From Candidatus Hermodarchaeota archaeon (lineage in GTDB: Archaea > Asgardarchaeota > Lokiarchaeia > Sigyniarchaeales > SOKP01): a stretch of DNA of 36,069 bases. Every line of letters starts with the position of its first letter. Position 1 is the first letter of the stretch. The DNA is taken from the NCBI GenBank assembly GCA_048885525.1, contig JBHLLP010000033.1, forward strand, positions 1-36,069, in the 5' to 3' direction. The notes under the pieces were generated by a model. That model did not search any database and had not been told where the DNA came from. It worked only from the letters and a program-made list of their open reading frames with translations. The translations under genes were made by a program, and so were the position numbers. Shown here one piece after another: positions 1 through 36,069 of the stretch.

Positions 1-1206
1 TACAAAATTTTGAACTTGTTGTATATAATATGCTTGGAAAGCGTGACCAAGTTCATGAGCTAAAGAACGTACCGAAACAATGGTATCTACAAAGTTAACA
101 AAAACGAAACCATATTTTTTTTGTTTTCCATGCGCACAAAAAGCACCTCTATTTTTTCCTTTCCTTGTAGTCGCATCGATATGATTTATTTCAACCATCT
201 TCGAGATAATGTCTTTAAATTTAGGATGAAATTTTTTATCTGCATTCTTAATTAATTCTAAAGCTTCTTCATAGGAATATTTTCTTGTTATTTTTCCAAC
301 TGGAGCATATAGATCAGACATATGTAATTCTGGAAGATTTAGAAGTTCCCTTTTTAGATTGTAGTATTTTTCGACTATAGAATAACTTTCTGTAGTAACT
401 TTTCCACATACTTCTACACTTTCATCACTTACTTCATTTTCCAGATTTCGTCTTGATATAGGTTTATCAAAATTTCTTTTTGCACATTCTAAATCCCAAT
501 CTCTTAAGATATTGTTGTAAATATGGGTGAAAATCATTTCATTTTTCTTGTATTCTGCTACAATTTTTTGTAGAGCTTTGTATCGAAGATCCTTATCCCC
601 CTGATACATAAAAGCAAAAAGTTCTGCTTCAGTTAATTTTTTAACTTCACCATCTACTTCAAAATCAAAAGTAAAATTGCTCTTGAATTCACTATAAAGT
701 TTGATAAAACCTTTTACACCAGTCATATCCTTCATTAAGATGATTTGCTCCTCTTTTTCCGAAAGTTGATGCATTTTTTTCAGCCTATTGAATTTAAGAG
801 CATGAGTATAATTTTCTAACTCTGGAGCTTTTATTAATTCGTCAAATTTATTATCAGAGATTTTATTCAACTCCAGATTAAAAAATAAGAGTTTTTGCTG
901 AATCTGCACTTTAAATTCATCAATTTTAGAAAAGAATGTTTTTATTTCATCGTTAAGATTATTTATACTTAATAGTAATTCGGCATATAGATCGAAATAA
1001 AAAACTTTTTCAGATATTTTTTCATACTCCTTAAACCATTCCATAAATTGATTAGGTGTAAGTGACGGATCTTCAAGCTTGCCTTTAACCTTTTGATAAA
1101 ATTTTTCAGCCAATGTTTGTATCTCTTGAATATCTGTTTCAATTAAGGGATCATTGATATCTGTATAGAAATCACTTAAATCCCATTTGATGATTTCTTG
1201 AGTCAT
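1..1206 (-). CDS. pepF: Oligoendopeptidase F (M3B zinc peptidase), 3' end runs off the window
   Basis: Not in the ORF track. Manual translation from ATG at 1206 gives MTQEIIKWDLSDFY..., open to the window edge, with W-D-L N-terminal motif, DLYAP, KGKNRGAFC and zinc motif AHELGHA (nt ~60-40). Confidence 0.9.
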   Translation of the reverse strand, partial: MTQEIIKWDLSDFYTDINDPLIETDIQEIQTLAEKFYQKVKGKLEDPSLTPNQFMEWFKEYEKISEKVFYFDLYAELLLSINNLNDEIKTFFSKIDEFKVQIQQKLLFFNLELNKISDNKFDELIKAPELENYTHALKFNRLKKMHQLSEKEEQIILMKDMTGVKGFIKLYSEFKSNFTFDFEVDGEVKKLTEAELFAFMYQGDKDLRYKALQKIVAEYKKNEMIFTHIYNNILRDWDLECAKRNFDKPISRRNLENEVSDESVEVCGKVTTESYSIVEKYYNLKRELLNLPELHMSDLYAPVGKITRKYSYEEALELIKNADKKFHPKFKDIISKMVEINHIDATTRKGKNRGAFCAHGKQKKYGFVFVNFVDTIVSVRSLAHELGHAFQAYYIQQVQNFV

Positions 1207-1342
1207 AAAAGAGAAAGTAAACTAGTATTATATGAAGTTTACTAGGATTGAATATTGGATTTGTAATTTTAAGAATCTATTGTCTCAATATTATTATCAA
1301 TTCTCTAAAATAAAAATAGTATCTTTACTATTAATACAATTA

Positions 1343-1819
1343 ATGAAGAATTATGAAATACCATTTAATGGAAAAAAAAATAATCCCATTAAAGAGTATG
1401 CTCAAGTAAAGCCAAGCAAAATTCATGGATTAGGATTATTTGCAAAGAAATTAATTCCGAAAGGGACAATCTGGTGGCATGCACGACCACATGACGTATT
1501 GATTATATCAAAAGATCAATTTTTAACGCTTGATTCTTCTCAAAAAACATCTCAAATGAAAGATTTTTTACATTATATTCTCACTTATTCCTATTATGAA
1601 AGAGAAACTGATTCTTTAGTTTTTTGTTTGGATGATTCAAGATTCGTAAATCATTCATTTGATGCCAATTCGGGAGCAACTGAAGATAATAATGGTTTTT
1701 GCTCAATTACTTTAAGGGATATTCAACCAGGTGAAGAAATTACAGAGGATTATTCTAAATATGATTTTTGTTCGTGGCTTCAAAAATATAAAGATTTTTT
1801 TGATCCTAGCTGTTGGTGA
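1343..1819 (+). CDS. SET-domain protein (putative protein lysine methyltransferase)
   Basis: SET motifs SKIHGLGLFA, RFVNHS and LRDIQPGEEITEDY. Start moved from 1232 to the ATG at 1343 (MKNYEIP) because the upstream part looks like AT-rich intergenic sequence. Confidence 0.85.
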   Translation: MKNYEIPFNGKKNNPIKEYAQVKPSKIHGLGLFAKKLIPKGTIWWHARPHDVLIISKDQFLTLDSSQKTSQMKDFLHYILTYSYYERETDSLVFCLDDSRFVNHSFDANSGATEDNNGFCSITLRDIQPGEEITEDYSKYDFCSWLQKYKDFFDPSCW

Positions 1820-1858
1820 AACACTATATAACTCAATATATACTATAAAAATAAATTC

Positions 1859-2091
1859 CTATAATTCTGAAGATAAGGTTTTATATTTAGAATATAATTT
1901 CTCGATAATAGCCTTAAATGCATCATAAACTCCTTTTCCTGTTTTTGCTGAAGTTATATAATATCCGAGAAAATTTCGCCTTTTTAGAACTTCTTGAATT
2001 GGAGATTTATCAAAATTATCTTCTTTGATTAAATCAACTTTATTGGCAAACATAACAATGGGAATATCTCCACAATACTGTTTTATATCAT
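1859..2091 (-). pseudogene. 3' remnant of a Rab-like small GTPase (G4/G5 only)
   Basis: DIKQYCGDIPIVMFANKVD...YYITSAKTG...LSSEL closely matches the C-termini of the GTPases at 3824 and 11927. Similarity stops at ~2091; G1-G3 are absent and the frame is closed by a stop near 2165. Confidence 0.85.
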
Positions 2092-2189
2092 AAAACCCTC
2101 TGTTTCTGGTTGAAAAAATATAAACAATAGTTTGATCCTTGTTGTTGGTGAAATTATTTTTTATTTAAATCTTAATTTTTCTAACTTTC

Positions 2190-3707
2190 TCATTTCTTAC
2201 CTTTATCAAATTTTTTTTCTTCCACAAATTCTTTATATGATTTGACTGGCTTTAAATAGTCAATTGGAAATTCGCATGCCCAGCACACATTTTCCAAATC
2301 CGTAATTGCTCGAGCACAATCTTCGCAATAAATTGCACCACAATCACATATATATGTGAATCTTGAAACTTGTCCTCTACACACTAAGCAAATTTTGGTT
2401 TCTTTAGATACTACCACTTTCTCTTCTGAAATGAACACTGGTAACAGCGCCCGTTTCTCAATAATTTCTTCAATTTGTTCATTTAATCGAGCTAATTTTA
2501 TACGTTCATCCATTGGGGCTCCCATTTCCTTTAACTTTTCCCATACTTCTGTTTGTTTTAATAATTTAGTTTGTTCGTCTGCAATCTTCTCTGCTACTTC
2601 TGTGTACCCAAACCTTTCAGCTATTTTCTGAGCTTGAGTTAGAAAACGTTTAGCTTTCTTTAATTCAGCTGTTAATAAAGAGAGTTTTCCCTGTAGAAAG
2701 TAAGTTTGAGCTAAAATTAAATACACATGTTGTTTTTCAGCAATTTCTAATAACTCTTGTATAAATGGTTGTATCTCACCTATTATTTCTGGGTCATTAG
2801 TTATTCGAAGTTCAATTAAAAATAAATCACACAGATCTATTATCGCTTTAATCCGTGTTTCAACAATTATAGTTTTATCCATAGCTAATTCTATTAATAA
2901 ACCTTCTGCCTTAACACGGTCTCTTGCTCGTAGACTTGATTTTAATACCATAGCTTTTGAATGACGATAACGGATTTTGTTAATCTCAGTATCAATACTC
3001 TCTGTAAGCTGCCGTGATTGTTCAAGGTAAACCTTTGCTTCATCAATATCTCCCTTACTGATAAAGATATCAATTAATGTTCCCAATGCGATTGATAATA
3101 CAGGTTTATAATTAATCTTAACAGCTTCTTTAGCATAGAATATTGCCTTATCATATTCTTTTATCCAAATGTAGTTATCAGCAATATTATTAAGACTAAT
3201 AGAAATTAGTTCTTTATTACTTGTAGCTTTTGCAAGTTCGTAAGCCTCTTTATTAAATTCTAAAGAACGTAGAATTTCTCCTTTCCAGCTATAAATATTA
3301 GCTTTTATCCTTACTAATGACGATTCTCTTTCTCTTAAGTCTATTGTATATGTTTGTTTAATCACTTTAAAGAGATCCTCTGCTTGCTTAATTAAATCTT
3401 CACTTTGACTTATGTTTCCCATTATAATATGTCCAAATGCTTGATTAAGCAAAGAATCAAAAGAAAAGAGTAAAGCTCCTTGCTTCTGACTTTCTTGAAA
3501 AATTTCTTCAGCATTTTTAATAGCATCGAAGTAGTTTCCTAACTTATATAAAAGCTTAACTTTTAATAATTTGCACGAAAGCAATTCTTGAGGAGATAGA
3601 ACATTTCGTTTTTCTATTTCCAAAACTATTTGGAAGGGTTCCTTAACTTTGCCCTCTTCCATAAGTTGTTTTACTTGTATCAATTTTTTATTTTCAAAAT
3701 TAGACAT
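2190..3707 (-). CDS. TPR-repeat protein with C-terminal C4C4 RING-like zinc finger
   Basis: Helical TPR-like repeats. C-terminal CLVC-x10-CDCGAIYCEDC-x10-CWAC has eight Cys with NOT4-like C4C4 RING spacing. Confidence 0.8.
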   Translation of the reverse strand: MSNFENKKLIQVKQLMEEGKVKEPFQIVLEIEKRNVLSPQELLSCKLLKVKLLYKLGNYFDAIKNAEEIFQESQKQGALLFSFDSLLNQAFGHIIMGNISQSEDLIKQAEDLFKVIKQTYTIDLRERESSLVRIKANIYSWKGEILRSLEFNKEAYELAKATSNKELISISLNNIADNYIWIKEYDKAIFYAKEAVKINYKPVLSIALGTLIDIFISKGDIDEAKVYLEQSRQLTESIDTEINKIRYRHSKAMVLKSSLRARDRVKAEGLLIELAMDKTIIVETRIKAIIDLCDLFLIELRITNDPEIIGEIQPFIQELLEIAEKQHVYLILAQTYFLQGKLSLLTAELKKAKRFLTQAQKIAERFGYTEVAEKIADEQTKLLKQTEVWEKLKEMGAPMDERIKLARLNEQIEEIIEKRALLPVFISEEKVVVSKETKICLVCRGQVSRFTYICDCGAIYCEDCARAITDLENVCWACEFPIDYLKPVKSYKEFVEEKKFDKGKK

Positions 3708-3823
3708 TTATTCAAAAAACTTGTTACACTAAATCTTATTTAGATATATTTTCTATTAAAGCTAATTTGTATTTTAAATGTGATGTAAAATACAATTATC
3801 CATTTAAAATAAAAATTAAAGTC

Positions 3824-4378
3824 CTATAATGCTGAAGATAAAGCTTTATATTTAGAATAGAGTTTATTAATGATAGCATCGAAAGCATCATGAACTCCTT
3901 GCCCCGTTTTCGCTGAAGTTATGTAGTATCCGAGAAAATTTCGCTCCTTTACAAGTTCTTGAATTGAAGATTTATCTAAATTATCTTCTATGATTAAATC
4001 AACTTTATTGGCAAATAAAACTACAGGAATATCACTACAATATTTTCTCAATTCATCATGCCAATTCTTTATATGAAGAAAACTATCTTTTCCTAATTCG
4101 TTTACTTCAAGGCTAAATACAATAATAGCGGCTCTACTTTCTTTATAAAATAAAGGGTGTAGAAAATTAAAATCATCTTGACCCGCTATATCCCAAAATA
4201 TTAAATTAATTATATTTCCCTCAATTTCTTTATCATATCTTGAAAATTGAGCACCCATAGTCTTAACATAATCTTTTTCAAAAGTACCTTTTGTAAATTT
4301 TTTAATTAATGATGTTTTACCAACTCCTCCATCTCCTATTATGGAGATCTTAAATCCAAACTCTTTAGAATTAGTCAT
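3824..4378 (-). CDS. Rab/Ras-like small GTPase
   Basis: G1 GDGGVGKT, G2 Thr (YVKTMG), G3 WDIAGQ, G4 NKVD, G5 TSAK. ATG at 4378 gives 184 aa like its paralog. No C-terminal prenylation Cys. Confidence 0.93.
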   Translation of the reverse strand: MTNSKEFGFKISIIGDGGVGKTSLIKKFTKGTFEKDYVKTMGAQFSRYDKEIEGNIINLIFWDIAGQDDFNFLHPLFYKESRAAIIVFSLEVNELGKDSFLHIKNWHDELRKYCSDIPVVLFANKVDLIIEDNLDKSSIQELVKERNFLGYYITSAKTGQGVHDAFDAIINKLYSKYKALSSAL

Positions 4379-4420
4379 TAAATCCGATAATCTCAAATTA
4401 TATTATATTTTCAATGTAAA

Positions 4421-4449
4421 ATTAGATATTGTCTAATATAAAATTTTAG
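4421..4449 (-). promoter_or_regulatory. GTPase promoter: TATA-like box plus ATTAG-N7-CTAAT palindrome
   Basis: attagatattgtctaatataaaattttag here versus attagaattatactaatttaaaattttag at 12518, upstream of the other GTPase. Confidence 0.5.
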
Positions 4450-4477
4450 GATTAAAAATTATTCATTAATTCTCAAG

Positions 4478-6436
4478 CTATATTTCACTAAATATTACAC
4501 TTTTTGTGATAAATGTCTTTGTTATTAAGGATTCAAGTGACGGGATATCCTTCAAATGAATAGACTGATTTACTTTAAAGGATTTAAGTAAACTGTGCCA
4601 AATATCTTCCACTTGAATGTGATCAATAAAGTAATTTAGTTTTTGAAGAGCATAATAGGAATCACCTTTATAAATATAAGAAATAAAAAAAGGTGGAATG
4701 GATTTTAGAAGAAGAGTATGTTCTCCGAAAATTGCGCGGTCTAATCCTTCTGAAAACATTTCCCTAATAAAATAATCAATAGTTGTTAAAAACCCGCTAA
4801 AAAGGTGCGATTCAAAAGATTTTTGATCGATAAATGAATGGGAGAATATAAGTGTGCCACCTTCTGTTATGATAAAAATTGAGACAGGTTCTTCTTCTGA
4901 GATCTGTGGGAGTTTAGTCATTCGTTTTCTTACCATATTCTCCATTTGCTCATTCAAACCTGCGAGCTTCCAGCGTTCAGATAAGGATGATTCTGATTCT
5001 TTTAGATTCTCCCAGATCTTTAATTGTGTAAGTAACTCATCATGCTCGTGTGAAATTTTCATTGCTAATCGTTTTATACCGTGTAATTCCGCAATCTTTT
5101 GAGCTTGAGTTAAAAATCGTTGAGCTGCTTTCATATTAAAATTTAGTAAAGCTAATTTGGCTTGTAATATGAAAGTTTCGCAAAACACTAGATAAGAATG
5201 TGAATTCTCTGCTAATGTTAATAATTTAGCAATATAGTGATTAAGTTCATCAAGTACTTCATTATTATTATTTATACGAAACTCGGTAAGAAGTAAGTCA
5301 CAGAGATTGATAGATGCATATATAGTCGTTTCATTTATTATTTCTTTTCCAATGATTTCTTTCAACAACTCTTCTGATTTAGCTTTATCTCGGATTCGAG
5401 AACTTCTCTTTAGCATTAAAGCTTTATTATATTGGTAAAGCAAGTCAAGACGATGATCGTTTTGTTGATTATACAAATTTTCTAGGCGTTGAAAATATTT
5501 TTTGGCAAGTTCAGTATCATCCTTTTCGAGAGCTAATGCTATCAAACCATCAATAGGGGCGGATATATTAGAAATACTAAAAGGAATATCCTCATAAAGT
5601 TGTACACTTTGTTCCAAATATTCCAAAGCAAGATCATAATTACCCTTATAATAGTAACTACTTCCAATATTGTTTAATACTATAGCAATCCAATAATTAC
5701 TTTTCATTGTTTTAAATAACTTTAAACACTTCAAATGAAGGTTCAGACTAATGTCAAACTCACCTATAGATGAATAAATCACCCCAATACCGATTTGACA
5801 ATAACCAATCCAAAAGTGGCTGAATTTAATTTCCTTTGCTAGTGACAATGCTTTCTTGGCGTATTCCATAGCAATATTATATCTAGCTTTTACTTGAAGC
5901 ATTATTCCAGCCATAAGCAGATTAGCCCAAACAATTTCGAATGATACATCAAGTTCTTCTTGTGAATCTAAGATCCATTTAATGCATTTCTCTGCTAAGT
6001 TCATATTGCCAACATAAAAATGGGTCCAAGCTTTTAACACATTTAAACGTATTTTTCTTTGGAGTAGAATTGTTTTCGATACATTAGAGACAAGTCTTAA
6101 TAGATCTTCAGCTTTTTCAATTTGTTTTACCGCTTCTTCAAGTTTATTTACTTGTGTTAATCCAAATATAATAAAAATTAATCCATCAAATGATTGAAGA
6201 TTATTATTAACTTGTTGACCTTCTTTACATATTTCTTCACCCAACTTAATAACTTCTTCACCGTTGTTCATATATACAAGAATTAAGCCTTTAAGAAACT
6301 GAAAATAACTTTTCTGTTGAAGATTAAGCCCCTCATATTGACTTATATCATTTAATATTTCAAGAGCTTTATCCAGTTTCCCAGCATCAAAAAGTTGTTC
6401 CGCTCTAGTTAACTGATTTTGCTCTGGATGAGACAT
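4478..6436 (-). CDS. TPR-repeat protein with C-terminal longin-like domain (divergent paralog)
   Basis: TPR repeats (e.g. VLNNIGSSYYYKGNYDLALEYL). C-terminal ~130 aa IFIITEGGTLIFSHSF...HLFSGFLTTIDYF...FGEHTLLL fits the longin beta-beta-alpha-beta-beta-beta-alpha pattern. Confidence 0.8.
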   Translation of the reverse strand: MSHPEQNQLTRAEQLFDAGKLDKALEILNDISQYEGLNLQQKSYFQFLKGLILVYMNNGEEVIKLGEEICKEGQQVNNNLQSFDGLIFIIFGLTQVNKLEEAVKQIEKAEDLLRLVSNVSKTILLQRKIRLNVLKAWTHFYVGNMNLAEKCIKWILDSQEELDVSFEIVWANLLMAGIMLQVKARYNIAMEYAKKALSLAKEIKFSHFWIGYCQIGIGVIYSSIGEFDISLNLHLKCLKLFKTMKSNYWIAIVLNNIGSSYYYKGNYDLALEYLEQSVQLYEDIPFSISNISAPIDGLIALALEKDDTELAKKYFQRLENLYNQQNDHRLDLLYQYNKALMLKRSSRIRDKAKSEELLKEIIGKEIINETTIYASINLCDLLLTEFRINNNNEVLDELNHYIAKLLTLAENSHSYLVFCETFILQAKLALLNFNMKAAQRFLTQAQKIAELHGIKRLAMKISHEHDELLTQLKIWENLKESESSLSERWKLAGLNEQMENMVRKRMTKLPQISEEEPVSIFIITEGGTLIFSHSFIDQKSFESHLFSGFLTTIDYFIREMFSEGLDRAIFGEHTLLLKSIPPFFISYIYKGDSYYALQKLNYFIDHIQVEDIWHSLLKSFKVNQSIHLKDIPSLESLITKTFITKSVIFSEI

Positions 6437-6644
6437 ATACTCATTTGATTTGGATTATAACTTTATGAATATAATAAGCTAATTACAATATTAAACCTAA
6501 TGCTTAATGAATCGTTTTCTTAATAAAAATCTCTTTTTTGAGAGGCTCTAAAGAAGCGCCATATTTCTTCTGAGTTTCCTTATTCTATTATTGAGAGATT
6601 TTCTTTGAAATAATTATTAAGGTTTATATAGAAAAAAAAAGAAG

Positions 6645-6727
6645 TATAGAATGGAGGAATATTGGTTTATTGTTGCATTTCATCTGGAAGTATTTACTCT
6701 AACAACCTAACTCCTCCATTTTCTATA
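6645..6727. other. Long imperfect inverted repeat (3' UTR hairpin or terminator of the 6752-7444 gene)
   Basis: tatagaatggagga (6645-6658) pairs with tcctccattttctata (6712-6727); a U-tract follows on the minus strand (6632-6640). Confidence 0.5.
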
Positions 6728-6751
6728 TTTTAATTTTAAATTAAAACAATT

Positions 6752-7444
6752 TTACTCAATGATCACAGATTCAACTGGCCATATAAATTCTCCCGTAGCT
6801 GGATTTAAAAATCCAACCTGGTTAACTTCAACTGTCCCTTCTCCCCCTTCAGTTATATATCCCTCCCCTACGAAATGTGTATACGTCAACTCTGGAACTG
6901 GTTCATCTGGATAAGGCCAAAAGCCAAATCCCGCACCAAGTATCTCAAAAAGGGATGGGATTTTTCCTACTTCTAATATATTATATAAAGACTCTGTATT
7001 GAAAAGAATCCTACATTGGAAATAGTACTCCATCGTGCCATTATATATTGGAGGATAATATATATACCCTGGAGAATTGGGGTAGAAAATCATAAAGGGT
7101 ACTTCTTTGACATGTATATTTATTGTGATTAATGTATGTTCTTCATCAATAACTCGTTCCTGAATAAATCCTTCATATTGACACTCCCAAACCAACTTAT
7201 GCTCCCAATCTAGGAAATTAAATGGCCAATTTGGTCCAAAAAAACACCATTCAACGGCATGAGGATAAATAGCAAAACCAGACACTGGATCAGCCCAACC
7301 TACAATATTTTCTCCTGCCCAATCCTCTATTGGTCTAATCGTTGTAGTAGCTTGAACTGATGTAGAAAATAAAAGCAGGACAATTCCGATTGTTGCGAAT
7401 GTCATCAATTTAGGCACTAATTTTGTTCTTTTAATATTTATCAA
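6752..7444 (-). CDS. Secreted/surface hypothetical protein with Sec-type signal peptide
   Basis: KRTK...FATIGIVLLLFSTSVQA|TTT signal peptide; beta-rich aromatic mature region. Start uncertain because the TTG at 7444 overlaps an SD-like GAGTTGAT. Confidence 0.75.
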   Translation of the reverse strand: MINIKRTKLVPKLMTFATIGIVLLLFSTSVQATTTIRPIEDWAGENIVGWADPVSGFAIYPHAVEWCFFGPNWPFNFLDWEHKLVWECQYEGFIQERVIDEEHTLITINIHVKEVPFMIFYPNSPGYIYYPPIYNGTMEYYFQCRILFNTESLYNILEVGKIPSLFEILGAGFGFWPYPDEPVPELTYTHFVGEGYITEGGEGTVEVNQVGFLNPATGEFIWPVESVIIE

Positions 7445-7474
7445 CTCTTTTTTTTTTTATTTTTAATTTTAAAC

Positions 7475-7557
7475 TTATCACCGGACACGGTGATCGATAA
7501 AATCTTGAGATTTTATTATATTTATGATTAAGGTTCCGATAAATCCATGGAACATCC
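7475..7557 (-). promoter_or_regulatory. Promoter/leader with 5' hairpin, copy 1 (homologous to 8107-8188)
   Basis: Aligns with 8107-8188 with one gap. Hairpin ATCACCG-gaca-CGGTGAT (7477-7494); shared atcttgaga, TATA-like and ttccgata blocks. Confidence 0.6.
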
Positions 7558-7680
7558 TTTTTTTAATGAAATTTCTATAGGATCGGAATAAATAATGGAA
7601 TAATTCCTGACTACACCCTGGTCTTCATTCTCTAAAAAGAAAAAAAAATTAATTAAGAATATTTTTAATTATAAAATTTA

Positions 7681-8073
7681 TCATTTCTGTTTGATATAAG
7701 AGGAAACACCTAGCACAAAAAGTATACTCATAAAGATTAATCCCATAAAAAATTGAGAGAGAGCAAAAGCTGAAAGTGTTGGGAAAAGTAAGATTAAAAG
7801 CGAAATATTTATGATTATAGTTGGGATAAATATCACGAATAAATATGAGTATATTAATTTAACACTTTCCCACTCTTTTCTACGCAGAATTATTATCGCA
7901 TAAATTGAACAAATCAGGCATATTCCTCCAAATACTCTCGGATCCATCGGATCATACCAACCAACTGCACCTATTAGAAGTTCTGGTATAGTAAGGTACA
8001 TAATTCCATATAACAAGGTAACTATTGTATAAGCTACAAGCCAAATTTTGGTTAACTTTTTTAATTCAGTCAT
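7681..8073 (-). CDS. Small 4-TM membrane protein
   Basis: Four hydrophobic segments, GWYDPMDPRVFGG loop, SD-like GAGTTGAT 6 nt before the ATG. Confidence 0.8.
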   Translation of the reverse strand: MTELKKLTKIWLVAYTIVTLLYGIMYLTIPELLIGAVGWYDPMDPRVFGGICLICSIYAIIILRRKEWESVKLIYSYLFVIFIPTIIINISLLILLFPTLSAFALSQFFMGLIFMSILFVLGVSSYIKQK

Positions 8074-8106
8074 TTTTTTATCAACTCTTTTTTTTAAAGA
8101 TCGGTT

Positions 8107-8206
8107 TTATCACCAATTTAGTGATCAATTATATCTTGAGACTCAGTTTCCTTTATAATTGGGCTTCCGATAGTTCCGTGATAGTTCCAATATAATATGG
8201 AAGTTC
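8107..8206. promoter_or_regulatory. Divergent promoter region with GATAGTTCC direct repeats (candidate operator) and leader hairpin
   Basis: GATAGTTCC at 8169-8177 and 8180-8188 (11-bp period); ATCAC-N7-GTGAT at 8109-8125; lies between divergent genes 8073(-) and 8277(+). Confidence 0.55.
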
Positions 8207-8276
8207 TATGAAATAAATATAAATAGAAAAGAAACCGATCTATAATTTAGAAAAAAAATTTAGTTTTCAAATCATC

Positions 8277-10175
8277 ATGGGTATCATAAATTATCCCCCA
8301 GAAAAGATTTATAGCCCTTCCAAGTTGAAGAGACCGGATTATGACCATATTATTCTCTGGATGTTGAATAATAATAATACATGCAAATGGGCGGATTTTC
8401 ATCGAGAACCAATTGAAATTCCTACGGGTACATTATCTAGACATTTAGACACATTAAAACGTAAGGGTTTTGTAGAAAATTTTACTAGAGGGCATTACAG
8501 AATTACTTCAGAGGGAAAAAAGAAATTTCATGAGTTATCATCATCTAAAAAGAAAAAACGCAGACTAAACTATCCTCCCGAAATAATATTAAGAAGTGGA
8601 AGGAATTACTCTCACTGGATTCTGTGGATGATTTATAATAATAATTACTGTAAAAGAACTGATTTCCTTAAAAAACCATTGTCTATAAATCAAACTTCAT
8701 TATCAAAAAATTTGAACTTATTAATTGAAAAGGGATTTGCATCAAAAGAAGATGGAAAATATCTAATTACCCAAGCAGGGAAATCTGAATACTCAAGGAT
8801 GTTAAAAAACTATGATTTGGATAGGCAAACTATTTTGGAAGAGGAAAGTAAACGAATTGAAGAGATTACTAAAAAAACACTTCAATTTTTTGAGATTTAT
8901 AATATTAAAGATGAAAATATACAATATAGGTTTCTAAATAATATACTAAGATTAGACTATGAAAAAGTAAAACCTATATTAAAAGATGAGGAAATCTTTC
9001 ATAAAATCATACTTTTCCTTTCGATTAATCATCCGGATCAATATCCAAACCTTATATCCTCTGAAGATTTTTCTAAAATTTATAAAATTAAGAAAACTAC
9101 GCTTGATTATTACATTGATGAGATCTCAGATGGTAAAATATATCCATTAAGATTTTTTAAGTTAAGGCAACCATCAGGCGAACAATATTACTTTCAATCA
9201 GATGGAACGCTAGAAAAAATGCTTCGAATAATCACCGAGAATAAAATCACTAAAGTTTCTTATTTAAATAAGCTTTTTTCTAAAAAAGTTATGTTAGATA
9301 TGGAATCCACAATAAATGATATTGCTAACAAGAGTTGTAAATTCTTATTTAATAAAAAATTGAAAGAATCTCTCAGAGAGTTTTTGCCGGAATATATTAA
9401 ATATTTAGCTTATAAAATTGAGACTAAGAAGAAATTAAAAGAGACTTATGATAAATTAGAGGGAGTTATTTGGCAGAATATAACAGATGCTTTTCAATCA
9501 AAAATCTCTGAAAATTTAGTTGATAAATATGAAGAACAAATAAAAGAGATTGAAAAAGAAATTGAAATAAAACCTAAGAATCTCAACTTATATTATTCGA
9601 AGATTAGAGTTCTGATTTACTTTAACCAATACAAAGATACAATAAATTTTTTAGAGGAAATGTTAGAAATTTTTCCTGAAAGTGAGAAGGATATTAAGGT
9701 ATTAAAAGCAGCCGTTCTTAGAAGAATGCAAAATGTTGAAGCAGGATTAGAAATCATTGAGTCTTTAATTGAAAAGTACCCTAAAGTCCATGATCTCCTT
9801 AGTTATAAAGCCTATTGGCTACAGTTTTTGGATAAAAAACAGCAAGCATTAGAAATAATTCAAAATCTTATAGAAATTGAACCTGAGGCGGGAATTTATT
9901 ATGACACATATGGTGAGATTTTAATGTATTTTGAAGATTATGAAGAAGCTGCTAAAAAATTTGTAAAGTCAATGGTTTTAGGAGCCCATGAATGGTATAT
10001 TTTTCAGACTTATATCAAATTAGGAATTTGTTATAAAGCTATTGGAAATATTGATTTAGCAGTTGAAAATCTCAATAAAGGAATAGAACTTACAGAGAAA
10101 AAAGTAAAAGATTCTGAAACAAAAGAAAAATGGCTTTCCATTGCTAATCTTTTTCTTTCAGAACTTAAGCCATAG
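8277..10175 (+). CDS. Tandem winged-HTH + C-terminal TPR putative transcription regulator (paralog 1)
   Basis: Two internal repeats NYPP...ILWM..NN...LS..L..L...G......Y.IT..G (wHTH), a possible third HTH (EDFSKIYKIKKTTLDYYIDEI), and C-terminal TPRs (YYDTYGEILM, TYIKLGICY). Confidence 0.8.
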   Translation: MGIINYPPEKIYSPSKLKRPDYDHIILWMLNNNNTCKWADFHREPIEIPTGTLSRHLDTLKRKGFVENFTRGHYRITSEGKKKFHELSSSKKKKRRLNYPPEIILRSGRNYSHWILWMIYNNNYCKRTDFLKKPLSINQTSLSKNLNLLIEKGFASKEDGKYLITQAGKSEYSRMLKNYDLDRQTILEEESKRIEEITKKTLQFFEIYNIKDENIQYRFLNNILRLDYEKVKPILKDEEIFHKIILFLSINHPDQYPNLISSEDFSKIYKIKKTTLDYYIDEISDGKIYPLRFFKLRQPSGEQYYFQSDGTLEKMLRIITENKITKVSYLNKLFSKKVMLDMESTINDIANKSCKFLFNKKLKESLREFLPEYIKYLAYKIETKKKLKETYDKLEGVIWQNITDAFQSKISENLVDKYEEQIKEIEKEIEIKPKNLNLYYSKIRVLIYFNQYKDTINFLEEMLEIFPESEKDIKVLKAAVLRRMQNVEAGLEIIESLIEKYPKVHDLLSYKAYWLQFLDKKQQALEIIQNLIEIEPEAGIYYDTYGEILMYFEDYEEAAKKFVKSMVLGAHEWYIFQTYIKLGICYKAIGNIDLAVENLNKGIELTEKKVKDSETKEKWLSIANLFLSELKP

Positions 10176-10292
10176 AAGTAGATCATTAAAAAAATCTAAA
10201 TCTTATTCTCTAAGTTTTACAATTCATTGGATAGAGCTTTAAACTTATTATAAGAAGGTTTTTTATCTATTGATCTAATTTTTATCATTCAA

Positions 10293-11807
10293 TTAATTTT
10301 TTCCTTTTATTTCTAAATCTATACTTTCTTCTTCCTTATATGATATTGTTGGCTTCAAAGAATCAATCGGAATGTCACACACCCAACATAGATTTTCCAA
10401 ATTGGTTAAAGCTCGAGCGCAGTTTTCGCAATAGATAGCCCCACATTTACATATATACGAGAAACCCAATACTTCACCTTTACATACCAAGCACATTTTC
10501 TTCTCTTTAGAAATTATTACTTCCTCTTCTTTAACTTGCGTCCTTAATATAATAGGCTTTAGATTCATTTTTTCAATTAATTCATCTATGCGAGCTAGTT
10601 CTAAACGTTCTATCATTGGTGCTCCCACTTCCTTAAGTTTATGCCATAAAACTGATTTTTCGTTTAAATCCTCTTTCTCTTTAGAAATTTGTTGGGCTAA
10701 TTGAATATGGTCAAATCTTTCTGCAATTTGCTGAGCTTGGGTAAAGAATCGTTTAGCTTCTTTAAAATTAAAAATTAGTAGACTTATTTTTCCTTGTAAG
10801 AGAAATGTCTCAGCAGCAAAATAATAGGATTTTTGATGTTCTGCAATTTTTAATAATTTTTTAATATATGGGTTTATTTCGTTTATTATATCTGAATCGT
10901 TAGTTATTCTTAATTCAATAAGAAGTAGGTCACAAATATTTATTATTGCTTTAATAACGAACTGGAAATTTTCTTTTTCCTCAGCAACTTGCTTAAATAA
11001 ATCTTCTGCTTCAATTCTATCTCTTGCTCGCAAACTCGTTTTCAATATTAAAGCTTTATAGTAATGATACAATAATTCAGAATAACTTTGTTTATCTTTT
11101 TCTATTAAATCACTCATCAGTTGGAAATAATATTTTGCATTAATAGTATCACCCTTCCCTAGATAACTATCAATCAGAAGTCCAAAAGAATTTAATAACC
11201 GAGGGGGGTAACCGACTTCTAGAGCACGTTTTGCATAATTTATAGCTTTATCATAATCTCCAAGGAAATGATAAGATTCCGCAAGATTTAATAGAGGTGA
11301 TGATTTTCGCTCTTTATCTTCACTATATTTTGCGAGCTCGAAAGCTTTTTCATTTAACATAAGGCTAAGTTGAGAATTTCCTGTAAGTCCTGCATTAATA
11401 GCTTTAATTCTGATCATATAAGATTCTTTTTCTCTAAGATCTGTCTTTGATACTCCTTTGAGATTTTCAAATATCTCCTCAGCTTTTTTAAGCGCAATAC
11501 TACTTTTACTTAAATCTCCCATCATTAAAAGTGAATATGCTTGAATTAACAAACCTTCAAAATATGAGGGTAAATCTCCTTGTTTTTGAGTTTCTTGTAA
11601 AAATTGGATAACAAGGCTAAGAGTTTTTGAATATTTTGATGACCTATATAATAACCTTAATTTCAATAACATAAAAGAGATTAAATTCTGATTAGATAAA
11701 TTACTCCTCTCCTCAATATCCAAAATAATTTGCAACGCTTCTTTAATTCTCCCTTCATATGTAAGCTGTTTTACTTTATTCAGCTCAATAATCTCAGAAT
11801 CAGACAT
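10293..11807 (-). CDS. TPR-repeat protein with C-terminal C4C4 RING-like zinc finger (paralog of 2190-3707)
   Basis: CLVC-x10-CKCGAIYCENC-x10-CWVC; shares the LRARDR..AE and CDLLLIELRITND blocks with the other TPR proteins. Confidence 0.8.
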   Translation of the reverse strand: MSDSEIIELNKVKQLTYEGRIKEALQIILDIEERSNLSNQNLISFMLLKLRLLYRSSKYSKTLSLVIQFLQETQKQGDLPSYFEGLLIQAYSLLMMGDLSKSSIALKKAEEIFENLKGVSKTDLREKESYMIRIKAINAGLTGNSQLSLMLNEKAFELAKYSEDKERKSSPLLNLAESYHFLGDYDKAINYAKRALEVGYPPRLLNSFGLLIDSYLGKGDTINAKYYFQLMSDLIEKDKQSYSELLYHYYKALILKTSLRARDRIEAEDLFKQVAEEKENFQFVIKAIINICDLLLIELRITNDSDIINEINPYIKKLLKIAEHQKSYYFAAETFLLQGKISLLIFNFKEAKRFFTQAQQIAERFDHIQLAQQISKEKEDLNEKSVLWHKLKEVGAPMIERLELARIDELIEKMNLKPIILRTQVKEEEVIISKEKKMCLVCKGEVLGFSYICKCGAIYCENCARALTNLENLCWVCDIPIDSLKPTISYKEEESIDLEIKGKN

Positions 11808-11926
11808 CTAAGTTACTTTAAACCTCTAAATTCTTTTGGATTTATTTAGTTTTAAAAGTTAAATTCTCTTCTAAGTATATTCTAAAACAAAATTCTTTAT
11901 TTGTTTTTGGTACAATCTCAAAAATC

Positions 11927-12481
11927 TTACAATTCATTGGAAAGAGCTTTAAACTTATTATATAATTTTTCGATAAGAGTATTAAAAGCTTTATAAACTC
12001 CTTCTCCTGTTTTTGCTGATGTTATATAATATCCGAGAAAATTTCGTTCTTTTATAAGTTCTTGAATTTTGGTTTTATCCAAATTGTCTTCCTCAATTAA
12101 ATCAACTTTATTGGCAAAAACAACAATAGGAATATCTCCACAGTATTGTTTTATATCATCATGCCAATTTGTTATATGTTCAAAGCTCCGTGTACCCAAA
12201 TCGTTTTCTTCGAGACTATATACGATAATAGCTGCTCTACTTTCTCTATAAAAAGAAGGACGTAAAAAAAGGAAATCATCTTGCCCTGCTATATCCCAAA
12301 ATAATAATCTAATCTTATCTCCACTAATTTCTGCAAAGAACTCAGAAAATTGGGCACCAATGGTCTTAATATATTCTTTTTGAAACGTGCCTTGCGTGAA
12401 CTTTTTAATCAAGGAAGTCTTTCCTACGCTACCATCCCCTATAACAATAACCTTAAATCCGAATTTTTGAGAATCATTCAT
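11927..12481 (-). CDS. Rab/Ras-like small GTPase
   Basis: GDGSVGKT, YIKTIG, WDIAGQ, NKVD, TSAK; close paralog of 3824-4378. Confidence 0.93.
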   Translation of the reverse strand: MNDSQKFGFKVIVIGDGSVGKTSLIKKFTQGTFQKEYIKTIGAQFSEFFAEISGDKIRLLFWDIAGQDDFLFLRPSFYRESRAAIIVYSLEENDLGTRSFEHITNWHDDIKQYCGDIPIVVFANKVDLIEEDNLDKTKIQELIKERNFLGYYITSAKTGEGVYKAFNTLIEKLYNKFKALSNEL

Positions 12482-12517
12482 TTAATTTTCAAGTAGATTT
12501 CCAATTATTAAATTAAG

Positions 12518-12546
12518 ATTAGAATTATACTAATTTAAAATTTTAG
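12518..12546 (-). promoter_or_regulatory. GTPase promoter, copy 2 (ATTAG-N7-CTAAT plus TATA-like box)
   Basis: Matches 4421-4449. Confidence 0.5.
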
Positions 12547-12616
12547 TCTCTGTGAATCTTGAAAAATTAATAAAATACTTATTTAAAATATAAGGGAAAA
12601 AAAAGAAAAAAAATTT

Positions 12617-12697
12617 TTAATAATTTTGATAAACTTGACAATATCCATTGTTATAGACTTTTACTCGTTGTTTTTCAGCAACGTCCATTTTTTTCAT
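12617..12697 (-). CDS. Unannotated 26-aa peptide MKKMDVAEKQRVKVYNNGYCQVYQNY
   Basis: Strong SD GGAGGTGAT (12713-12705) 7 nt before the ATG, own TATA box (12765-12771), U-rich terminator-like tract after the stop (12597-12613), upstream region homologous to that of 23283-23357. Confidence 0.75.
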   Translation of the reverse strand: MKKMDVAEKQRVKVYNNGYCQVYQNY

Positions 12698-12804
12698 TTT
12701 TTTTATCACCTCCATTTTGTATTGTTTTTTATTTTTTTCTTAATTTTAATATGGATAAGCTTCGTTATATAGTTTTTATTGCGGAACTTTTCGCGAAGTT
12801 CGAA
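12698..12804 (-). promoter_or_regulatory. Peptide-gene leader, BRE/TATA and palindromic operator GAACTT-N6-AAGTTC
   Basis: Minus strand AAAAACTATATAA; palindrome at 12784-12801; ungapped alignment to 23358-23464, and its last 44 nt align to 24273-24316. Confidence 0.75.
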
Positions 12805-12899
12805 TATGAGAAAAGGTTTATGAACAAAACCAAAATTAAGGTGAAAAAACAGATTAGGATTAGAAATTACATCAATTATAATTCTCAGTTATATTTCGT

Positions 12900-14855
12900 T
12901 TAATTTAACCGAATTGTTTTTTCAGCAAATATTTCATTTATCAATGGTTCTAGGGAAGGGATATCTTTTAATTGTACTAATCGGCTTGTTTGGTTGTATT
13001 CATTGAACGTCTTCCATATGGTTGCATCCTGTTTAACATTATCAATGAATTTTGCTACTCTTTGCTGCGCGAGATATGATTGTCCCTTGAATAAATAGCA
13101 TACAAGGAAAGGATGCAAAGAATTCATAATAATTGTATACTCCCCAAAATTCGCCCTGTTGAGACCCTCAGAGAACATTTGATCACTAAAGGAATTTATA
13201 GCTGTTAGAAAACCTCCAAAAAGATGATCCTCGAAAGCCCATTCTTCCGCAAAGGAATTAGAGAATAGGGGCCTACCACCCTCTGAAATAATCAATAGTA
13301 CGATAGGTTCCTCATCAGTAAGCTCAGGAACAATAATTTCTCGTTTTCGGATCATCCTTTCCATCTGTTCATTTGGACTTGCTAACTCCAAGCGTTCATA
13401 TAATGGTGCTTTAGATTCTTTTAATTTGTTCCACACATCTAATTGTTTAAGTAATTCATCATGCTCATTCGATATCTTTATTGCTAACCGATTGAGACCA
13501 TAATTATCTGCTATTTCTTGAGCCTTAATTAATAACTGCCGAGCTTTTTTTATATCCAACGTAATTAAGGATAATCTTGCTTGGAGCAAATATGTTTCAG
13601 CTAATAGAGAATAAGAACGCGAATTTTTAACGGTGTCAAATAATTGAGAAATATAAACTTGCAATTCATCCAGTATTTCAGGTTCGTTAGTTGCATATAA
13701 CTCAAATAGGAGCAAATCGCACAAGTTCAGGAGAGCCATTTTTAAACTTTCAAAGTCAGAGATTTCTTCTTCAATCAACTGTTTTAACATCTCTTCAGCT
13801 TTCCCACGATTAACAGCGCGGGGGCTAGATTTCAGGTATATAGCTCTATCAATGTTATATAGTATATTATAATAATTGGATTGATTCTTTTCTTGATCAG
13901 AAATTTGCTTCATTCGATTTAACCATCGCTGTGCCTGTTCAAGATCGTTCATATCAAGAGCTAATTGAAACAAACTATCAGTAAAGGCAAATTTCTGAAT
14001 AATTGTACCATATTCTTCTGCAATAGTTATACTTTTTTTCAAAAACTTTAAGGCATTGTCGTAATCGCCTTTTTCATGGTATGTCATTCCAATGCTATTA
14101 TATATTGGTGATAATAATTCTAATTTGTTTTCTTTCTCTGTAAATGATAGGATTTGTTCGTAATAACTAAGAGCCTTATCTAATTCACCTTTGAGCGTAT
14201 AAATCATTCCAAATTGCAAATTGCAATAGTGAAAAATATCTATTAAGTCAAGTTTATTGCAATGATTTTTACATGATTTAATATATTCTAAAGCACAGTT
14301 TAAGTTTCCAATTTTCCAGGAAATCACTCCAAGTTGGTAATGCATAAGAGCAATATCTACTTTTAGATTGAGATCTTCTAGGATTACTAGAGATTCCTCC
14401 CTAAATTCTTTAGCTTTTTCCAGATCTCCTTTCTGCTCATGATAAGCGCCTTTGTTCCATAATATATATGCTTTTCTTTTTTTGAGTTCTGTGGATAATT
14501 CTTGAGGGAGTATCTTCAGTAGATCTTCACTCTTTTTGATAAAGCCAGCTGCTTCATTTGTCTTATAAGACCAATTTGATATAGCTCCCATAAGAATATA
14601 GACATCAAGCAATAAAATGGAATTTTCAAGCTTTTGGCTTTCACGATAAGCTTTTTCGGTATATTTTGTACATTCATTTCTATCTTGAAAATAAAAGGCG
14701 ACAAAACCTTTTAGACAATAATAAGCTATCCGCTCACGATAAGAGAGATCTTTTTTGTTTTTAAAATCATTGAGTATTTGAAGAGCTTCTTCGATTTTAC
14801 CTGCTTCAATAAGCTTTTCTGCTTGACCTAATTCCTTATGTATTAAATGAGCCAT
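12900..14855 (-). CDS. TPR-longin protein, array copy 5
   Basis: TPR repeats plus longin-like tail LLIISEGGRPLFS...HLFGGFLTAINSFSDQMF. Confidence 0.82.
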   Translation of the reverse strand: MAHLIHKELGQAEKLIEAGKIEEALQILNDFKNKKDLSYRERIAYYCLKGFVAFYFQDRNECTKYTEKAYRESQKLENSILLLDVYILMGAISNWSYKTNEAAGFIKKSEDLLKILPQELSTELKKRKAYILWNKGAYHEQKGDLEKAKEFREESLVILEDLNLKVDIALMHYQLGVISWKIGNLNCALEYIKSCKNHCNKLDLIDIFHYCNLQFGMIYTLKGELDKALSYYEQILSFTEKENKLELLSPIYNSIGMTYHEKGDYDNALKFLKKSITIAEEYGTIIQKFAFTDSLFQLALDMNDLEQAQRWLNRMKQISDQEKNQSNYYNILYNIDRAIYLKSSPRAVNRGKAEEMLKQLIEEEISDFESLKMALLNLCDLLLFELYATNEPEILDELQVYISQLFDTVKNSRSYSLLAETYLLQARLSLITLDIKKARQLLIKAQEIADNYGLNRLAIKISNEHDELLKQLDVWNKLKESKAPLYERLELASPNEQMERMIRKREIIVPELTDEEPIVLLIISEGGRPLFSNSFAEEWAFEDHLFGGFLTAINSFSDQMFSEGLNRANFGEYTIIMNSLHPFLVCYLFKGQSYLAQQRVAKFIDNVKQDATIWKTFNEYNQTSRLVQLKDIPSLEPLINEIFAEKTIRLN

Positions 14856-14971
14856 AATTTTCTCAGATATTATAGGTTTGAATAGCTTGGATTATAACTT
14901 TTCAGATACAAGTTATATAGTAAGAAAATTACCATTTTAAATGTAATTACAATACCAATAAAAAATCGAAT

Positions 14972-16924
14972 TTACGCAATCAGGGGGACACTTTTATCTA
15001 TAAAGATTTTAGTTATCAATGGTTCAAGGGAAGGAACATCTTTTAATTGAACTAATCGGCTTGTTTTATTATAATCATTAAACATCTTCCATATGTTAGC
15101 ATCCTCTTTAACATGATCAATGAATTTTGCCACTCTTTGCTGTGCAAGATATGATTGACCCTTAAATAAATAACATACGAGGAATGGTTCGAGAGGATTC
15201 ATAATAATAGTATACTCTCCAAAATTAGCCCTATTGAGCCCCTCAGAGAACATCTGATCACTAAAGGAATTTATAGCGGTTAAAAAACCTCCAAAAAGAT
15301 GATCTTCGAAAGCCCATTCTTCTGCAAATGATTTAGAGAATAGAGGCCTTCCACCCTCCGAAATAATTAAAAGTACTATAGGATCTTCATCAGTAAGCTC
15401 AGGAACAACTATTTCTCGTTTTCGGATCATTTTCTCCATCTGTTCATTAAGTTGTGCTAACTTCAAGCGTTCAGCTAAAGATGCTTCTGATTCTTTTAAT
15501 TTGTCCCACACATCTAATTGTTTAAGTAATTCATCGTGCTCATTCGAAATTTTCATGGCTATTAAATTAAGACCGTATTTTTCGGCAACTTCCTGAGCTT
15601 GTGTCAAAAACCGCCGAGCTTCGTTCGTATCAAAAGTTATTAATGCTACTTTGGCTTGTAATAGGTAGGTTTCAGCGAGATACCAAAACGAGTTTGTTTT
15701 CTCAGTTAATTCTAATAAACGATTTAGATTGGTTTTAATCTCTTCTAGCACTTCAGCATCGTTAGTTATGCGTAATTCAACCAATAATAAATCACAAAGC
15801 TCTATTAATGCTTCAATTTTTGAAATAACTCCTTCTTCTTCAATAATTTCTCTCAATATTTCTTCTGCTTTGACCCGGTTTTTAGCTCTTGTGCTTGTTT
15901 TCAGTAGGATGGCGCTACTCAAACGAAAACATGAATTAATCCATTTACTTTCCTCTTGTTCGTTGAGCTGCTTTAAGCGGTTAAAGTGTTTTTGAGCTAA
16001 TTCAAGATCGCCCATTTCGACTGCTGCACCAATCAAATTAGTAAGAGTTGTAGATGTGTGTAAATTAATCCCGAGTTCCTCTCTTATTGTTAGACCTCGC
16101 TCTAGATGCCCTAAAGCACGAATAAAGTCACCCTTTCCTCTATAGATATTCCCAATTTGGGTATGTGCAGCTGCGATCATCTGTTTATTATTAATCTTTT
16201 CGTGTAATTTTAAACCTTGCTCTGCATATATGAGACTTCGATCTAATTCACCTTTATTCAAATGAACAAGCATTAACCATAGCAAGTTTTGAGCTATAAA
16301 ATACTTGCTATTACTTTCCTCTGCTAATAATAAACTTCGCTTTAGATATTTAATGGCATGATTCAATTCACCTTTTTGTCCAAAAAGAATATGAGCGATC
16401 CAATAAAGGGATTCAGCAATCATAACTTTATTGTCTAATTTCTCTCCCAATTCTAAACTCTGTTCTAAGAACTTTAGTTGATTATCCATTATTTGAATGA
16501 ATATACCTTTAACTAAAAAAATGTGAGCTTCTCGTTTCATGATGTCTTCTGGTAATTCTCGGGTAAATTTTTTTAATAATTCTTCGGCTTGGTTAATTAC
16601 ATTAATAGCTTCCTCTTCTCTATCAAGAAATTTTAAAGCCTTCGCGCTGAGTATTAAGGCGTCAACTGATTGGAGATTTTTTCCCAACTCTAAACTCTCT
16701 TTATATGTTTGATCTGCTATTTTAAGCATTTCCTCAAATTTCCATTGCCAATATAAAAGGTTGCACTTGAGGAGCCGAAATGATACTTTATCCTGAAGCA
16801 TGAGGCCCTTCATTTGCTCGAAACTGTCAATGAGTTGGAGGGCTTCATCATACTTGCCTTCATCAATGAGTTTTTTTGCTTGAACAAGCTCCTTAGATTC
16901 ATCACTGGACATATTTTCATCCAT
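14972..16924 (-). CDS. TPR-longin protein, array copy 4
   Basis: Same architecture; ELRITND subtype. Confidence 0.82.
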   Translation of the reverse strand: MDENMSSDESKELVQAKKLIDEGKYDEALQLIDSFEQMKGLMLQDKVSFRLLKCNLLYWQWKFEEMLKIADQTYKESLELGKNLQSVDALILSAKALKFLDREEEAINVINQAEELLKKFTRELPEDIMKREAHIFLVKGIFIQIMDNQLKFLEQSLELGEKLDNKVMIAESLYWIAHILFGQKGELNHAIKYLKRSLLLAEESNSKYFIAQNLLWLMLVHLNKGELDRSLIYAEQGLKLHEKINNKQMIAAAHTQIGNIYRGKGDFIRALGHLERGLTIREELGINLHTSTTLTNLIGAAVEMGDLELAQKHFNRLKQLNEQEESKWINSCFRLSSAILLKTSTRAKNRVKAEEILREIIEEEGVISKIEALIELCDLLLVELRITNDAEVLEEIKTNLNRLLELTEKTNSFWYLAETYLLQAKVALITFDTNEARRFLTQAQEVAEKYGLNLIAMKISNEHDELLKQLDVWDKLKESEASLAERLKLAQLNEQMEKMIRKREIVVPELTDEDPIVLLIISEGGRPLFSKSFAEEWAFEDHLFGGFLTAINSFSDQMFSEGLNRANFGEYTIIMNPLEPFLVCYLFKGQSYLAQQRVAKFIDHVKEDANIWKMFNDYNKTSRLVQLKDVPSLEPLITKIFIDKSVPLIA

Positions 16925-17023
16925 ATTTTTAGAAAAAATTGGATTCTAATTTTCAATATACAAGTTATATATTAAGTTATTTATCATTTTAAATGTACTT
17001 AAATTATCAATAAAAATTCGAGT

Positions 17024-19000
17024 CTACGCAATCAGGGGGACGCTTTTATCTATAAAGATTTCATTTATCAAGGGTTTGAGGGAAGGAATATCCTTTAATT
17101 GTACCAATCGGCTTGCTTGATTAAATTTATTAAAAATATTCCAAATTTCTGCATCCTCTTTAACCTTATCTATGAATTGTGCTACTCTTTGCTGCGCGAG
17201 ATATGATTGTCCCTTAAATAAATAACATACGAGGAAGGGATGGAGAGAATTCATAATAATGGTATACTCCCCAAAATTAGCCCTGTTTAGCCCCTCAGAG
17301 AACATCTGATCACTAAAAGAATTGATAGCAGTTAAAAATCCACCAAAAAGATGATCCTCAAAAGCCCATTCCTCAGCAAACGATTCAGAGAATACAGGTC
17401 TTCCACCCTCGGAGATAATCAGAAGAACGATAGGTTCTTCATCAGTAAGCTCAGGAACATCTATTTCTTGTTTTCGGATCATTCTTTCCATCTGTTCATT
17501 TAGATGTGCTAGCTTCATGCGTTCTGACAAAGATGATTCTGATTCTTTAATTTTGTTCCATTCATCTAATCGCTTAAGTAATTCATCGTGTTCATTCGAA
17601 ATTTTGATTGCTAATCGATTAAGACCATATTTTTCTGCTATTTCTTGAGCCTTAGTTAGAAAATATCGAGCTTTTATCAAATCCAACGTTAATAACGCCA
17701 ATTTAGCTTTTAAAAAGTATGTTTCAGCTAATAAAAAATAGGAATTCATCCGTTCAGATTCGTCTAATAAACGAGCGATAATAGATTCGATCTCTTCTAA
17801 AACTTCTAAATCATTGGTTATACGTAATTCGACTAATAATAAATCACATAATTCTAGCATTGGGGCCGCCGAATAAATATTTCCTTCGTCTAAAAGCTCT
17901 TTTAAGATTTCTTCTGCTTGGACTCGATTTTTAGCTCGAGGGCTGGCCTTCAAAATCAAAGCTTTATAATAAAGATGCATCATATTAACATATTCGTCCC
18001 TCAATTGATTGTTTAAACGCTCAATTTGATCAAGATGTTTCTGTGCTGACTCAAGATCGCCCTTATCAATTAAAATTTGAATTAAAACCCCGCGGGCTTT
18101 AGCACTATCTTTTAACATTTCCAACTCAGAATATAATGCTAATCCTCGCTCAGCGTAGTCTAACGCGCGATTATATTCTCCTTTCATTCTATACGTATTT
18201 CCTAGAGAGCAGCACCCTACTGCTATTTCGGATTTATTATTGAGCTCCTTGAAAATCGCTAAACTTTGTTCATAATATTTAATACTCAGATCAAGTTCAC
18301 CCCTAAGGAAATACACTGCATAGATATAGGTTAAACCAAATGCAATTATATATTTATTTTTAAGCTCTTTTTTCTTAACTAGAGCCAGAAATCGCTCGAT
18401 ATACTTTAAAGCATCATTTGTTTCACCCTTTATACGACCTAAGTTATAAATTATTTCCATAAGTGATATAGCGATTTCCTCTTTATCCCCAACCTCTTCT
18501 TGCAATGCTAAACTCTGATAAAGTTGATCTAAAACAAAATTTACATCCCCATTTCGATTAAAGTATTTATTATTAGAAAATGCTTTAACATAAATTATTC
18601 GTGCCTTTCTTTTCTTGTAATCTTTTGGTAATTCTTTAGTTAGGGTTTTCAGTAGTTTTTCTGCCTGCTTAATTGTATCAGAAACTTCCTCTTTTCTATA
18701 AAGAAATACTAAACCTAAAGCCTTAAAACATAAAGCATCAATAGACAGAAGATGTTTACCTAATACTAAACTCTCTCCATACGTTTGTTCAGTAAATTTG
18801 ACAAGATCTTCATATTGCCCTTGTTGGAATAAAAGCTCGCATTTGAGGAGATGACATGACACAATCTCATGAAGATTGCGTTCACCTGTTTCCTCAAATT
18901 TATTCATTAATTGGATCGCTTTTTCGCTCTTTCCCTTGTCTATGAGTTGTTTTACAAGAATTAATTCCTTCGGTTCTAAATAAGTAATATGATTTTCCAT
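17024..19000 (-). CDS. TPR-longin protein, array copy 3
   Basis: Same architecture; ELRITND subtype. Confidence 0.82.
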   Translation of the reverse strand: MENHITYLEPKELILVKQLIDKGKSEKAIQLMNKFEETGERNLHEIVSCHLLKCELLFQQGQYEDLVKFTEQTYGESLVLGKHLLSIDALCFKALGLVFLYRKEEVSDTIKQAEKLLKTLTKELPKDYKKRKARIIYVKAFSNNKYFNRNGDVNFVLDQLYQSLALQEEVGDKEEIAISLMEIIYNLGRIKGETNDALKYIERFLALVKKKELKNKYIIAFGLTYIYAVYFLRGELDLSIKYYEQSLAIFKELNNKSEIAVGCCSLGNTYRMKGEYNRALDYAERGLALYSELEMLKDSAKARGVLIQILIDKGDLESAQKHLDQIERLNNQLRDEYVNMMHLYYKALILKASPRAKNRVQAEEILKELLDEGNIYSAAPMLELCDLLLVELRITNDLEVLEEIESIIARLLDESERMNSYFLLAETYFLKAKLALLTLDLIKARYFLTKAQEIAEKYGLNRLAIKISNEHDELLKRLDEWNKIKESESSLSERMKLAHLNEQMERMIRKQEIDVPELTDEEPIVLLIISEGGRPVFSESFAEEWAFEDHLFGGFLTAINSFSDQMFSEGLNRANFGEYTIIMNSLHPFLVCYLFKGQSYLAQQRVAQFIDKVKEDAEIWNIFNKFNQASRLVQLKDIPSLKPLINEIFIDKSVPLIA

Positions 19001-19099
19001 AGATTATCAGTTTAAGAATATGGATTATAACGGTTTGAATACAATTATATTATTAAGAAAATTGAAATTTTAAATGTAATTAAACTCTCAACTAAAAAA

Positions 19100-21052
19100 C
19101 TAAGCAATAAGGGGGACGCTTTTATCAATAAAAATCTCATTTATCAATGGTTCAAGAGAAGGAATATCTTTTAATTGTACTAATCGGCTTGCTAGATTAA
19201 AATCATTAAATGTCTTCCATATGACAGCATCCTCTTTAACCTTATCAATGAATTTTGCTACTCTTTGCTGTGCGAGATATGATTGTCCCTTAAATAAATA
19301 ACATGCGAGGAATGGTTCGAGAGAATTCATAATAATGGTATATTCACCAAAATTCGCCCTGTTGAGCCCCTCAGAGAACATCTCACCACTAAAGGAATTG
19401 ATGGCAGTTAAAAAACCACCAAAAAGATGATCTTCGAACGCCCATTCTTCCGCAAAGGATTTAGAGAATACGGGTCTACCACCCTGTGAAATAATCAATA
19501 ATACGATAGGTTCCTCATCAGTAAGCTCAGGAACAATAATTTCTCGTTTTCGGATCATCCTTTCCATCTGTTCATTTGGACTTGCTAACTCCAAGCGTTC
19601 AGATAATGGTGCTTTAGATTCTTTTAATTTGTTCCACACATCTAATTGTTTAAGTAATTCATCGTGCTCATTTGATATCTTTATTGCTAACCGATTGAGA
19701 CCATATTTATCTGCTATTTCCTGAGCCTTAATTAACAACTGCCGAGCTTTTTTCATATCCAAGGTAATTAAGGATAATCTTGCTTGGAGTAAATATGTTT
19801 CAGCTAATAGGGAATAAGAACGGGAGTTTTTGACGGTGTCAAACAATTGAGAAATATAAACTTGCAATTCATCTAGTATTTCTGGTTGCCCAGTCGCATG
19901 TAATTCAAATAAGAGCAAATCACATAAGTTAAGGAGAGCTATTTTTAATAATTCATAATCGGAAATTCCTTCTTCAATTAATTGTTTCAACATCTCTTCA
20001 GCCTTACCCCGATTGAGAGCTCGAGGGCTATATTTCTGGAAAATTGCTCTATCTACGTTATATACTATATTAAGTCCTCTTGAATTTTCTCGATCAGCGA
20101 TTTGCTTAATTCGATTCAAGTATTTTTGTGCTTTTTCAAGATCGTTCATATCAAGAGCTAAGTGAAACAAACTATCAGATCTGTAAATTGTATGATACTC
20201 TTCCTTAATAGTTATACTTTTTTCCAGATTTTCTAATGCTCGGCTGAAATCTCCTTTTTCTTGATAAATCATTCCAATATTATTGTACATCGTTGTAATT
20301 AATACTAAATCATTTTCTTTTTCTGCAAATGCTAGTGCTTTTTCATAATAACTAAGAGCTCGATCTAGTTCACCCTTCATACTGTAAATAATTCCAAATT
20401 GATTATAACAACTGTGAATAAGGTTTATTAAGTTGAGATTATTAGCAAGAATTTTACAGGATTCAATAATTTCTAGAGCATGGTTTAAGTCTCCAATAAG
20501 CCAAAAAACCCGCCCAAGTTGAAAAAGAGTCAGAGCAATGTCCGCTTTATGATTGAGTTTTTCTCGTATTACTAGAGATTCCTCCGCACATTCTTTTGCT
20601 TTTTCCAATTCTCCTTTCAGCTGGCATTTAAAGCCTTTTAGCCACAATAGAAAAGCTTTTTTTTTTGTCAGTTCTGTGGATAATTCTTGAGGGAGTATCT
20701 TTAGTATGTCTTCACACTTTTTGATAAATTCATATGCTTCATTCGTCTTATAATGCCAGAGTAAATTATTTGCCATTTGAAGATAGACATCAAGCAATAG
20801 AAGGGAATTTTCAAGCTTTTGACTTTCACGATAAGCCTTTTCGGCATATTTTGCTATTTCATTTCTATCAAAAAAATAATTGGCGAGGCTACTTTTAAGT
20901 GTATAATAATAAATTCGCTCAAAGTAAGGAAGATCTTTTTTCTCTCCAAAAGTATTCACTAATTGGAGTGCATTTTCGATTTTACCTTCATTAATAAGCT
21001 TTTCTGCCTGAATAAGCTCCTTAGGTTCTGAATAAACCATATGTTTTTCCAT
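19100..21052 (-). CDS. TPR-longin protein, array copy 2
   Basis: Same architecture; first 91 aa differ from copy 1 at only 3 positions. Confidence 0.82.
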   Translation of the reverse strand: MEKHMVYSEPKELIQAEKLINEGKIENALQLVNTFGEKKDLPYFERIYYYTLKSSLANYFFDRNEIAKYAEKAYRESQKLENSLLLLDVYLQMANNLLWHYKTNEAYEFIKKCEDILKILPQELSTELTKKKAFLLWLKGFKCQLKGELEKAKECAEESLVIREKLNHKADIALTLFQLGRVFWLIGDLNHALEIIESCKILANNLNLINLIHSCYNQFGIIYSMKGELDRALSYYEKALAFAEKENDLVLITTMYNNIGMIYQEKGDFSRALENLEKSITIKEEYHTIYRSDSLFHLALDMNDLEKAQKYLNRIKQIADRENSRGLNIVYNVDRAIFQKYSPRALNRGKAEEMLKQLIEEGISDYELLKIALLNLCDLLLFELHATGQPEILDELQVYISQLFDTVKNSRSYSLLAETYLLQARLSLITLDMKKARQLLIKAQEIADKYGLNRLAIKISNEHDELLKQLDVWNKLKESKAPLSERLELASPNEQMERMIRKREIIVPELTDEEPIVLLIISQGGRPVFSKSFAEEWAFEDHLFGGFLTAINSFSGEMFSEGLNRANFGEYTIIMNSLEPFLACYLFKGQSYLAQQRVAKFIDKVKEDAVIWKTFNDFNLASRLVQLKDIPSLEPLINEIFIDKSVPLIA

Positions 21053-21154
21053 AAATTATCGGTTAAAAATTTGGATTATAACTTTTCAGATACAAAGAAT
21101 ATATTAAGAAAATTACCATTTTAAATGTAATTTTCTAACAATCTAAATTCGAAC

Positions 21155-23122
21155 CTACGCAATTAGGGGGATACTTTTATCTACAAAGATTTTTGTTATT
21201 AATGGTTCGAGCGAAGGGATATCTTCTAATTGTACTAATCGGCTTGTTTGGTTGTATTCATTAAACGTCTTCCATATGATTGCATCCTCTTTAACATTCT
21301 CAATGAACTTTGCTACTCTTTGCTGTGCGAGATATGATTGTCCCTTAAATAAATAACACACAAGGAAAGGATGGAGCGAATTCATTATGATAGTATACTC
21401 CCCAAAATTAGCTCTGTTGAGCCCCTCAGAGAACATCTCATCGCTAAAGGAATTTATCGCGGTTAAAAAACCACTAAAAAGATGATCTTCGAACGCCCAT
21501 TCTTCTGCAAATGATTCAGAGAATATAGGCCTTCCACCTTCTGAAATAATTAATAATACGATAGGCTCCTCATCCGTAAGCTCAGGAACAATAATTTCTC
21601 GTTTTCGGATCATCCTTTCCATCTGTTCATTTGGGCGCGCTAACTTCATACGTTCAGATAAAGATGCTTTAGATTCTTTTAATTTGTTCCATACATCTAA
21701 TTGTTTAAGTAAATCATCGTGCTCATTCGATATTTTTATTGCTAAACGATTAAGGCCATATCTATCTGCTATTTCCTGAGCCTTAATTAACAACTGCCGA
21801 GTTTTTTTCATATCCAACGTGATTAATGATAATCTCGCTTGGAGTAAATATGTTTCAGCTAGTAAAGAATAAGAACGAGAACTTTTAACAGTGTTAAATA
21901 ATTGGGAAATATAAATTTGTAGTTCATCTAATACTTCTGGATCATTAGAAGCATGTAATTCATAAAGGAGCAAATCGCATAAGTTAAGGAGAGCAATTTT
22001 TGAAGATTCGTAGTCAGAAATTCCCTCTTCAATTAATTGTTTTAAGATCTCTTCAGCTTTACCCCGATTAAGAGCTCGAGAACTAGTTTTCAGATAAATG
22101 GCTCTATCAATGCTATATGGTAGATTATAATAATTTGTTTGATACTTCTCTTGATCTGCAATTTGCCTCATTTGATTTAAGTATCGCTGGGCTTGTTCAA
22201 GATCGTTCATATCAATAGTTAAATGAAATATTGTATCCGAAACAGTAAATATTTCATAATTCGTACCATATTCTTGTTTAATAGCTATACTTTTTTCTAA
22301 ATTTTCTAATGCACAGTTAAAGTCTCCTTTTTCTTGATAGATCATTCCAATATTGTTATAAATACTTGAAATAAAGGTCATATTATTTTCTTTTTTTGCA
22401 AATGGTAATGCTTTTTCAAAATAACTAAGAGCCCGATCTAATTCACCTTTCATAGAGTAAATACACCCAATTTGATTATAACAACGGTGAAGTAGATGTT
22501 TTAAGTTAAGATTATTAGCAAGAGTTTTTGATGATTCAGAATATTCTAAGGCATTTAAGTCTCCAGTTATCCATGAAAACCATCCCAGTTGATAAAGAAT
22601 TAAAGCTATATCTGTTTTAATATTAAGTTCTTCTAGTAATACAAGAGTTTCTTTCCAAAATTCTATAGCTCTTTCCAGTTCTCCTGTTTGTCGAAGGTCC
22701 TCGCCTTTTAACCATAATATATATGCCTTTCTTCTAGTGAGTTCTGTAGATAATTCTTGAGGGAGTTTCTTCAATAGGTTTTCACTATTTTTAATAAATT
22801 CAAATGCTTTCTTTCTCTTAGAATGTAAGAATAAATTAATTGCCATTAGAAGATAAACATCTAGCAAGAGTAGGGAATTTTCAAGCTTTTGACTTTCATG
22901 ATAAGCCTTTTCGGCATATTTTGCCATTTCATTTCTATCAAAAAAATAATTGGCGAGTCTACTTTTAAGTGTATAATAATATATTCGCTCAAAGTAAGGA
23001 AGATCTTTTTTCTCTCCAAAAGTATTCACTAATTGGAGTGCATTTTCGATTTTACCTTCATTAATAAGTTTTTCTGCCTGAATAAGCTCCTTAGGTTCTG
23101 AATAAACCATATGTTTTTCCAT
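21155..23122 (-). CDS. TPR-longin protein, array copy 1
   Basis: Same architecture. Confidence 0.82.
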   Translation of the reverse strand: MEKHMVYSEPKELIQAEKLINEGKIENALQLVNTFGEKKDLPYFERIYYYTLKSRLANYFFDRNEMAKYAEKAYHESQKLENSLLLLDVYLLMAINLFLHSKRKKAFEFIKNSENLLKKLPQELSTELTRRKAYILWLKGEDLRQTGELERAIEFWKETLVLLEELNIKTDIALILYQLGWFSWITGDLNALEYSESSKTLANNLNLKHLLHRCYNQIGCIYSMKGELDRALSYFEKALPFAKKENNMTFISSIYNNIGMIYQEKGDFNCALENLEKSIAIKQEYGTNYEIFTVSDTIFHLTIDMNDLEQAQRYLNQMRQIADQEKYQTNYYNLPYSIDRAIYLKTSSRALNRGKAEEILKQLIEEGISDYESSKIALLNLCDLLLYELHASNDPEVLDELQIYISQLFNTVKSSRSYSLLAETYLLQARLSLITLDMKKTRQLLIKAQEIADRYGLNRLAIKISNEHDDLLKQLDVWNKLKESKASLSERMKLARPNEQMERMIRKREIIVPELTDEEPIVLLIISEGGRPIFSESFAEEWAFEDHLFSGFLTAINSFSDEMFSEGLNRANFGEYTIIMNSLHPFLVCYLFKGQSYLAQQRVAKFIENVKEDAIIWKTFNEYNQTSRLVQLEDIPSLEPLITKIFVDKSIPLIA

Positions 23123-23282
23123 AAATTATCGGTTTAAATACTTGGATTATAACTTTTCAGATACAAGTTATATAATAAGATATTTGCCATTTTAAATATA
23201 ATTAAAACGTGATGTATTTTAAGATATTAAAATTCAGAGAGAAAAAGAATAAAAAATAAAAAAATAAAAAAAATAAGTTATA

Positions 23283-23357
23283 TTATTTAGTAATTGTTGG
23301 GATAATAGGAAATCCAGCACTTTTTACGAATATTGCCTTGCTTGCTTTTCTTTTCAT
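23283..23357 (-). CDS. Unannotated 24-aa peptide MKRKASKAIFVKSAGFPIIPTITK
   Basis: SD-like AGTGAT 7 nt before the ATG, same spacing as the 12697 peptide; homologous promoter; long U-rich tract after the stop (~23242-23275). Confidence 0.7.
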   Translation of the reverse strand: MKRKASKAIFVKSAGFPIIPTITK

Positions 23358-23464
23358 TTTTTTTATCACTTTTTTTTGTTTTATTATTTTGTTTTTTTCT
23401 TAATTTTAATATTGAAATACTTCGTTATATAGTTTTTACCGCAGAACTCTATTCGAAGTTCGAA
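23358..23464 (-). promoter_or_regulatory. Peptide-gene leader, BRE/TATA and operator, copy 2
   Basis: GAACTC-tattcg-AAGTTC at 23444-23461; colinear with 12698-12804. Confidence 0.75.
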
Positions 23465-23614
23465 CATTTATCAAGATAAGAAAACTAGTAAAAAAATTTA
23501 AGAATTAAACTCTCAAAAAAGAATAAAAGACTGTTTAAAAAAGAATAAGATAAAAATTAAAAAAAGAATAAGAAAAGAAACTATTTATACATAAATAGTT
23601 GGGATGTTCATAAA

Positions 23615-24214
23615 TTAATTTAAAAACTTTGATTTCTGGATAAATAAAATATTGGATTTAACGTTAGATTCTTTCAATTTCTTCGATATCTCAACAAAAG
23701 TATTTTCTTCACCAAAATGAACAAAAGTTATTCCTTTATCTTCGCGACCTTTTAAAATCTCTAGAATTCTTTTAGTAATAGCATCCGTTCGTACACGATT
23801 ATTGATGTAATGCTTTAAATCTTTTAATTCATCTGAGTAATCATAAATTAAATAACCTAGCTCTTTAGCAGTTGGAGAATTTTTATCTTCTAATGAATTA
23901 TATGTAGCTTTTAACTCAGAAAGTCTCTCCTGAAGTTCAGTTATTTGACTTGAGAAGTAATCCTTTACATAATGAGGTGATTCAACTGTGAAATAAGGGA
24001 TCTCAAATTGTTTCAACACTTCTGCCAAATAAGTATTATTGAAGTCTCTTAGATTTATACTACCCAAATCAATTGTTGCGAAATGTATAGGAAGATTCCT
24101 TATCTTTTCAACAACATCCTCAATATCTTCTTGTGTAACTTCACCATTTAAATCTCTTATTAAATATCCAGAGAAATCTATATCAGCCAATAATTCAAAC
24201 ATTATACTTGCCAT
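23615..24214 (-). CDS. Hypothetical alpha/beta protein, possibly degenerate TraB/PrgY/GumN (TIKI/EreA-like) fold
   Basis: Start moved to ATG 24214 (MASIMF; SD-like AGTGAA), since the 24277 ATG lies only just 3' of the TATA box, probably upstream of the transcription start. EDIEDVVEKIRNLPIHFATIDL, YLAEVLKQFEIPYFTVES and RTDAITKRILEIL...TFVHFGEEN...LKE resemble TraB/GumN blocks by eye. CDS is confident, family is tentative. Confidence 0.6.
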   Translation of the reverse strand: MASIMFELLADIDFSGYLIRDLNGEVTQEDIEDVVEKIRNLPIHFATIDLGSINLRDFNNTYLAEVLKQFEIPYFTVESPHYVKDYFSSQITELQERLSELKATYNSLEDKNSPTAKELGYLIYDYSDELKDLKHYINNRVRTDAITKRILEILKGREDKGITFVHFGEENTFVEISKKLKESNVKSNILFIQKSKFLN

Positions 24215-24272
24215 TTTATTTTCACTTTTTTTTATTTTGTTTGTTTTTTTTATAATTATATTATAAGATAAG

Positions 24273-24340
24273 TTCATTATATAGTTTTAAATATGAAACT
24301 TCATACGAAGTTCGAACTTAAAAAAAAGTTTATATAGAAT
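24273..24340. promoter_or_regulatory. Back-to-back promoters with operator copy 3 (AAACTT-N6-AAGTTC, plus perfect AAGTTCGAACTT)
   Basis: 44-nt ungapped alignment to the two peptide promoters. Minus-strand TATA at ~24278-24283 and plus-strand AAAAAAGTTTATATA at ~24322-24336 ahead of the regulator. Confidence 0.75.
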
Positions 24341-24385
24341 AAGAAACTACTTATAAATAAGGATAAATTAAGCATAAAAAAAATT

Positions 24386-26281
24386 ATGAGTATTGTAAAT
24401 TATCCTCCTAAAGAGATTTATAAAGCACCTAAATATGGAAAGAAGAATTTTGAGCATATAATTCTTTGGATGCTAGCAAATAATGATGAATGTCAATGGT
24501 CAGACTTTACACAGGATCCTTTAGGATTTAGTACTTCAACTCTATCTAAATATTTCAATTTATTAAAGAGTAGGGGATATGTTGATAATTATTCTCGAGG
24601 TTATTATAAGATAACACTTGAAGGGGAAAAGAGATTTAATGATTTATCTAGAACCCGTGGTGAGAAAAGAAGATTAAGCTATCCTCCTGAAGTAATTTTA
24701 AGGAGGAGAAATTATGATGATTGGATTCTATGGATGGTTTATAATAATACATTTTTGAAATGGTCTGATTTTCTTGCTGAACCTCTTAGCATTAACCAAT
24801 CATCCCTATCAAAGAATATGAATCTTTTGATAAATAAGGAGTATGTACTAAAAGAGAATAAAGAGTACCGAATTACCCGTTCAGGCAAAATAGAGTATTC
24901 AAGAATGCTACAGAATTATGACTTAGATAGACAATCAATTTTAGATGAGGAGAGTAAGAGAATTGAAGAGATTACCAAAAAAACCATAGAATTCTTTGAC
25001 ACTTACGATATTAGGGATGAAGATATTCAATTTAGGTATCTCAATAACGTTATAAGGTTAGATTATGCCAGAGTTAAAGCTATGTTAACAGAAGAGGAGG
25101 ATTTTGAAAAAATCTTACTTTTTCTTTCAATGAATCATCCAAACCAATATCCAAACTATATTTCTATGGAAGATTTTTCAAAGACCTATAGAATAAAGGA
25201 GTCAAAATTGGAGTATTATATTGATGAGATCGTTGAGAATCAGATATATCCAATAAAATTTTTCAAATTAAAGCTTCCTCCGAATGAAGTATATTACTTC
25301 CAGGAAAATGAAAGAGTAGAGATTATGCTTCGGGCTATAACAGAAGATCATATAACTAAATTTACTTACTTAAGTAAGTTATTTTCAAGATCATTAGATT
25401 TACGTACTACCATTGATAATATATTAGATGATATTTGTGGGTTATTATTTAATGAATGTTTTAAAGAGTCTTTAAGTGAGTTTCTACATGATTATATTAG
25501 TTACTTAGCATATAAGATTGAAGCGAAAGAAGAATTAAAAGAAACATTAGATAAACTAGAAGGAATAATCTGGCAGGATATGATGGAATTATTTCAATCA
25601 CTGAGTACTGGGGATTTGAAAGACCAATTTGAAGAACAGATTAAAGAGATAGATAAGGAAATCAAATCTGATCCGGATAATATCGATTTATACAATTCAA
25701 AAATCTCAATTTTACTCTACTATGAACAATTAGAAGATGTATTGAAATTATTAAATGAAATGCTAGAGAAATTCGAAGAGAATGAAATTGGTATTAAGAT
25801 GAAAAAAGCATCAGTTCTTAGAAGAATGCGAGATGTACAGAGTGGTTTAGATATTATCAATGAATTAATCAAGAAATATCCTGAAAATAATGATCTACTT
25901 AATTTTAAAGTCTATTGGTTACAATATTTAAATAGAAGAGAAGAAGCATTGAAAATAATTGAAGATCTCATTGCTAACGTTCCTGATAATGGAACGTATC
26001 ATGATACATATGGAGAACTCCTAATGTATTATGAAGAATATAAACAAGCTACAGAAAGATTCTTAAAAGCAATTGAAATAGCTGGTGATGAGTGGTATAT
26101 TAATCAAACATATATTAAGCTAGGAATCTGCTATAAAGAACTTAAAAACTTCGATTTAGCGCTTCAAAATCTTAAAAAAGGTAAAGAGTTAACAAACAAA
26201 AGCTCAGGAGATGCAGAGACTAGACAAAAATGGCTTACAATCGCTGACCTTTTTCTATTAGAAATAGAACAAATGCTTTAA
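24386..26281 (+). CDS. Tandem winged-HTH + TPR putative transcription regulator (paralog 2)
   Basis: Full-length paralog of 8277-10175 (shared PLSINQ.SLSKN, NYDLDRQ.IL.EESKRIEEITKKT, TYIKLGICYK). Confidence 0.8.
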   Translation: MSIVNYPPKEIYKAPKYGKKNFEHIILWMLANNDECQWSDFTQDPLGFSTSTLSKYFNLLKSRGYVDNYSRGYYKITLEGEKRFNDLSRTRGEKRRLSYPPEVILRRRNYDDWILWMVYNNTFLKWSDFLAEPLSINQSSLSKNMNLLINKEYVLKENKEYRITRSGKIEYSRMLQNYDLDRQSILDEESKRIEEITKKTIEFFDTYDIRDEDIQFRYLNNVIRLDYARVKAMLTEEEDFEKILLFLSMNHPNQYPNYISMEDFSKTYRIKESKLEYYIDEIVENQIYPIKFFKLKLPPNEVYYFQENERVEIMLRAITEDHITKFTYLSKLFSRSLDLRTTIDNILDDICGLLFNECFKESLSEFLHDYISYLAYKIEAKEELKETLDKLEGIIWQDMMELFQSLSTGDLKDQFEEQIKEIDKEIKSDPDNIDLYNSKISILLYYEQLEDVLKLLNEMLEKFEENEIGIKMKKASVLRRMRDVQSGLDIINELIKKYPENNDLLNFKVYWLQYLNRREEALKIIEDLIANVPDNGTYHDTYGELLMYYEEYKQATERFLKAIEIAGDEWYINQTYIKLGICYKELKNFDLALQNLKKGKELTNKSSGDAETRQKWLTIADLFLLEIEQML

Positions 26282-27060
26282 TTCAATTTTTTATTTAATA
26301 ATGTTATCAATTCCTTCTTAATTCCTGGTTTATAAGGTAATATTTTACCATCAAAAATAGCACAAAATGTACCATAGGGATGAATTTCGTTTTGTTGAGC
26401 TTTTTTACTATCTTTAATTAATATAGCCTGAAAATTTACATTTTTTGTTCTTGATATTTCTTCTAGATCATTCACGAGAATTGGAAGATAGGGGCACTGT
26501 TGAGTGTATAATATGGTTACGCCCTCTCCATACTCTTTCAATTTAATTTGAGAGAGAGGATAAAATTGAGGTTTAGGTACATTCTCTGAAAAAGCTTTAG
26601 CAAATAATCCATAGTAAGGCTCAAGCTCATCTACCTTTTCAAATCCATTTTTAATAAACAATTTCTTATTTGGTAACCACCCTCCTTTCTCAGCAGTCAT
26701 GGCAACAACTCCGTACATATTAGCTTCTTTTGCATCCTTAATGCATTCTTCTAAAAGCTTAGAAGCATAGCCTTTATTTTTATGTTTACCTATAACCCAA
26801 ATGCAATGGATAACCATCCAACCATCTGCTTTGATCCCTCTCCAGTTATATTCACCAGGAATATATTCTATAAAGCCTCGAGAAGTTTCTTTCTCTCCTT
26901 CTTTTACTATAAGTAACTTGTATTTTAATCCTTCCTTAAATCTTTCAGTAATCCACTTAACTTTGTTTTGATATCCTACTTCTTTCTTTTGTGATTTCTT
27001 ACAAAATAAACCATATTTTTTAATAATCTCGCTATTAATATCTATTATCTTTGCAACCAA
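26278..27060 (-). CDS. GNAT acetyltransferase with YoaP-like C-terminal domain
   Basis: GFIEYIPGE, IHCIWV, acetyl-CoA motif KNKGYASKLL; C-terminal YTQQCPY...PYGTF; TTG start. Confidence 0.85.
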   Translation of the reverse strand: MVAKIIDINSEIIKKYGLFCKKSQKKEVGYQNKVKWITERFKEGLKYKLLIVKEGEKETSRGFIEYIPGEYNWRGIKADGWMVIHCIWVIGKHKNKGYASKLLEECIKDAKEANMYGVVAMTAEKGGWLPNKKLFIKNGFEKVDELEPYYGLFAKAFSENVPKPQFYPLSQIKLKEYGEGVTILYTQQCPYLPILVNDLEEISRTKNVNFQAILIKDSKKAQQNEIHPYGTFCAIFDGKILPYKPGIKKELITLLNKKLN

Positions 27061-27076
27061 CTTTTTGCCTCAAGAA

Positions 27077-28300
27077 TTATATTCTTTCAACTAAAATTGA
27101 TATGATATTATTCCCAAATCCTCCAAAATTACAGGTGATTCCTGTTTCTGCATTTTCAATTTGTCTTTTCCCTGCTTCTCCTCGTAGTTGCCAAACTAGT
27201 TCTACAACTTGAGCAACACCAGTAGCTCCTAGTGGATGTCCACGAGCCTTCAATCCACCAGATGGATTTATTGGGATTTTTCCACCAATTTCAGTTAAGC
27301 CCTCATACGCAGCTTTTGCACCTTCTCCTTTCTTAAAAAAGCCAATATCCTCTGATTGAACTGCTTCAAGAATCTCAAAGGCATCATGTAGTTCTGCTAC
27401 ATCTATATCTTCTGGTCTTTTATTAGCCATTTTATATGCTTTGTCTGAGCATATTTTTAAAGCTTTAAGTGTGGTAATATCTTCACGTTCATATATTATA
27501 TGTGTATCTGTAGCTTGTCCAATACCAGAAATTAGAATTGGTGGATCGCAATATTCTTTTGCTTTATCAGCATTACATAGAACTAAAGCAGCAGCACCAT
27601 CTGAAATAGGACAGATATGAAAAAGTCGTAAAGGATCTGCAATTACAGGATTTGTATTATCATCATTTAGAAAATCATGAATATTATCCCAACTGCCCTT
27701 TCCTTTTTGAATGGCATTGTTCATAAAATCTTCAATTGTTCTTTGGAAATGTGCCATTGGATTTAATGCTCCATTCCTATGATTTTTAATCGCAATATCT
27801 GAAATCCAATCAAGCTCTGCGTTATATTTTTCGAGATATATTCGGGTTAACATACCCGCGAATGAAGGAAGAGAGACTCCATGACGTCTTTCTGCCTCCG
27901 GATGAGTTAAAGTAGCAACATTTGAGGTGACATACCCTGGAGTTGTGATTTGAGTCATTTTTTCACCACCTACTACTAATACTAAATCACTCATACCAGA
28001 GGCAATTGCTTGAAATCCTGCTTTAACTGCTGAACCTCCAGAAGCTGGTCCGTTCTTTATATGATCTGCTGCTGCAGGAATTAAACTTATTTTATCAACA
28101 AGGGCACTAGCAATACCTGAAAGCTGATTAAAAGCTCCAGGGCTCATTGCTCCAACATAAACAGAATCAAAATCTTTATTACTTGTGTTGGAATCTTCAA
28201 TTGCATCTAAAGATGCCTCACATAATAAATCCATTAATCCCTTATCTGGTAATCTTCCGAATTTAGTGTGCCCGATTCCTACTATTGCTACTTTATTCAT
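27077..28300 (-). CDS. Thiolase-domain protein (SCP-x/HDxF type) lacking the nucleophilic Cys
   Basis: MNKVAIVGIGHTKFG start at 28300; NGPASGG where N/E-x-C-A-S-G is expected; AELHDAF, NPSGGL, GHPLGATG. Confidence 0.88.
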   Translation of the reverse strand: MNKVAIVGIGHTKFGRLPDKGLMDLLCEASLDAIEDSNTSNKDFDSVYVGAMSPGAFNQLSGIASALVDKISLIPAAADHIKNGPASGGSAVKAGFQAIASGMSDLVLVVGGEKMTQITTPGYVTSNVATLTHPEAERRHGVSLPSFAGMLTRIYLEKYNAELDWISDIAIKNHRNGALNPMAHFQRTIEDFMNNAIQKGKGSWDNIHDFLNDDNTNPVIADPLRLFHICPISDGAAALVLCNADKAKEYCDPPILISGIGQATDTHIIYEREDITTLKALKICSDKAYKMANKRPEDIDVAELHDAFEILEAVQSEDIGFFKKGEGAKAAYEGLTEIGGKIPINPSGGLKARGHPLGATGVAQVVELVWQLRGEAGKRQIENAETGITCNFGGFGNNIISILVERI

Positions 28301-28340
28301 AATAAATATAATTTTTAATTTTATTAAAAAAAAGAAAATA

Positions 28341-29687
28341 TTATTTAGGATTTTCATTCCTTACGATCGTCGCGGCACCCATCCCCAAACCTACACACAT
28401 TGATGAAATTGCGAATTTTTTACCAGATTTTTCTAGTTGGTGGACATTAGTTCCAATGAGTCTACATCCTGTCATTCCAGTTGGATGTCCTAATGCAATT
28501 GCACCTCCCCATTTATTAAATCGTTCGTCTTTCCAATCTAATCCGAGTTCATAACAGCTAGCATATACTACTGGACTAAATGCCTCATTAATTTCTATAA
28601 AAGCCATATCATCTAATGTCATATTTGCTCTTTTCAAAACTTCTGGTATTGAATCAATTGGACCTGTGAGCATCAAAACAGGATCAGTACCAACTACAGC
28701 AAAATTTACAATTGTTGCTCTTGGTTTAAGTCCTAATTCTTCAGCTAGGCCTCGAGTCATCCATAATTGCGCAGCAGCCCCATCACTTACGGGACAACTA
28801 TTCCCTGCTGTAAGAAATGCTTGACTCTTTCTTCCAATTATCGTTCTCAAGGTCGCTAATTTCTCTAATGAAGTTCCTGGACGTGGTGTTTCATCTTTTT
28901 CCGTTAATTCTGATAAACTTGGATCTTTAGTAACTTGATTATTTTCATCTAAAAGAGGTTTTCCATTCTCATCAAGTTTTGGGCACCAAATTGGTTCTAT
29001 TTCTCCACCTCTTTCATCCCAAGTTGAGCATGCCTTTTCATGTGAATGTAAAGATAGGCTGTCCATTTCATTTCTAAAATCTTCTAAACTTATTCCAGCT
29101 TTTTTCATCCAATATTGTCCCATAACATGAGCAGAATTAATTTGACCAGCAAAAGATGTTTTATGAGCTTTTAATTGCTCTGCAACAAATGGGTGTGTCA
29201 CAATTTTTCCATTTGGAGGTATCATTACCATCTTATTCTGCTCTTTATCAAAAATATTAGTATCTGACATGATATCATATCGATTCTGAACCTCAACACC
29301 TCCACAAATTACACAATCATGTATTCCTGAAGCAATTGCTTGCCAAGTAGATAATACTGATTGAGCGCCACTTGCACATTGACGATTTATAGACATTCCA
29401 GGCACAGTAATAGGTAAATGTGCTGCTAAAGCGGCGGTTCTCCCAATATCAAGAGCACAATCACCTATTTGACTATTGCAAGATACAATGGAATCTCCTA
29501 TTAATTTAGGATCAAAATCATTGCGTTTTAATAATGTTTGATAACAATGTACCACCAAATCATCTCCTCGGTGGCGTCCTATGGTTCCTCTCCTCTTACC
29601 TATTGGAGTTCTTACGTAATCTACTAATACAGGCTCCCTTTTTGGATCTTTGAAATATTTTTCATACATACTTATTGGTTGTACCAT
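28341..29687 (-). CDS. Acetyl-CoA C-acyltransferase (canonical thiolase)
   Basis: RTPIG, INRQCASG, EINEAF, GHPTGMTG and MCVGLGMG motifs all intact. Confidence 0.93.
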   Translation of the reverse strand: MVQPISMYEKYFKDPKREPVLVDYVRTPIGKRRGTIGRHRGDDLVVHCYQTLLKRNDFDPKLIGDSIVSCNSQIGDCALDIGRTAALAAHLPITVPGMSINRQCASGAQSVLSTWQAIASGIHDCVICGGVEVQNRYDIMSDTNIFDKEQNKMVMIPPNGKIVTHPFVAEQLKAHKTSFAGQINSAHVMGQYWMKKAGISLEDFRNEMDSLSLHSHEKACSTWDERGGEIEPIWCPKLDENGKPLLDENNQVTKDPSLSELTEKDETPRPGTSLEKLATLRTIIGRKSQAFLTAGNSCPVSDGAAAQLWMTRGLAEELGLKPRATIVNFAVVGTDPVLMLTGPIDSIPEVLKRANMTLDDMAFIEINEAFSPVVYASCYELGLDWKDERFNKWGGAIALGHPTGMTGCRLIGTNVHQLEKSGKKFAISSMCVGLGMGAATIVRNENPK

Positions 29688-29819
29688 AAAATATCACTTT
29701 ATTTATTAAATTATAAATTCAAATACATTTTGACTAATTAATTTTATTTAGAATTTTAATAAGTATATAATTGTGTTTTTACAAATTTTGAGGATAAGAA
29801 ATTAAAGAGGTAGAATATA

Positions 29820-30713
29820 TTGCTAAAAGGTATTCATTTTCTTTTGACCTATAATTGTAATTATACATGTGATCACTGTTTCTTATATTGTAGTCCCAAT
29901 TCAAAAGGAACCTTTACATTAGCACAAATTAAAGAGGTTCTAGGTGAAGCACACAAATTAACATCTGTAGAATGGATTTATTTTGAAGGAGGAGAACCTT
30001 TTCTCTATTATCCAATAATGGTAGAAGGTGTAAAATTAGCAAAAAAGATGGGATTCAAAGTTGGAATAGTAACAAACTCATATTGGGCTACAAGCATCCA
30101 TGATGCAGAAATTTGGCTCGAACCGTTTTCAGAATTGGGTGTAGATGATTTTAGTATAAGTGATGATGCTTTTCATTATGAAGATGAGCAAGAAAATCTA
30201 TCAAAAGTAGCAAAGAAAGCTTCTGAGAATCTGAAATTATCAACTATGACTATATGCATTGAAGAACCAACAGTCAAAAAGGAACAGGAAAAAGGAGAAC
30301 CTGTTATTAGTGGTGGAGCTATGTTTAAAGGAAGAGCAGTTGAAAAATTGATTGAAGGATTGCCAAAGAGACCATGGGAAGAATTAAATGAATGTCCTTA
30401 TGAAGATTTTAGGGGACTTGGAAGAATTCACGTTGATCCATTTGGCAATGCTCATATCTGTCAAGGTCTAAGCATTGGTAATTTCTGGGAAACACCTCTA
30501 GCTAAATTGATTAAAAATTATAAACCAGAGGATCATCCTATATGTCGCCCATTGATTCAAGGTGGTCCTGCTCGATTAGTAAAGGAATATAATATTGAGC
30601 ACGAAGATAAATATGTTGATGAATGTCACCTCTGTTATCTTGCTAGATTAAATTTAATTGATAAATTTCCAAAATATTTAGCACCTAGGCAAGTATATGG
30701 TTTAAGTGAATAA
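29820..30713 (+). CDS. Radical SAM protein
   Basis: CNYTCDHC (CX3CX2C), FEGGEP, VTN; extra C-terminal Cys (ECPY, HICQG, ECHLC); TTG start. Confidence 0.9.
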   Translation: MLKGIHFLLTYNCNYTCDHCFLYCSPNSKGTFTLAQIKEVLGEAHKLTSVEWIYFEGGEPFLYYPIMVEGVKLAKKMGFKVGIVTNSYWATSIHDAEIWLEPFSELGVDDFSISDDAFHYEDEQENLSKVAKKASENLKLSTMTICIEEPTVKKEQEKGEPVISGGAMFKGRAVEKLIEGLPKRPWEELNECPYEDFRGLGRIHVDPFGNAHICQGLSIGNFWETPLAKLIKNYKPEDHPICRPLIQGGPARLVKEYNIEHEDKYVDECHLCYLARLNLIDKFPKYLAPRQVYGLSE

Positions 30714-30886
30714 AAATTCTTTTTTAATTTGAATGTATTGTAAAATATTCTTGAAGATTATACTATAGAATTTCATAAAAAAATTGGATTTTTGTATCGG
30801 AAAAAGTGATATAAAAGAGATTATAAAATATTTTGATATTTAAAAGCTATAGAAAAAAATAAGTTATAGTAGATTCTTGAATCATA

Positions 30887-33790
30887 TCATAAGTCTATAT
30901 AGAGAGCAGGTTTGAAAGGTTTTGCTTTAATAGATCTTTGCTTAGGATCGAATTCAGAATTTATTATAATCATTGATTTTGTTCGCTTTTCTATATAAGA
31001 TTTATACTGTTCAAGCAACTTGATTTCATCTGTCTTTGGTAGCTTTTTTTCCCATATTCTGTCTTTTAATTGACTTTTTATAAAAGGGATAAGCTCTTTA
31101 TTTGTCATTAGCTCTTTTTCCTTTTTTAGTTCAGACATAATTTCATTAAAATTATCTTTTTTTAATAGAATTAGATCCATGATTTCGTATTTCCATTCGG
31201 GAGAAAGATATAAATAAATTTCATTAGATTTTTCCGATTTTACTATTTTCTTTATATTGAAGATATCTTCAATAACATTTGAGATATATTCAAATTCAAG
31301 TTCAAGGTTAGTATCAATATACTGTTTATTAAAGTCTCCCCAGACTTCCTTTGAGATAAATCCTTCATTTCCGGCAATTTCCCATAATTCTTCACATAAA
31401 TGAGGTAGTGTCAAGGAAAGAATCTTTAACCAATCCTTATAAATCAATTTAAATACAATAAGAAAGTCATTCGTGTTATCTACATCCCTTGAAAATTCCT
31501 GCATTTGATTAAAAACCTCATAAAATGCAGTTTGAAGATATCTTCTTATATTATATTCTTCTATTGCCTCCTTAGCTTCAATAAATTTTTTAATAATTTT
31601 AGAGAGCATCACTTGTGAATATTTAGAGTTAATATTTTCGAATATGGCTTCAATACCTTTTGATTGATTAATTTTATCAGAAACAAAGCTATAAAATTTG
31701 AATATATGATTTTTCACTGTCTCTATTTCTTTTTCTCGAAAATCCATATCGACACTAAAATCAGCACCATGAGATATGTAAAATCTAAATAAATCGCCAG
31801 AATAACTTTTTTGAATATCTGCCATAGGAATAAGATTTCCTTTTGATTTACCCATTTTCTGTCCCTCTACAATGACTGGTTCGATTAAACTAATTAACTT
31901 TGGCCAATGTTTCTCTGGGAAAATAGCAACATGATGGAATATATAAAAGCTCAAATGGTTTGAGATATGCATAATTGCAGTATGACGATGGTCGACTGGG
32001 TACCAATATTGGAACTCCTGTTGCATCTCTTTAAGGATTTTCTCTTTAATATTAATTTTTTTTGAGAGATTAGTTAAATCTCCTTTCCCTAAGAATACAA
32101 AATCAAAAAGTTCTGGGATTAACTGTTCTGGTTTAATTTCATATTCTCTAATTTTATGTGAAATGGTATAAAGTGCCATATAGATTGTTGAATCACTAAG
32201 AGATTCTATTATCCATTCTTTATTGAAAGGTAATTTCGTCCCTAACCCTCTTTTTCTAGCACAGGGTCTTTTTTCAAGCCAATTGAAAATATTTTCAAAA
32301 TTTAATCGATACTTGCTAGGTATAATTTTCATGTTATTAAGGCATTCGAAAGCATTTTTTTTCCAATCTCCTGCATTAAAATTAAGAAACCACTGATCCT
32401 TTAGAATAGAAACTATAACCTCTGCTCCACACTTACATCTAAGATTTTTAGTAGTTGGTATATACAATATATCTGCTTTATTCTCTTCTATTAAATCTTC
32501 TGAAACTTGTTTGGCTGCGTCACTAACTTTCATTCCTTGGTATTTGCCACATTTATCATTAAGAAATCCATTATAAAATTCATTTTTATAATTCTCACTC
32601 GTTGCTAAATCTAGTTTTTCATTATCTATTTGAGATTTAACATCAAATTTCTCACAGTATATTTTTGCAGGAAAATCCTTGAATCCTTTTAATTCTATAA
32701 TCTGAATAGGATAGATTAATTCGATTTCTCTTTTATCTAAATTAAATTCTTCAATTAATTCTGTATTTTTTTGTAAATCAATCAATGCAATATAATCATA
32801 AGGAGCATGAGCAGGAACTGAATAAACCACACCTGTAGCTGTAGCTGTCTCAACAAAATCTCCAGGTAAAATCGGAATTTCTTTAATTCCATATACATCT
32901 CTAGCTTTTTTACCAATGATTTTATTTCCTTTAAATTTATCTAATATTTTAATCTCTTTGTTTTGATTTCCTAACAACTGGGTTGCCTCATTAGAAATAA
33001 ACCATATTTCATCATTTATAATAGCCTTAATATAATCTCCATTTGGTTTTATCCAAATATTTGTAACTCCATATATTGTTTCTGGTCTTAAAGTAGAAGC
33101 TACAAGGAATCCATCTTCAAAAGGAAATTTTATACAAATAAATTCATTAATATTAAGATCTAGTTCATCTCCACTAGCAATATCGTCTTCTCCTACAGCA
33201 TTTTTATCTCTTGGGCAATATAAAATTGGATATTCTCCTTTTTCAATATAACCTTCTTCTTTTAAATGAAAGAATTGCCATTCAATGAATTTATTGTAAA
33301 TTTTGTCTCCTGTGGTAAACTCTCTCCGCCAATCCAAACTCATTCCTATTGACTTGAAATCCCATTTTATAGTGTTAGAAAAGTATCTCACAATATTCCA
33401 AGGATCTACAAAATTCTTTACAATTTCACTTATTTTTTTTTTATCTTTTGTATGTAATGATACGTATTCTTTCATCCTAGTTATCTGTATTTGATCCCTC
33501 CTTTCTATTGAAGAGGATATCGCTAAAACAGGAGTACCTGTAATGTGAAATGCCATAGGATATAGTACATTGTAGCCTCTGGCCCGATAATATCGCGCAA
33601 ATACATCTCCATTAACAAAGCTCCTCCCATGACCGATATGAGTAGGACCTGAAGCGTAAGGGTAAGGAGAAGTAATAAAAATTTTCTTTTTTGTCCTGAC
33701 TGGATTTGCTTCGAATATTTTTGCTTCTTCCCACTTATCTTGCCATTTCTTCTCAATTTCTTGTGGATTATACATTTTTTTTGAACTCAT
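30887..33790 (-). CDS. leuS: Leucine--tRNA ligase, archaeal/eukaryal type
   Basis: PYPYASGPTHIGH (HIGH), TLRPET and TGVVYSVPAHAPYD editing domain, ESLSDSTIY, KMGKS (KMSKS variant). Confidence 0.96.
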   Translation of the reverse strand: MSSKKMYNPQEIEKKWQDKWEEAKIFEANPVRTKKKIFITSPYPYASGPTHIGHGRSFVNGDVFARYYRARGYNVLYPMAFHITGTPVLAISSSIERRDQIQITRMKEYVSLHTKDKKKISEIVKNFVDPWNIVRYFSNTIKWDFKSIGMSLDWRREFTTGDKIYNKFIEWQFFHLKEEGYIEKGEYPILYCPRDKNAVGEDDIASGDELDLNINEFICIKFPFEDGFLVASTLRPETIYGVTNIWIKPNGDYIKAIINDEIWFISNEATQLLGNQNKEIKILDKFKGNKIIGKKARDVYGIKEIPILPGDFVETATATGVVYSVPAHAPYDYIALIDLQKNTELIEEFNLDKREIELIYPIQIIELKGFKDFPAKIYCEKFDVKSQIDNEKLDLATSENYKNEFYNGFLNDKCGKYQGMKVSDAAKQVSEDLIEENKADILYIPTTKNLRCKCGAEVIVSILKDQWFLNFNAGDWKKNAFECLNNMKIIPSKYRLNFENIFNWLEKRPCARKRGLGTKLPFNKEWIIESLSDSTIYMALYTISHKIREYEIKPEQLIPELFDFVFLGKGDLTNLSKKINIKEKILKEMQQEFQYWYPVDHRHTAIMHISNHLSFYIFHHVAIFPEKHWPKLISLIEPVIVEGQKMGKSKGNLIPMADIQKSYSGDLFRFYISHGADFSVDMDFREKEIETVKNHIFKFYSFVSDKINQSKGIEAIFENINSKYSQVMLSKIIKKFIEAKEAIEEYNIRRYLQTAFYEVFNQMQEFSRDVDNTNDFLIVFKLIYKDWLKILSLTLPHLCEELWEIAGNEGFISKEVWGDFNKQYIDTNLELEFEYISNVIEDIFNIKKIVKSEKSNEIYLYLSPEWKYEIMDLILLKKDNFNEIMSELKKEKELMTNKELIPFIKSQLKDRIWEKKLPKTDEIKLLEQYKSYIEKRTKSMIIINSEFDPKQRSIKAKPFKPALYIDL

Positions 33791-33877
33791 TATTAATTTT
33801 TCTAAACCTTACTTTTGTCTGAATTCTTATTTAAGCAATCAACCACCTATAATCTCTTTCAATTAAATTTCCAAGCC

Positions 33878-33936
33878 AAGCGAAAAAAATCCTTGTGAAA
33901 TGTAAAAGAAAAAGGTTATAAGGATTTGTTTCGCTT
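33878..33936 (-). promoter_or_regulatory. 17-bp hairpin in the leuS leader (candidate attenuator)
   Basis: aagcgaaaaaaatcctt (33878-33894) pairs with aaggatttgtttcgctt (33920-33936), 16 of 17 pairs. On the minus strand the loop and 3' arm contain U-tracts. Confidence 0.65.
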
Positions 33937-33994
33937 ACAATAATAATAAAACTGCGAGTAAATCAACTAAGGGTGTTTTTTCCTTTAGGTTCAT
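33935..33994 (-). CDS. Leu-rich leader peptide MNLKEKTPLVDLLAVLLLL upstream of leuS
   Basis: 19 codons, 8 Leu, ending TTA TTA TTA TTG TAA; stop codon overlaps the hairpin 5' arm; TATA-like sequence at ~34024-34045. Confidence 0.65.
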   Translation of the reverse strand: MNLKEKTPLVDLLAVLLLL

Positions 33995-34159
33995 CTTTAA
34001 TGCAGTGTTATTTGAATTCATTCTTATAAAAATATATATACTTTTATATTAAAATATTTCTAGGACATTGAATCTTTAATCTTTTAGTCTTTCTTTAACC
34101 TTTTAATCTTTCTGTTTATTATAAAGATTTAAATCAAAATAAAATAATTGTGAAATATT

Positions 34160-35614
34160 ATGATTGAATTCAATCCAAAATTTTTGAGTAAAGAGGAATT
34201 ACGTGCAATATCTGCCGGTATAAATGAAGAAGAATTACTTTTGTTTGATAAACATTGCATAAATGTCTATTATGAACAGAAAATACTGATTGAAGCAAAA
34301 GAACCAGGTTCTCCCTGGGTTGTTGTAAAAGATTTTAAAACAGGAGAACAATCGGAAATTCTTGATTGTACATCCCAGAATTGGACATTAGCGTTAGGAT
34401 TTGCTAATCCGGATGTTAATTTTGCTGTTGCAGAACAAATGAAAAGATTAACTCATATTAAATCTGACGCAGTATCTCCATCACGAGCTAAGTTTATAAA
34501 TAAATTATCTGATCTATCCCCCGGAAGATTAAAGGGAGGAAGAGTTCATATAAATAACGAAGGAGGCAGTTTAGCAATTGAAGCTGCTGTAAAACTTGCT
34601 TTAATAGCATCAAGAAATGGAGATCACTTCTTAACTTTTCGAGGAGGATATCATGGAAATACGTTGGCCATGTTAACAGCATCTCAACCATTTCACCCAA
34701 TGGTAAGGTTCAGGACCTTTGGAATAGACTTTTTTACTCGAATCCCTCAACCCTATTGTTATCGATGTTTATGGAAATATGAGAATGGCTTATATGGTAA
34801 GAAGGATCCTCAATGTAATATGGAGTGTTTTGATTTAGTAAAAGAATATTTAACAGGATTAACTACAAGAAAGCTTGCTGGAGTGATCTTGGAGCCTTGT
34901 CAAGCAGCAGGAGGTCATATTCCATTCCAACCAGAATTTTTGGATAAATTAAGGAGGATTTGCGAAGAAGAGAAGATATTTATAATATATGATGAATCTC
35001 AGACAGCTGTCTGGAGAACTGGTAAATATTTTACTTTAACAGAAAAATATGAGAAAGAAAATGGGCTAGATGTATCTCCTGATATGATGTGCTTCACTAA
35101 AGCATTAGGGGGAGGTTTCCCATTAGGTGCAATGGTTGCATCTACTAAAATTAGGAATCAATTTACAGCAGCAGAAGACCATACAACCTTTTGTAATACA
35201 CCAATTGGATGTACAGCGGGACTTGCTTCTTTTATGGTTATAGAAAAAGCAAAAATTGGAGAAAATTGTGAAGATAGAGGTAAACAGATAACTAAACGTT
35301 TAAGAGAACTCCAAGAAAAATATGAAGTTATTGGTGATATTCGAGGACCAGGTTTGTTCATAGGGATTGAGTTAGTTAAAGATCAGAAATCAAGAGAACC
35401 TTATACTGAACTTATGGAAAGCATGCTTCATGAAGGAGTAAGGCAGAATGTATTTTTTGGACCTAGTATGCCATATTTTACTGGAACTGGCAAATTTAAA
35501 ATGCGAAATCTGATAAAAATTAAGCCACCACTTAATATAACTGAACAAGATGCTGACTTCATTTGTGATAAATTTGAAAGTGTACTAAAGGCATCAATTA
35601 ACCATTTAAAGTAG
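34160..35614 (+). CDS. Class III PLP-dependent aminotransferase
   Basis: GGSLAIEAAVK, GGYHGNT, ILEPCQAAGG, DESQT, FTKALGGG (PLP lysine), DIRGPGLFIGIELV. Confidence 0.92.
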   Translation: MIEFNPKFLSKEELRAISAGINEEELLLFDKHCINVYYEQKILIEAKEPGSPWVVVKDFKTGEQSEILDCTSQNWTLALGFANPDVNFAVAEQMKRLTHIKSDAVSPSRAKFINKLSDLSPGRLKGGRVHINNEGGSLAIEAAVKLALIASRNGDHFLTFRGGYHGNTLAMLTASQPFHPMVRFRTFGIDFFTRIPQPYCYRCLWKYENGLYGKKDPQCNMECFDLVKEYLTGLTTRKLAGVILEPCQAAGGHIPFQPEFLDKLRRICEEEKIFIIYDESQTAVWRTGKYFTLTEKYEKENGLDVSPDMMCFTKALGGGFPLGAMVASTKIRNQFTAAEDHTTFCNTPIGCTAGLASFMVIEKAKIGENCEDRGKQITKRLRELQEKYEVIGDIRGPGLFIGIELVKDQKSREPYTELMESMLHEGVRQNVFFGPSMPYFTGTGKFKMRNLIKIKPPLNITEQDADFICDKFESVLKASINHLK

Positions 35615-35620
35615 GACAAT

Positions 35621-36069
35621 ATGAATCTTGGTGAAAATAAAGGTCCTTCTATTAGTCCCAAAATTTTTCGAGAAATATTTAAGCCTAGAATTACGGAAGT
35701 TTGTAATTACATTAAAAAAAATAGTTCAATGAAAATTTTGTATCATGCTGATGGCTCTATAGTACCATTAATACCTGATTTGATCGATACAGGTATAGAT
35801 ATTCTCAATCCAGTACAAATAAACGCAAGAGATATGGATCCTAAATTTTTAAAAGAGAATTTTGGGGATGAAATAGCATTTTGGGGAGGAGTTGTTGATA
35901 TACGTAATGTTATTAATAGAAAAAAACCTGAAGAAGTTAAAAAACATGTATTAGAATTACTTGATGTTTTCTTTCTCGGAGGAGGATATGTTTGGAGTAC
36001 TATTCATAATATTTTACCAGATGTACCACCTCAAAACATTGTTGCTGCATTTGAAGCTATAGAAGAATT
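35621..36069 (+). pseudogene. C-terminal half of a URO-D/MtaA-CmuA family protein (N-terminally truncated; runs off the window)
   Basis: Manual translation MNLGENKGPSISPKIFREIFKPR...YHADGSI...GIDILNPVQ...FWGG.VD...GGGYV...HNILPDVPPQNIVA. These motifs belong to the second half of the family barrel, yet the ORF begins 6 nt after the aminotransferase stop. Confidence 0.7.

Follow-up and report, generated by a model that had tools for sequence, protein, structure and literature searches.

In the present study, two genes in the window (the whole stretch of DNA analysed, 36,069 nucleotides) were followed up, and we consider it rather probable that they encode RING E3 ligases, fused to sensors, that serve a dedicated Ubl cascade restricted to one lineage and composed of JAB, E1, E2 and a Ubl. 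TPR-RING protein A (505 aa) is encoded by an intact ORF at 2190-3707 on the minus strand. It has variable N-terminal TPRs, a conserved core at residues ~246-420 and a C4C4 RING at residues 440-478 (2274-2390, minus strand), here called the CW-RING, which ends in C-W-A-C-E, with Trp replacing Pro and with Glu occupying the linchpin position. TPR-RING protein B (504 aa; 10293-11807, minus strand) is likewise intact, and its C4C4 CW-RING at 10377-10493 (minus strand) ends in C-W-V-C-D. The same strand carries a long-scaffold TPR-longin protein of 652 aa (4478-6436) and a tandem array of five TPR-longin genes (12900-23122, with members at 12900-14855, 14972-16924, 17024-19000, 19100-21052 and 21155-23122). 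A putative wHTH-TPR regulator, which recurs beside family members in other genomes, lies at 8277-10175 on the plus strand.

The core motif that had been proposed as common to the TPR-RING and TPR-longin proteins was found in 8 of 8 aligned window genes (2 RING and 6 longin). A profile search with a core HMM recovered 22 proteins of this Lokiarchaeial genome with E-values of 2e-53 to 1e-77, which excludes chance similarity, and their C-termini comprise 13 longins, 7 eight-Cys fingers and 1 nitrilase-fold domain. The best natural TPR match is LGN/GPSM2 (E ~1e-4), and searching PDB sequences with the core and longin together gave nothing significant. The longin assignment was borne out by structure, with Atlas TM values of 0.74/0.75 over 124 residues to the Fuz/Mon1/HPS1 longin cluster; Pfam Fuz_longin_1 matched at E 0.046 only. 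Longins are known to act on small GTPases as GEF or GAP, and by analogy the longin forms presumably do so here. The window RING proteins lack ~88 residues (about two TPRs) that are present in the aligned window longin proteins; this deletion is independent of the effector, since short-scaffold longin forms exist. The sequences show that a pan-Asgard TPR-longin family acquired the C4C4 RING within one Lokiarchaeial family.

The idea of a modular family with interchangeable outputs was thus upheld, as longin, RING and nitrilase-fold tails occur on one core and their exchange can be seen on the scaffold tree. On this tree the RING/longin label changes 10 times; 7 of the changes are forced by starred branches and 6 remain without long branches. 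A single RING clade among the short scaffolds was rejected (AU p = 2e-5), and on a tree built from the sequence downstream of TQAQ, 2-3 label changes suffice. DNA identity within RING/longin pairs drops across TQAQ from 90-94% to 57-68%, and the helices upstream of the RING travel together with it. The initial annotation had placed the switch at a short linker; the sequences can indeed be aligned as far as the linker, yet the unit that is exchanged starts ~70 residues upstream, at TQAQ. This motif, the approximate crossover point, lies at residues 357-360 of protein A (2628-2639, minus strand) and at 10731-10742 (minus strand) in protein B. These data indicate that the effector swap is recombinational and recurrent, having occurred at least 6 to 7 times on the scaffold tree, and that the 3' ends of paralogues, comprising the last core helices, the linker and the effector, are exchanged by recombination near TQAQ. 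A given TPR recognition arm can therefore be wired to a longin or to a RING output. Extensive domain shuffling has been reported for Asgard eukaryotic-signature proteins, including fusions in which longin is likewise a shuffled output domain of signalling proteins (Liu et al., 10.1101/2020.10.19.343400). The TPR-longin/TPR-RING pair and the recombination hotspot are not described in the accessible portion of that work, and crossover within a conserved scaffold offers a concrete mechanism for such shuffling.

Frequent recombination could also append RING tails to many genes and leave the TPR-RING genes as neutral chimeras. RING tails do occur on housekeeping enzymes (PNPOx-like, acyl-CoA synthetase C-terminus and SDR) and on short fragments. 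However, we collected 143 TPR-RING motifs in which the RING hardly varies and the spacing is specific to the subfamily, this genome alone has 7 copies, and the upstream helices move with the RING, which makes neutrality highly improbable.

The spacing C-x2-C-x10-C-x-C-x4-C-x2-C-x10-C-x2-C was exact in both window TPR-RING proteins, and the eight zinc ligands (C4C4) vary little or not at all across 150 homologues. The proposal that the finger is a RING was confirmed at the level of the predicted fold: the AF2 model has a mean pLDDT of 82.6, and nearly all of the 50 best matches in a VIA fold search are RING or U-box domains, the best being TRAF3 (Z 5.3), with RNF213 at Z 5.2 and an rmsd of 2.3 over 51 residues. 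Foldseek also returned RINGs as best matches (best E 4.4e-3), and Atlas gave a TM of ~0.6 between the finger and RING clusters. These scores are modest, as expected at ~50 residues; with 15 sequences as input, AF2 had given a poorer model (pLDDT 75.9, Z no higher than 3.6). From the fold matches, a cross-brace zinc geometry is inferred. A Rab-effector (rabphilin/FYVE-like) finger, raised by the GTPase neighbours and by a Pfam FYVE_2 match at E 0.02, was ruled out because a RING central helix is present in the model and the fold matches listed are RINGs. PHD and C1 fingers gave only sub-threshold Pfam matches.

The suggested likeness to NOT4 did not hold as kinship, for there was no preferential sequence or fold match and NOT4 scores only on a level with other RINGs when folds are compared. 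CNOT4/NOT4 shares the eight Cys ligands, the RING fold (1e4u, Z 4.2) and, with the TPR-fused subfamily, the C-x-C spacing, and it was absent among the 60 best PDB sequence matches. C-x-C occurs in 138 of 143 TPR-fused members, while C-x2-C is the family default (128 of 139 other members), so C-x-C is a trait of the TPR-fused subfamily and no special tie to NOT4. The NOT4 RING has spacers of x13/x11, compared with x10/x10 in the TPR-RING proteins. Its RING is N-terminal and followed by an RRM, whereas the window RINGs are C-terminal and no RRM match was found; the motif is C-P-x-C-R in NOT4 and C-W-x-C in the TPR-RING proteins.

In the wider CW-RING family, the hydrophobic E2-contact residue at C1+2 is V, I or M in 152 of 152 motifs and the C6+4 position is Leu. 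The Pro after ligand 7 is replaced by Trp in the same 152 of 152, and the selection profile favours Trp. The linchpin position after ligand 8 is N, D or E in 267 of 282 motifs, Lys once and Arg never. The family reaches up to 19 copies in a single genome and sits mostly on membrane sensors, with TPR, 7TM, 9TM and beta-helix receptors as fusion partners.

The genome was found to carry the ubiquitin-type machinery that an E3 would need, with three E2s, each beside an E1. One of them belongs to a JAB-E1-E2 cassette with a convergent GG-ending Ubl (C37:27311-29676 of this genome, G000), which also includes longin-GTPase fusions. HPN and the catalytic Cys are retained in the cassette E2, which has W-S-R/K-L in loop 7 instead of the W-S-P-A of canonical E2s and a conserved acidic-hydrophobic tail of its own. 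The Ubl can be aligned with ubiquitin/NEDD8, and its GG is followed by a short tail. Because 72 of 73 related genomes have canonical E2s, co-occurrence with E2s in general is uninformative until the divergent E2 is separated out. The divergent E2 was present in 33 of 301 Asgard genomes, all 33 among the 38 with strong CW-RING matches, and in 0 of 31 other genomes of the same family, counts that come from related genomes and not from independent samples. Five RING genomes lack the divergent E2; two of these carry a cassette E1 or Ubl adjoining a RING gene, and in a third, two of three RING copies are broken by stops. Genome G276 (100% complete) has an intact TPR-RING and no cassette gene was found in it. 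A CW-RING gene was present in 25 of 35 fetched cassette regions, ~16 times directly adjoining the Ubl, and 5 of the 10 RING-negative regions stop at a contig edge. These neighbours are almost all membrane-RING forms; a single TPR-RING lies near a cassette, 7 kb away, and no RING gene neighbours the cassette of the present genome. Both the RING and the cassette are restricted to a single Lokiarchaeial family.

The predicted pairing of the RING with the cassette E2 was supported, though not proven, by co-folding, with a score of 0.80 against 0.01 for the best of the controls, which were drawn from outside the genome's two other E2s. The co-folding mark is reached by 58 of 80 solved pairs and 2 of 110 mismatched pairs. 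RING and E2 form a textbook pair, and a pass may therefore reflect likeness. The runs agree in at least 96% of contacts, with a partner pLDDT of at least 91. The predicted contact lies on the canonical RING and E2 surfaces; RING residue 21, the hydrophobic residue at C1+2, falls within this interface and the RING Trp touches E2 Arg116.

One might instead assign the RING to either C16 or C47, the two conserved canonical E2s, which are nearly universal in the related genomes, G276 included, where a TPR-RING exists and no cassette was found. But their distribution does not track the RING, the full-length canonical E2s among the matches listed are not close to RING genes, and their loop 7 keeps the Pro; we regard this assignment as very unlikely.

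The adjacency of GTPase genes has also been read as a clue to the substrate. Both TPR-RING genes follow a same-strand Rab-like small GTPase gene (3824-4396 for A, Pfam Ras E 3e-39; 11927-12481 for B, E 1e-42; minus strand) and are followed by GTPase 3' remnants (1859-2077, 84% identity to 3824-4042; a 36-nt piece at 10217-10252, 97% identity to 11927-11962; minus strand), as would suit an E3 acting on the GTPase encoded directly upstream. The initial annotation had named this GTPase as substrate, and the wider survey spoke against it: among 19 TPR-RING loci of other genomes, a GTPase of any kind lies within 1.5 kb of just one, and it is of a distant type. Moreover, a close GTPase orthologue elsewhere lies beside TPR-longin genes instead, this genome's five other TPR-RING genes have no GTPase neighbour, and the remnants suggest that the adjacency arose by local tandem duplication. 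We thus hold the GTPase to be an improbable substrate.

A non-catalytic function of the CW-RING deserves more weight, although we judge it unlikely. Like BMI1/PCGF or TFIIH p44, the module may dock sensors onto the cassette E2 or another partner, or bind Ubl-modified proteins. These RINGs are among the fold matches and weak sequence matches (E 7e-4 and 4e-3); they too lack the linchpin Arg and are non-catalytic or structural, and the CW-RING lacks both this Arg and the Pro. In human RNF38, replacement of the linchpin by N, D or E yields some of the poorest E2~Ub binders, and Glu gives trace activity only (PMC12326332), which counts against E3 activity. The acidic-hydrophobic tail of the cassette E2 could, in addition, support E3-independent transfer. 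On the other hand, the CW-RING has no partner RING or TFIIH context and tracks the E2 cassette, and the E2 contact predicted for it is made through the canonical E3 surfaces. No further E3 candidate is encoded in the cassette, where RING genes adjoin the Ubl. The partner E2 is altered where it faces the Trp, so human linchpin rules may not carry over.

The preferred reading, a sensor-fused RING E3, has partial counterparts in known systems. The Caldiarchaeum subterraneum/Asgard ubiquitin operon (Ub, E1, E2, the srfp RING-H2 and Rpn11) likewise clusters Ubl, E1, E2 and JAMM with a candidate RING E3, and shares a pro-Ubl with residues after GG and a hydrophobic E2-contact residue in RING loop 1 (PMC5654768). 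In contrast to srfp, which needs W58 and R69 for full activity (PMC5654768), the CW-RING lacks the helix Trp, Pro and Arg, is C4C4 rather than RING-H2, and is multi-copy and sensor-fused, whereas srfp is a single small protein that stands alone. The systems also differ in E2 loop 7, which is altered here, and most RING genes are dispersed; encoding within the operon, as with srfp, holds for 25 of 35 cassettes but not for the window genes nor for TPR fusions generally. The layout of a TPR recognition arm, a helical connector and a C-terminal RING or U-box is shared with rapsyn, CHIP/STUB1 and TTC3. Among these eukaryotic TPR E3s, rapsyn is a TPR-coiled coil-RING protein and CHIP/STUB1 a TPR-U-box protein. 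No homology was seen beyond the generic TPR, the archaeal output is exchangeable, and the fusion is most likely convergent because it is confined to one Lokiarchaeial family. No description of the TPR-RING family or of the cassette was found in the literature searched, which covered few subscription papers.

In the mechanism that we propose for the sensor-fused E3, the variable TPR groove would bind a peptide or protein ligand, and the RING would recruit the divergent E2 through a co-adapted surface, in which the RING has Trp for Pro and E2 loop 7 has Arg or Lys for Pro. The RING would then promote transfer of the Ubl onto the bound protein, onto itself or onto a fixed target, for which the longin-GTPase fusions of the cassette are the best genomic candidate. 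Tentatively, this lineage may have independently built an E3 expansion in the eukaryotic style, with one orthogonal Ubl/E1/E2 line, many sensor-fused RINGs and a co-evolved, linchpin-free interface. The hotspot would rewire sensors between longin (GTPase) and RING (Ubl) outputs, which may converge on the longin-GTPase fusions. As RING and cassette are confined to one family, such a system would be a parallel experiment and not a eukaryotic ancestor. The usual description of an archaeal ubiquitin system is a compact operon with a single small RING, whereas here a multi-copy, sensor-fused RING family is tied to its own E2 and Ubl. It would offer a small, purifiable system for how one E2 comes to serve many E3s, and would bear on the insulation of parallel Ub/Ubl lines and on RING function without the linchpin Arg.

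The window belongs to a Lokiarchaeial (Promethearchaeota) genome, to judge from how its close homologues are named. In it, two minus-strand genes, TPR-RING A (2190-3707; 505 residues) and TPR-RING B (10293-11807; 504 residues), encode TPR proteins that end in an eight-cysteine finger. The initial annotation had proposed that their conserved scaffold core is shared with TPR-longin proteins, and by alignment it was found in both genes and in the six TPR-longin genes of the window; the cysteine spacing that it gave, C-x2-C-x10-C-x-C-x4-C-x2-C-x10-C-x2-C, is an exact match in both. Profile searches recovered 22 core proteins in the genome: 13 end in longin, six in the finger, one in a finger continuing on another contig and one in a carbon-nitrogen hydrolase, and one is cut by an assembly gap. 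The suggested modular family with interchangeable outputs thus holds, with longin, RING and hydrolase on one core. The contig-spanning case is one TPR-RING gene divided between C31 and C86, which end in overlapping sequence (L026:1-1598, L027:3626-3898). The longin output has the expected fold, matching a Fuz/Mon1-type longin cluster at TM 0.74; the hydrolase (L014:1804-4278 on contig C3; L099:104-2716) has its Glu, Lys and Cys motifs, and protein P0260 combines core, longin and a C-terminal TIR domain.

The finger, hereafter CW-RING, also occurs without the core on 10 proteins of the genome: two are enzyme fusions, the others multi-pass membrane proteins or single-pass receptors with a beta-helix. 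Membrane proteins make up about 110 of its 150 best database representatives, and core-bearing proteins 21. CW-RING tails were seen on PNPOx-like, acyl-CoA synthetase C-terminal, ATC hydrolase, SDR and C_GCAxxG_C_C domains (L019:2461-3192, L020:2660-3415, P0005, P0026, P0042), the PNPOx fusion recurring in P0011, and the single-pass membrane protein P0047 has captured the last core helix together with the RING. Core plus longin is present in 181 of 301 Asgard genomes from many families, whereas strong finger matches (E below 1e-20) come only from the family of this genome, in 38 of its 69 genomes; most likely, therefore, TPR-longin came first and the RING was acquired afterwards.

On a tree of the scaffold only, the RING/longin label changes 10 times, and 7 of these changes are forced by well-supported branches (6 under a mixture model with six long-branch rows left out). 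Grouping all short-scaffold RING forms into one clade was rejected (AU p = 2e-5). The effector had been thought to switch after a short linker, but split trees and DNA identity place the start of the exchange upstream, at the TQAQ motif inside the core. The motif divides two histories: the scaffold before TQAQ (residue 357) gives 10-11 effector changes while the short/long TPR deletion changes once, and that after it gives 2-3 effector changes on 61 poorly resolved columns. In one RING/longin pair, taken from two genomes, DNA identity is 90-94% upstream of TQAQ and 57-68% downstream, and one longin protein is 75-78% identical to gene 2190 upstream and 76-86% to the longin gene 4478 downstream. 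The tree split and this mosaic show with high confidence that the exchanged unit comprises the last core helices, linker and effector, most simply through homologous recombination in the conserved core.

A Rab-like GTPase gene precedes each TPR-RING gene and a GTPase 3'-end remnant follows it (1859-2077 and 10217-10252), an arrangement that points to local tandem duplication. Together with the first remnant there is a 53-bp stretch that repeats the end of the SET-domain gene (1232-1819) at 79% identity; in four other genomes (L035, L036, L039, L040) a SET gene likewise adjoins TPR-RING or TPR-longin genes. Homologues of the two wHTH-TPR genes (8277-10175 and 24386-26281) recur in at least six other loci as neighbours of TPR-RING or short TPR-longin genes. 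Two minus-strand ORFs of 26 and 24 aa (12617-12697 and 23283-23357), one of them directly upstream of the GTPase/TPR-RING B pair, have in common about 120 bp of upstream sequence (83% identity), with a similar stretch at 24212-24333; their products are possible peptide ligands of the TPR proteins.

AlphaFold2, run on 150 sequences, models the finger confidently (pLDDT 82.6) as a small domain in which a hairpin accompanies a central helix. RING and U-box domains lead its structural matches, with Z up to 5.3 and a best Foldseek E of 4.4e-3; the Atlas model is in agreement, and the RING fold that had been suggested is thereby borne out. The resemblance to NOT4 was not sustained, NOT4 tying with other RINGs among the matches. 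The NOT4-like C-x-C is present in 138 of 143 sequences of the TPR-fused subfamily, and C-x2-C in 128 of 139 others. Membership in the NOT4 and srfp families was rejected. The hydrophobic E2-contact residue of loop 1 is kept. Unlike canonical RING E3s, the CW-RING has an invariant Trp for the usual Pro and N/D/E at the linchpin, residues among the weakest in human RNF38 (PMC12326332); the linchpin Arg matters in archaeal srfp (PMC5654768). By themselves, these features would speak against E3 activity.

The genome holds three E2s, each adjoining an E1. Two of the E2s are near-universal in relatives; the third belongs to a divergent cassette (C37:27311-29676) in the order longin-GTPase, JAB, E1, E2; a Ubl that ends in GG is encoded convergently. 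Another operon, more canonical (L110, C47:7301-13906), encodes Ubl, E1, E2, JAB and a multi-pass membrane protein whose RING is degenerate; in the E2 of this operon, Arg takes the loop-4 position that is usually aromatic. Of 301 Asgard genomes, 33 yielded the cassette E2; all belong to the 38 with strong RING matches, and none to the other 31 genomes of the family. The distribution of this E2 is patchy within genera, and kin genomes are non-independent samples. Five RING genomes gave no such E2. In one of them the cassette E1 stands at a contig edge next to a RING gene, and in another the Ubl is next to one; a third keeps a divergent receptor form, and a fourth is 89% complete; in the fifth, the 100%-complete G276, no cassette was found, and an intact TPR-RING accompanies two stop-broken RINGs (L134, L139). 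A RING gene lies within 25 of 35 fetched cassette regions, directly beside the Ubl in about 16, against a chance expectation of a few percent by our own arithmetic (1-19 copies per 3.5 Mb); five regions without one stop at a contig edge. Almost all of these neighbouring genes encode membrane forms, and the cassette region of the window's genome has none. The cassette E2 retains HPN and the catalytic Cys, and 31 of 31 copies have W-S/T-R/K-L in loop 7 versus W-S-P-A in canonical E2s; its tail has a conserved acidic run and an I-I-I/L-D/E-D end (L109:9612-10193). The CW-RING thus co-occurs and is linked with an intact divergent cascade. We consider it more likely than not that the TPR-RING proteins are E3s of the cassette; a non-catalytic docking role of the CW-RING is unlikely, and other readings are less likely still.

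The suggested co-folding was performed with the RING of gene 2190 and the cassette E2, scoring 0.80 (best control 0.01); solved complexes reach the mark in 58 of 80 cases and mismatched pairs in 2 of 110. Runs agreed in at least 96% of contacts, with partner pLDDT of at least 91. Binding is a prediction of the model, and since RING-E2 is a textbook pair, likeness to solved structures may explain the pass. In the predicted interface, RING loop 1, central helix and loop 2 face E2 helix 1, Tyr74 and residues 116-119; there, the Trp of the RING contacts an E2 Arg, both standing in for canonical prolines.

For the TPR-RING proteins as E3s, the variable TPRs would recognise a ligand, because the two window paralogues are 35-50% identical there and 60-68% in the RING, and because these TPRs have Asn-bearing helices. 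We read the CW-RING as the signal output since it also follows extracellular and multi-pass sensor domains in other proteins; RING-dependent transfer of the Ubl to a target would follow. The neighbouring Rab-like GTPase, formerly proposed as substrate, is not favoured, as a GTPase of any kind lies near only 1 of 19 TPR-RING loci elsewhere. The best candidate for a fixed target is the cassette longin-GTPases, because several genomes encode 790-870 aa fusions of them with the hydrolase, the third TPR output.

It is proposed that TPR-RING works similarly to the archaeal srfp/E2 pair and to eukaryotic TPR-RING/U-box ligases. The papers that could be searched treat ubiquitin operons and the shuffling of domains in Asgard archaea in general terms and do not describe this family. 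It is lineage-specific and not ancestral to eukaryotes, and the system is directly testable in vitro.

Follow-up and report, generated by a model that had tools for sequence, protein, structure and literature searches.

In one Asgard (Promethearchaeota) genus, represented here by a 36,069-nt stretch of DNA (the window), a wHTH-TPR regulator (REG2) nearly always stands back-to-back with genes for peptides of 21-30 residues under a common operator, within clusters of Rab-like GTPase, TPR-longin and TPR-RING genes. In our preferred reading, to which we give a probability of about 0.5, this is a cassette specific to the lineage, in which a regulator and micro-peptides form a feedback unit linked to modules of GTPase, longin and RING genes; it is analogous to RRNPP systems in gene layout only. 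A literature search found no paper describing such a cassette. All the elements listed in a preliminary description of this DNA are present where it placed them (Table 1), and its interpretation of the locus as an RRNPP-like peptide-signalling system is partly supported.

Table 1. Features of the window
Feature	Position	Strand	Remarks
PepF-like M3 oligopeptidase, N-terminal part	1..1206	-	Cut at contig end; Pfam Peptidase_M3_N E 3.5e-12
SET-domain protein	1232..1819	+	Pfam SET E 4.7e-13; conserved flank with PepF
TPR-RING protein, 505 aa, first module	2190..3707	-	TPR_12 E 2e-15; eight-Cys tail aligns with that of 10293..11807
Rab-like small GTPase, first module	3824..4396	-	Pfam Ras E 2.9e-39
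Sixth TPR-longin protein, 652 aa, first module	4478..6436	-	TPR_12/TPR_MalT matches; C-terminal domain aligns with the longin-fold domain
REG1, paralogue of REG2	8277..10175	+	Two winged helices and TPR; Pfam HTH_34 E 3.5e-8; 58% identity to REG2
TPR-RING protein, 504 aa	10293..11807	-	zf-C3HC4_3 E 1.1e-3; eight invariant Cys
Rab-like small GTPase, downstream of peptide A	11927..12481	-	Pfam Ras E 1.3e-42
Peptide A gene, 26 aa, type A	12617..12697	-	Core motif KVYNxGY; Shine-Dalgarno site, oligo-T tail
Operator and BRE/TATA, copy 1	12766..12804	-	TTCGAA palindrome overlapping GAACTT-N6-AAGTTC; upstream of peptide A
Five tandem TPR-longin genes, ~650 aa each	12900..23122	-	TPR part variable, longin domain near-identical
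Peptide B gene, 24 aa, type B	23283..23357	-	Same leader as peptide A; Shine-Dalgarno site, oligo-T tract
Operator and BRE/TATA, copy 2	23426..23464	-	Upstream of peptide B
199-aa protein	23615..24214	-	Behind operator copy 3; true start at 24214, after the common leader
Operator copy 3	24278..24316	-	Between the divergent promoters of the 199-aa gene and REG2
REG2	24386..26281	+	Winged helices 20-90 and 108-177; poorly modelled middle 182-412; five-repeat TPR 411-631 (Pfam, AF2 model)

The operator-promoter module exists in exactly four copies in this genome of 3.58 Mb, and the window contains three. Its 11-mer core, TTCGAACTTCG, is found in the genome at these four sites and nowhere else. 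Two of the window copies drive the peptide genes, and the third, which contains a perfect 12-nt palindrome (AAGTTCGAACTT, 24308-24319) in its region, drives the 199-aa gene and faces REG2. The upstream regions are homologous over about 120 nt: copies A and B share 82.6% identity over 121 nt, and copy A shares 75% identity over 128 nt with the copy at 24212-24333. These results bear out the earlier observation that one palindrome is common to both peptide promoters and the divergent promoter of the regulator. Genes that do not encode peptides are also found behind the operator, namely those for the 199-aa protein and, among the modules of the genus, a HisKA/HATPase protein and proteins of 71-93 aa. 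The 199-aa protein has no Pfam match, its homologues in other Promethearchaeota lie in unrelated gene contexts, and a resemblance to TraB/PrgY/GumN (TM 0.63) is the only structural lead. The region upstream of REG1 contains different repeats, and a different REG paralogue, on contig C10, is accompanied by a peptide gene of its own, whose leader is the same and whose upstream repeats differ.

A relaxed operator pattern finds 45 sites in 28 of 54 genomes of the genus and none in the reversed control, which shows that the module is not due to chance. In a count by genus across the order, the pattern is present in 27 of 53 genomes of this genus, in 1 of 42 genomes of one sister genus and in none of the other 22 genera. 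Of the 24 loci with a REG2 orthologue, 21 have the operator and, on the side divergent from the regulator, between one and three small ORFs of 21-30 codons. The other three loci have no peptide gene, so the regulator is able to work without one. In the two lineages where the small ORF has been lost, the operator has decayed. The wider neighbourhood is also kept: a GTPase, a TPR-longin or TPR-RING gene, PepF and SET are present in all five extended loci as well as in the window, and the PepF-SET pair recurs in L071-L075. The PepF fragment in the window shares 76% identity with a full 596-aa orthologue, which itself matches Peptidase_M3 (E 4e-41). The co-occurrence for which a survey of Asgard genomes had been proposed is seen within the genus, with small ORFs behind the same promoter. 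Because all the genomes compared come from one genus, the conserved synteny, PepF included, may reflect shared ancestry rather than function.

The small ORFs have the features of genes. In about 30 of 39 modules a frame of 21-28 codons opens at constant spacing from an upstream Shine-Dalgarno site and closes ahead of an oligo-T tract, in agreement with the description of the two peptide genes of the window as having their own promoter, ribosome-binding site and terminator. Peptide A has orthologues in G001, G006, G009 and G056, in which the front shows synonymous changes and the tail varies. Type-B orthologues adjoin the REG2 orthologue in G021, G017, G007 and G045, and G062 carries a type-B peptide at a locus that has no regulator. 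In general, the N-terminal part of a peptide family is constant, with synonymous changes tolerated, and the C-terminal tail evolves fast. For type I, differences at codon positions 1/2/3 number 8/17/36; changes in the first 19 codons are almost all synonymous and those in the last six are non-synonymous, and type A behaves similarly. The substitution pattern supports the view that the small ORFs are real, conserved genes that appear to be translated, and lack of conservation in relatives, which would have counted against the original proposal, was not what we found.

This pattern also bears on the suggestion that the ORFs are regulatory leaders, whose translation, together with an oligo-T terminator, would set read-through into the GTPase and TPR genes, the peptide itself having no function. 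Behind each ORF comes a strong oligo-T tract and, 130-300 nt further on, a co-oriented gene, and the leader and first codons are A-rich and strongly conserved as DNA; both points favour such a mechanism. However, the synonymous substitutions within the invariant 19-residue stretch indicate that selection acts on the protein. Several peptide genes have no co-oriented gene downstream, two can stand in tandem or in one transcript, and there is room for an independent promoter ahead of the GTPase gene. We regard a leader function as quite improbable.

The position of the peptide genes could instead point to the GTPases. At eight or more loci a Rab-like GTPase gene follows immediately downstream of the peptide gene in the same orientation, and at most of the others the peptide gene precedes a TPR-longin or TPR-RING gene. 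All peptide types share a stretch of alternating hydrophobic and basic residues, a turn and an aromatic stretch. The micro-proteins might then be short beta-hairpins that attach by strand addition to the Rab-like GTPase or to the longin platform and so modulate nucleotide cycling or the choice of partner, with REG2 controlling only their supply. Against this, the gene downstream of a given peptide type is not constant, and some peptide genes are solitary and far from any GTPase; we consider direct action on the GTPase side unlikely.

The regulators REG1 and REG2 were both correctly recognized as wHTH-TPR proteins. They match the HTH_34, HTH_45, MarR and PadR winged helices of Pfam, twice in tandem, in addition to TPR. 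REG2 orthologues across the genus share 61-83% identity, and there are more than 1230 unannotated relatives in public data. The DNA-binding half of the regulator (identity 0.75-0.87) is better conserved than the TPR half (0.57-0.73), which would fit a fixed operator and a changing ligand. A search for REG2 columns that track peptide type performed no better than controls, and peptide type does not follow the REG2 tree, since each of types A, B and K+I is found in two clades. In the AF2 model of REG2 the TPR part has a pLDDT of about 90, and its top 50 Foldseek matches in the PDB, which include consensus TPR, OGT, MamA, APC/C, Tom70 and Pex5, contain no RRNPP protein. Homology of REG2 to the RRNPP receptors was rejected on the basis of this canonical TPR domain and of the two winged helices in place of an XRE-type HTH, although a distant relationship is still conceivable. 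The RRNPP-like character originally proposed for the locus therefore holds for the layout, a peptide gene beside the regulator, and not for descent.

A functional parallel to RRNPP quorum sensing is a separate question. The peptides would be exported, perhaps cut down to the variable tail, and then taken up again for binding by REG2's TPR domain, and the peptide types would be inter-strain 'pherotypes'. The receptor-regulator adjoining its peptide gene, the constant front with a hypervariable tail, the presence of several peptide types at the same locus among close relatives and the syntenic oligopeptidase F-type gene are all in keeping with this. Peptidases of the PepF/PepO type degrade the Phr, SHP and XIP peptides of Bacillota. 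Processing to a short mature peptide would be compatible with the variable C-terminal tail. However, the 29 peptides that we analysed are hydrophilic and basic (mean GRAVY -0.64, median net charge +4), and with a longest apolar run of four residues (median) and no double-glycine (GG) leader they have no Sec/Tat or double-glycine export signal. There is no exporter or Opp-type importer in the conserved neighbourhood, the TPR domain of REG2 is canonical with no RRNPP protein in its top 50 fold matches, and a literature search on peptide-based quorum sensing in archaea yielded no report. The secretion implied by the original proposal is not supported by these properties. We regard RRNPP-style quorum sensing as quite improbable, to the same degree as a leader function. 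It is equally improbable that the locus represents a first case of peptide-based cell-to-cell signalling in archaea, with an origin independent of RRNPP and strain-specific 'pherotypes' in the variable tails. If it did, the receptor-regulator and the TPR sensors would translate a population signal into switching of Rab-like GTPases and longin proteins and into RING-mediated protein modification in an Asgard archaeon.

The genes around the peptides were identified as proposed, with two Rab-like GTPases, two TPR-RING proteins and a TPR array with variable N-termini. The best solved relatives of the GTPase downstream of peptide A are Rab23 (E 1.7e-32), Rab21, Rab30, Rab18 and a Thorarchaeota Rab. 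Its translation has no C-terminal Cys prenylation motif, and Asgard GTPases usually lack one. In the array, identity is 50-76% over the whole protein and 86-90% in the C-terminal domain. The AF2 model of that domain (pLDDT 79, pTM 0.76) has the topology beta-beta-alpha-beta-beta-beta-alpha-alpha, and the top 18 Foldseek matches (E 6e-5 to 1e-3, TM 0.42-0.58) are AP2 sigma/mu, Sec22b, the VAMP7 longin, TRAPP Bet5/Trs23 and zeta-COP, with roadblock proteins lower; Mon1-Ccz1 is also among the leading matches. No PDB match was found for it at the sequence level. The model thus supports the longin fold that had been predicted. The prediction of a C4C4 RING-like finger is likewise supported: the spacing C-x2-C-x10-C-x-C-x4-C-x2-C-x10-C-x2-C is invariant in three TPR-RING proteins, and a profile of their tails retrieves only RING E3 domains from the PDB (best RBBP6, E 1.2e-3), the Pfam zf-C3HC4_3 score being 19.1 bits against a curated cut-off of 27. 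No E2 or ubiquitin-like partner was identified within the window.

Two ideas about the array fared less well. The Asn-containing helices of the YNNIG type are present, but they are ordinary TPR_12 consensus and carry no special meaning. The array as a repertoire of peptide receptors is not supported in this genome, which has about four such peptides and at least 15 TPR-longin paralogues. Tandem paralogues with variable sensor-like parts and a homogenized effector domain, a copy number that is patchy across the genus, a broken copy on C25 and hypervariable peptide tails could also suggest a diversifying conflict or self/non-self system. The fast-evolving TPR proteins would be sensors, the GTPase and RING proteins effectors, and the peptides toxins, decoys or identity tags. 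However, there is no known defence or toxin domain in the window apart from a very weak EAD11 match (E 8e-3), and the cluster is syntenic, lies among housekeeping genes and is not island-like. We consider a conflict system very improbable.

Taken together, the data favour the lineage-specific feedback cassette. REG2 would be a one-component regulator that combines two winged helices for DNA binding with a TPR domain at the C-terminus. It probably binds the conserved operator (TTCGAA palindrome overlapping GAACTT-N6-AAGTTC) directly upstream of BRE/TATA at its own divergent promoter and a few others, its main targets being the micro-protein genes of 21-30 codons. The micro-proteins, whose constant N-terminal part resembles a beta-hairpin and whose tail of 6-10 residues changes rapidly, would most likely be intracellular, or non-classically released, ligands or modulators of a TPR domain. 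This domain may be that of REG2 itself, giving feedback, or may belong to a TPR-longin or TPR-RING protein. Peptide turnover could be the task of the syntenic PepF-like oligopeptidase. Gene adjacency suggests that the TPR-longin protein beside each GTPase is likely to be a GEF/GAP-type platform for that GTPase. Peptide binding might in this way affect GTPase cycling or ubiquitination; the three output branches proposed earlier (transcription, nucleotide exchange and ubiquitination) are conjectural.

The closest known parallel in layout is with the RRNPP systems of Bacillota and their phages (Rap/Phr, NprR/NprX, PlcR/PapR, PrgX/cCF10, Rgg/SHP and AimR/AimP), in which a cytoplasmic TPR protein with an N-terminal DNA-binding domain also lies beside a very small ORF and the operator of the regulator, here the putative REG2 operator, controls the peptide gene. 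The variation among the peptides and the nearby oligopeptidase add to the likeness. In contrast, the host here is archaeal, the DNA-binding domains are two MarR/PadR/HTH_34-type winged helices instead of an XRE-type HTH (or Rap-type 3-helix bundle), a fold search does not place the canonical TPR domain with the RRNPP proteins, the peptides are basic and hydrophilic and have no export signal, and the putative peptide-signalling cassette is connected with genes for Rab-like GTPases, longin and RING proteins.

The RING-like finger resembles the CNOT4-type C4C4 RING in its eight Cys ligands and their pattern (C-x2-C ... C-x-C-x4-C-x2-C ... C-x2-C), but the E-values of the profile matches are only about 1e-3, the Pfam score is below the cut-off and no E2 or ubiquitin-like partner was identified in the window. 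The C-terminal domain of the array proteins has fold matches to the tri-longin RabGEFs of Rab7/Rab23, including entries for Mon1-Ccz1 and Fuzzy-Inturned (CPLANE), and Rab23, the client of CPLANE, is the best solved relative of the GTPase. There is one longin domain per protein here and not three, however, at a TM of only 0.4-0.58; the GTPase has no prenylation motif, and the GEF role is putative.

Finally, a Ras-superfamily GTPase gene beside a roadblock/longin-fold protein and TPR scaffolds is also found in the MglA/MglB/SgmX polarity module of Myxococcus xanthus and in Asgard small-GTPase/roadblock-longin pairs (PMC10933270; Liu et al., 10.1101/2020.10.19.343400). Longin/roadblock dimers are known GEF or GAP platforms. 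In the present locus, by comparison, the longin domain forms one protein with a long TPR array, and the GTPase/longin pair is amplified in tandem and linked to micro-peptide genes, a regulator dedicated to them and a RING-like protein. The tight linkage seen here is unusual, since in strain MK-D1 the genes for GTPases generally lie outside operons with roadblock/longin genes (PMC10933270).

The gene order of the window was read from Pfam scans and is given in the table below. The window is one entire contig. Its genome measures 3.58 Mb, is 99% complete and has a G+C content of about 30%; the assignment to an Asgard archaeon in the preliminary description agrees with close relatives, which are deposited as Promethearchaeota/Lokiarchaeota MAGs. 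Beyond REG2, a regulator with two winged helices and a TPR domain, there are housekeeping genes (GNAT, thiolases, a radical SAM protein and LeuRS). A search of the window against Rfam returned no family at its gathering score.

Features of the window, with coordinates, strand and source of the assignment
Feature	Position	Strand	Source
PepF-like M3 oligopeptidase, gene cut by contig end	1-1206	-	Pfam
SET-domain protein	1232-1819	+	Pfam
TPR-RING	2190-3707	-	Pfam
Rab-like GTPase	3824-4396	-	Pfam
TPR-longin	4478-6436	-	Pfam
Two small proteins, exported or membrane	6752-7444 and 7681-8073	-	
REG1 (paralogue of REG2)	8277-10175	+	Pfam
TPR-RING	10293-11807	-	Pfam
Rab-like GTPase	11927-12481	-	Pfam
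Peptide A gene	12617-12697	-	
Operator module copies	12766-12804, 23426-23464, 24278-24316		
TPR-longin genes, five in tandem	12900-23122	-	Pfam
Peptide B gene	23283-23357	-	
199-aa gene	23615-24214	-	
REG2	24386-26281	+	Pfam

The DNA segments upstream of the genes for peptide A (26 aa), peptide B (24 aa) and the 199-aa protein are homologous to one another. Identity between copies A and B is 82.6% over 121 nt and between copy A and the third copy 75% over 128 nt, and there is a fourth copy on contig C25 of the same genome (72.5% over 171 nt). In the module a TTCGAA palindrome and an overlapping inverted repeat (GAACTT-N6-AAGTTC) are followed about 12 nt on by a BRE/TATA box, after which come a 45-70-nt leader, a Shine-Dalgarno site and the ATG. 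The third copy, which includes a perfect 12-nt palindrome, lies between the divergent promoters of REG2 and the 199-aa gene. The palindrome that had been described as common to both peptide promoters and the divergent promoter of the regulator is part of homologous modules. The genome has exactly four occurrences of their 11-mer core, each within a module copy. A strict form of the pattern matched in 8 of 31 genomes of the genus and a relaxed form at 45 sites in 28 of 54; the reversed pattern, used as a control in genomes of the genus, gave no site. Order-wide, hits were found in 27 of 53 genomes of this genus and in 1 of 42 of one sister genus, and no genome of the remaining 22 genera had a match.

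The same operator-promoter also drives longer genes. In two loci (L017:1283-2178, from genome G016, and L048:1501-2381, from G014) it precedes a soluble 262-266-aa gene, the G016 protein carrying a HATPase_c domain and a weak HisKA match (Pfam scan of that protein only), and in G006, G011 and G017 it drives 71-93-aa proteins. The 199-aa protein behind the third copy belongs to hypothetical clusters found only in Promethearchaeota. It was considered as a conserved component of the system and rejected, since its homologues in other Promethearchaeota sit in unrelated contexts. Its Atlas model has a TM of 0.63 to TraB/PrgY/GumN proteins, against 0.78 to the unrelated Mpt_N fold, and the possible TraB/PrgY likeness is a structural lead only.

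Orthologues of REG2 are present throughout the genus (61-83% identity), where the REG family has 4-13 paralogues per genome. At 21 of the 24 orthologue loci examined the operator and one to three small ORFs lie on the divergent side, a count that takes in six more distant orthologues whose TATA box fell outside the search pattern. Of the other three loci, two lack the ORF and their operator is decayed, and at one neither operator nor ORF was found. The small ORFs, on whose conservation the preliminary description had depended, are thus kept in relatives. In G023 and G014 (L006:3391-3560 and L005:1-402) the REG2 orthologue is intact, the peptide gene is lost and an operator remnant is kept, with the TATA box mutated in G023 and the module truncated in G014.

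Contig C10 of the window's genome has a 25-aa peptide gene (56590-56670) located divergently, 525 nt upstream of an 840-aa REG paralogue (57178-59700). Because this gene adjoins a REG paralogue and has the leader of the other peptide genes with different upstream direct repeats, it suggests that operator and peptide are specific to each class of REG paralogue. Upstream of REG1 (8100-8276) there are two copies of GATAGTTCC, 11 nt apart, and an inverted GGAAGTTC; this region faces the gene of a 130-aa four-helix membrane protein, not a peptide gene.

We read 39 distinct modules, about 30 of which open a frame of 21-28 codons after the Shine-Dalgarno site that ends before an oligo-T tract. The peptides fall into type A (core KVYNxGY), type B, type D (GYWN), type I (IIKIRND) and type K (ending PKKYxxGxKDL), and most types have a basic start, an alternating hydrophobic/basic stretch and a turn. 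Pairwise differences in type I are 8/17/36 by codon position. Six of its first 19 codons vary, five of them synonymously only; changes in the last six codons are mostly non-synonymous, and type A behaves alike. Such change, mostly synonymous in the front and mostly non-synonymous in the tail, is the signature of translated peptides whose front is constrained while the tail diversifies. We regard this coding signature as established, and a role of the small ORFs as leader ORFs appears quite improbable beside it. There are about four such genes in this genome (A and B, and one each on C25 and C10). A genome-wide scan that required a Shine-Dalgarno site, an M-K/R start and an oligo-T tail yielded 3 matches, hardly more than the 2 of the reversed genome. 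A search for RNA evidence over 11900-13000 of the window gave no entry. Annotation of these genomes systematically overlooks genes as short as 21-30 codons.

Five extended loci from other genomes share the REG2 orthologue with its divergent peptide gene or genes, a GTPase gene flanked on either side by TPR-longin or TPR-RING, and a second REG paralogue. The PepF-like oligopeptidase and SET-domain genes (window 1-1819) form a conserved flank in 5/5 of these; the window's genome has one more, distant PepF-like gene, on contig C5. The neighbourhood, a further point on which the preliminary description could have failed, is therefore repeated, and the cassette and its conservation are established. 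A conflict system is a very improbable explanation of the locus. G001 has its peptide-A orthologue immediately between the genes of the REG2 orthologue and the GTPase, so that the TPR-longin array, peptide B and the 199-aa gene of the window appear to have been inserted, with duplication of the operator module. Between the second REG paralogue and another Rab-like GTPase, relatives have a conserved GC-rich element with a long hairpin, a candidate non-coding RNA that is absent from the window (L071:17901-18312, L072:6092-6926 and L075:11168-11913). In L072 and L075 it is accompanied by a 14-19-codon ORF after a Shine-Dalgarno site, starting M-(F/Y)-G-F.

The folds of the proteins that had been proposed as outputs are established. 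The C-terminal domain of TPR-longin is modelled with longin topology and matches AP2 sigma, Sec22b, VAMP7, TRAPP, zeta-COP and Mon1-Ccz1, all ahead of roadblock proteins; a PDB sequence search with the longin-domain profile gave nothing meaningful (best E-value 0.005, to a designed protein). Rab23, Rab21 and a Thorarchaeota Rab are the closest solved relatives of the GTPase, whose sequence has no prenylation motif. Eight Cys with a CNOT4-like spacing are invariant in the TPR-RING tail, and its PDB matches are RING E3 domains only, with modest E-values. In the five tandem TPR-longin copies the longin domain is 86-90% identical and the whole proteins 50-76%, the TPR parts diverging, a contrast that gene conversion, or a very strong constraint on the C-terminal domain, would explain. 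Action of the peptide on the GTPase/longin side of the cassette is, in our estimate, unlikely. On C25 (G000:C25:18819-19957; L001:6820-8010) there is an apparently broken TPR-longin gene, in which an N-terminal fragment is interrupted by TGA and TAG stops and the longin domain has a 120-aa ORF to itself. Directly after it come the fourth operator module and a 23-aa peptide gene.

In the model of REG2 two winged-helix domains and a five-repeat TPR domain are predicted with confidence, and the stretch between them is poorly modelled. The top 50 matches in a fold search with it are ordinary TPR proteins, with no receptor of the RRNPP family (bacterial TPR peptide receptors) among them. The Asn-containing helices that had been taken as an RRNPP-like hallmark are only the ordinary TPR_12 consensus, and we discard this argument. 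The DNA-binding half is better conserved among orthologues than the TPR half; there are more than 1230 public homologues, all labelled hypothetical or 'TPR repeat protein'. A complex prediction of the TPR domain (405-631) with a 32-residue reading of peptide A, run on an 18-row alignment and without controls, scored 0.09, under the threshold, and speaks neither for nor against binding. Peptide type does not follow the regulator tree. There are 14 REG2 columns that separate type-A from type-B loci, compared with 18-21 when clade-mates of unknown type are substituted and 6-7 in label swaps.

With a mean GRAVY of -0.64 and a median net charge of +4, the peptides are hydrophilic and basic; their apolar stretches are too short to form a signal peptide, and a GG leader is absent. 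True quorum sensing is quite unlikely for such peptides. Because a fold relation to RRNPP receptors, the RRNPP type of HTH and a peptide export signal were each sought and none was found, the cassette is not a member of the RRNPP family. Drawing on these three differences and on the mismatch between type and tree, we favour a micro-protein, cell-internal or non-classically released, that would modulate a TPR domain and so feed back on REG2; all binding steps are what we infer.

Asgard expansions of small GTPases and longin/roadblock proteins, with domain shuffling, have been described (10.1101/2020.10.19.343400). In MK-D1, GTPase genes as a rule do not share operons with longin/roadblock partners, and gene order rarely helps to pair the two (PMC10933270). 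Asgard archaea have dozens of Rab-like GTPases and longin/roadblock proteins. The cassette is a defined set of one regulator, one operator, a few micro-proteins, the TPR-longin/GTPase/TPR-RING trio and a candidate peptidase, all of which can be expressed and assayed in vitro. We found no description of RRNPP or peptide quorum sensing in archaea in the literature, nor of this regulator-peptide cassette in Asgard papers.

What stands of the proposed RRNPP-like system is its gene layout. A TPR regulator adjoins a peptide gene under the probable operator of the regulator, the peptide tail is variable, there are several types at one locus and an oligopeptidase is nearby. In this layout the cassette is a good analogue of RRNPP cassettes. 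If the micro-proteins are ligands of TPR domains, it would be a convergent archaeal counterpart of the bacterial receptor-peptide cassettes, and would give a first hint of how a eukaryote-like GTPase module is controlled in the closest prokaryotic relatives of eukaryotes.

Follow-up and report, generated by a model that had tools for sequence, protein, structure and literature searches.

The window, by which we mean the whole 36,069-nt stretch of DNA that was analysed, is contig C33 of a 3.58 Mb genome with a G+C content of 29%, whose closest relatives are MAGs labelled Promethearchaeota or Lokiarchaeota archaeon. On its minus strand, between an array of TPR-longin genes and the gene for a Ras-like GTPase, lies a frame of 26 codons, the subject of this study. 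The genes and control elements that surround it are the following.

10293-11807, TPR protein with a weak RING-finger match (TPR-RING) by Pfam, the next gene past the GTPase
11927..12481, minus strand, Ras/Rab-like small GTPase (Pfam Ras, 1.3e-42), downstream neighbour of the micropeptide gene
12900..23122, minus strand, array of five paralogous TPR-longin proteins of ~650 aa each, with TPR matches in Pfam
23283..23460, minus strand, second cassette, with operator 23460..23445, TATA 23436..23425 and a 24-aa family-B peptide at 23357..23286
24214..23618, minus strand, 199-aa ORF, predicted to be driven by the third operator copy
24297..24312, no strand assigned, third operator copy, where the promoters of the regulator and the 199-aa ORF diverge
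24386..26281, plus strand, wHTH-wHTH-wH-TPR regulator of 631 aa (Pfam HTH_34, HTH_45 and TPR; AF2 model)

Between the regulator and the 26-aa gene, over a distance of 11.6 kb, lie the 199-aa ORF, the family-B peptide, which has orthologues in at least eight species, and the TPR-longin array, and the two micropeptide genes of the window thus bracket the five-gene array. On direct reading of the sequence, TATA-like boxes flank the third operator copy (24297..24312) on either side. The label "TPR-longin" stems from a preliminary description made without database searches and is upheld by structural comparison: the C-terminal 185 aa of the first paralogue, folded with AF2 (31-row alignment, pLDDT 73), gave Foldseek matches to AP sigma, LAMTOR/Ragulator, the longin domains of Sec22b and VAMP7, Mon1-Ccz1 and TRAPP. 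For the 199-aa ORF we obtained a single weak structural lead, to TraB/PrgY/GumN (TM 0.63); its identification as a TraB/PrgY peptidase was rejected, as there is no Pfam support and the N-terminal GTAHV-type motif is absent by eye. Scans of the window for tRNAs and Rfam families returned none. A radical SAM gene is found at 29820-30713, 17 kb from the 26-aa micropeptide gene.

The micropeptide gene itself is made up of six elements.

12800..12785, minus strand, operator palindrome AACTT-N6-AAGTT, AACTTCGCGAAAAGTT, with half-sites invariant across units
12776..12765, minus strand, BRE/TATA AAAACTATATAA, a 12-mer conserved in all units and here 79 nt 5' of the ATG
12752..12739, minus strand, conserved block ATATTAAAATTAAG, kept in paralogues and orthologues, the predicted transcription start region
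12713..12705, minus strand, Shine-Dalgarno sequence GGAGGTGAT of 9 nt, followed by seven A and the ATG
12697..12620, minus strand, micropeptide CDS of 26 aa (family A), with stop codon TAA at 12619..12617 and a frame kept in nine species
12613..12597, minus strand, oligo-T terminator T8-C-T8, which begins 4 nt past the stop

The preliminary description had read from the letters a 26-aa frame, a Shine-Dalgarno sequence with a 7-nt spacer, a BRE/TATA, a palindrome and a T-tract, and each of these is indeed present on the minus strand. It had also singled out the Shine-Dalgarno sequence for its strength; GGAGGTGA occurs only once in the window and pairs without a mismatch with the 3' end of the organism's own 16S rRNA, GGATCACCTCCT (contig C32). 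We infer that transcription starts approximately 25 nt past the TATA, within the ATATTAAAATTAAG block, a start that remains unmapped, and the oligo-T run corresponds to the signal for intrinsic termination in archaea. Since an alternative in-frame ATG at 12715, which would give 32 aa, sits inside the Shine-Dalgarno sequence and is missing in all orthologues, the start was placed at 12697. An antisense frame of 48 aa (12626..12772, plus strand) was dismissed as a by-product of the A-rich sense strand, the promoter, Shine-Dalgarno sequence and terminator all lying on the minus strand, as was a hairpin at 12666-12683 from a plus-strand terminator scan, which is not conserved in orthologues. The encoded peptide, like all members of family A, is hydrophilic and basic and has no hydrophobic stretch; no signal peptide, double-glycine leader or hydrophobic segment was found in it, and direct reading bears out the earlier remark that a hydrophobic H-region is missing. 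Also absent is the hydrophobic transmembrane helix that marks type I toxins and membrane micro-proteins.

A BLAST search of the intergenic region against its own genome returned three more copies, each taking in the palindrome and everything up to the first codons; two are in the window, at 23474..23352 and 24326..24209, and one is on contig C25. Two of the three precede frames of 24 and 23 codons with Shine-Dalgarno sequences and T-runs, and the third precedes the 199-aa ORF. The contig-C25 peptide and the target have in common a C-terminal pattern, Gly-Tyr-x-x-Gln/Asn-aromatic. A first census across relatives gave 56 distinct cassette units, 41 of which lead into frames of 22-30 codons, 11 into longer genes and four into nothing usable. 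An ATG stands at the expected place in 52 distinct units, and 41 of these 52 open frames of 22-30 codons, a length reached by only 7-8% of random ATGs in the genome. Across the 41 short-frame units (~30 species), the operator half-sites AACTT/AAGTT are invariant while the N6 spacer varies, and the distance from the end of the operator to the BRE/TATA is exactly 8 nt in every unit. From BRE/TATA to ATG the units span 57-81 nt; a Shine-Dalgarno core is present in 40 of them, a T-run of at least 5 within 27 nt of the stop in 35, and a hydrophobic segment in none of the 41 peptides.

To extend the census we scanned 185,579 species genomes for the exact 35-nt operator-plus-TATA pattern. The scan returned 84 stretches, about 53 of them in Promethearchaeota-type MAGs, some with more than one site, and the remaining matches were single ones in unrelated AT-rich bacteria and archaea, which served as a chance control; IMG/VR contributed three further stretches. 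The two sets of sites compare as follows.

Asgard (Promethearchaeota-type) sites: 60 in total, 48 with Shine-Dalgarno sequence and ATG as expected, 45 with a frame of 20-32 codons, 35 of those with a T-run
Chance sites in unrelated organisms: 30 in total, 7 with Shine-Dalgarno sequence and ATG as expected, 0 with a frame of 20-32 codons, 0 with a T-run

This added 22 distinct peptides to those of the census, ~63 in all and at least 60; by motif, the peptides adjacent to the regulator fall into at least seven unrelated-looking families, A to G. The species compared are relatives of one another and the counts therefore overstate independence, which is why we rest the case for coding on the existence of several unrelated peptide families and on the absence of such frames from all 30 control sites. 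The arrangement is, as far as comparison of genomes can establish it, a clade-specific cassette: operator, 8 nt, BRE/TATA, a leader of ~45-50 nt, Shine-Dalgarno sequence, ATG, 22-30 codons and oligo-T.

Conservation of the target was traced with its 251-nt unit in 60 relatives. Matches, several in each genome, were found in all 36 sampled genomes of the genus, and full-length orthologues of the target in five species, four with 26 codons and one with 23 by a clean three-codon deletion. When all 54 genomes of the genus were searched with a profile, three more members came to light, of 29 codons and behind the same type of promoter as the target. In the nine species that result, the target's and eight others of the genus, the frame measures 23, 26 or 29 codons and indels are in-frame only. 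The preliminary description had stated what would overturn it, namely homologous promoters followed by random stops or lacking an ATG at the conserved position; with nine species keeping the frame and the ATG in register, the proposal survives that check. A T-run of at least 5 within 27 nt of the stop is present in 9/9 members of the family, and the Shine-Dalgarno sequences of orthologues make use of different sub-windows of the anti-Shine-Dalgarno complement (GAGGT, GGTGA, GTGAT, AGGAGGT).

Within family A an invariant core, EK..(R/Q)(V/L)KV(Y/F)NxGY, could be recognized, in which E8, K13, V14, N16, G18 and Y19 are fixed. Nei-Gojobori dN/dS was 0.16-0.32 in eight of ten family-A pairs; the target copy (G000) against its nearest orthologue gave 1.66 over few sites, with a diverged C-terminus. 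Pooled pN/pS for the family was 0.34 over codons 1-19 and 0.92 over codons 20-26, and in five family/length groups the pooled values ranged from 0.24 to 0.71. All dN/dS estimates rest on 23-29 codons. Judged by these substitution patterns, purifying selection acts on the peptide sequence, beyond the mere frame, and the family-A peptide is predicted to consist of a constrained, basic, strand-like N-terminal part, which reaches as far as an Asn-x-Gly-Tyr turn, and of seven C-terminal residues that change fast.

That the locus yields only a small non-coding RNA, or nothing at all, with an incidental frame, is a reading to which we give scarcely any credence. It draws on the lack of expression or proteomic evidence, on a frame too short for gene callers and on the T-rich antisense frame, which is almost open too. 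Yet of the possible frames only the sense one stays open in each of the five 26-codon orthologues tested, and an incidental frame would leave unexplained the ATG register, the narrow window of lengths, the Shine-Dalgarno core, the in-frame indels, pN/pS below 1 across families, and the control, in which 0/30 chance copies of the promoter pattern outside the clade are followed by such a frame. Nor is there a sign of a conserved RNA: RNAalifold on nine orthologous transcripts predicted 0 pairs, and the Rfam scan of the window gave no match for the locus. We are thus highly confident that the 26-codon frame is a real, previously unannotated gene, with its separate transcription and translation being inferred. 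Annotated counterparts are lacking, in that six peptides, a set that includes the target, its paralogue in the window, the copy on contig C25 and two orthologues, are absent from a collection of 15 billion proteins, and ten peptides searched against Pfam and NCBIfam at E up to 10 gave noise only, the best matches being bactofencin A (E 0.31, 11 bits) and a YmiA-like family (E 0.2).

The regulator encoded at 24386-26281 is in conserved synteny with the cassette. Taking its best orthologue in 30 species, the first divergent gene is a cassette micro-ORF of 22-30 codons in 26, at 60-190 nt from the regulator ATG. A second, tandem cassette is present at ten regulator loci, eight of which have a short peptide frame behind each copy. 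In the AF2 model (41-row alignment, pLDDT 79.5) the protein has three winged-helix-like domains and TPRs at 416-630, and its conservation is uniform (mean column identity 76% in 41 homologues), with no hypervariable TPR surface. At least 1230 homologues exist, all of them unnamed or called only TPR proteins. A search with the regulator in five genomes of other Lokiarchaeial families, complete ones included, found nothing that reached E 1e-30; the module seems confined to this family or genus, an impression based on one query at one threshold that leaves true absence unproven. Regulators 86-88% identical to that of the window face family A or family B, which indicates that the peptide family switches at an orthologous position.

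Behind the cassette micro-ORF, the GTPase orthologue is the usual next gene. It follows in six of nine family-A loci, 90-234 nt downstream, and is also found behind members of families B, C, D and E; in family C (25-aa members), TPR-RING comes next in 4/6. Other genes downstream of cassettes encode TPR-longin, TPR-RING, PepF and LarA-like proteins. The GTPase is 68-84% identical between species and the peptides are less well conserved. This layout bears on the possibility that the frame is a leader or uORF which tunes read-through into the GTPase gene, a proposal in keeping with the short distance to the GTPase orthologue in six family-A loci and with an oligo-T directly past the stop that might serve as a regulated terminator. 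We consider it very improbable, given that the cassette also precedes the unrelated genes just named, that cassettes frequently occur as tandem pairs in which each has a separate promoter, that a conserved TATA-like block belonging to the GTPase lies in the spacer ahead of it, and that selection acts on the peptide sequence rather than on the frame alone. The gene moreover has its own operator and TATA. The T-run past the stop in 35/41 units and the differing downstream genes instead fit a monocistronic unit. The stand-alone character claimed in the preliminary description is in this respect strengthened by the operator and TATA, the T-run and the variety of downstream genes, while that the unit is actually transcribed and translated is still only inferred.

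How the cassette might be controlled is suggested by the operator. A palindrome with invariant half-sites spanning about 16-18 bp is a typical site for a dimeric DNA-binding protein, and the wHTH-TPR regulator would most likely sit on this palindrome as a dimer and control the cassette from there, for which there are no binding data. We infer that it probably acts as an activator rather than a repressor, because the palindrome sits just 5' of the BRE, where archaeal activators usually bind. Having neither a signal nor a membrane segment, the peptide would remain cytoplasmic. The grooves of TPR domains bind short extended peptides, and we propose, again without binding data, that the micropeptide is a ligand of a TPR domain in its own module. 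The likeliest target would be the regulator itself, which would give feedback by a logic like that of Rgg/SHP, with the adjoining Ras-like GTPase as a co-regulated or interacting output. The full chain, in which a regulated cytoplasmic peptide binds a TPR domain of the module, with the regulator as first candidate, is the reading we prefer, but we advance it tentatively and as somewhat short of an even chance, since operator binding, activation and peptide-TPR binding are all inferred.

Several observations count against the peptide as a feedback ligand. The regulator is invariant and at least seven peptide families adjoin it; closely related regulators (86-88% identical) facing different families are unlike the strict co-diversification of a receptor with its peptide. 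In the window, 11.6 kb and the TPR-longin array separate the peptide gene from the regulator. Among the best 50 Foldseek matches of the regulator TPR domain in the PDB there are generic TPRs (OGT, CTPR, APC, MamA, Tom70) and no RRNPP chain, and no RRNPP Pfam family was found in the regulator. The raised dN of the target copy relative to its nearest orthologue also weighs against the main reading. A co-fold of regulator residues 186-631 with the family-A peptide scored 0.01, and as the peptide is below the calibrated size this carries no weight either way.

One possible explanation for an invariant regulator with diversifying peptides is that the peptide serves as an output: its targets would be the TPR sensors of TPR-longin or TPR-RING proteins, or else the Ras-like GTPase, and it would thereby tune an intracellular longin/GTPase switch; the gene would be just as real and just as operator-controlled. 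In support of this, the two peptides of the window bracket the five-gene TPR-longin array, which by its structure-model match carries a longin/roadblock output domain, and the peptide families differ in what they precede, family C mostly TPR-RING (4/6 of the 25-aa members) and family A the GTPase (6/9). We nevertheless regard this chief alternative to our preferred reading as rather unlikely, though not lightly dismissed, as many species have regulator, peptide and GTPase without an intervening TPR-longin gene, and as the GTPase is well conserved (68-84%) and the peptides are not.

It is also conceivable that the peptide leaves the cell by a non-canonical route and serves in quorum or kin signalling or as a product of the bacteriocin or RiPP kind, with the C-terminal heptapeptide as its mature part. 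A conserved N-terminal part followed by seven near-neutral or diversifying residues resembles propeptides with a C-terminal signal, and leaderless peptides can leave cells without known signals (PMC10518010). An operator-like site precedes an MFS-type transporter gene at a paralogous regulator locus, and the 199-aa ORF, under the same type of operator, has its weak structural lead to TraB/PrgY/GumN. Against this, there is no signal peptide, double-glycine leader or hydrophobic segment, and neither in the window nor in the relatives that were compared is a gene for a transporter, a peptidase or an enzyme of modification syntenic with the cassette. The radical SAM gene is 17 kb away and beside no cassette in relatives, where only flanks of ~1.5 kb were viewed; the TraB lead has no sequence support; and the sole family match is that to bactofencin A noted above. 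The traits of a RiPP precursor are likewise not met, the neighbours being TPR, GTPase, SET and PepF genes and no precursor family being matched. Export therefore appears improbable to us.

Returning to the regulator as receptor, the layout of its locus matches Rgg/SHP, PrgX/PrgQ and RopB/SIP, and membership in RRNPP(A) fails. The module fulfils two of the marks of that group, the fusion of DNA-binding and TPR domains and a small peptide gene adjoining it in 26/30 species, and lacks three: receptor homology to Rap, Rgg, NprR, PlcR, PrgX or AimR, a secretion signal, and co-diversification into specificity groups. The streptococcal systems Rgg/SHP and ComR/ComS also rely on a cytoplasmic protein that joins DNA binding to a TPR-type repeat domain; as there, a divergent micro-ORF of ~20-25 codons and a palindrome occupy the common intergenic region, and the peptides vary mostly at the C-terminus. 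In contrast, the regulator described here combines two or three winged helices with TPRs of the canonical 34-residue kind, whereas RRNPP proteins have an XRE-type HTH and degenerate repeats, and no relation in fold or sequence was detected. The peptides are hydrophilic and basic, without a hydrophobic export segment, the receptor is invariant while peptide families switch, and the module belongs to an archaeon and includes a Ras-like GTPase. We infer that the circuit, if it exists, would be analogous and not homologous to Rgg/SHP.

Leaderless peptides from ultra-small ORFs that bind TPR-type regulators do exist in Firmicutes, and SIP, of 8 aa, is secreted, re-imported and bound by RopB (PMC10518010). 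The likeness to RopB/SIP lies in an unannotated ultra-small ORF beside a regulator, without secretion or processing signals and overlooked by annotation pipelines; the peptides here differ in their length of 22-30 aa, nothing has been demonstrated experimentally, there is no homology and the putative receptor stands outside the Rgg clan. The PrgX/PrgQ/PrgY system of Enterococcus pheromone plasmids also has divergent regulator and peptide promoters around a common operator, and a TraB/PrgY-like protein may be encoded here under the same operator type, yet this resemblance comes down to one structural lead (TM 0.63) without Pfam support, and there is no plasmid or conjugation context. Among archaea, stand-alone small proteins are described, for example in the small proteomes of Methanosarcina mazei and Haloferax volcanii (PMC10117724). 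Like them, the micro-ORFs appear to be monocistronic, with their own promoter and terminator, and their products would be cytoplasmic and presumably bind a larger protein. Known stand-alone archaeal small proteins are single conserved genes, whereas here a common operator cassette drives a large, family-switching repertoire that appears tied to one regulator. A further comparison is with the eukaryotic TPR proteins CHIP, HOP and PEX5, which act as receptors of short C-terminal peptides, since the cluster places TPR domains beside RING- and longin-type output domains and its short peptides have varying C-termini; this is analogy purely, with no binding shown.

Literature searches for a published description of a system of regulator, micropeptide and GTPase found none. 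From the genome comparisons, at least 60 different tiny peptide genes very probably stand behind the same control cassette in Loki-type Asgard archaea, next to a wHTH-TPR regulator and a Ras-like GTPase, their function being inferred. On a minimal reading, a clade with an unknown small proteome would gain at least 60 conserved micro-genes, together with an exact DNA signature by which such genes can be found. More speculatively, the micro-ORFs may supply the signals or ligands of a peptide-based regulatory system, the first known from Archaea, in which a winged-helix-TPR factor, one invariant operator and fast-switching peptides, cytoplasmic or secreted, are coupled to Ras/Rab-like GTPases, TPR-longin and TPR-RING proteins, with RRNPP-like logic independently invented; we hold this to be possible but doubtful. 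If true, such logic would be connected to GTPase machinery of eukaryotic type, and this in the prokaryotes most closely related to eukaryotes. Discussion of Asgard Ras/Rab-like GTPases and longin-domain proteins usually treats them as eukaryotic signature proteins and nothing more, and a real circuit would give them a defined regulatory context and would mean that circuits of a receptor plus a micropeptide arose outside Firmicutes too. Its parts are few enough to be tested: a 16-bp operator, one regulator, short synthetic peptides and one GTPase. Elsewhere in the genome, four further regulator paralogues also face small ORFs (15-72 aa), and three of these face palindromes of the AACTT type as well.

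Beside the wHTH-TPR regulator, the presumed operator binder, lies an ORF with the same operator and TATA cassette that precedes the micropeptides:

23618-24214, minus strand: 199-aa ORF behind a peptide-type operator and TATA cassette, divergent from the regulator (220 aa in the ORF listing, in an extended form)

No Pfam family was found for this ORF; the ESM Atlas offers structural leads only. One is to TraB/PrgY/GumN clusters of archaea, with a TM of 0.63 and a feature score of 0.81; another is to Mpt_N Rossmann-like domains. Between the ORF and the regulator (24297-24385), we read a single operator in the sequence with TATA-like boxes on either side at similar spacing, an arrangement that suggests one site serving a putative bidirectional promoter and, by extension, that the regulator may be autoregulated.

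The source genome encodes four further wHTH-TPR regulator paralogues, each opposite a small divergent ORF (given by contig):

C79:1359-1920: paralogue locus, divergent ORF of 60 aa
C27:3558-3800: paralogue locus, divergent ORF of 15 aa, own palindrome variant
C10:44100-44758: paralogue locus, divergent ORF of about 72 aa, own palindrome variant
C10:56970-57190: paralogue locus, divergent ORF of >60 aa, own palindrome variant

The palindrome variants at the C27 locus and both C10 loci have half-sites of the AACTT or ATAGT type. The C79:1359-1920 locus showed no clear palindrome. Elsewhere in this genome, an operator-plus-TATA match at C10:56242 (minus strand) lies 5' of an MFS-type membrane transporter adjoining a regulator paralogue, and another at C31:8035 (plus strand) lies 5' of an unidentified ORF that starts MSKIKITV.

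A few cassette copies, at fetched loci L137 and L141, have hydrophobic or signal-peptide-like products, namely a membrane-like peptide of 31 aa and a protein of 213 aa whose N-terminal segment resembles a signal, and similar cases at L027 and L033 are 72-aa two-helix membrane proteins. The regulon is therefore not made up of soluble peptides alone.

A fourth cassette is found on another contig of the source genome:

C25:19417-20060 (locus L002, about 1220-1770): cassette with a 23-aa family-F peptide

This cassette directly follows a fragment of 92-112 aa, which shares 63% identity with the TPR-longin paralogues at their C-terminus. To judge from sequence alone, the fragment looks like a truncated copy of the end of the TPR-longin array, which may have relocated together with the peptide cassette next to it. 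The family-F peptide also occurs in another species, where it is divergent from the regulator.

Just past the Ras/Rab-like GTPase are genes for an oligoendopeptidase F (PepF, M3) and a SET-domain protein, kept in several species, and the shortest form of the module comprises regulator, peptide, GTPase, SET and PepF. These genes and, separately, two TPR proteins lie at:

1-1819: PepF (M3) and SET genes; in relatives, loci L010, L012, L017, L021 and L024
2190-3707, minus strand: TPR protein with a Cys-rich end
10293-11807, minus strand: TPR protein with a Cys-rich end

The Cys-rich ends of the two TPR proteins give weak RING-finger Pfam matches (zf-C3HC4_3, E about 1e-3), and in other species it is mostly orthologues of these proteins that come after family-C peptides.

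The same cassette and peptide families occur on contigs deposited as Thorarchaeota or Hodarchaeota (L110, L113, L131), and regulator homologues are labelled Odin, Thor, Hermod, Hod and Heimdall. These mixed labels suggest that MAGs of a single clade have been named inconsistently, and not that the distribution is wide.

Follow-up and report, generated by a model that had tools for sequence, protein, structure and literature searches.

Why should an archaeal genome keep a row of genes whose products begin in strongly differing solenoids and end in nearly the same domain, and what would such a row be wired to? The window (the whole 36,069-nucleotide stretch of DNA analysed here) carries five such genes on the minus strand between positions 12900 and 23122 (Table 1), exactly where the earlier note, made from the letters alone, had placed five copies with unbroken frames. 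All five ORFs are intact and specify products of ~650 aa (650-658 aa each), and the DNA of the array repeats with a period of 2.05-2.08 kb, its tails being 82-89% identical, far beyond chance. The constant part was described in that note as a nearly identical tail of ~170 aa; it does recur in the five copies, but it is longer, with the helical linker and globular domain together spanning ~200 aa, starting near residue 450 and 84-90% identical between copies A-E. In the TPR heads, already described as highly variable, identity is only 34-76%, and the variant strings quoted from them are present near residue 133 of A, D and E (WNKGAYHEQKG, WLKGFKCQLKG and WLKGEDLRQTG) and near residue 209 (HYCNLQFGM, HSCYNQFGI and HRCYNQIGC).

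Table 1. Genes and sequence elements of the window, ordered by position
Feature	Position	Strand	Remarks
Second TPR-linker-RING protein, 505 aa	2190..3707	-	RING, TPR and linker HMM matches
Second Rab-like GTPase, 190 aa	3824..4396	-	downstream of copy F; 70% identical to first GTPase
Copy F (P0006), 652 aa	4478..6436	-	divergent sixth paralog; different tail type; heads second module; 37% identity overall
Second wHTH-TPR protein, 632 aa	8277..10175	+	candidate regulator of second module
TPR-linker-RING protein, 504 aa	10293..11807	-	downstream of first GTPase; zf-C3HC4_3 and TPR, linker HMM and head HMM matches
Rab/Ras-family small GTPase, 184 aa	11927..12481	-	directly downstream of array; Pfam Ras E 1e-42
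Palindrome GAACTT-N6-AAGTTC	12784..12801	-	upstream of GTPase, inside 120-nt repeat 12688-12807
Copy A (P0001), 651 aa	12900..14855	-	TPR head, residues 7-451; helical linker, 455-503; predicted longin domain, 516-644
Copy A, linker and longin coding part	~12900-13508	-	
Upstream element of copy A	14886..14952	-	TATA-like TTTAAAAT and GTTATAATCCA; conserved; repeat family D14
Equivalent upstream elements	16938-17004; 19019-19085; 21070-21136; 23141-23207; near 6451		the last upstream of copy F
Copy B (P0002), 650 aa	14972..16924	-	separate head lineage, common to G002, G021 and G009
Copy C (P0003), 658 aa	17024..19000	-	third head lineage, with G0_C7, G001 and G002_b
Copy D (P0004), 650 aa	19100..21052	-	A/D/E head lineage
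Copy E (P0005), 655 aa	21155..23122	-	A/D/E head lineage; first gene of array
Second occurrence of 120-nt repeat	23348-23467		upstream of copy E
Palindrome, second copy	23444..23461	-	upstream of copy E
Soluble 220-aa protein (unk220)	23615..24277	-	upstream of array; no family found
Palindrome, third copy, 1 mismatch	24296..24313	-	divergent promoter region between unk220 and wHTH-TPR gene
Double winged-helix and TPR protein (wHTH-TPR), 631 aa	24386..26281	+	divergent transcription; HTH_34 and TPR matches; candidate array regulator

The heads are recovered by TPR_12 (PF13424, 43-82 bits in all five copies against a Pfam cut-off of 30.1) and by TPR_MalT (PF17874, 46-70 bits, cut-off 45, residues ~140-475), and resolve into eleven hairpins in a 40-residue register with the G8, Y11, G15 and A20 signature. 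Neither Pfam nor the structural model reveals a STAND NTPase in the array proteins, the head being composed of helical repeats throughout. On balance, the array appears to encode five proteins of a large Asgard (Promethearchaeota) family whose members are modular sensors or adaptors, built as a TPR solenoid of ~11 hairpins, then a conserved helical linker and then a C-terminal longin domain; the family is patchily distributed (76 of 201 genomes of the phylum), with copy numbers from 0 to 27 among genomes of a single genus.

We predict with good confidence that the tail adopts the longin fold, as the earlier note had proposed. The AF2 models of the tail (pLDDT 76.7) and of full-length copy A (pLDDT 89.2, pTM 0.86) agree on a β-β-α-β-β-β-α-α topology that lacks the N-terminal helix of roadblock domains, with strands at 516-524, 529-534, 567-570, 573-580 and 583-590 and helices at 539-562, 593-609 and 611-622. 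In a VIA-align comparison of the predicted tail, ranks 1-30 are longin domains (Z 9.2-12.3 over ~115-134 residues, mostly at 2.6-4.0 Å). The best structural matches, almost all of them longins, are synbindin (Z 12.3), AP-3 sigma (12.3) and Fuzzy (11.6), followed by BLOC-3 (10.6) and MON1/CCZ1 (9.3-9.7), with roadblock domains scoring below the longins at 7.8-8.5; the best Foldseek match is AP-2 sigma (E 7e-4). At the level of profiles, Fuz_longin_1 (PF19036) recurs over the same region in three members at E 0.02-0.07, under its cut-off; no Pfam longin model reaches its cut-off in the array proteins, and a PDB profile search returned nothing. The full-length model places a single longin domain after the all-helical head, rather than the three in tandem that define the tri-longin RabGEFs. 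Pairwise comparisons of the A-E tails (dS 0.36-0.86, dN 0.05-0.09, dN/dS 0.09-0.17) indicate strong purifying selection; since dN/dS stays at ~0.1 while dS reaches 0.4-0.9, recent gene conversion alone fails to explain the constancy of the tail.

The heads evolve differently, with dN/dS of 0.24-0.96 against ~0.1 in both the tail and LeuRS. In each of four independent clades, their variation is concentrated on the groove face predicted for TPR helix A: pN of the a priori groove class exceeds that of the convex class in all comparisons, where faces were assigned by the canonical TPR register, to whose 40-residue repeat the helix-B classes conform less closely. Moreover, variability in helix A is 1.5-2.7 times that in helix B, and when the register is shifted as a control, four clades show their strongest groove bias at shift 0. 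The ratio of groove dN to regional dS is above 1 in the B-type clade alone, at 1.6-2.9 (Fisher p from 3e-4 to 0.12), in comparisons among four sequences with non-independent pairs; in the A/D/E copies groove dN/dS is 0.36-0.66, below 1. Under neutral simulation the B head stayed open in 0 of 20,000 runs after the observed 173 substitutions. The site mapping and dN/dS analysis that the earlier note had suggested thus yield a non-uniform pattern with raised head dN/dS; the contrary outcomes it had named, namely uniform or convex-face variation with low dN/dS and a tail of another fold, did not occur.

Heads and tails have evolved along separate paths, which part either at the linker or where it joins the longin domain. 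Head data reject an A-E clade (AU test, p-AU 1e-94), tail data reject the head-defined clades (AU, p 6e-4, 1e-44 and 4e-6), and overall the AU p-values for this incongruence run from 6e-4 to 1e-114; along the genes, pS is 0.6-1.0 up to about residue 450 and 0.3-0.5 beyond it. The five heads derive from three old lineages, and recombination or conversion near the linker has attached them to one tail type. More recent conversion tracts occur between D and E (residues 1-76, pS 0.04-0.05) and between A and D (residues ~449-528, pS 0-0.08). At least one head type, the B-type, moves between species as a promoter-plus-gene unit of ~2.07 kb: dS between B-type heads of different species is 0.13-0.44 while LeuRS of the same species shows 0.8-1.75, and in one relative (G002) only a 2.08-kb unit matches this genome at 87%, its flanks matching other places at 69%. 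The repertoire was not diversified in place but combines old head lineages with exchange of heads between species. A diversity-generating retroelement was considered and rejected, with no reverse transcriptase among the window ORFs and the repeats reflecting whole-gene paralogy and promoter elements.

The output common to the five copies is probably the Rab-like GTPase encoded at the array end. Its G1-G5 motifs are all present, with GDGxVGKTS, the switch-I Thr, WDIAGQ, NKVD and SAK invariant in 16 orthologs, and the catalytic Gln is kept; a C-terminal Cys prenylation motif like that of eukaryotic Rabs is absent, with no Cys in the last 20 residues of any of the 16 sequences. The same order, one or more TPR-longin genes and then a same-strand GTPase, is seen in 15 arrays from 12 genomes. 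This pairing is frequent and not obligatory, since a GTPase follows 29 of 83 sampled full-length family genes and four of the eight members of the dedicated GTPase subfamily in this genome have no TPR-longin family gene nearby. Further, a gap of 418 bp precedes the GTPase gene and the promoters are separate, so array and GTPase do not necessarily form one transcript. As judged from sequence identities, the type of longin domain follows that of the GTPase whose gene closes the array on its 3' side: between arrays, GTPase identity correlates with longin identity at r=0.68 (0.69 as a partial correlation controlling for the linker; 0 of 5000 permutations), with linker identity at 0.36 and with head identity at 0.40, related arrays entering as non-independent data points. 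Rather than a physical fit, this covariation could record a longin-GTPase block that has been stably inherited as a whole. Prediction of a tail-GTPase complex gave a score of 0.55 against 0.00 for the best of three controls, which amounts to weak support on a scale where 58 of 80 solved complexes pass the mark, as do 2 of 110 mismatches, and where scores up to 0.60 hold seven of the 80 solved complexes and both passing mismatches, making passes in that band unreliable; the runs share at least 50% of contacts, with partner pLDDT of 80-81. Longin-GTPase complexes have already been solved, and the pass may therefore also reflect likeness. A docking domain is a likelier role for the tail than the constant effector envisaged earlier.

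With moderate confidence, we propose that many ligand specificities converge on one GTPase switch through longin tails docking on the co-encoded Rab-like protein. Each TPR head would bind a different ligand in its groove, and the five longin domains would dock on the one GTPase, as a regulator platform or as effectors, such that several inputs reach a single switch. Having to fit one and the same GTPase would keep the tail constant in all copies, with occasional conversion within the array helping. The earlier proposal of many specificities feeding one output is partly supported: the groove-biased heads and the longin tail are retained, with three corrections, namely a likelier docking role for the longin, heads that were not diversified in place and a groove dN/dS below 1 in A/D/E. 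In Asgard genomes, GTPases of Rab-, Arf- and Rag-like types number in the dozens and longin or roadblock proteins exceed 100, and the array singles out a specific pair for expression, one longin tail type with one GTPase subfamily. The input side of the family carries the evolutionary marks of a ligand-binding groove, and the head-tail mosaic, promoter-plus-gene exchange and alternative TIR or RING tails show a modular sensor-output design. If the sensors detect host cues, this would be a rare archaeal case of several inputs reaching one small GTPase.

The same predicted fold and topology occur in TRAPP C1/C4-Rab1, Mon1-Ccz1-Rab7, Fuzzy-Inturned, BLOC-3, SRX-SRbeta and MglB-MglA; as in such longin-GTPase partner systems, the array lies beside a Rab-like GTPase whose type its longin tracks. 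In the array proteins, however, one longin caps a long TPR solenoid. The RabGEFs (Mon1-Ccz1, Fuzzy-Inturned and HPS1-HPS4) form heterodimers with three tandem longins in each subunit, and MglB stands alone as a small subunit; unlike the longin RabGEFs, several paralogs with different heads would serve one GTPase. The Asgard repertoire of roadblock/longin domains and small GTPases (Tran et al. 2024, PMC10933270; Liu et al. 2020 preprint, 10.1101/2020.10.19.343400) provides the same building blocks in the same phylum, and extensive domain shuffling of longins is noted there; neither source mentions the TPR-longin architecture. In MK-D1, GTPase genes generally lie outside operons with roadblock/longin genes, making it difficult to match regulator and GTPase (PMC10933270), whereas the TPR-longin arrays are repeatedly followed at once by a member of one specific GTPase subfamily. 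The heads also recall MalT-type TPR (SUPR) sensors, whose TPR_MalT model they match, and the neighbouring wHTH-TPR proteins resemble RRNPP-type regulators in joining a DNA-binding part to TPRs, but the array proteins themselves have neither an ATPase nor a DNA-binding domain.

A possible but doubtful alternative is that the family forms an Asgard set of invader or non-self sensors, with TPR grooves recognizing foreign (e.g. viral) proteins and with a TIR NADase, a RING ligase or a longin-coupled GTPase as outputs. This is a statement about biological role and is compatible with convergence on a GTPase. It gains weight from ~794-aa TPR-longin-TIR proteins, often in tandem, to which the A/D/E heads are most closely related at 66-71% identity: the TIR domain of one from a sister genome (P0159; PF13676, E 3e-17) matches ThsB/SAVED-TIR defence models and keeps the catalytic Glu when aligned to SARM1/TIR-1. 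Groove-focused diversifying change, exchange between species, tandem expansion and the uneven copy numbers and patchy distribution given above are likewise typical of conflict genes. Repeat-sensor conflict proteins (Avs/NLR-like STAND-TPR proteins; the TPR-bearing systems of Kaur et al. 2020, PMC7159879; TIR sensors such as SARM1 and Thoeris ThsB) share with the family a variable repeat-solenoid sensor, swappable effectors (TIR and RING in this case), tandem expansion, lateral spread and diversifying change. Against this, the Pfam search finds no TIR in any of the six window copies, and the single TIR of this genome lies elsewhere in an unrelated 1643-aa ORF. PADLOC returns a generic TPR model only; the window holds no mobile-element, restriction or CRISPR genes, and the surroundings are housekeeping genes. 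We know of no viral ligand for TPR-longin proteins. The array also lacks the central STAND NTPase that drives known repeat-sensor immune proteins such as Avs, NACHT and AP-ATPase types, as well as a MoxR or DO-GTPase/GAP1 core. Kaur et al. (PMC7159879) mention neither longin nor roadblock; the switch of the array would be a eukaryote-like Rab-type GTPase reached via the longin. Tentatively, the family might serve non-self or stress surveillance, with cassette-exchanged, groove-diversifying TPR receptors acting on a Rab-like GTPase via the longin or on TIR or RING domains on the same scaffold. If foreign proteins are what the sensors detect, Asgard archaea would have here a defence or recognition system with a GTPase switch, of a kind not described in the literature searched; if surveillance is the role, it would be a prokaryotic forerunner of the eukaryotic wiring of receptors to small-GTPase switches and to TIR and RING immune outputs.

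It is unlikely that the longin is instead a self-association module which dimerizes or oligomerizes the TPR proteins, with the GTPase merely a co-regulated neighbour or acting upstream. Longin and roadblock domains commonly dimerize (Tran et al. 2024, PMC10933270), oligomerization would switch on the TIR of the fused relatives, those fused versions (L036) have no neighbouring GTPase, and about two thirds of the family genes lack one downstream. Nonetheless, it is the longin, not the linker or head, that tracks the GTPase type, and the tail-GTPase prediction lies, weakly, above all controls. That the copies are ordinary tandem paralogs, with heads drifting under relaxed constraint and identical tails as a functionless by-product of conversion, is very improbable and we disfavour it: conversion tracts do exist and most pairs have a mean head dN/dS under 1, but the tails have diverged synonymously with dN/dS near 0.1, head variation is face-specific rather than uniform, none of the neutral simulations kept the B head open, and every copy retains an intact frame and its promoter element.

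Returning to convergence on a GTPase switch, the wider neighbourhood might supply further parts of such a circuit. The earlier note had left out the sixth paralog, the downstream Rab-like GTPase, the TPR-RING genes and the wHTH-TPR regulators. The TPR-RING proteins, which give the window two RING tails, are built on the scaffold of the array proteins, and the one downstream of the array GTPase would be part of the array-GTPase circuit. Each unit has its own promoter-like upstream element, which is specific to the family. The wHTH-TPR genes recur beside arrays in relatives, and the palindrome, with three matches observed against 0.02 expected, is common to the promoters of regulator, array and GTPase; the wHTH-TPR regulator may through this site belong to the same circuit.

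The window has a low G+C content (~30%) and carries on its minus strand five tandem ORFs of 650-658 aa each, whose boundaries are exactly those first read from the sequence, along with a divergent paralog (copy F). In its DNA sequence, the array repeats every 2.05-2.08 kb. When the five copies (A to E) are aligned, the region from about residue 450 to the end is 84-90% identical, whereas the TPR heads that precede it are 34-76% identical, bearing out the proposal of the earlier note that a near-identical C-terminal part is joined to strongly differing heads. A module made up of a gene coding for a protein with winged helix-turn-helix and TPR domains (wHTH-TPR), small genes of no known family, one or more TPR-tail genes, a GTPase and a TPR-RING protein is present twice in the window. 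The remaining genes are housekeeping in nature (LeuRS, thiolases and an aminotransferase), and an Rfam scan of the window recovered no RNA family.

In the heads, Pfam recognizes TPR_12 and MalT-like TPR repeats. The only Pfam match in the tail, to Fuz_longin_1, falls below threshold, and searching the PDB with a profile of the tail gave no match; because these sequence searches yielded nothing decisive, the tail fold was taken from structure prediction. The full-length model, obtained from a 63-sequence alignment (pLDDT 89.2, pTM 0.86), has eleven helical hairpins at residues 7-451, followed by linker helices at 455-503 and, after these, a b-b-a-b-b-b-a-a domain. In an exhaustive structural comparison, the top matches of a model of the tail (60-sequence alignment, pLDDT 76.7) were almost exclusively longin domains, with Z scores of 12.3 for synbindin and AP-3 sigma, 11.6 for Fuzzy, 10.6 for BLOC-3, 9.3-9.7 for MON1/CCZ1 and 8.6-9.6 for SRX; the roadblock and MglB domains scored near 8, and Foldseek agrees with the longin result. 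From these models, we predict that the tail adopts a longin fold. Membership in the tri-longin RabGEFs, which have three longin domains, is ruled out by the presence of just one per protein in the full-length model. All named relatives found in a related-loci search with a single tail sequence come from Promethearchaeota MAGs, which places the organism among the Asgard archaea.

The five tails are separated by a dS of 0.36-0.86 and a dN of 0.05-0.09 (dN/dS 0.09-0.17). Because the synonymous divergence is substantial and the nonsynonymous divergence low, purifying selection is, on this substitution pattern, what keeps the tail constant; recent gene conversion or homogenization as the sole cause is ruled out by the same values. 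In sliding windows, synonymous divergence drops at about residue 450, and in copies with unrelated heads the tail dS lies far under the saturated dS of the heads. Short tracts with almost no synonymous change are seen between D and E (residues 1-76) and between A and D (residues ~449-528), and conversion therefore continues.

The head tree comprises three lineages, namely A/D/E, B with a gene of the related genome G002, and C with genes of the related genomes G001 and G002 and of contig C7. In the tail tree, the A-E tails form one clade, which is joined by the tails of genes with heads of a further lineage. On the head data, the tail-based groupings are rejected by AU tests (p 1e-94 and 3e-114), as are the head-based groupings on the tail data (p 6e-4, 1e-44 and 4e-6), and tail and head identity between arrays are nearly uncoupled (r=0.15). 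Between this genome and the related genomes G009, G021 and G002, LeuRS dS is 0.80-1.75, and in the same genomes the dS of the B-type heads is just 0.13-0.44. The B-type gene of G002 is solitary, with unrelated genes on both sides; together with ~40-80 bp on each side, a stretch of 2.08 kb that equals the array period, it shows an 87% match to copy B. With a 69% match that falls elsewhere in this genome, the flanks rule out bin contamination or a near-identical strain as the source of this similarity. Each copy has its own upstream element, and the exchanged stretch is 2.08 kb long; thus, the unit exchanged and duplicated is promoter plus gene. Family copy number within the genus ranges from 0 to 27, and the tail is patchily distributed, found in 76 of the 201 genomes sampled from the phylum (897 representative clusters in an exhaustive search). 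The arrays beside the orthologous GTPase in the related genomes G008 and G006 are a single gene each, and the expansion to five is therefore lineage-specific among the genomes searched.

For the heads, the mean dN/dS of most close pairs lies at 0.24-0.36 and reaches 0.44-0.96 within the B-type clade, against ~0.1 for the tails and for LeuRS. Structural classes were fixed before the results were obtained: the canonical TPR register was anchored on a Pfam TPR_1 match and on the conserved G8, Y11, G15 and A20 of five strictly 40-residue repeats, and positions 2, 5, 6, 9, 12 and 13 are those that we take, from established TPR-ligand complexes, to be groove-facing. The concave and convex sides were assigned by this register and a register-shift control rather than from model coordinates. 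Nonsynonymous divergence is higher in the groove class than in the convex helix-B class in all comparisons. The six pairs of the B-type clade share four sequences and are hence non-independent. Their groove dN surpasses the regional dS by a factor of 1.6-2.9 (Fisher p 3e-4 to 0.12) and the convex dN by a factor of 2-3.5, with p <=7e-4 for five pairs out of the six. For the A/D/E heads, dN/dS of the groove amounts to 0.36-0.66. Upon sliding the register, four independent clades show the groove signal at shift 0, with ratios of 1.5-2.7; a shift by one or two positions brings the ratio under 1, and the signal returns at three, the pattern expected of a single helical face. Variability in helix A is 1.5-2.7 times that in helix B. 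The earlier note had expected the head variation in the concave groove: this holds for the excess of groove over convex divergence by the canonical register in four clades, but groove dN/dS exceeds 1 only in the B-type clade. DGR-type hypermutation is ruled out, as the window has no reverse transcriptase, and so is pseudogenization or neutral decay behind the B head dN/dS near 1, since the open frame was lost in every one of 20,000 simulations run with the observed 173 substitutions.

Across 45 loci fetched from related genomes and surveyed for gene order, 15 arrays from 12 genomes have a layout of one or more TPR-longin genes and, behind them on the same strand, one GTPase, often with a wHTH-TPR gene upstream. 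The partner GTPase belongs to a distinct subfamily, with 8 members among the ~53 small GTPases of this genome; its motifs for nucleotide binding and catalysis are all intact, and it lacks a prenylation Cys. Tail identity tracks partner-GTPase identity between arrays (r=0.73; 0 of 5000 permutations), as does that of the longin domain alone (r=0.68; 0.69 as a partial correlation controlling for the linker), with r=0.40 for the head. Within the tail, it is thus the longin domain that carries the covariation signal; the linker, which also occurs in the TPR-RING proteins, is less supported as the GTPase-matching element (r=0.36 vs 0.68). Because related arrays are non-independent, these figures are evidence of co-inheritance and no proof of a physical fit. 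A predicted complex of tail and GTPase gave weak support, with a score of 0.55 vs 0.00 for the best of three controls; longin-GTPase complexes have already been solved, and the score may reflect likeness to them. The prediction runs had at least half of their contacts in common, with a partner pLDDT of 80-81. In calibration, the mark was reached by 58 of 80 solved complexes and 2 of 110 mismatches; passes at 0.60 or less, the range of the present score, comprised only 7 of the 80 solved complexes and both mismatches. The TPR-longin/GTPase pairing is not obligatory: a GTPase lies downstream of only 29 of 83 sampled full-length family genes, and half of the eight dedicated GTPases of this genome have no family gene nearby.

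Every copy, F included, is preceded by an upstream element consisting of a TATA-like TTTAAAAT and an invariant GTTATAATCCA; of the five exact occurrences of its 14-mer genome-wide, four lie in the window locus. The family-specific element AAAGTTATAATCCA is kept even ahead of the divergent copy F. A palindrome, GAACTT-N6-AAGTTC, occurs three times in the window vs 0.02 expected. Those ahead of the GTPase and the first array gene sit within a 120-nt repeat (80% identity), including a TATA-like AAAAACTATATAA, that brackets the whole array. The palindrome looks like a shared candidate operator for the neighboring wHTH-TPR regulator. The second module has a distinct palindrome, ATCACC...GGTGAT, so that the two regulator paralogs may each have a separate site.

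Coordinates of the module genes, candidate regulatory elements, TIR-fused relatives and adjoining genes
Feature	Position	Strand	Remark
TPR-tail genes, copies A-E	12900-23122	-	five copies in one module
TPR-tail gene, copy F	4478-6436	-	one copy in the other module
Double-winged-helix + TPR genes	24386-26281; 8277-10175	+	one per module
Ras/Rab-family small GTPases	11927-12481; 3824-4396	-	one per module
TPR proteins with C-terminal RING finger			one per module
AAAGTTATAATCCA	6451, 14888, 19021, 21072, 23143	-	20-30 nt before start codon, after TTTAAAAT box
AAAGTTATAATCCA, other contigs	G000 C63:11582, C27:8725		before family genes
GAACTT-N6-AAGTTC	12784-12801	-	upstream of GTPase
GAACTT-N6-AAGTTC	23444-23461	-	upstream of first array gene
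GAACTT-N6-AAGTTC	24296-24313	-	divergent promoter region of wHTH-TPR gene
ATCACC...GGTGAT	7477-7494; 8109-8125		upstream of secreted 230-aa gene and second wHTH-TPR
TPR-linker-longin-TIR genes	L071:179-2563 (P0159); L075:1501-3885; L036 (G011:C156, three in tandem)		sister genomes
Genes upstream of each array	6752-7444; 23615-24277	-	no Pfam match
Small membrane protein	7681-8073	-	130 aa, no known family
SET-domain protein	1232-1819	+	195 aa; same-position ortholog in G008 (L016:4151-4627)

The head and linker motif are also found in the TPR-RING proteins, and this genome codes for ~21 such scaffold proteins, with 13 longin, 6 RING and 2 other tails. In the best-supported model, TPR heads of differing ancestry and specificity would bind different ligands, and every head would carry a longin domain matching the single Rab-like GTPase at the array end; several inputs would thereby converge on one GTPase switch, with the wHTH-TPR regulator and a RING ligase built on the shared scaffold completing the circuit. 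Such a circuit might serve physiological signaling or, possibly, a conflict or immune-like role. The latter is favored by the groove diversification, the lateral exchange, the copy-number flux and the TIR-fused relatives. Outside this genome, the A/D/E heads are most closely related (66-71% identity) to those of ~794-aa proteins that are often encoded in tandem and in which a longin domain only ~45% identical is followed by a TIR domain. This TIR matches PF13676 (E 3e-17) and ThsB/SAVED-TIR models and aligns with SARM1/TIR-1, with the catalytic Glu kept (VRKEI). In sister genomes, these longin-TIR proteins often stand in tandem arrays that lack a neighboring GTPase; the window copies have no TIR, and the single TIR of this genome lies elsewhere. 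However, the housekeeping surroundings argue for caution, and no known defense gene was found: PADLOC made no defense-system assignment among ten window proteins, giving only a generic TPR model and weak wHTH matches. The literature searched covers Asgard longin, roadblock and GTPase repertoires and bacterial repeat-sensor conflict systems. TPR-longin arrays are not described in Kaur et al. 2020 (PMC7159879), Tran et al. 2024 (PMC10933270), Liu et al. 2020 (10.1101/2020.10.19.343400) or a 2026 structural-clustering preprint, and we found no description of this architecture or its evolutionary pattern in the searchable literature.

The two modules have mutually unrelated proteins in the equivalent position upstream of each array, one with a signal-peptide-like N-terminus and the other soluble with coiled-coil-like stretches. 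The SET-domain protein adjoins the locus, and the small membrane protein has four predicted transmembrane helices; relatives of the latter recur within or beside TPR-longin arrays in several genomes (loci L016, L019, L029, L033 and L035). In locus L015 of G021 (G021:C161), orthologs of the two modules are ordered differently, with an F-type tail and GTPase directly beside the second wHTH-TPR ortholog, and repeated rearrangement of the locus has thus taken place within the genus.

Follow-up and report, generated by a model that had tools for sequence, protein, structure and literature searches.

Does a control region that recurs in front of different tiny open reading frames mark a family of genes, and if so, what do these genes do? 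The question is raised by positions 23,283 to 23,464 of a 36,069-nt contig (C33; hereafter the window) from a 3.58-Mb, 29.4% G+C assembly of a Candidatus Hermodarchaeota archaeon. The window encodes Ras-family GTPases, a SET-domain protein, TPR-RING proteins, and five tandem TPR proteins of ~650 residues. An earlier note, made from the letters of the window, recognised here a second small-peptide gene sharing promoter and leader with a gene at 12.7 kb, and took the divergent peptide behind a conserved control region for a diversifying signal or ligand. Our analysis bears out the gene: judged by sequence, the tiny frame, never called by gene finders, very probably represents a genuine gene whose product is a small basic protein. 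The reading as a signal fared less well.

As the host is an archaeon, the rules for BRE/TATA promoters and oligo-T terminators apply, and a scan for sigma-70 promoters and hairpin terminators was set aside as inapplicable. The frame at 23357..23283 lies behind a control cassette of ~115 nt in which a palindromic operator stands 11 nt upstream of a BRE/TATA promoter (Table 1). Its translation was identical to the 24-residue product given in the note, with a net charge of +6 and hydrophobic runs of at most four residues. A TPR-longin gene at 23122 lies 160 nt further downstream on the same strand. Because the unit ends at oligo-T runs, it would probably yield a transcript of its own, ~150 nt long.

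Table 1. Features of the 23-kb unit, its sister unit, and the neighbouring genes. Positions refer to the window.
Feature	Position	Strand	Basis
Whole control cassette: operator, promoter, and A-rich leader of ~45 nt to the ATG	23352..23467	-	nhmmer profile match, E 1e-23
18-bp palindromic operator GAACTT-N6-(A/G)AGTTC	23444..23461	-	11 of 12 half-site positions matched in the 23-kb copy
BRE-like purine run and TATA box (CTATATAA at 23432-23425)	23425..23439	-	Read from sequence
Shine-Dalgarno-like GTGAT, followed by an A7 spacer and the ATG of the 24-codon micro-ORF	23365..23369	-	Read from sequence
24-codon micro-protein gene, type B, including the TAA stop	23283..23357	-	Translation, family alignment, pN/pS
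Oligo-T runs directly 3' of the micro-ORF stop, likely archaeal terminator	23238..23276	-	Read from sequence
Sister unit: cassette and 26-codon micro-ORF (type A; 12697..12617)	12617..12811	-	Profile match, translation
Third copy of the cassette (24207-24323) with the gene that it drives, for a 199-aa protein without known family	23615..24323	-	Profile match
631-aa winged-helix-TPR regulator gene, directed away from the cassette at 24207-24323	24386..26281	+	Pfam HTH_34/HTH_45 and TPR

The control regions of the two peptide genes aligned without a gap, as had been claimed: 23348-23467 matched 12688-12807 over 120 nt with 80% identity (repeat family D20), or 83% by BLAST, with an E value of 2.8e-27 against the whole 3.58-Mb genome. 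The similarity ended ~7 nt past the shared ATG, so that the coding sequences part right after the start. Together, the two micro-ORFs flank the array of five TPR genes (12900..23122), again as described. The sister micro-ORF lies upstream of a Ras-like GTPase gene, and its type A counterparts in relatives have 26 codons in four cases and 23 in one further form.

Where three promoter copies had been counted in the genome, we found four clear ones and a diverged fifth. The 11-mer TTCGAACTTCG occurs just four times in the genome, at 23464, 12804, and 24316 (-) of the window and at 19851 of contig C25, each time within a cassette copy. Using a profile built from the four copies, the fifth was detected on contig C10 (57083-56978; nhmmer E value 4e-6), where it drives an 89-aa protein; the C25 copy drives a 23-codon ORF. 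The 199-aa protein behind the third copy in the window starts at the ATG at 24214, not 24277, because the Shine-Dalgarno (SD) motif and spacer line up there. A Pfam search with this protein gave nothing above noise, and its assignment as TraB/PrgY-like was rejected, the Pfam matches at E ≤ 5 being noise only. The gap at 6437-6751 of the window (module 'b') held no cassette-type micro-ORF. Directly upstream of the C25 cassette lies a frameshifted fragment of the C-terminal tail of a TPR-longin gene (L003:1044-1406; ~19200-19755 of C25 in this genome, G000), which points to a segmental duplication in which the 3' end of the gene was copied to an unrelated locus along with the cassette.

The operator was then compared across 62 copies from many genomes. 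Its half-sites were nearly invariant, the 6-nt spacer varied freely, and the distance from operator start to TATA box was 29 nt in 53 of the 57 copies with a located TATA box. This combination argues for the site of a dimeric protein just upstream of the BRE, and not for plain shared descent. A strict operator pattern, run over 61 genomes of the order, gave counts similar to those of a reversed-pattern control and missed the 23-kb copy, which has a GAGTTC half-site; it detected operators next to regulator genes of two other genera (G099, G093, G103).

To describe the family, we collected cassette copies from relatives. The cassette was present in 24 of 24 genus members in a first draw by DNA searches, and in 31 of 54 genus genomes, this one counted, by a stricter DNA search. 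From 81 non-redundant copies, 46 distinct micro-ORFs of 18-32 codons, with a peak at 23-28, were obtained, the census being a sample of fetched loci in which the ATGs of relatives were called automatically. The earlier note had reasoned that further copies of a peptide-gene promoter should have micro-ORFs behind them. Indeed, most did, and those that did not drive proteins of 62-261 aa. Winged-helix-TPR (wHTH-TPR) regulators of two further genera likewise had cassettes with micro-ORFs beside them. A collection of 15 billion predicted proteins contained none of the seven peptides that were compared with it.

The 24-codon micro-ORF falls into type B, the largest group, with 17 members of 23-25 codons from 15 genomes that have a common start context and stop position. 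Their products share a basic M-K-[RK]-K start, an I/V run, a [KR]-N-x-G-[FY] element, and a basic C-terminal residue. The closest ortholog (L036:1607-1678:+ in G021; 78% identity over 227 nt) lies directly between a regulator gene and a TPR-longin-like gene. Against this ortholog the control region was better kept than the peptide, as had been supposed: 79% for the cassette, 69% for the ORF, and 11 of 24 residues for the peptide. The possibility that the frame is the decayed 5' end of a longer gene fails, since none of the 16 relatives, all from the same genus, has a longer gene at the counterpart site; all have frames of 23-25 codons. The weak pattern noticed between the two peptides of the window proved real at the level of the family, where [VIL]-x3-G-[FY] occurs at residues 9-14 in 22 of the 46 distinct peptides versus 0.9 ± 0.9 in shuffled ones; it is confined to types A, B, and C and absent from the others. 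By these comparisons, the 24-codon gene belongs to a family of micro-proteins of 23-28 residues that is found in one Loki-type genus and has relatives in at least two neighbouring genera. Descent of the micro-ORFs from the N-terminal strand and P-loop of Ras-like GTPases, suggested by a likeness seen by eye, was rejected: a type-B profile run against 4231 genome ORFs of at least 60 aa matched no Ras protein and gave nothing below E 0.08.

The relatives also contain other products behind the cassette. In five loci (L075, L116, L117, L084, L073), a separate type of micro-protein, 22-28 aa long, ends in [FL]-G-x-K-D-L with almost no variation; its genes usually come first after the regulator, before a second micro-ORF cassette. 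Many TPR domains recognise such an invariant free C-terminus. In L041 and L120, the product behind the cassette is a zinc-ribbon-like protein of 83 aa that has two CxxC pairs and is encoded between the regulator gene and a type-B micro-ORF. Finally, in two genomes (L124:3474-3620 in G086; L046:1514-1700 in G023), operator and TATA box are followed by a conserved G-rich stretch instead of a micro-ORF. In one genome this stretch can be read as an open frame; in the other the frame closes after three codons. A non-coding RNA or some other product may be made from it.

Several lines of evidence bear on whether the frames are translated. Among type-B members, pN/pS was 0.56 for all pairs together and 0.45 for the close ones, versus 0.81 and 0.82 in the shifted frames; these pairwise values come from short alignments of related sequences. 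In 4 of the 17 members, the start is fixed by an in-frame stop that precedes the ATG by 2-5 codons. Across the 46 distinct micro-ORFs, which comprise 1141 codons, 157 stops fell in frame +1 and 85 in frame +2. At the given base composition, a frame would remain open over at least 22 codons with a probability of 0.11 per sequence, and several mutually unalignable types all stay open. An SD-like motif precedes 43 of the 46 micro-ORFs, in most cases ending 7-9 nt before the ATG, and a run of at least five T lies within 16 nt of the stop in 40. The features by which small ORFs are recognised, an SD motif with a start codon, a frame kept in relatives, and frame-specific constraint, were thus all found. 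Taken together, the sequence data suggest that 23357..23283 is probably a real, translated 24-codon gene of type B encoding a small cationic protein, probably a cytosolic one.

The 23-kb copy itself is the most diverged member of type B. Over the 72 nt compared with the G021 ortholog, pS was 0.29 and pN 0.33 (pN/pS ~1.1), so that purifying selection is not visible in this pair; the copy may be under recently relaxed or diversifying selection, which are indistinguishable over 72 nt. This ratio, the several conserved type-B residues that are missing (~11 of 24 consensus positions matched, as counted on the alignment), and an SD motif, GTGAT, that is weaker than the GAGGT of most copies would all fit a decaying or non-functional duplicate of the cassette with a leftover open frame. 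We regard such a leftover as highly improbable, because G000 and G021 both keep frame, length, stop, the V-K-x-A-G-F core, and the terminator through ~23 substitutions without an indel, and the GTGAT-A7 leader is equally kept in G021 and G001. A regulatory role of translation in cis is very unlikely as well. By that account the micro-ORF would be a leader peptide or uORF whose translation controls terminator read-through into the TPR-longin gene at 23122. The position of the unit ahead of that gene, the terminator right after the stop, and the Ras, TPR-RING, or TPR-longin gene that follows on the same strand in many relatives agree with this account; the next gene is, however, convergent in type-B loci L066, L070, L087, and L112. 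Moreover, all five genes of the array have a 67-nt upstream element of their own, four of them with no micro-ORF ahead. The peptide is conserved along its whole length and is not enriched in one codon type, and no alternative RNA fold stands out, the predicted transcript folding no better than its shuffles (z -0.8). That the transcript is a small regulatory RNA with an incidental frame is extremely improbable. It would be short and independently terminated, with a conserved 5' part, as such RNAs are, but the conserved part is promoter and operator DNA, a search against Rfam matched no family, the fold is not significant, and the constraint is specific to one frame, the only one from which stops are absent.

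The 67-nt elements (23141-23207, 21070-21136, 19019-19085, 16938-17004, and 14886-14952; repeat family D19) are 73-91% identical to one another, and each is probably the promoter and leader of its own TPR-longin gene. Elsewhere in the window, 300 nt at 1853-2152 resemble the 3' part of the Ras-like gene at 3824-4396 (73% identity) and contain no long ORF; this stretch is probably a fragment of a GTPase gene.

If the micro-ORF is a gene, what controls it? About 25 of the 46 micro-ORFs stand head-to-head with a wHTH-TPR gene, whose start lies ~160 nt upstream of the peptide ATG. In the window, the 24-codon micro-ORF and the regulator gene are separated by the 199-aa gene, while in G021 they are directly adjacent. 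An AF2 model of the 631-aa regulator (pLDDT 82) has winged helices at residues ~20-90 and 108-178 and helical repeats from 310 to 630. The regulator has more than 1200 homologs, all from Asgard archaea (labelled Promethearchaeota, Lokiarchaeota, and other Asgard groups) and none of them characterised; eight matches lie in this genome, at least one of them a fragment. Variant operators go with particular regulators: a clade of 840-aa regulators accompanies AAACTAC..GAAGT sites and ORFs of 83-89 aa, and the second paralog in the window (8277-10175) accompanies GGAACTA repeats that are conserved in another genus. In the intergenic region of this second paralog (8074-8276), two GGAACTATC repeats and a TATA box come after a GAACTT site, an arrangement kept in another genus (L132, L133, L144). 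The head-to-head company, the pairing of operator variants with paralogs, and the co-occurrence in further genera suggest that the 631-aa regulator is likely the operator-binding protein. As a dimer it would bind the palindrome and control both divergent promoters. The micro-proteins, the 199-aa protein, and the other small proteins would then form one regulon.

Ten type-B genes are exceptions to this company. These genes, of a subtype marked by '..GFAFQ..' (including L034, L064, L070, L096, and L100), occupy a conserved orphan site, present in about ten genomes, beside a YbaK/prolyl-tRNA-editing-like gene with no wHTH-TPR gene nearby, and several are followed by a convergent gene; this genome contains no copy of the subtype. 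Such sites indicate that the micro-ORF is a gene in its own right and that any control there would be in trans. In general, the genes downstream on the peptide strand encode Ras-like GTPases, TPR-RING, or TPR-longin proteins in varying order. As a working guess, the micro-proteins are outputs of the regulon that act somewhere on the TPR/GTPase modules; action on the modules that usually follow them would be the more tentative step.

The layout also invites comparison with RRNPP signalling, in which the micro-protein, or a processed piece of it, would be the ligand of the TPR domains of the neighbouring wHTH-TPR or TPR-longin protein and would act back on the operator of its own gene, possibly from cell to cell. 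We consider this rather unlikely. What speaks for it is a layout like that of Rgg/SHP, with a DNA-binding TPR protein, a head-to-head gene of 23-28 codons, and an operator between both, together with a peptide whose sequence diverges more quickly than the control region and a motif that spans three peptide types far above expectation. However, the peptides are hydrophilic, with mostly negative GRAVY, net charges of 0 to +7, and hydrophobic runs that never exceed four residues, and thus carry no known export signal or signal peptide; export by some other route is conceivable. The regulator is 62-86% identical among the homologs listed, while the peptide types cannot be aligned with one another. 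In a tree of 24 regulators the peptide types are scattered, with no co-diversification of receptor and peptide; sister regulators (support 100/99) stand beside a type A gene in G001 and a type B gene in G021. A single peptide type precedes different TPR or GTPase genes in different genomes. The earlier note proposed a test for co-variation with neighbouring TPR alleles; peptide type did not follow regulator phylogeny and had no fixed downstream TPR partner. The regulator matched no RRNPP family in Pfam at E ≤ 0.01, and its 50 best Foldseek matches in the PDB were generic TPR proteins (OGT, MamA, APC/C subunits). Complex prediction with the peptide and residues 180-631 of the regulator gave a score of 0.01, against a mark of 0.32, for a peptide chain lengthened by six codons of leader to the 30 residues required, which is not the natural product; this score counts neither for nor against an interaction. 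Of the proposed diversifying signal or ligand, the divergent peptide under conserved control stands; the step to a diversifying signal or ligand is not supported, given the missing export signal and the missing pairing with the regulator.

For a broader function, one can imagine a peptide circuit of Loki-type Asgard archaea, and here we go well beyond the data. It is doubtful, though conceivable, that dozens of micro-proteins of 23-28 residues, all under one wHTH-TPR regulator family and a shared operator, are ligands of the variable TPR heads of TPR-longin and TPR-RING proteins and so set the state of the neighbouring Ras/Rab-like GTPases. If true, the circuit would be a prokaryotic forerunner of the way in which TPR adaptors of eukaryotic trafficking and ubiquitin pathways recognise peptide motifs. 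It is for eukaryote-like machinery that Asgard genomes are searched, and genes of fewer than 30 codons escape standard annotation; the common control cassette makes a whole family of such genes visible, in the very loci in which genes for Ras-like GTPases, TPR-longin proteins, and TPR-RING proteins are clustered. With its 18-bp palindrome, fixed TATA distance, and conserved family of candidate regulators, the cassette defines a precise, testable regulon. In any case, the micro-ORFs provide a clean set of conserved archaeal micro-proteins for study.

Three known systems invite comparison. Small ORF-encoded proteins of archaea have been studied, for example, in Haloferax and Methanosarcina. Like the Asgard micro-ORFs, they come from independent genes of fewer than 30-50 codons that have their own promoter and SD motif, are missed by annotation, and are conserved in relatives. 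The Asgard case differs in that dozens of unrelated micro-ORFs stand behind one operator-promoter-leader cassette, and within loci for Ras-like GTPases, TPR-longin, and TPR-RING proteins. The leader-peptide attenuators (trp, his, pheM) likewise combine a tiny ORF, a T-rich terminator that follows at once, and a co-oriented downstream gene, but the Asgard unit has no alternative hairpins, its peptide sequence is itself conserved, and the next gene is convergent in several loci.

The third comparison is with RRNPP pairs. Our search of the full-text literature returned no paper that links Asgard archaea to RRNPP and none on micro-protein cassettes of this kind. Rgg/SHP and ComR/ComS of streptococci and AimR/AimP of SPbeta phages share with the Asgard unit a cytosolic protein with DNA-binding and TPR domains, a peptide gene of ~20-30 codons beside the receptor gene and often divergent from it, and a palindromic site in the common intergenic region. 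The Asgard unit differs in its archaeal BRE/TATA promoter and in its regulator, which has two or three winged helices in 631 aa, where RRNPP receptors have an XRE-type HTH in ~285 aa, and in which Pfam and Foldseek found no sequence or specific fold likeness to Rap, Rgg, NprR, PlcR, PrgX, or AimR. It further differs in its hydrophilic, cationic peptides without export signal and in combining one conserved regulator with many unrelated peptide types. A TPR and DNA-binding protein and an adjoining peptide gene are thus common to both; receptor homology, export signal, and co-diversification are features of RRNPP that were not found in the Asgard unit. By analogy, then, these are operator-controlled small-peptide genes beside a putative DNA-binding TPR protein, and their closest counterparts in layout are the RRNPP pairs of the Rgg/SHP type.

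Follow-up and report, generated by a model that had tools for sequence, protein, structure and literature searches.

A Leucine-Rich Mini-ORF and Covarying RNA Helices Upstream of an Asgard Archaeal leuS: A Candidate Ribosome-Controlled mRNA Leader

Ribosome-mediated attenuation is a textbook bacterial mechanism, and the archaeal polymerase, unlike the bacterial one, terminates at U-tracts with a CPSF73-like factor. The locus described here raises the question of whether an archaeal gene for leucyl-tRNA synthetase (LeuRS) can be controlled by a ribosome that translates leucine codons ahead of it. The host is an uncultured Promethearchaeota archaeon (Lokiarchaeia-type Asgard) with a genome of 3.6 Mb in 87 contigs and a G+C content of 29%. 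The window, that is, the whole stretch of 36,069 nucleotides analyzed, contains a 370-nt divergent intergenic region that is flanked by a class-III aminotransferase gene and leuS, and whose minus strand holds the leader. It is likely that this region specifies a cis-acting leader of the leuS mRNA, in which a ribosome on a Leu-rich mini-ORF would report on charged tRNA-Leu and, through its position, pick one of two helices, called S1 and S2 below. The features needed at this point are the following.

34160-35614, plus strand: class-III aminotransferase gene
34045-34063, minus strand: putative BRE/TATA promoter of the leader transcript, with a TATA-like block at 34054-34045
33935-34021, minus strand: leader ORF (P0001) of 28 codons and a stop, with ATG at 34021 and stop TAA at 33937-33935
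33938-33961, minus strand: putative sensor codons, two Leu (33961-33956), Ala, Val and four Leu (33949-33938), followed directly by the stop
30887-33790, minus strand: leuS (P0002), archaeal-type LeuRS, TIGR00395 leuS_arch at 953 bits (cut-off 648)

The Leader ORF and Its Coding Signature

The original prediction described a Leu-rich uORF on the same strand as LeuRS and about 145 nt upstream of it, and such an ORF is indeed present, its stop lying 144 nt from the first leuS ATG (33790) and 159 nt from the start shared by relatives (ATG 33775, with a MY.P motif). The 19-codon version given there also exists, starting at an internal ATG (33994). However, this internal Met is missing from some relatives, and the conserved frame begins nine codons earlier, at ATG 34021, and comprises 28 codons, with Leu at positions 18, 21, 22, and 25-28. 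We have also considered whether LeuRS might extend in frame into the leader at its N-terminus; this was rejected, as such an extension is open only in some relatives and has no conserved start.

The promoter block shows the strongest conservation upstream of the leader ORF (31 aligned loci). Its TATA-like block is centered ca. 28 nt upstream of the leader ATG, and the interval contains no Shine-Dalgarno motif. From this distance and the missing motif, the mini-ORF is predicted to be leaderless or nearly so, with the start of the transcript probably at or very close to the ATG. A leaderless start is the usual way for archaeal ribosomes to find the first codon. The scan for sigma-70 promoters and hairpin terminators is uninformative for an archaeon. 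Between the leader promoter and the aminotransferase gene lie two tandem 19-nt copies (34073-34110) that are 89% alike.

The conservation of the ORF was analyzed in 34 distinct upstream regions, taken from leuS loci of the genus and of public species genomes that encode a LeuRS at least 64% identical; all are metagenome-assembled genomes of one family, and the counts given here are not counts of independent events. The frame is open in all 34 loci, with frames +1 and +2 closed in 34 and 33 of them, respectively. Its length ranges from 27 to 30 codons, the ATG is invariant, the stop varies among TAA, TGA, and TAG, and every indel is a multiple of three. The positional entropy amounts to 18.5, 21.3, and 26.9 at codon positions 1, 2, and 3, respectively, and the middle of the peptide varies freely. 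Aligned codons 21, 22, 25, 28, and 29 are Leu in 32-34 of the 34 loci, with exchanges among TTA, TTG, CTA, and CTN, and one Leu position is always a CTN codon. The synonymous changes that the original prediction had proposed to look for are thus present. Leu accounts for 58% of the last ten residues of the 34 tails and Ile, which is one mutation away from TTA, for none of them. In distant lineages the residues between the leucines differ (Gln-Ser, Gln-Ala, or Thr-Val in place of Ala-Val), and further Leu codons are present. The excess of third-position changes, the in-frame indels, and the open frame form a coding signature, from which we infer that the mini-ORF is translated. The comparison of frames and codons hence speaks for the cognate-codon leader peptide linked to leuS that had been predicted.

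A chance origin of the ORF and the hairpin in AT-rich DNA has to be considered here, because TTA runs are common in such DNA, a fair caveat that the original prediction itself had raised. The genome was scanned for small ORFs with an ATG start and 12-50 codons that are intergenic and have a long ORF on their strand no more than 300 nt downstream (n = 1459). The leuS leader has the most Leu-rich tail among them (7 Leu in the last 12 residues), and 6 Leu are reached by only four others. The 240-nt leader also folds better than 200 of 200 shuffled sequences (z = -3.2). The same scan returned an Ile-rich uORF (7 Ile in the last 12 codons), ca. 136 nt upstream of a porC-like gene encoding a 2-oxoacid:ferredoxin oxidoreductase gamma subunit (L112:793-1338, minus strand, contig 4). 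It was rejected as a cognate leader, since it is absent from 23 relatives and is attributed to chance. Such ORFs therefore do arise by chance in AT-rich DNA, and it is conservation that sets the leuS leader apart. Together with the covariation and the exclusive linkage to leuS across about 90 genomes described below, this conservation refutes the chance explanation, to which we assign a negligible probability.

Three Covarying Helices and Their Probable Competition

Besides the ORF, the leader contains three helices, one inside the ORF (P0) and two downstream of it (S1 and S2), with the following components.

33945-34012, minus strand: helix P0 (RNAalifold), pairing 34012-34002 (codons 4-7) with 33955-33945 (codons 23-26)
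33878-33936, minus strand: helix S1, with 5' arm 33936-33920, loop 33919-33895, and 3' arm 33894-33878
33904-33921, minus strand: U-rich tract and linker forming the S2 5' strand, with T5CT4 at 33913-33904; candidate archaeal termination signal
33832-33860, minus strand: S2 3' strand, consisting of the purine box and its continuation (33860-33846) and of GGTGG with a weaker copy of the S1 3' arm (33847-33832)

The 17-nt stem that the original prediction placed at the stop codon is found as an inverted repeat, 16 of whose 17 positions are complementary; its 5' arm begins inside the leader stop codon, and its 25-nt loop holds the T5CT4 tract. In the consensus, S1 consists of 13 pairs and one bulge, with 93% of cells paired and six pairs changed on both sides, so that the stem covariation proposed earlier as a check was observed. 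The U-tracts had been placed both in the loop and in the 3' arm. The one in the loop is conserved, a run of at least five T occurring at a fixed position (+21 relative to the stop) in most loci and no more than 50 nt downstream of the stop in 31 of the 34, but the T7 of the arm is specific to this genome, the relatives having TTTGTT instead.

The role assigned earlier to the hairpin itself does not stand. It had been supposed to control the exposure of the U-tract, but the tract is unpaired in the S1 loop, which measures 25-29 nt, and finds its pairing partner in the purine box downstream. Nor would this hairpin govern termination at the loop tract, as its 3' arm is not yet made when the tract is transcribed. 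S2 is formed by the U-rich loop of S1 and the linker, which pair with the purine box ca. 55 nt downstream. It comprises 14 pairs, with 84% of cells paired and seven pairs changed on both sides, including clear double changes such as U-A to G-C and U-A to A-U in single lineages. S2 was also recovered by an unbiased scan of all column pairs and is used in the minimum-energy fold of the window.

P0 has 92-93% of cells paired and three pairs changed on both sides. One of these three joins the wobble bases of codons 5 and 24, which are seen as G-U, A-U, U-A, U-G, and C-G, and AATAA in codons 4-5 is the partner of the Leu codon run TTATTATTA. P0 overlaps the most conserved codons, and part of the apparent coding conservation is therefore due to RNA structure. 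Overall, 89.7% of the cells of the 38 pairs can pair, compared to 41-51% when the partners are slid by one to three columns, and 16 of the 38 pairs are changed on both sides, compared to 4-10 with slid partners. In 500 shuffles, the observed levels of pairing and covariation were never attained.

These results bear on the alternative that the leader acts as RNA only, binding a factor such as LeuRS, tRNA-Leu, or a metabolite, with structure and AT-rich composition producing the open frame incidentally. The three covarying helices do explain much of the sequence conservation, the ORF interior included, and the conservation of GGTGG and of the A/T-rich linker, which is only partly explained, could also point in this direction. 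However, structure would not account for a frame that is open in all 34 loci with the other frames closed, for indels restricted to threes in spite of a highly variable middle part that is located in a loop, or for an invariant ATG at TATA distance. In addition, a search of 33600-34300 at E ≤ 10 returned no T-box (RF00230) and no other Rfam family match, the best hits being unrelated families far below their gathering scores. Together with the tail amino acids of the related leaders discussed below, these points make an RNA-only leader improbable.

S1 and S2 cross each other. In the full leader at equilibrium, the modeling favors S2, with a mean probability of 0.63 compared to 0.13 for S1. S1 reaches a modeled probability of 0.79 when its 3' arm has been transcribed but the purine box has not, provided that the 5' arm is uncovered. 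In this genus, the two helices share just one or two bases, and a pseudoknot containing both would be possible. The situation differs in other lineages and in the sister leaders, where the S2 3' strand from GGTGG onward pairs with the top or all of the S1 5' arm and where, according to these predicted folds, S1 and S2 are true competitors. A general helix between the S1 5' arm and the distal copy of the 3' arm was considered and rejected, since on average it is just modestly more stable than shuffles (-7.1 versus -4.2 kcal/mol) and is strong in few lineages only; the alignment is poor downstream of the purine box.

Neither S1 nor S2 ends in a conserved U-run, and no G+C-rich hairpin followed by a U-run was found on the leuS strand. 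A conserved A/T-rich linker, AAATTTAATT (33861-33870, minus strand), lies between S1 and the purine box, and no helix accounts for it. It could be a second TATA box or promoter, a further weak U-tract, or the site of a pseudoknot loop contact. GGTGG was rejected as the Shine-Dalgarno site of leuS, as it is 75-85 nt away from the ATG and thus too distant; the motif and the linker are both conserved, and only partly explained.

Linkage to leuS and Related Leaders

To define the spread of the element, a covariance model was built from the Leu codons through the purine box. It gives one strong match in this genome (130 bits); the next one (E = 0.5, contig 22) is without a uORF and was rejected as a second copy. 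In a sample of 151 genomes of the order, 90 are matched by the model, all of these belonging to a single family (89 of 131 genomes there), and no match is found in 19 genomes of the order's three other families. The best 29 matches were inspected, and all 29 lie directly upstream of leuS and carry a Leu-rich uORF. The element is also kept before LeuRS genes that are just 58% and 33% identical to the present leuS, and five members of the genus that are without the archaeal-type leuS are also without the element. Among leuS loci of other archaea, no Leu-tailed uORF was found in about 45, and the model gave no match in 18. Judged by conservation, covariation, and linkage to leuS across about 90 genomes, the leader and its hairpin are real and far from chance.

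The same observations can be confronted with the possibility that the ORF is an independent small-protein gene that has its own U-tract terminator and neighbors leuS by synteny only, the latter having a separate promoter at 33870-33861. A U-tract ca. 20 nt past the stop would be an ordinary archaeal gene end (PMC7515710), the linker is TATA-like, and the sister peptides have hydrophobic tails. However, S2 covaries across the supposed terminator and promoter, which places both on one functional RNA, and the peptide is conserved only at the RNA helices or the Leu codons. Furthermore, the element follows leuS down to 33% identity and is absent where the archaeal-type leuS is absent, while the tail, which includes an Asp, is not long enough to cross a membrane. 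We consider a separate small-protein gene very unlikely.

The genome encodes two LeuRS enzymes, the archaeal-type one behind the leader and a bacterial-type one on another contig.

L113:1581-4217 (contig 14, 79080-81718, running off the contig end), plus strand: bacterial-type LeuRS, TIGR00396 at 947 bits

No Leu-rich leader is present upstream of the bacterial-type gene in this genome. The bacterial-type LeuRS is matched in every genome of the order that was searched and the archaeal-type leuS is accessory, and on this distribution the leader is predicted to govern the second, dispensable LeuRS. One of the two LeuRS genes of these organisms would then be conditionally expressed.

In other genomes, the secondary matches of the model share the scaffold of the leuS leader: their mini-ORF begins in the same way, its stop abuts S1, and a U-rich loop, a purine box, and GGTGG are present. 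Equivalent leaders at other genes, whose search had been suggested on the basis of the first locus, are thus found with Val and Ile/Val/Leu codons, and a leader with Trp codons precedes trpB2.

L175:332-452, plus strand: Ile/Val/Leu sister leader, gene at L175:512-1963; ten similar ones in L176-L178, L180, L181, L183-L185, L188, and L189
L190:3005-3112, minus strand: Val-rich sister leader, genes at 1701-2942, 894-1700, and 1-912; also in L197, L199, L201, and L218
L111:2428-2502 (contig 14), minus strand: Trp-rich leader ORF, ca. 164 nt upstream of trpB2 (L111:860-2263, minus strand)

The last ten residues of the Ile/Val/Leu leaders (11 loci) are 45% Ile, 20% Val, and 17% Leu. The gene that follows encodes a 480-residue FrhB/FdhB-like protein with a C-terminal TrmB domain, and in L175, the locus examined, a MeaB GTPase gene comes next. 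The Val-rich leaders, with up to nine Val codons, occur in five genomes before the gene of a 413-residue acyl-CoA dehydrogenase, followed by those of EtfB and EtfA. This acyl-CoA dehydrogenase has an N-terminal extension, and its best family match is below the cut-off; its tandem paralogue of 382 residues has no leader. From the family matches, the genes behind both types of leaders are presumed to be catabolic. The best reason to think that the codons, and not the peptide, are read is that the amino acid of the tail follows the downstream gene, which also argues against the RNA-only alternative.

The Trp-rich leader of the present genome has four Trp among its last eight codons, and the TrpB-like enzyme downstream matches NF009057 with 618 bits. 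A 16-codon core that ends in three or four Trp codons is found in all 17 genus loci examined, ca. 130-180 nt before trpB2, and uORFs that end in Trp-x-Trp precede trpB2 in other families of the order. The Trp leader is followed by a T6 tract and conserved hairpins, in a scaffold that differs from that of the leuS leader.

Five further model matches (L179, L187, L191, L192, and L193) have uORF tails that are non-hydrophobic or short and Val-ending. Downstream of their uORFs come a strong AAGGAGGTGA site and a short conserved coding stretch, and no ORF of 100 codons is found within ca. 1.4-2.8 kb on the same strand (none at all in two of them). On contig 7 (L114), a 332-residue ORF (52680-53678, plus strand) is preceded, at a distance of 93 nt, by a 47-codon uORF, five of whose last 14 residues are Cys. 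The start of the longer ORF resembles cysteine synthase, and the uORF could encode a small zinc-ribbon protein or be a Cys leader.

Proposed Mechanism and Comparison with Known Systems

In the mechanism that we propose, the ribosome would gauge the supply of charged tRNA-Leu by translating the 28-codon Leu-rich mini-ORF, and its position would decide which of the competing folds arises behind the RNA polymerase. S1 would leave the U-rich tract open in its loop, and S2 would bury the tract, together with the top of the S1 5' arm, by pairing with the purine box. The conserved codons and crossing helices make us fairly confident of this sensor part, in which translation of the mini-ORF would report tRNA-Leu charging and the ribosome position would select between S1 and S2.

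As the output, we consider premature termination of transcription most likely, at the U-rich tract or immediately downstream of it and with aCPSF1/FttA, rather than masking of the leuS start. In the models, the start region of leuS is unpaired with a probability of 0.57-0.62 whether the leader is free of ribosomes or carries one at the stop or on the Leu codons, and masking was rejected since the accessibility is alike in all these states. As the start region is moreover A-rich and unconserved, a translational output is unlikely. The only candidate signal for termination is the U-rich tract, which extends from +21 to about +45 after the stop. Archaeal terminators consist of one or two consecutive U-tracts of at least five U, do not need a hairpin, function with aCPSF1/FttA, and mark gene ends (PMC7515710, PMC11616081), and a Lokiarchaeal aCPSF1 is active in transcription termination (PMC7515710). 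The tract has the sequence characteristics of the terminators in PMC7515710, a likeness that makes it a putative terminator. It need not be one, however, because the pairing in S2 already explains its conservation.

As to the direction of the response, we lean slightly, provided that the sensor is real, toward an inverse attenuator, in which leucine plenty would lead to read-through into leuS. With the stop codon in its A site, the ribosome would cover the S1 5' arm; waiting on the first Leu pair, it would not. Under plenty, the ribosome at the stop would cover this arm and remain near the polymerase, such that S1 would fail, S2 would hide the U-tract, and leuS would be read through. Under starvation, a ribosome stalled on the Leu codons would leave the S1 5' arm free and the polymerase uncoupled; S1 would then form first and the U-tract would be exposed, resulting in early termination. 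The distance from the stop to the end of the U-tract is 30 nt, about one ribosome front plus one polymerase rear, so a ribosome at the stop would stay close to a polymerase at the tract.

The opposite direction was assumed in the original prediction, namely that stalling on the Leu codons leads to read-through and a ribosome at the stop to termination, S1 then being an anti-terminator like the trpL helix 2:3. The geometry is indeed trpL-like, with 6-24 nt between the sensor codons and "region 2" and the latter abutted by the stop codon, and the gene under control encodes a second LeuRS in addition to the bacterial-type one, reminiscent of the backup synthetases of Bacillus, which are starvation-induced. 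To our knowledge, every characterized leader-peptide or T-box control of synthetase genes is on under starvation, which is the opposite of the inverse attenuator. Examples are pheST and the predicted Streptomyces leuS attenuators (PMC1262725). On the other hand, there is no terminator hairpin with a U-run for S1 to prevent, the U-tract stays unpaired in S1, and S1 is not yet possible during transcription of the tract. A stalled ribosome also means more naked RNA behind the polymerase, which should favor archaeal factor-dependent termination (PMC7515710, PMC11616081), and the sister leaders precede genes that look catabolic. On the modeled anatomy, the inverse direction fits at least as well as the one first predicted, and we regard the classical direction as possible but rather doubtful. 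It is the starvation induction of known synthetase genes and the backup-synthetase analogy that keep our preference for the inverse attenuator close to even.

The inverse logic would also suit the sister leaders if their genes are catabolic. Only tentatively do we extend it to a modular, codon-programmable family of archaeal leaders that would be switched on by amino-acid sufficiency, the ribosome picking between a hairpin that exposes the U-tract and a long-range helix that hides it from aCPSF1/FttA.

A full-text literature search gave no description of leader-peptide attenuation in archaea, and a review of archaeal transcription-translation coupling mentions neither attenuation nor leader peptides (PMC8116511). 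If this wider proposal is correct, the family would represent the first case of attenuation in archaea, and gene control through transcription-translation coupling would be directly evidenced in the prokaryotes most closely related to eukaryotes. A leader of this kind, conserved, covarying, and codon-specific in about 90 Asgard genomes, would show that attenuation also has a version evolved by the archaea themselves. A template of ca. 250 nt makes coupling, conditional termination at the U-tract, and the access of aCPSF1/FttA directly testable.

Among the known systems, the closest in arrangement are E. coli pheM-pheST and the leader-peptide attenuators predicted upstream of Streptomyces leuS and trpS (PMC1262725), which likewise place an ORF with cognate codons before a synthetase gene and use alternative helices. 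These bacterial systems rely on a terminator hairpin with a U-tail and on the bacterial RNA polymerase, whereas the present leader, from an Asgard host, has no such hairpin; its U-tract lies inside the loop of the first hairpin and pairs with a distant purine box, and its ORF is probably leaderless. With E. coli leuL-leuABCD and trpL-trpEDCBA it shares the runs of cognate codons just before the stop and a stop that abuts the first switching strand. The leuL and trpL leaders, however, serve biosynthetic operons and use four regions that pair as 1:2, 2:3, and 3:4, while the leuS leader pairs 2:3 (S1) against 2:4 (S2) and has in addition P0, by which the ORF folds back on itself.

If the inverse attenuator holds, there is also a likeness to E. 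coli tnaC-tnaAB, where a ribosome held at the leader stop codon blocks factor-dependent (Rho) termination; in both cases, sufficiency would keep a ribosome at the end of the leader and prevent factor-dependent termination there. TnaC, however, senses free tryptophan through the nascent peptide, involves Rho, and has no RNA switch, whereas the leuS leader is predicted to sense charged tRNA through codons. The T-box riboswitches of Firmicutes, those of leuS included, similarly report tRNA charging to a synthetase gene and have modular "specifier" codons. They bind uncharged tRNA directly and are untranslated, and the leuS leader matches no T-box model; we know of no T-box riboswitch in archaea.

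The candidate output resembles the U-tract terminators of aCPSF1/FttA in having consecutive U-tracts without a preceding hairpin. Those terminators mark gene ends, whereas the leuS tract lies in a 5' leader and is a strand of a covarying helix, and its use would thus be conditional. The features of an attenuator that are found here are the enrichment in cognate codons and the crossing, covarying helices, with the S1 5' arm starting in the stop codon. As far as these features can tell, the element is functionally like a leader-peptide attenuator but, since it has no terminator hairpin with a U-tail and no sequence relationship to the bacterial attenuators, it is placed outside their classical family.
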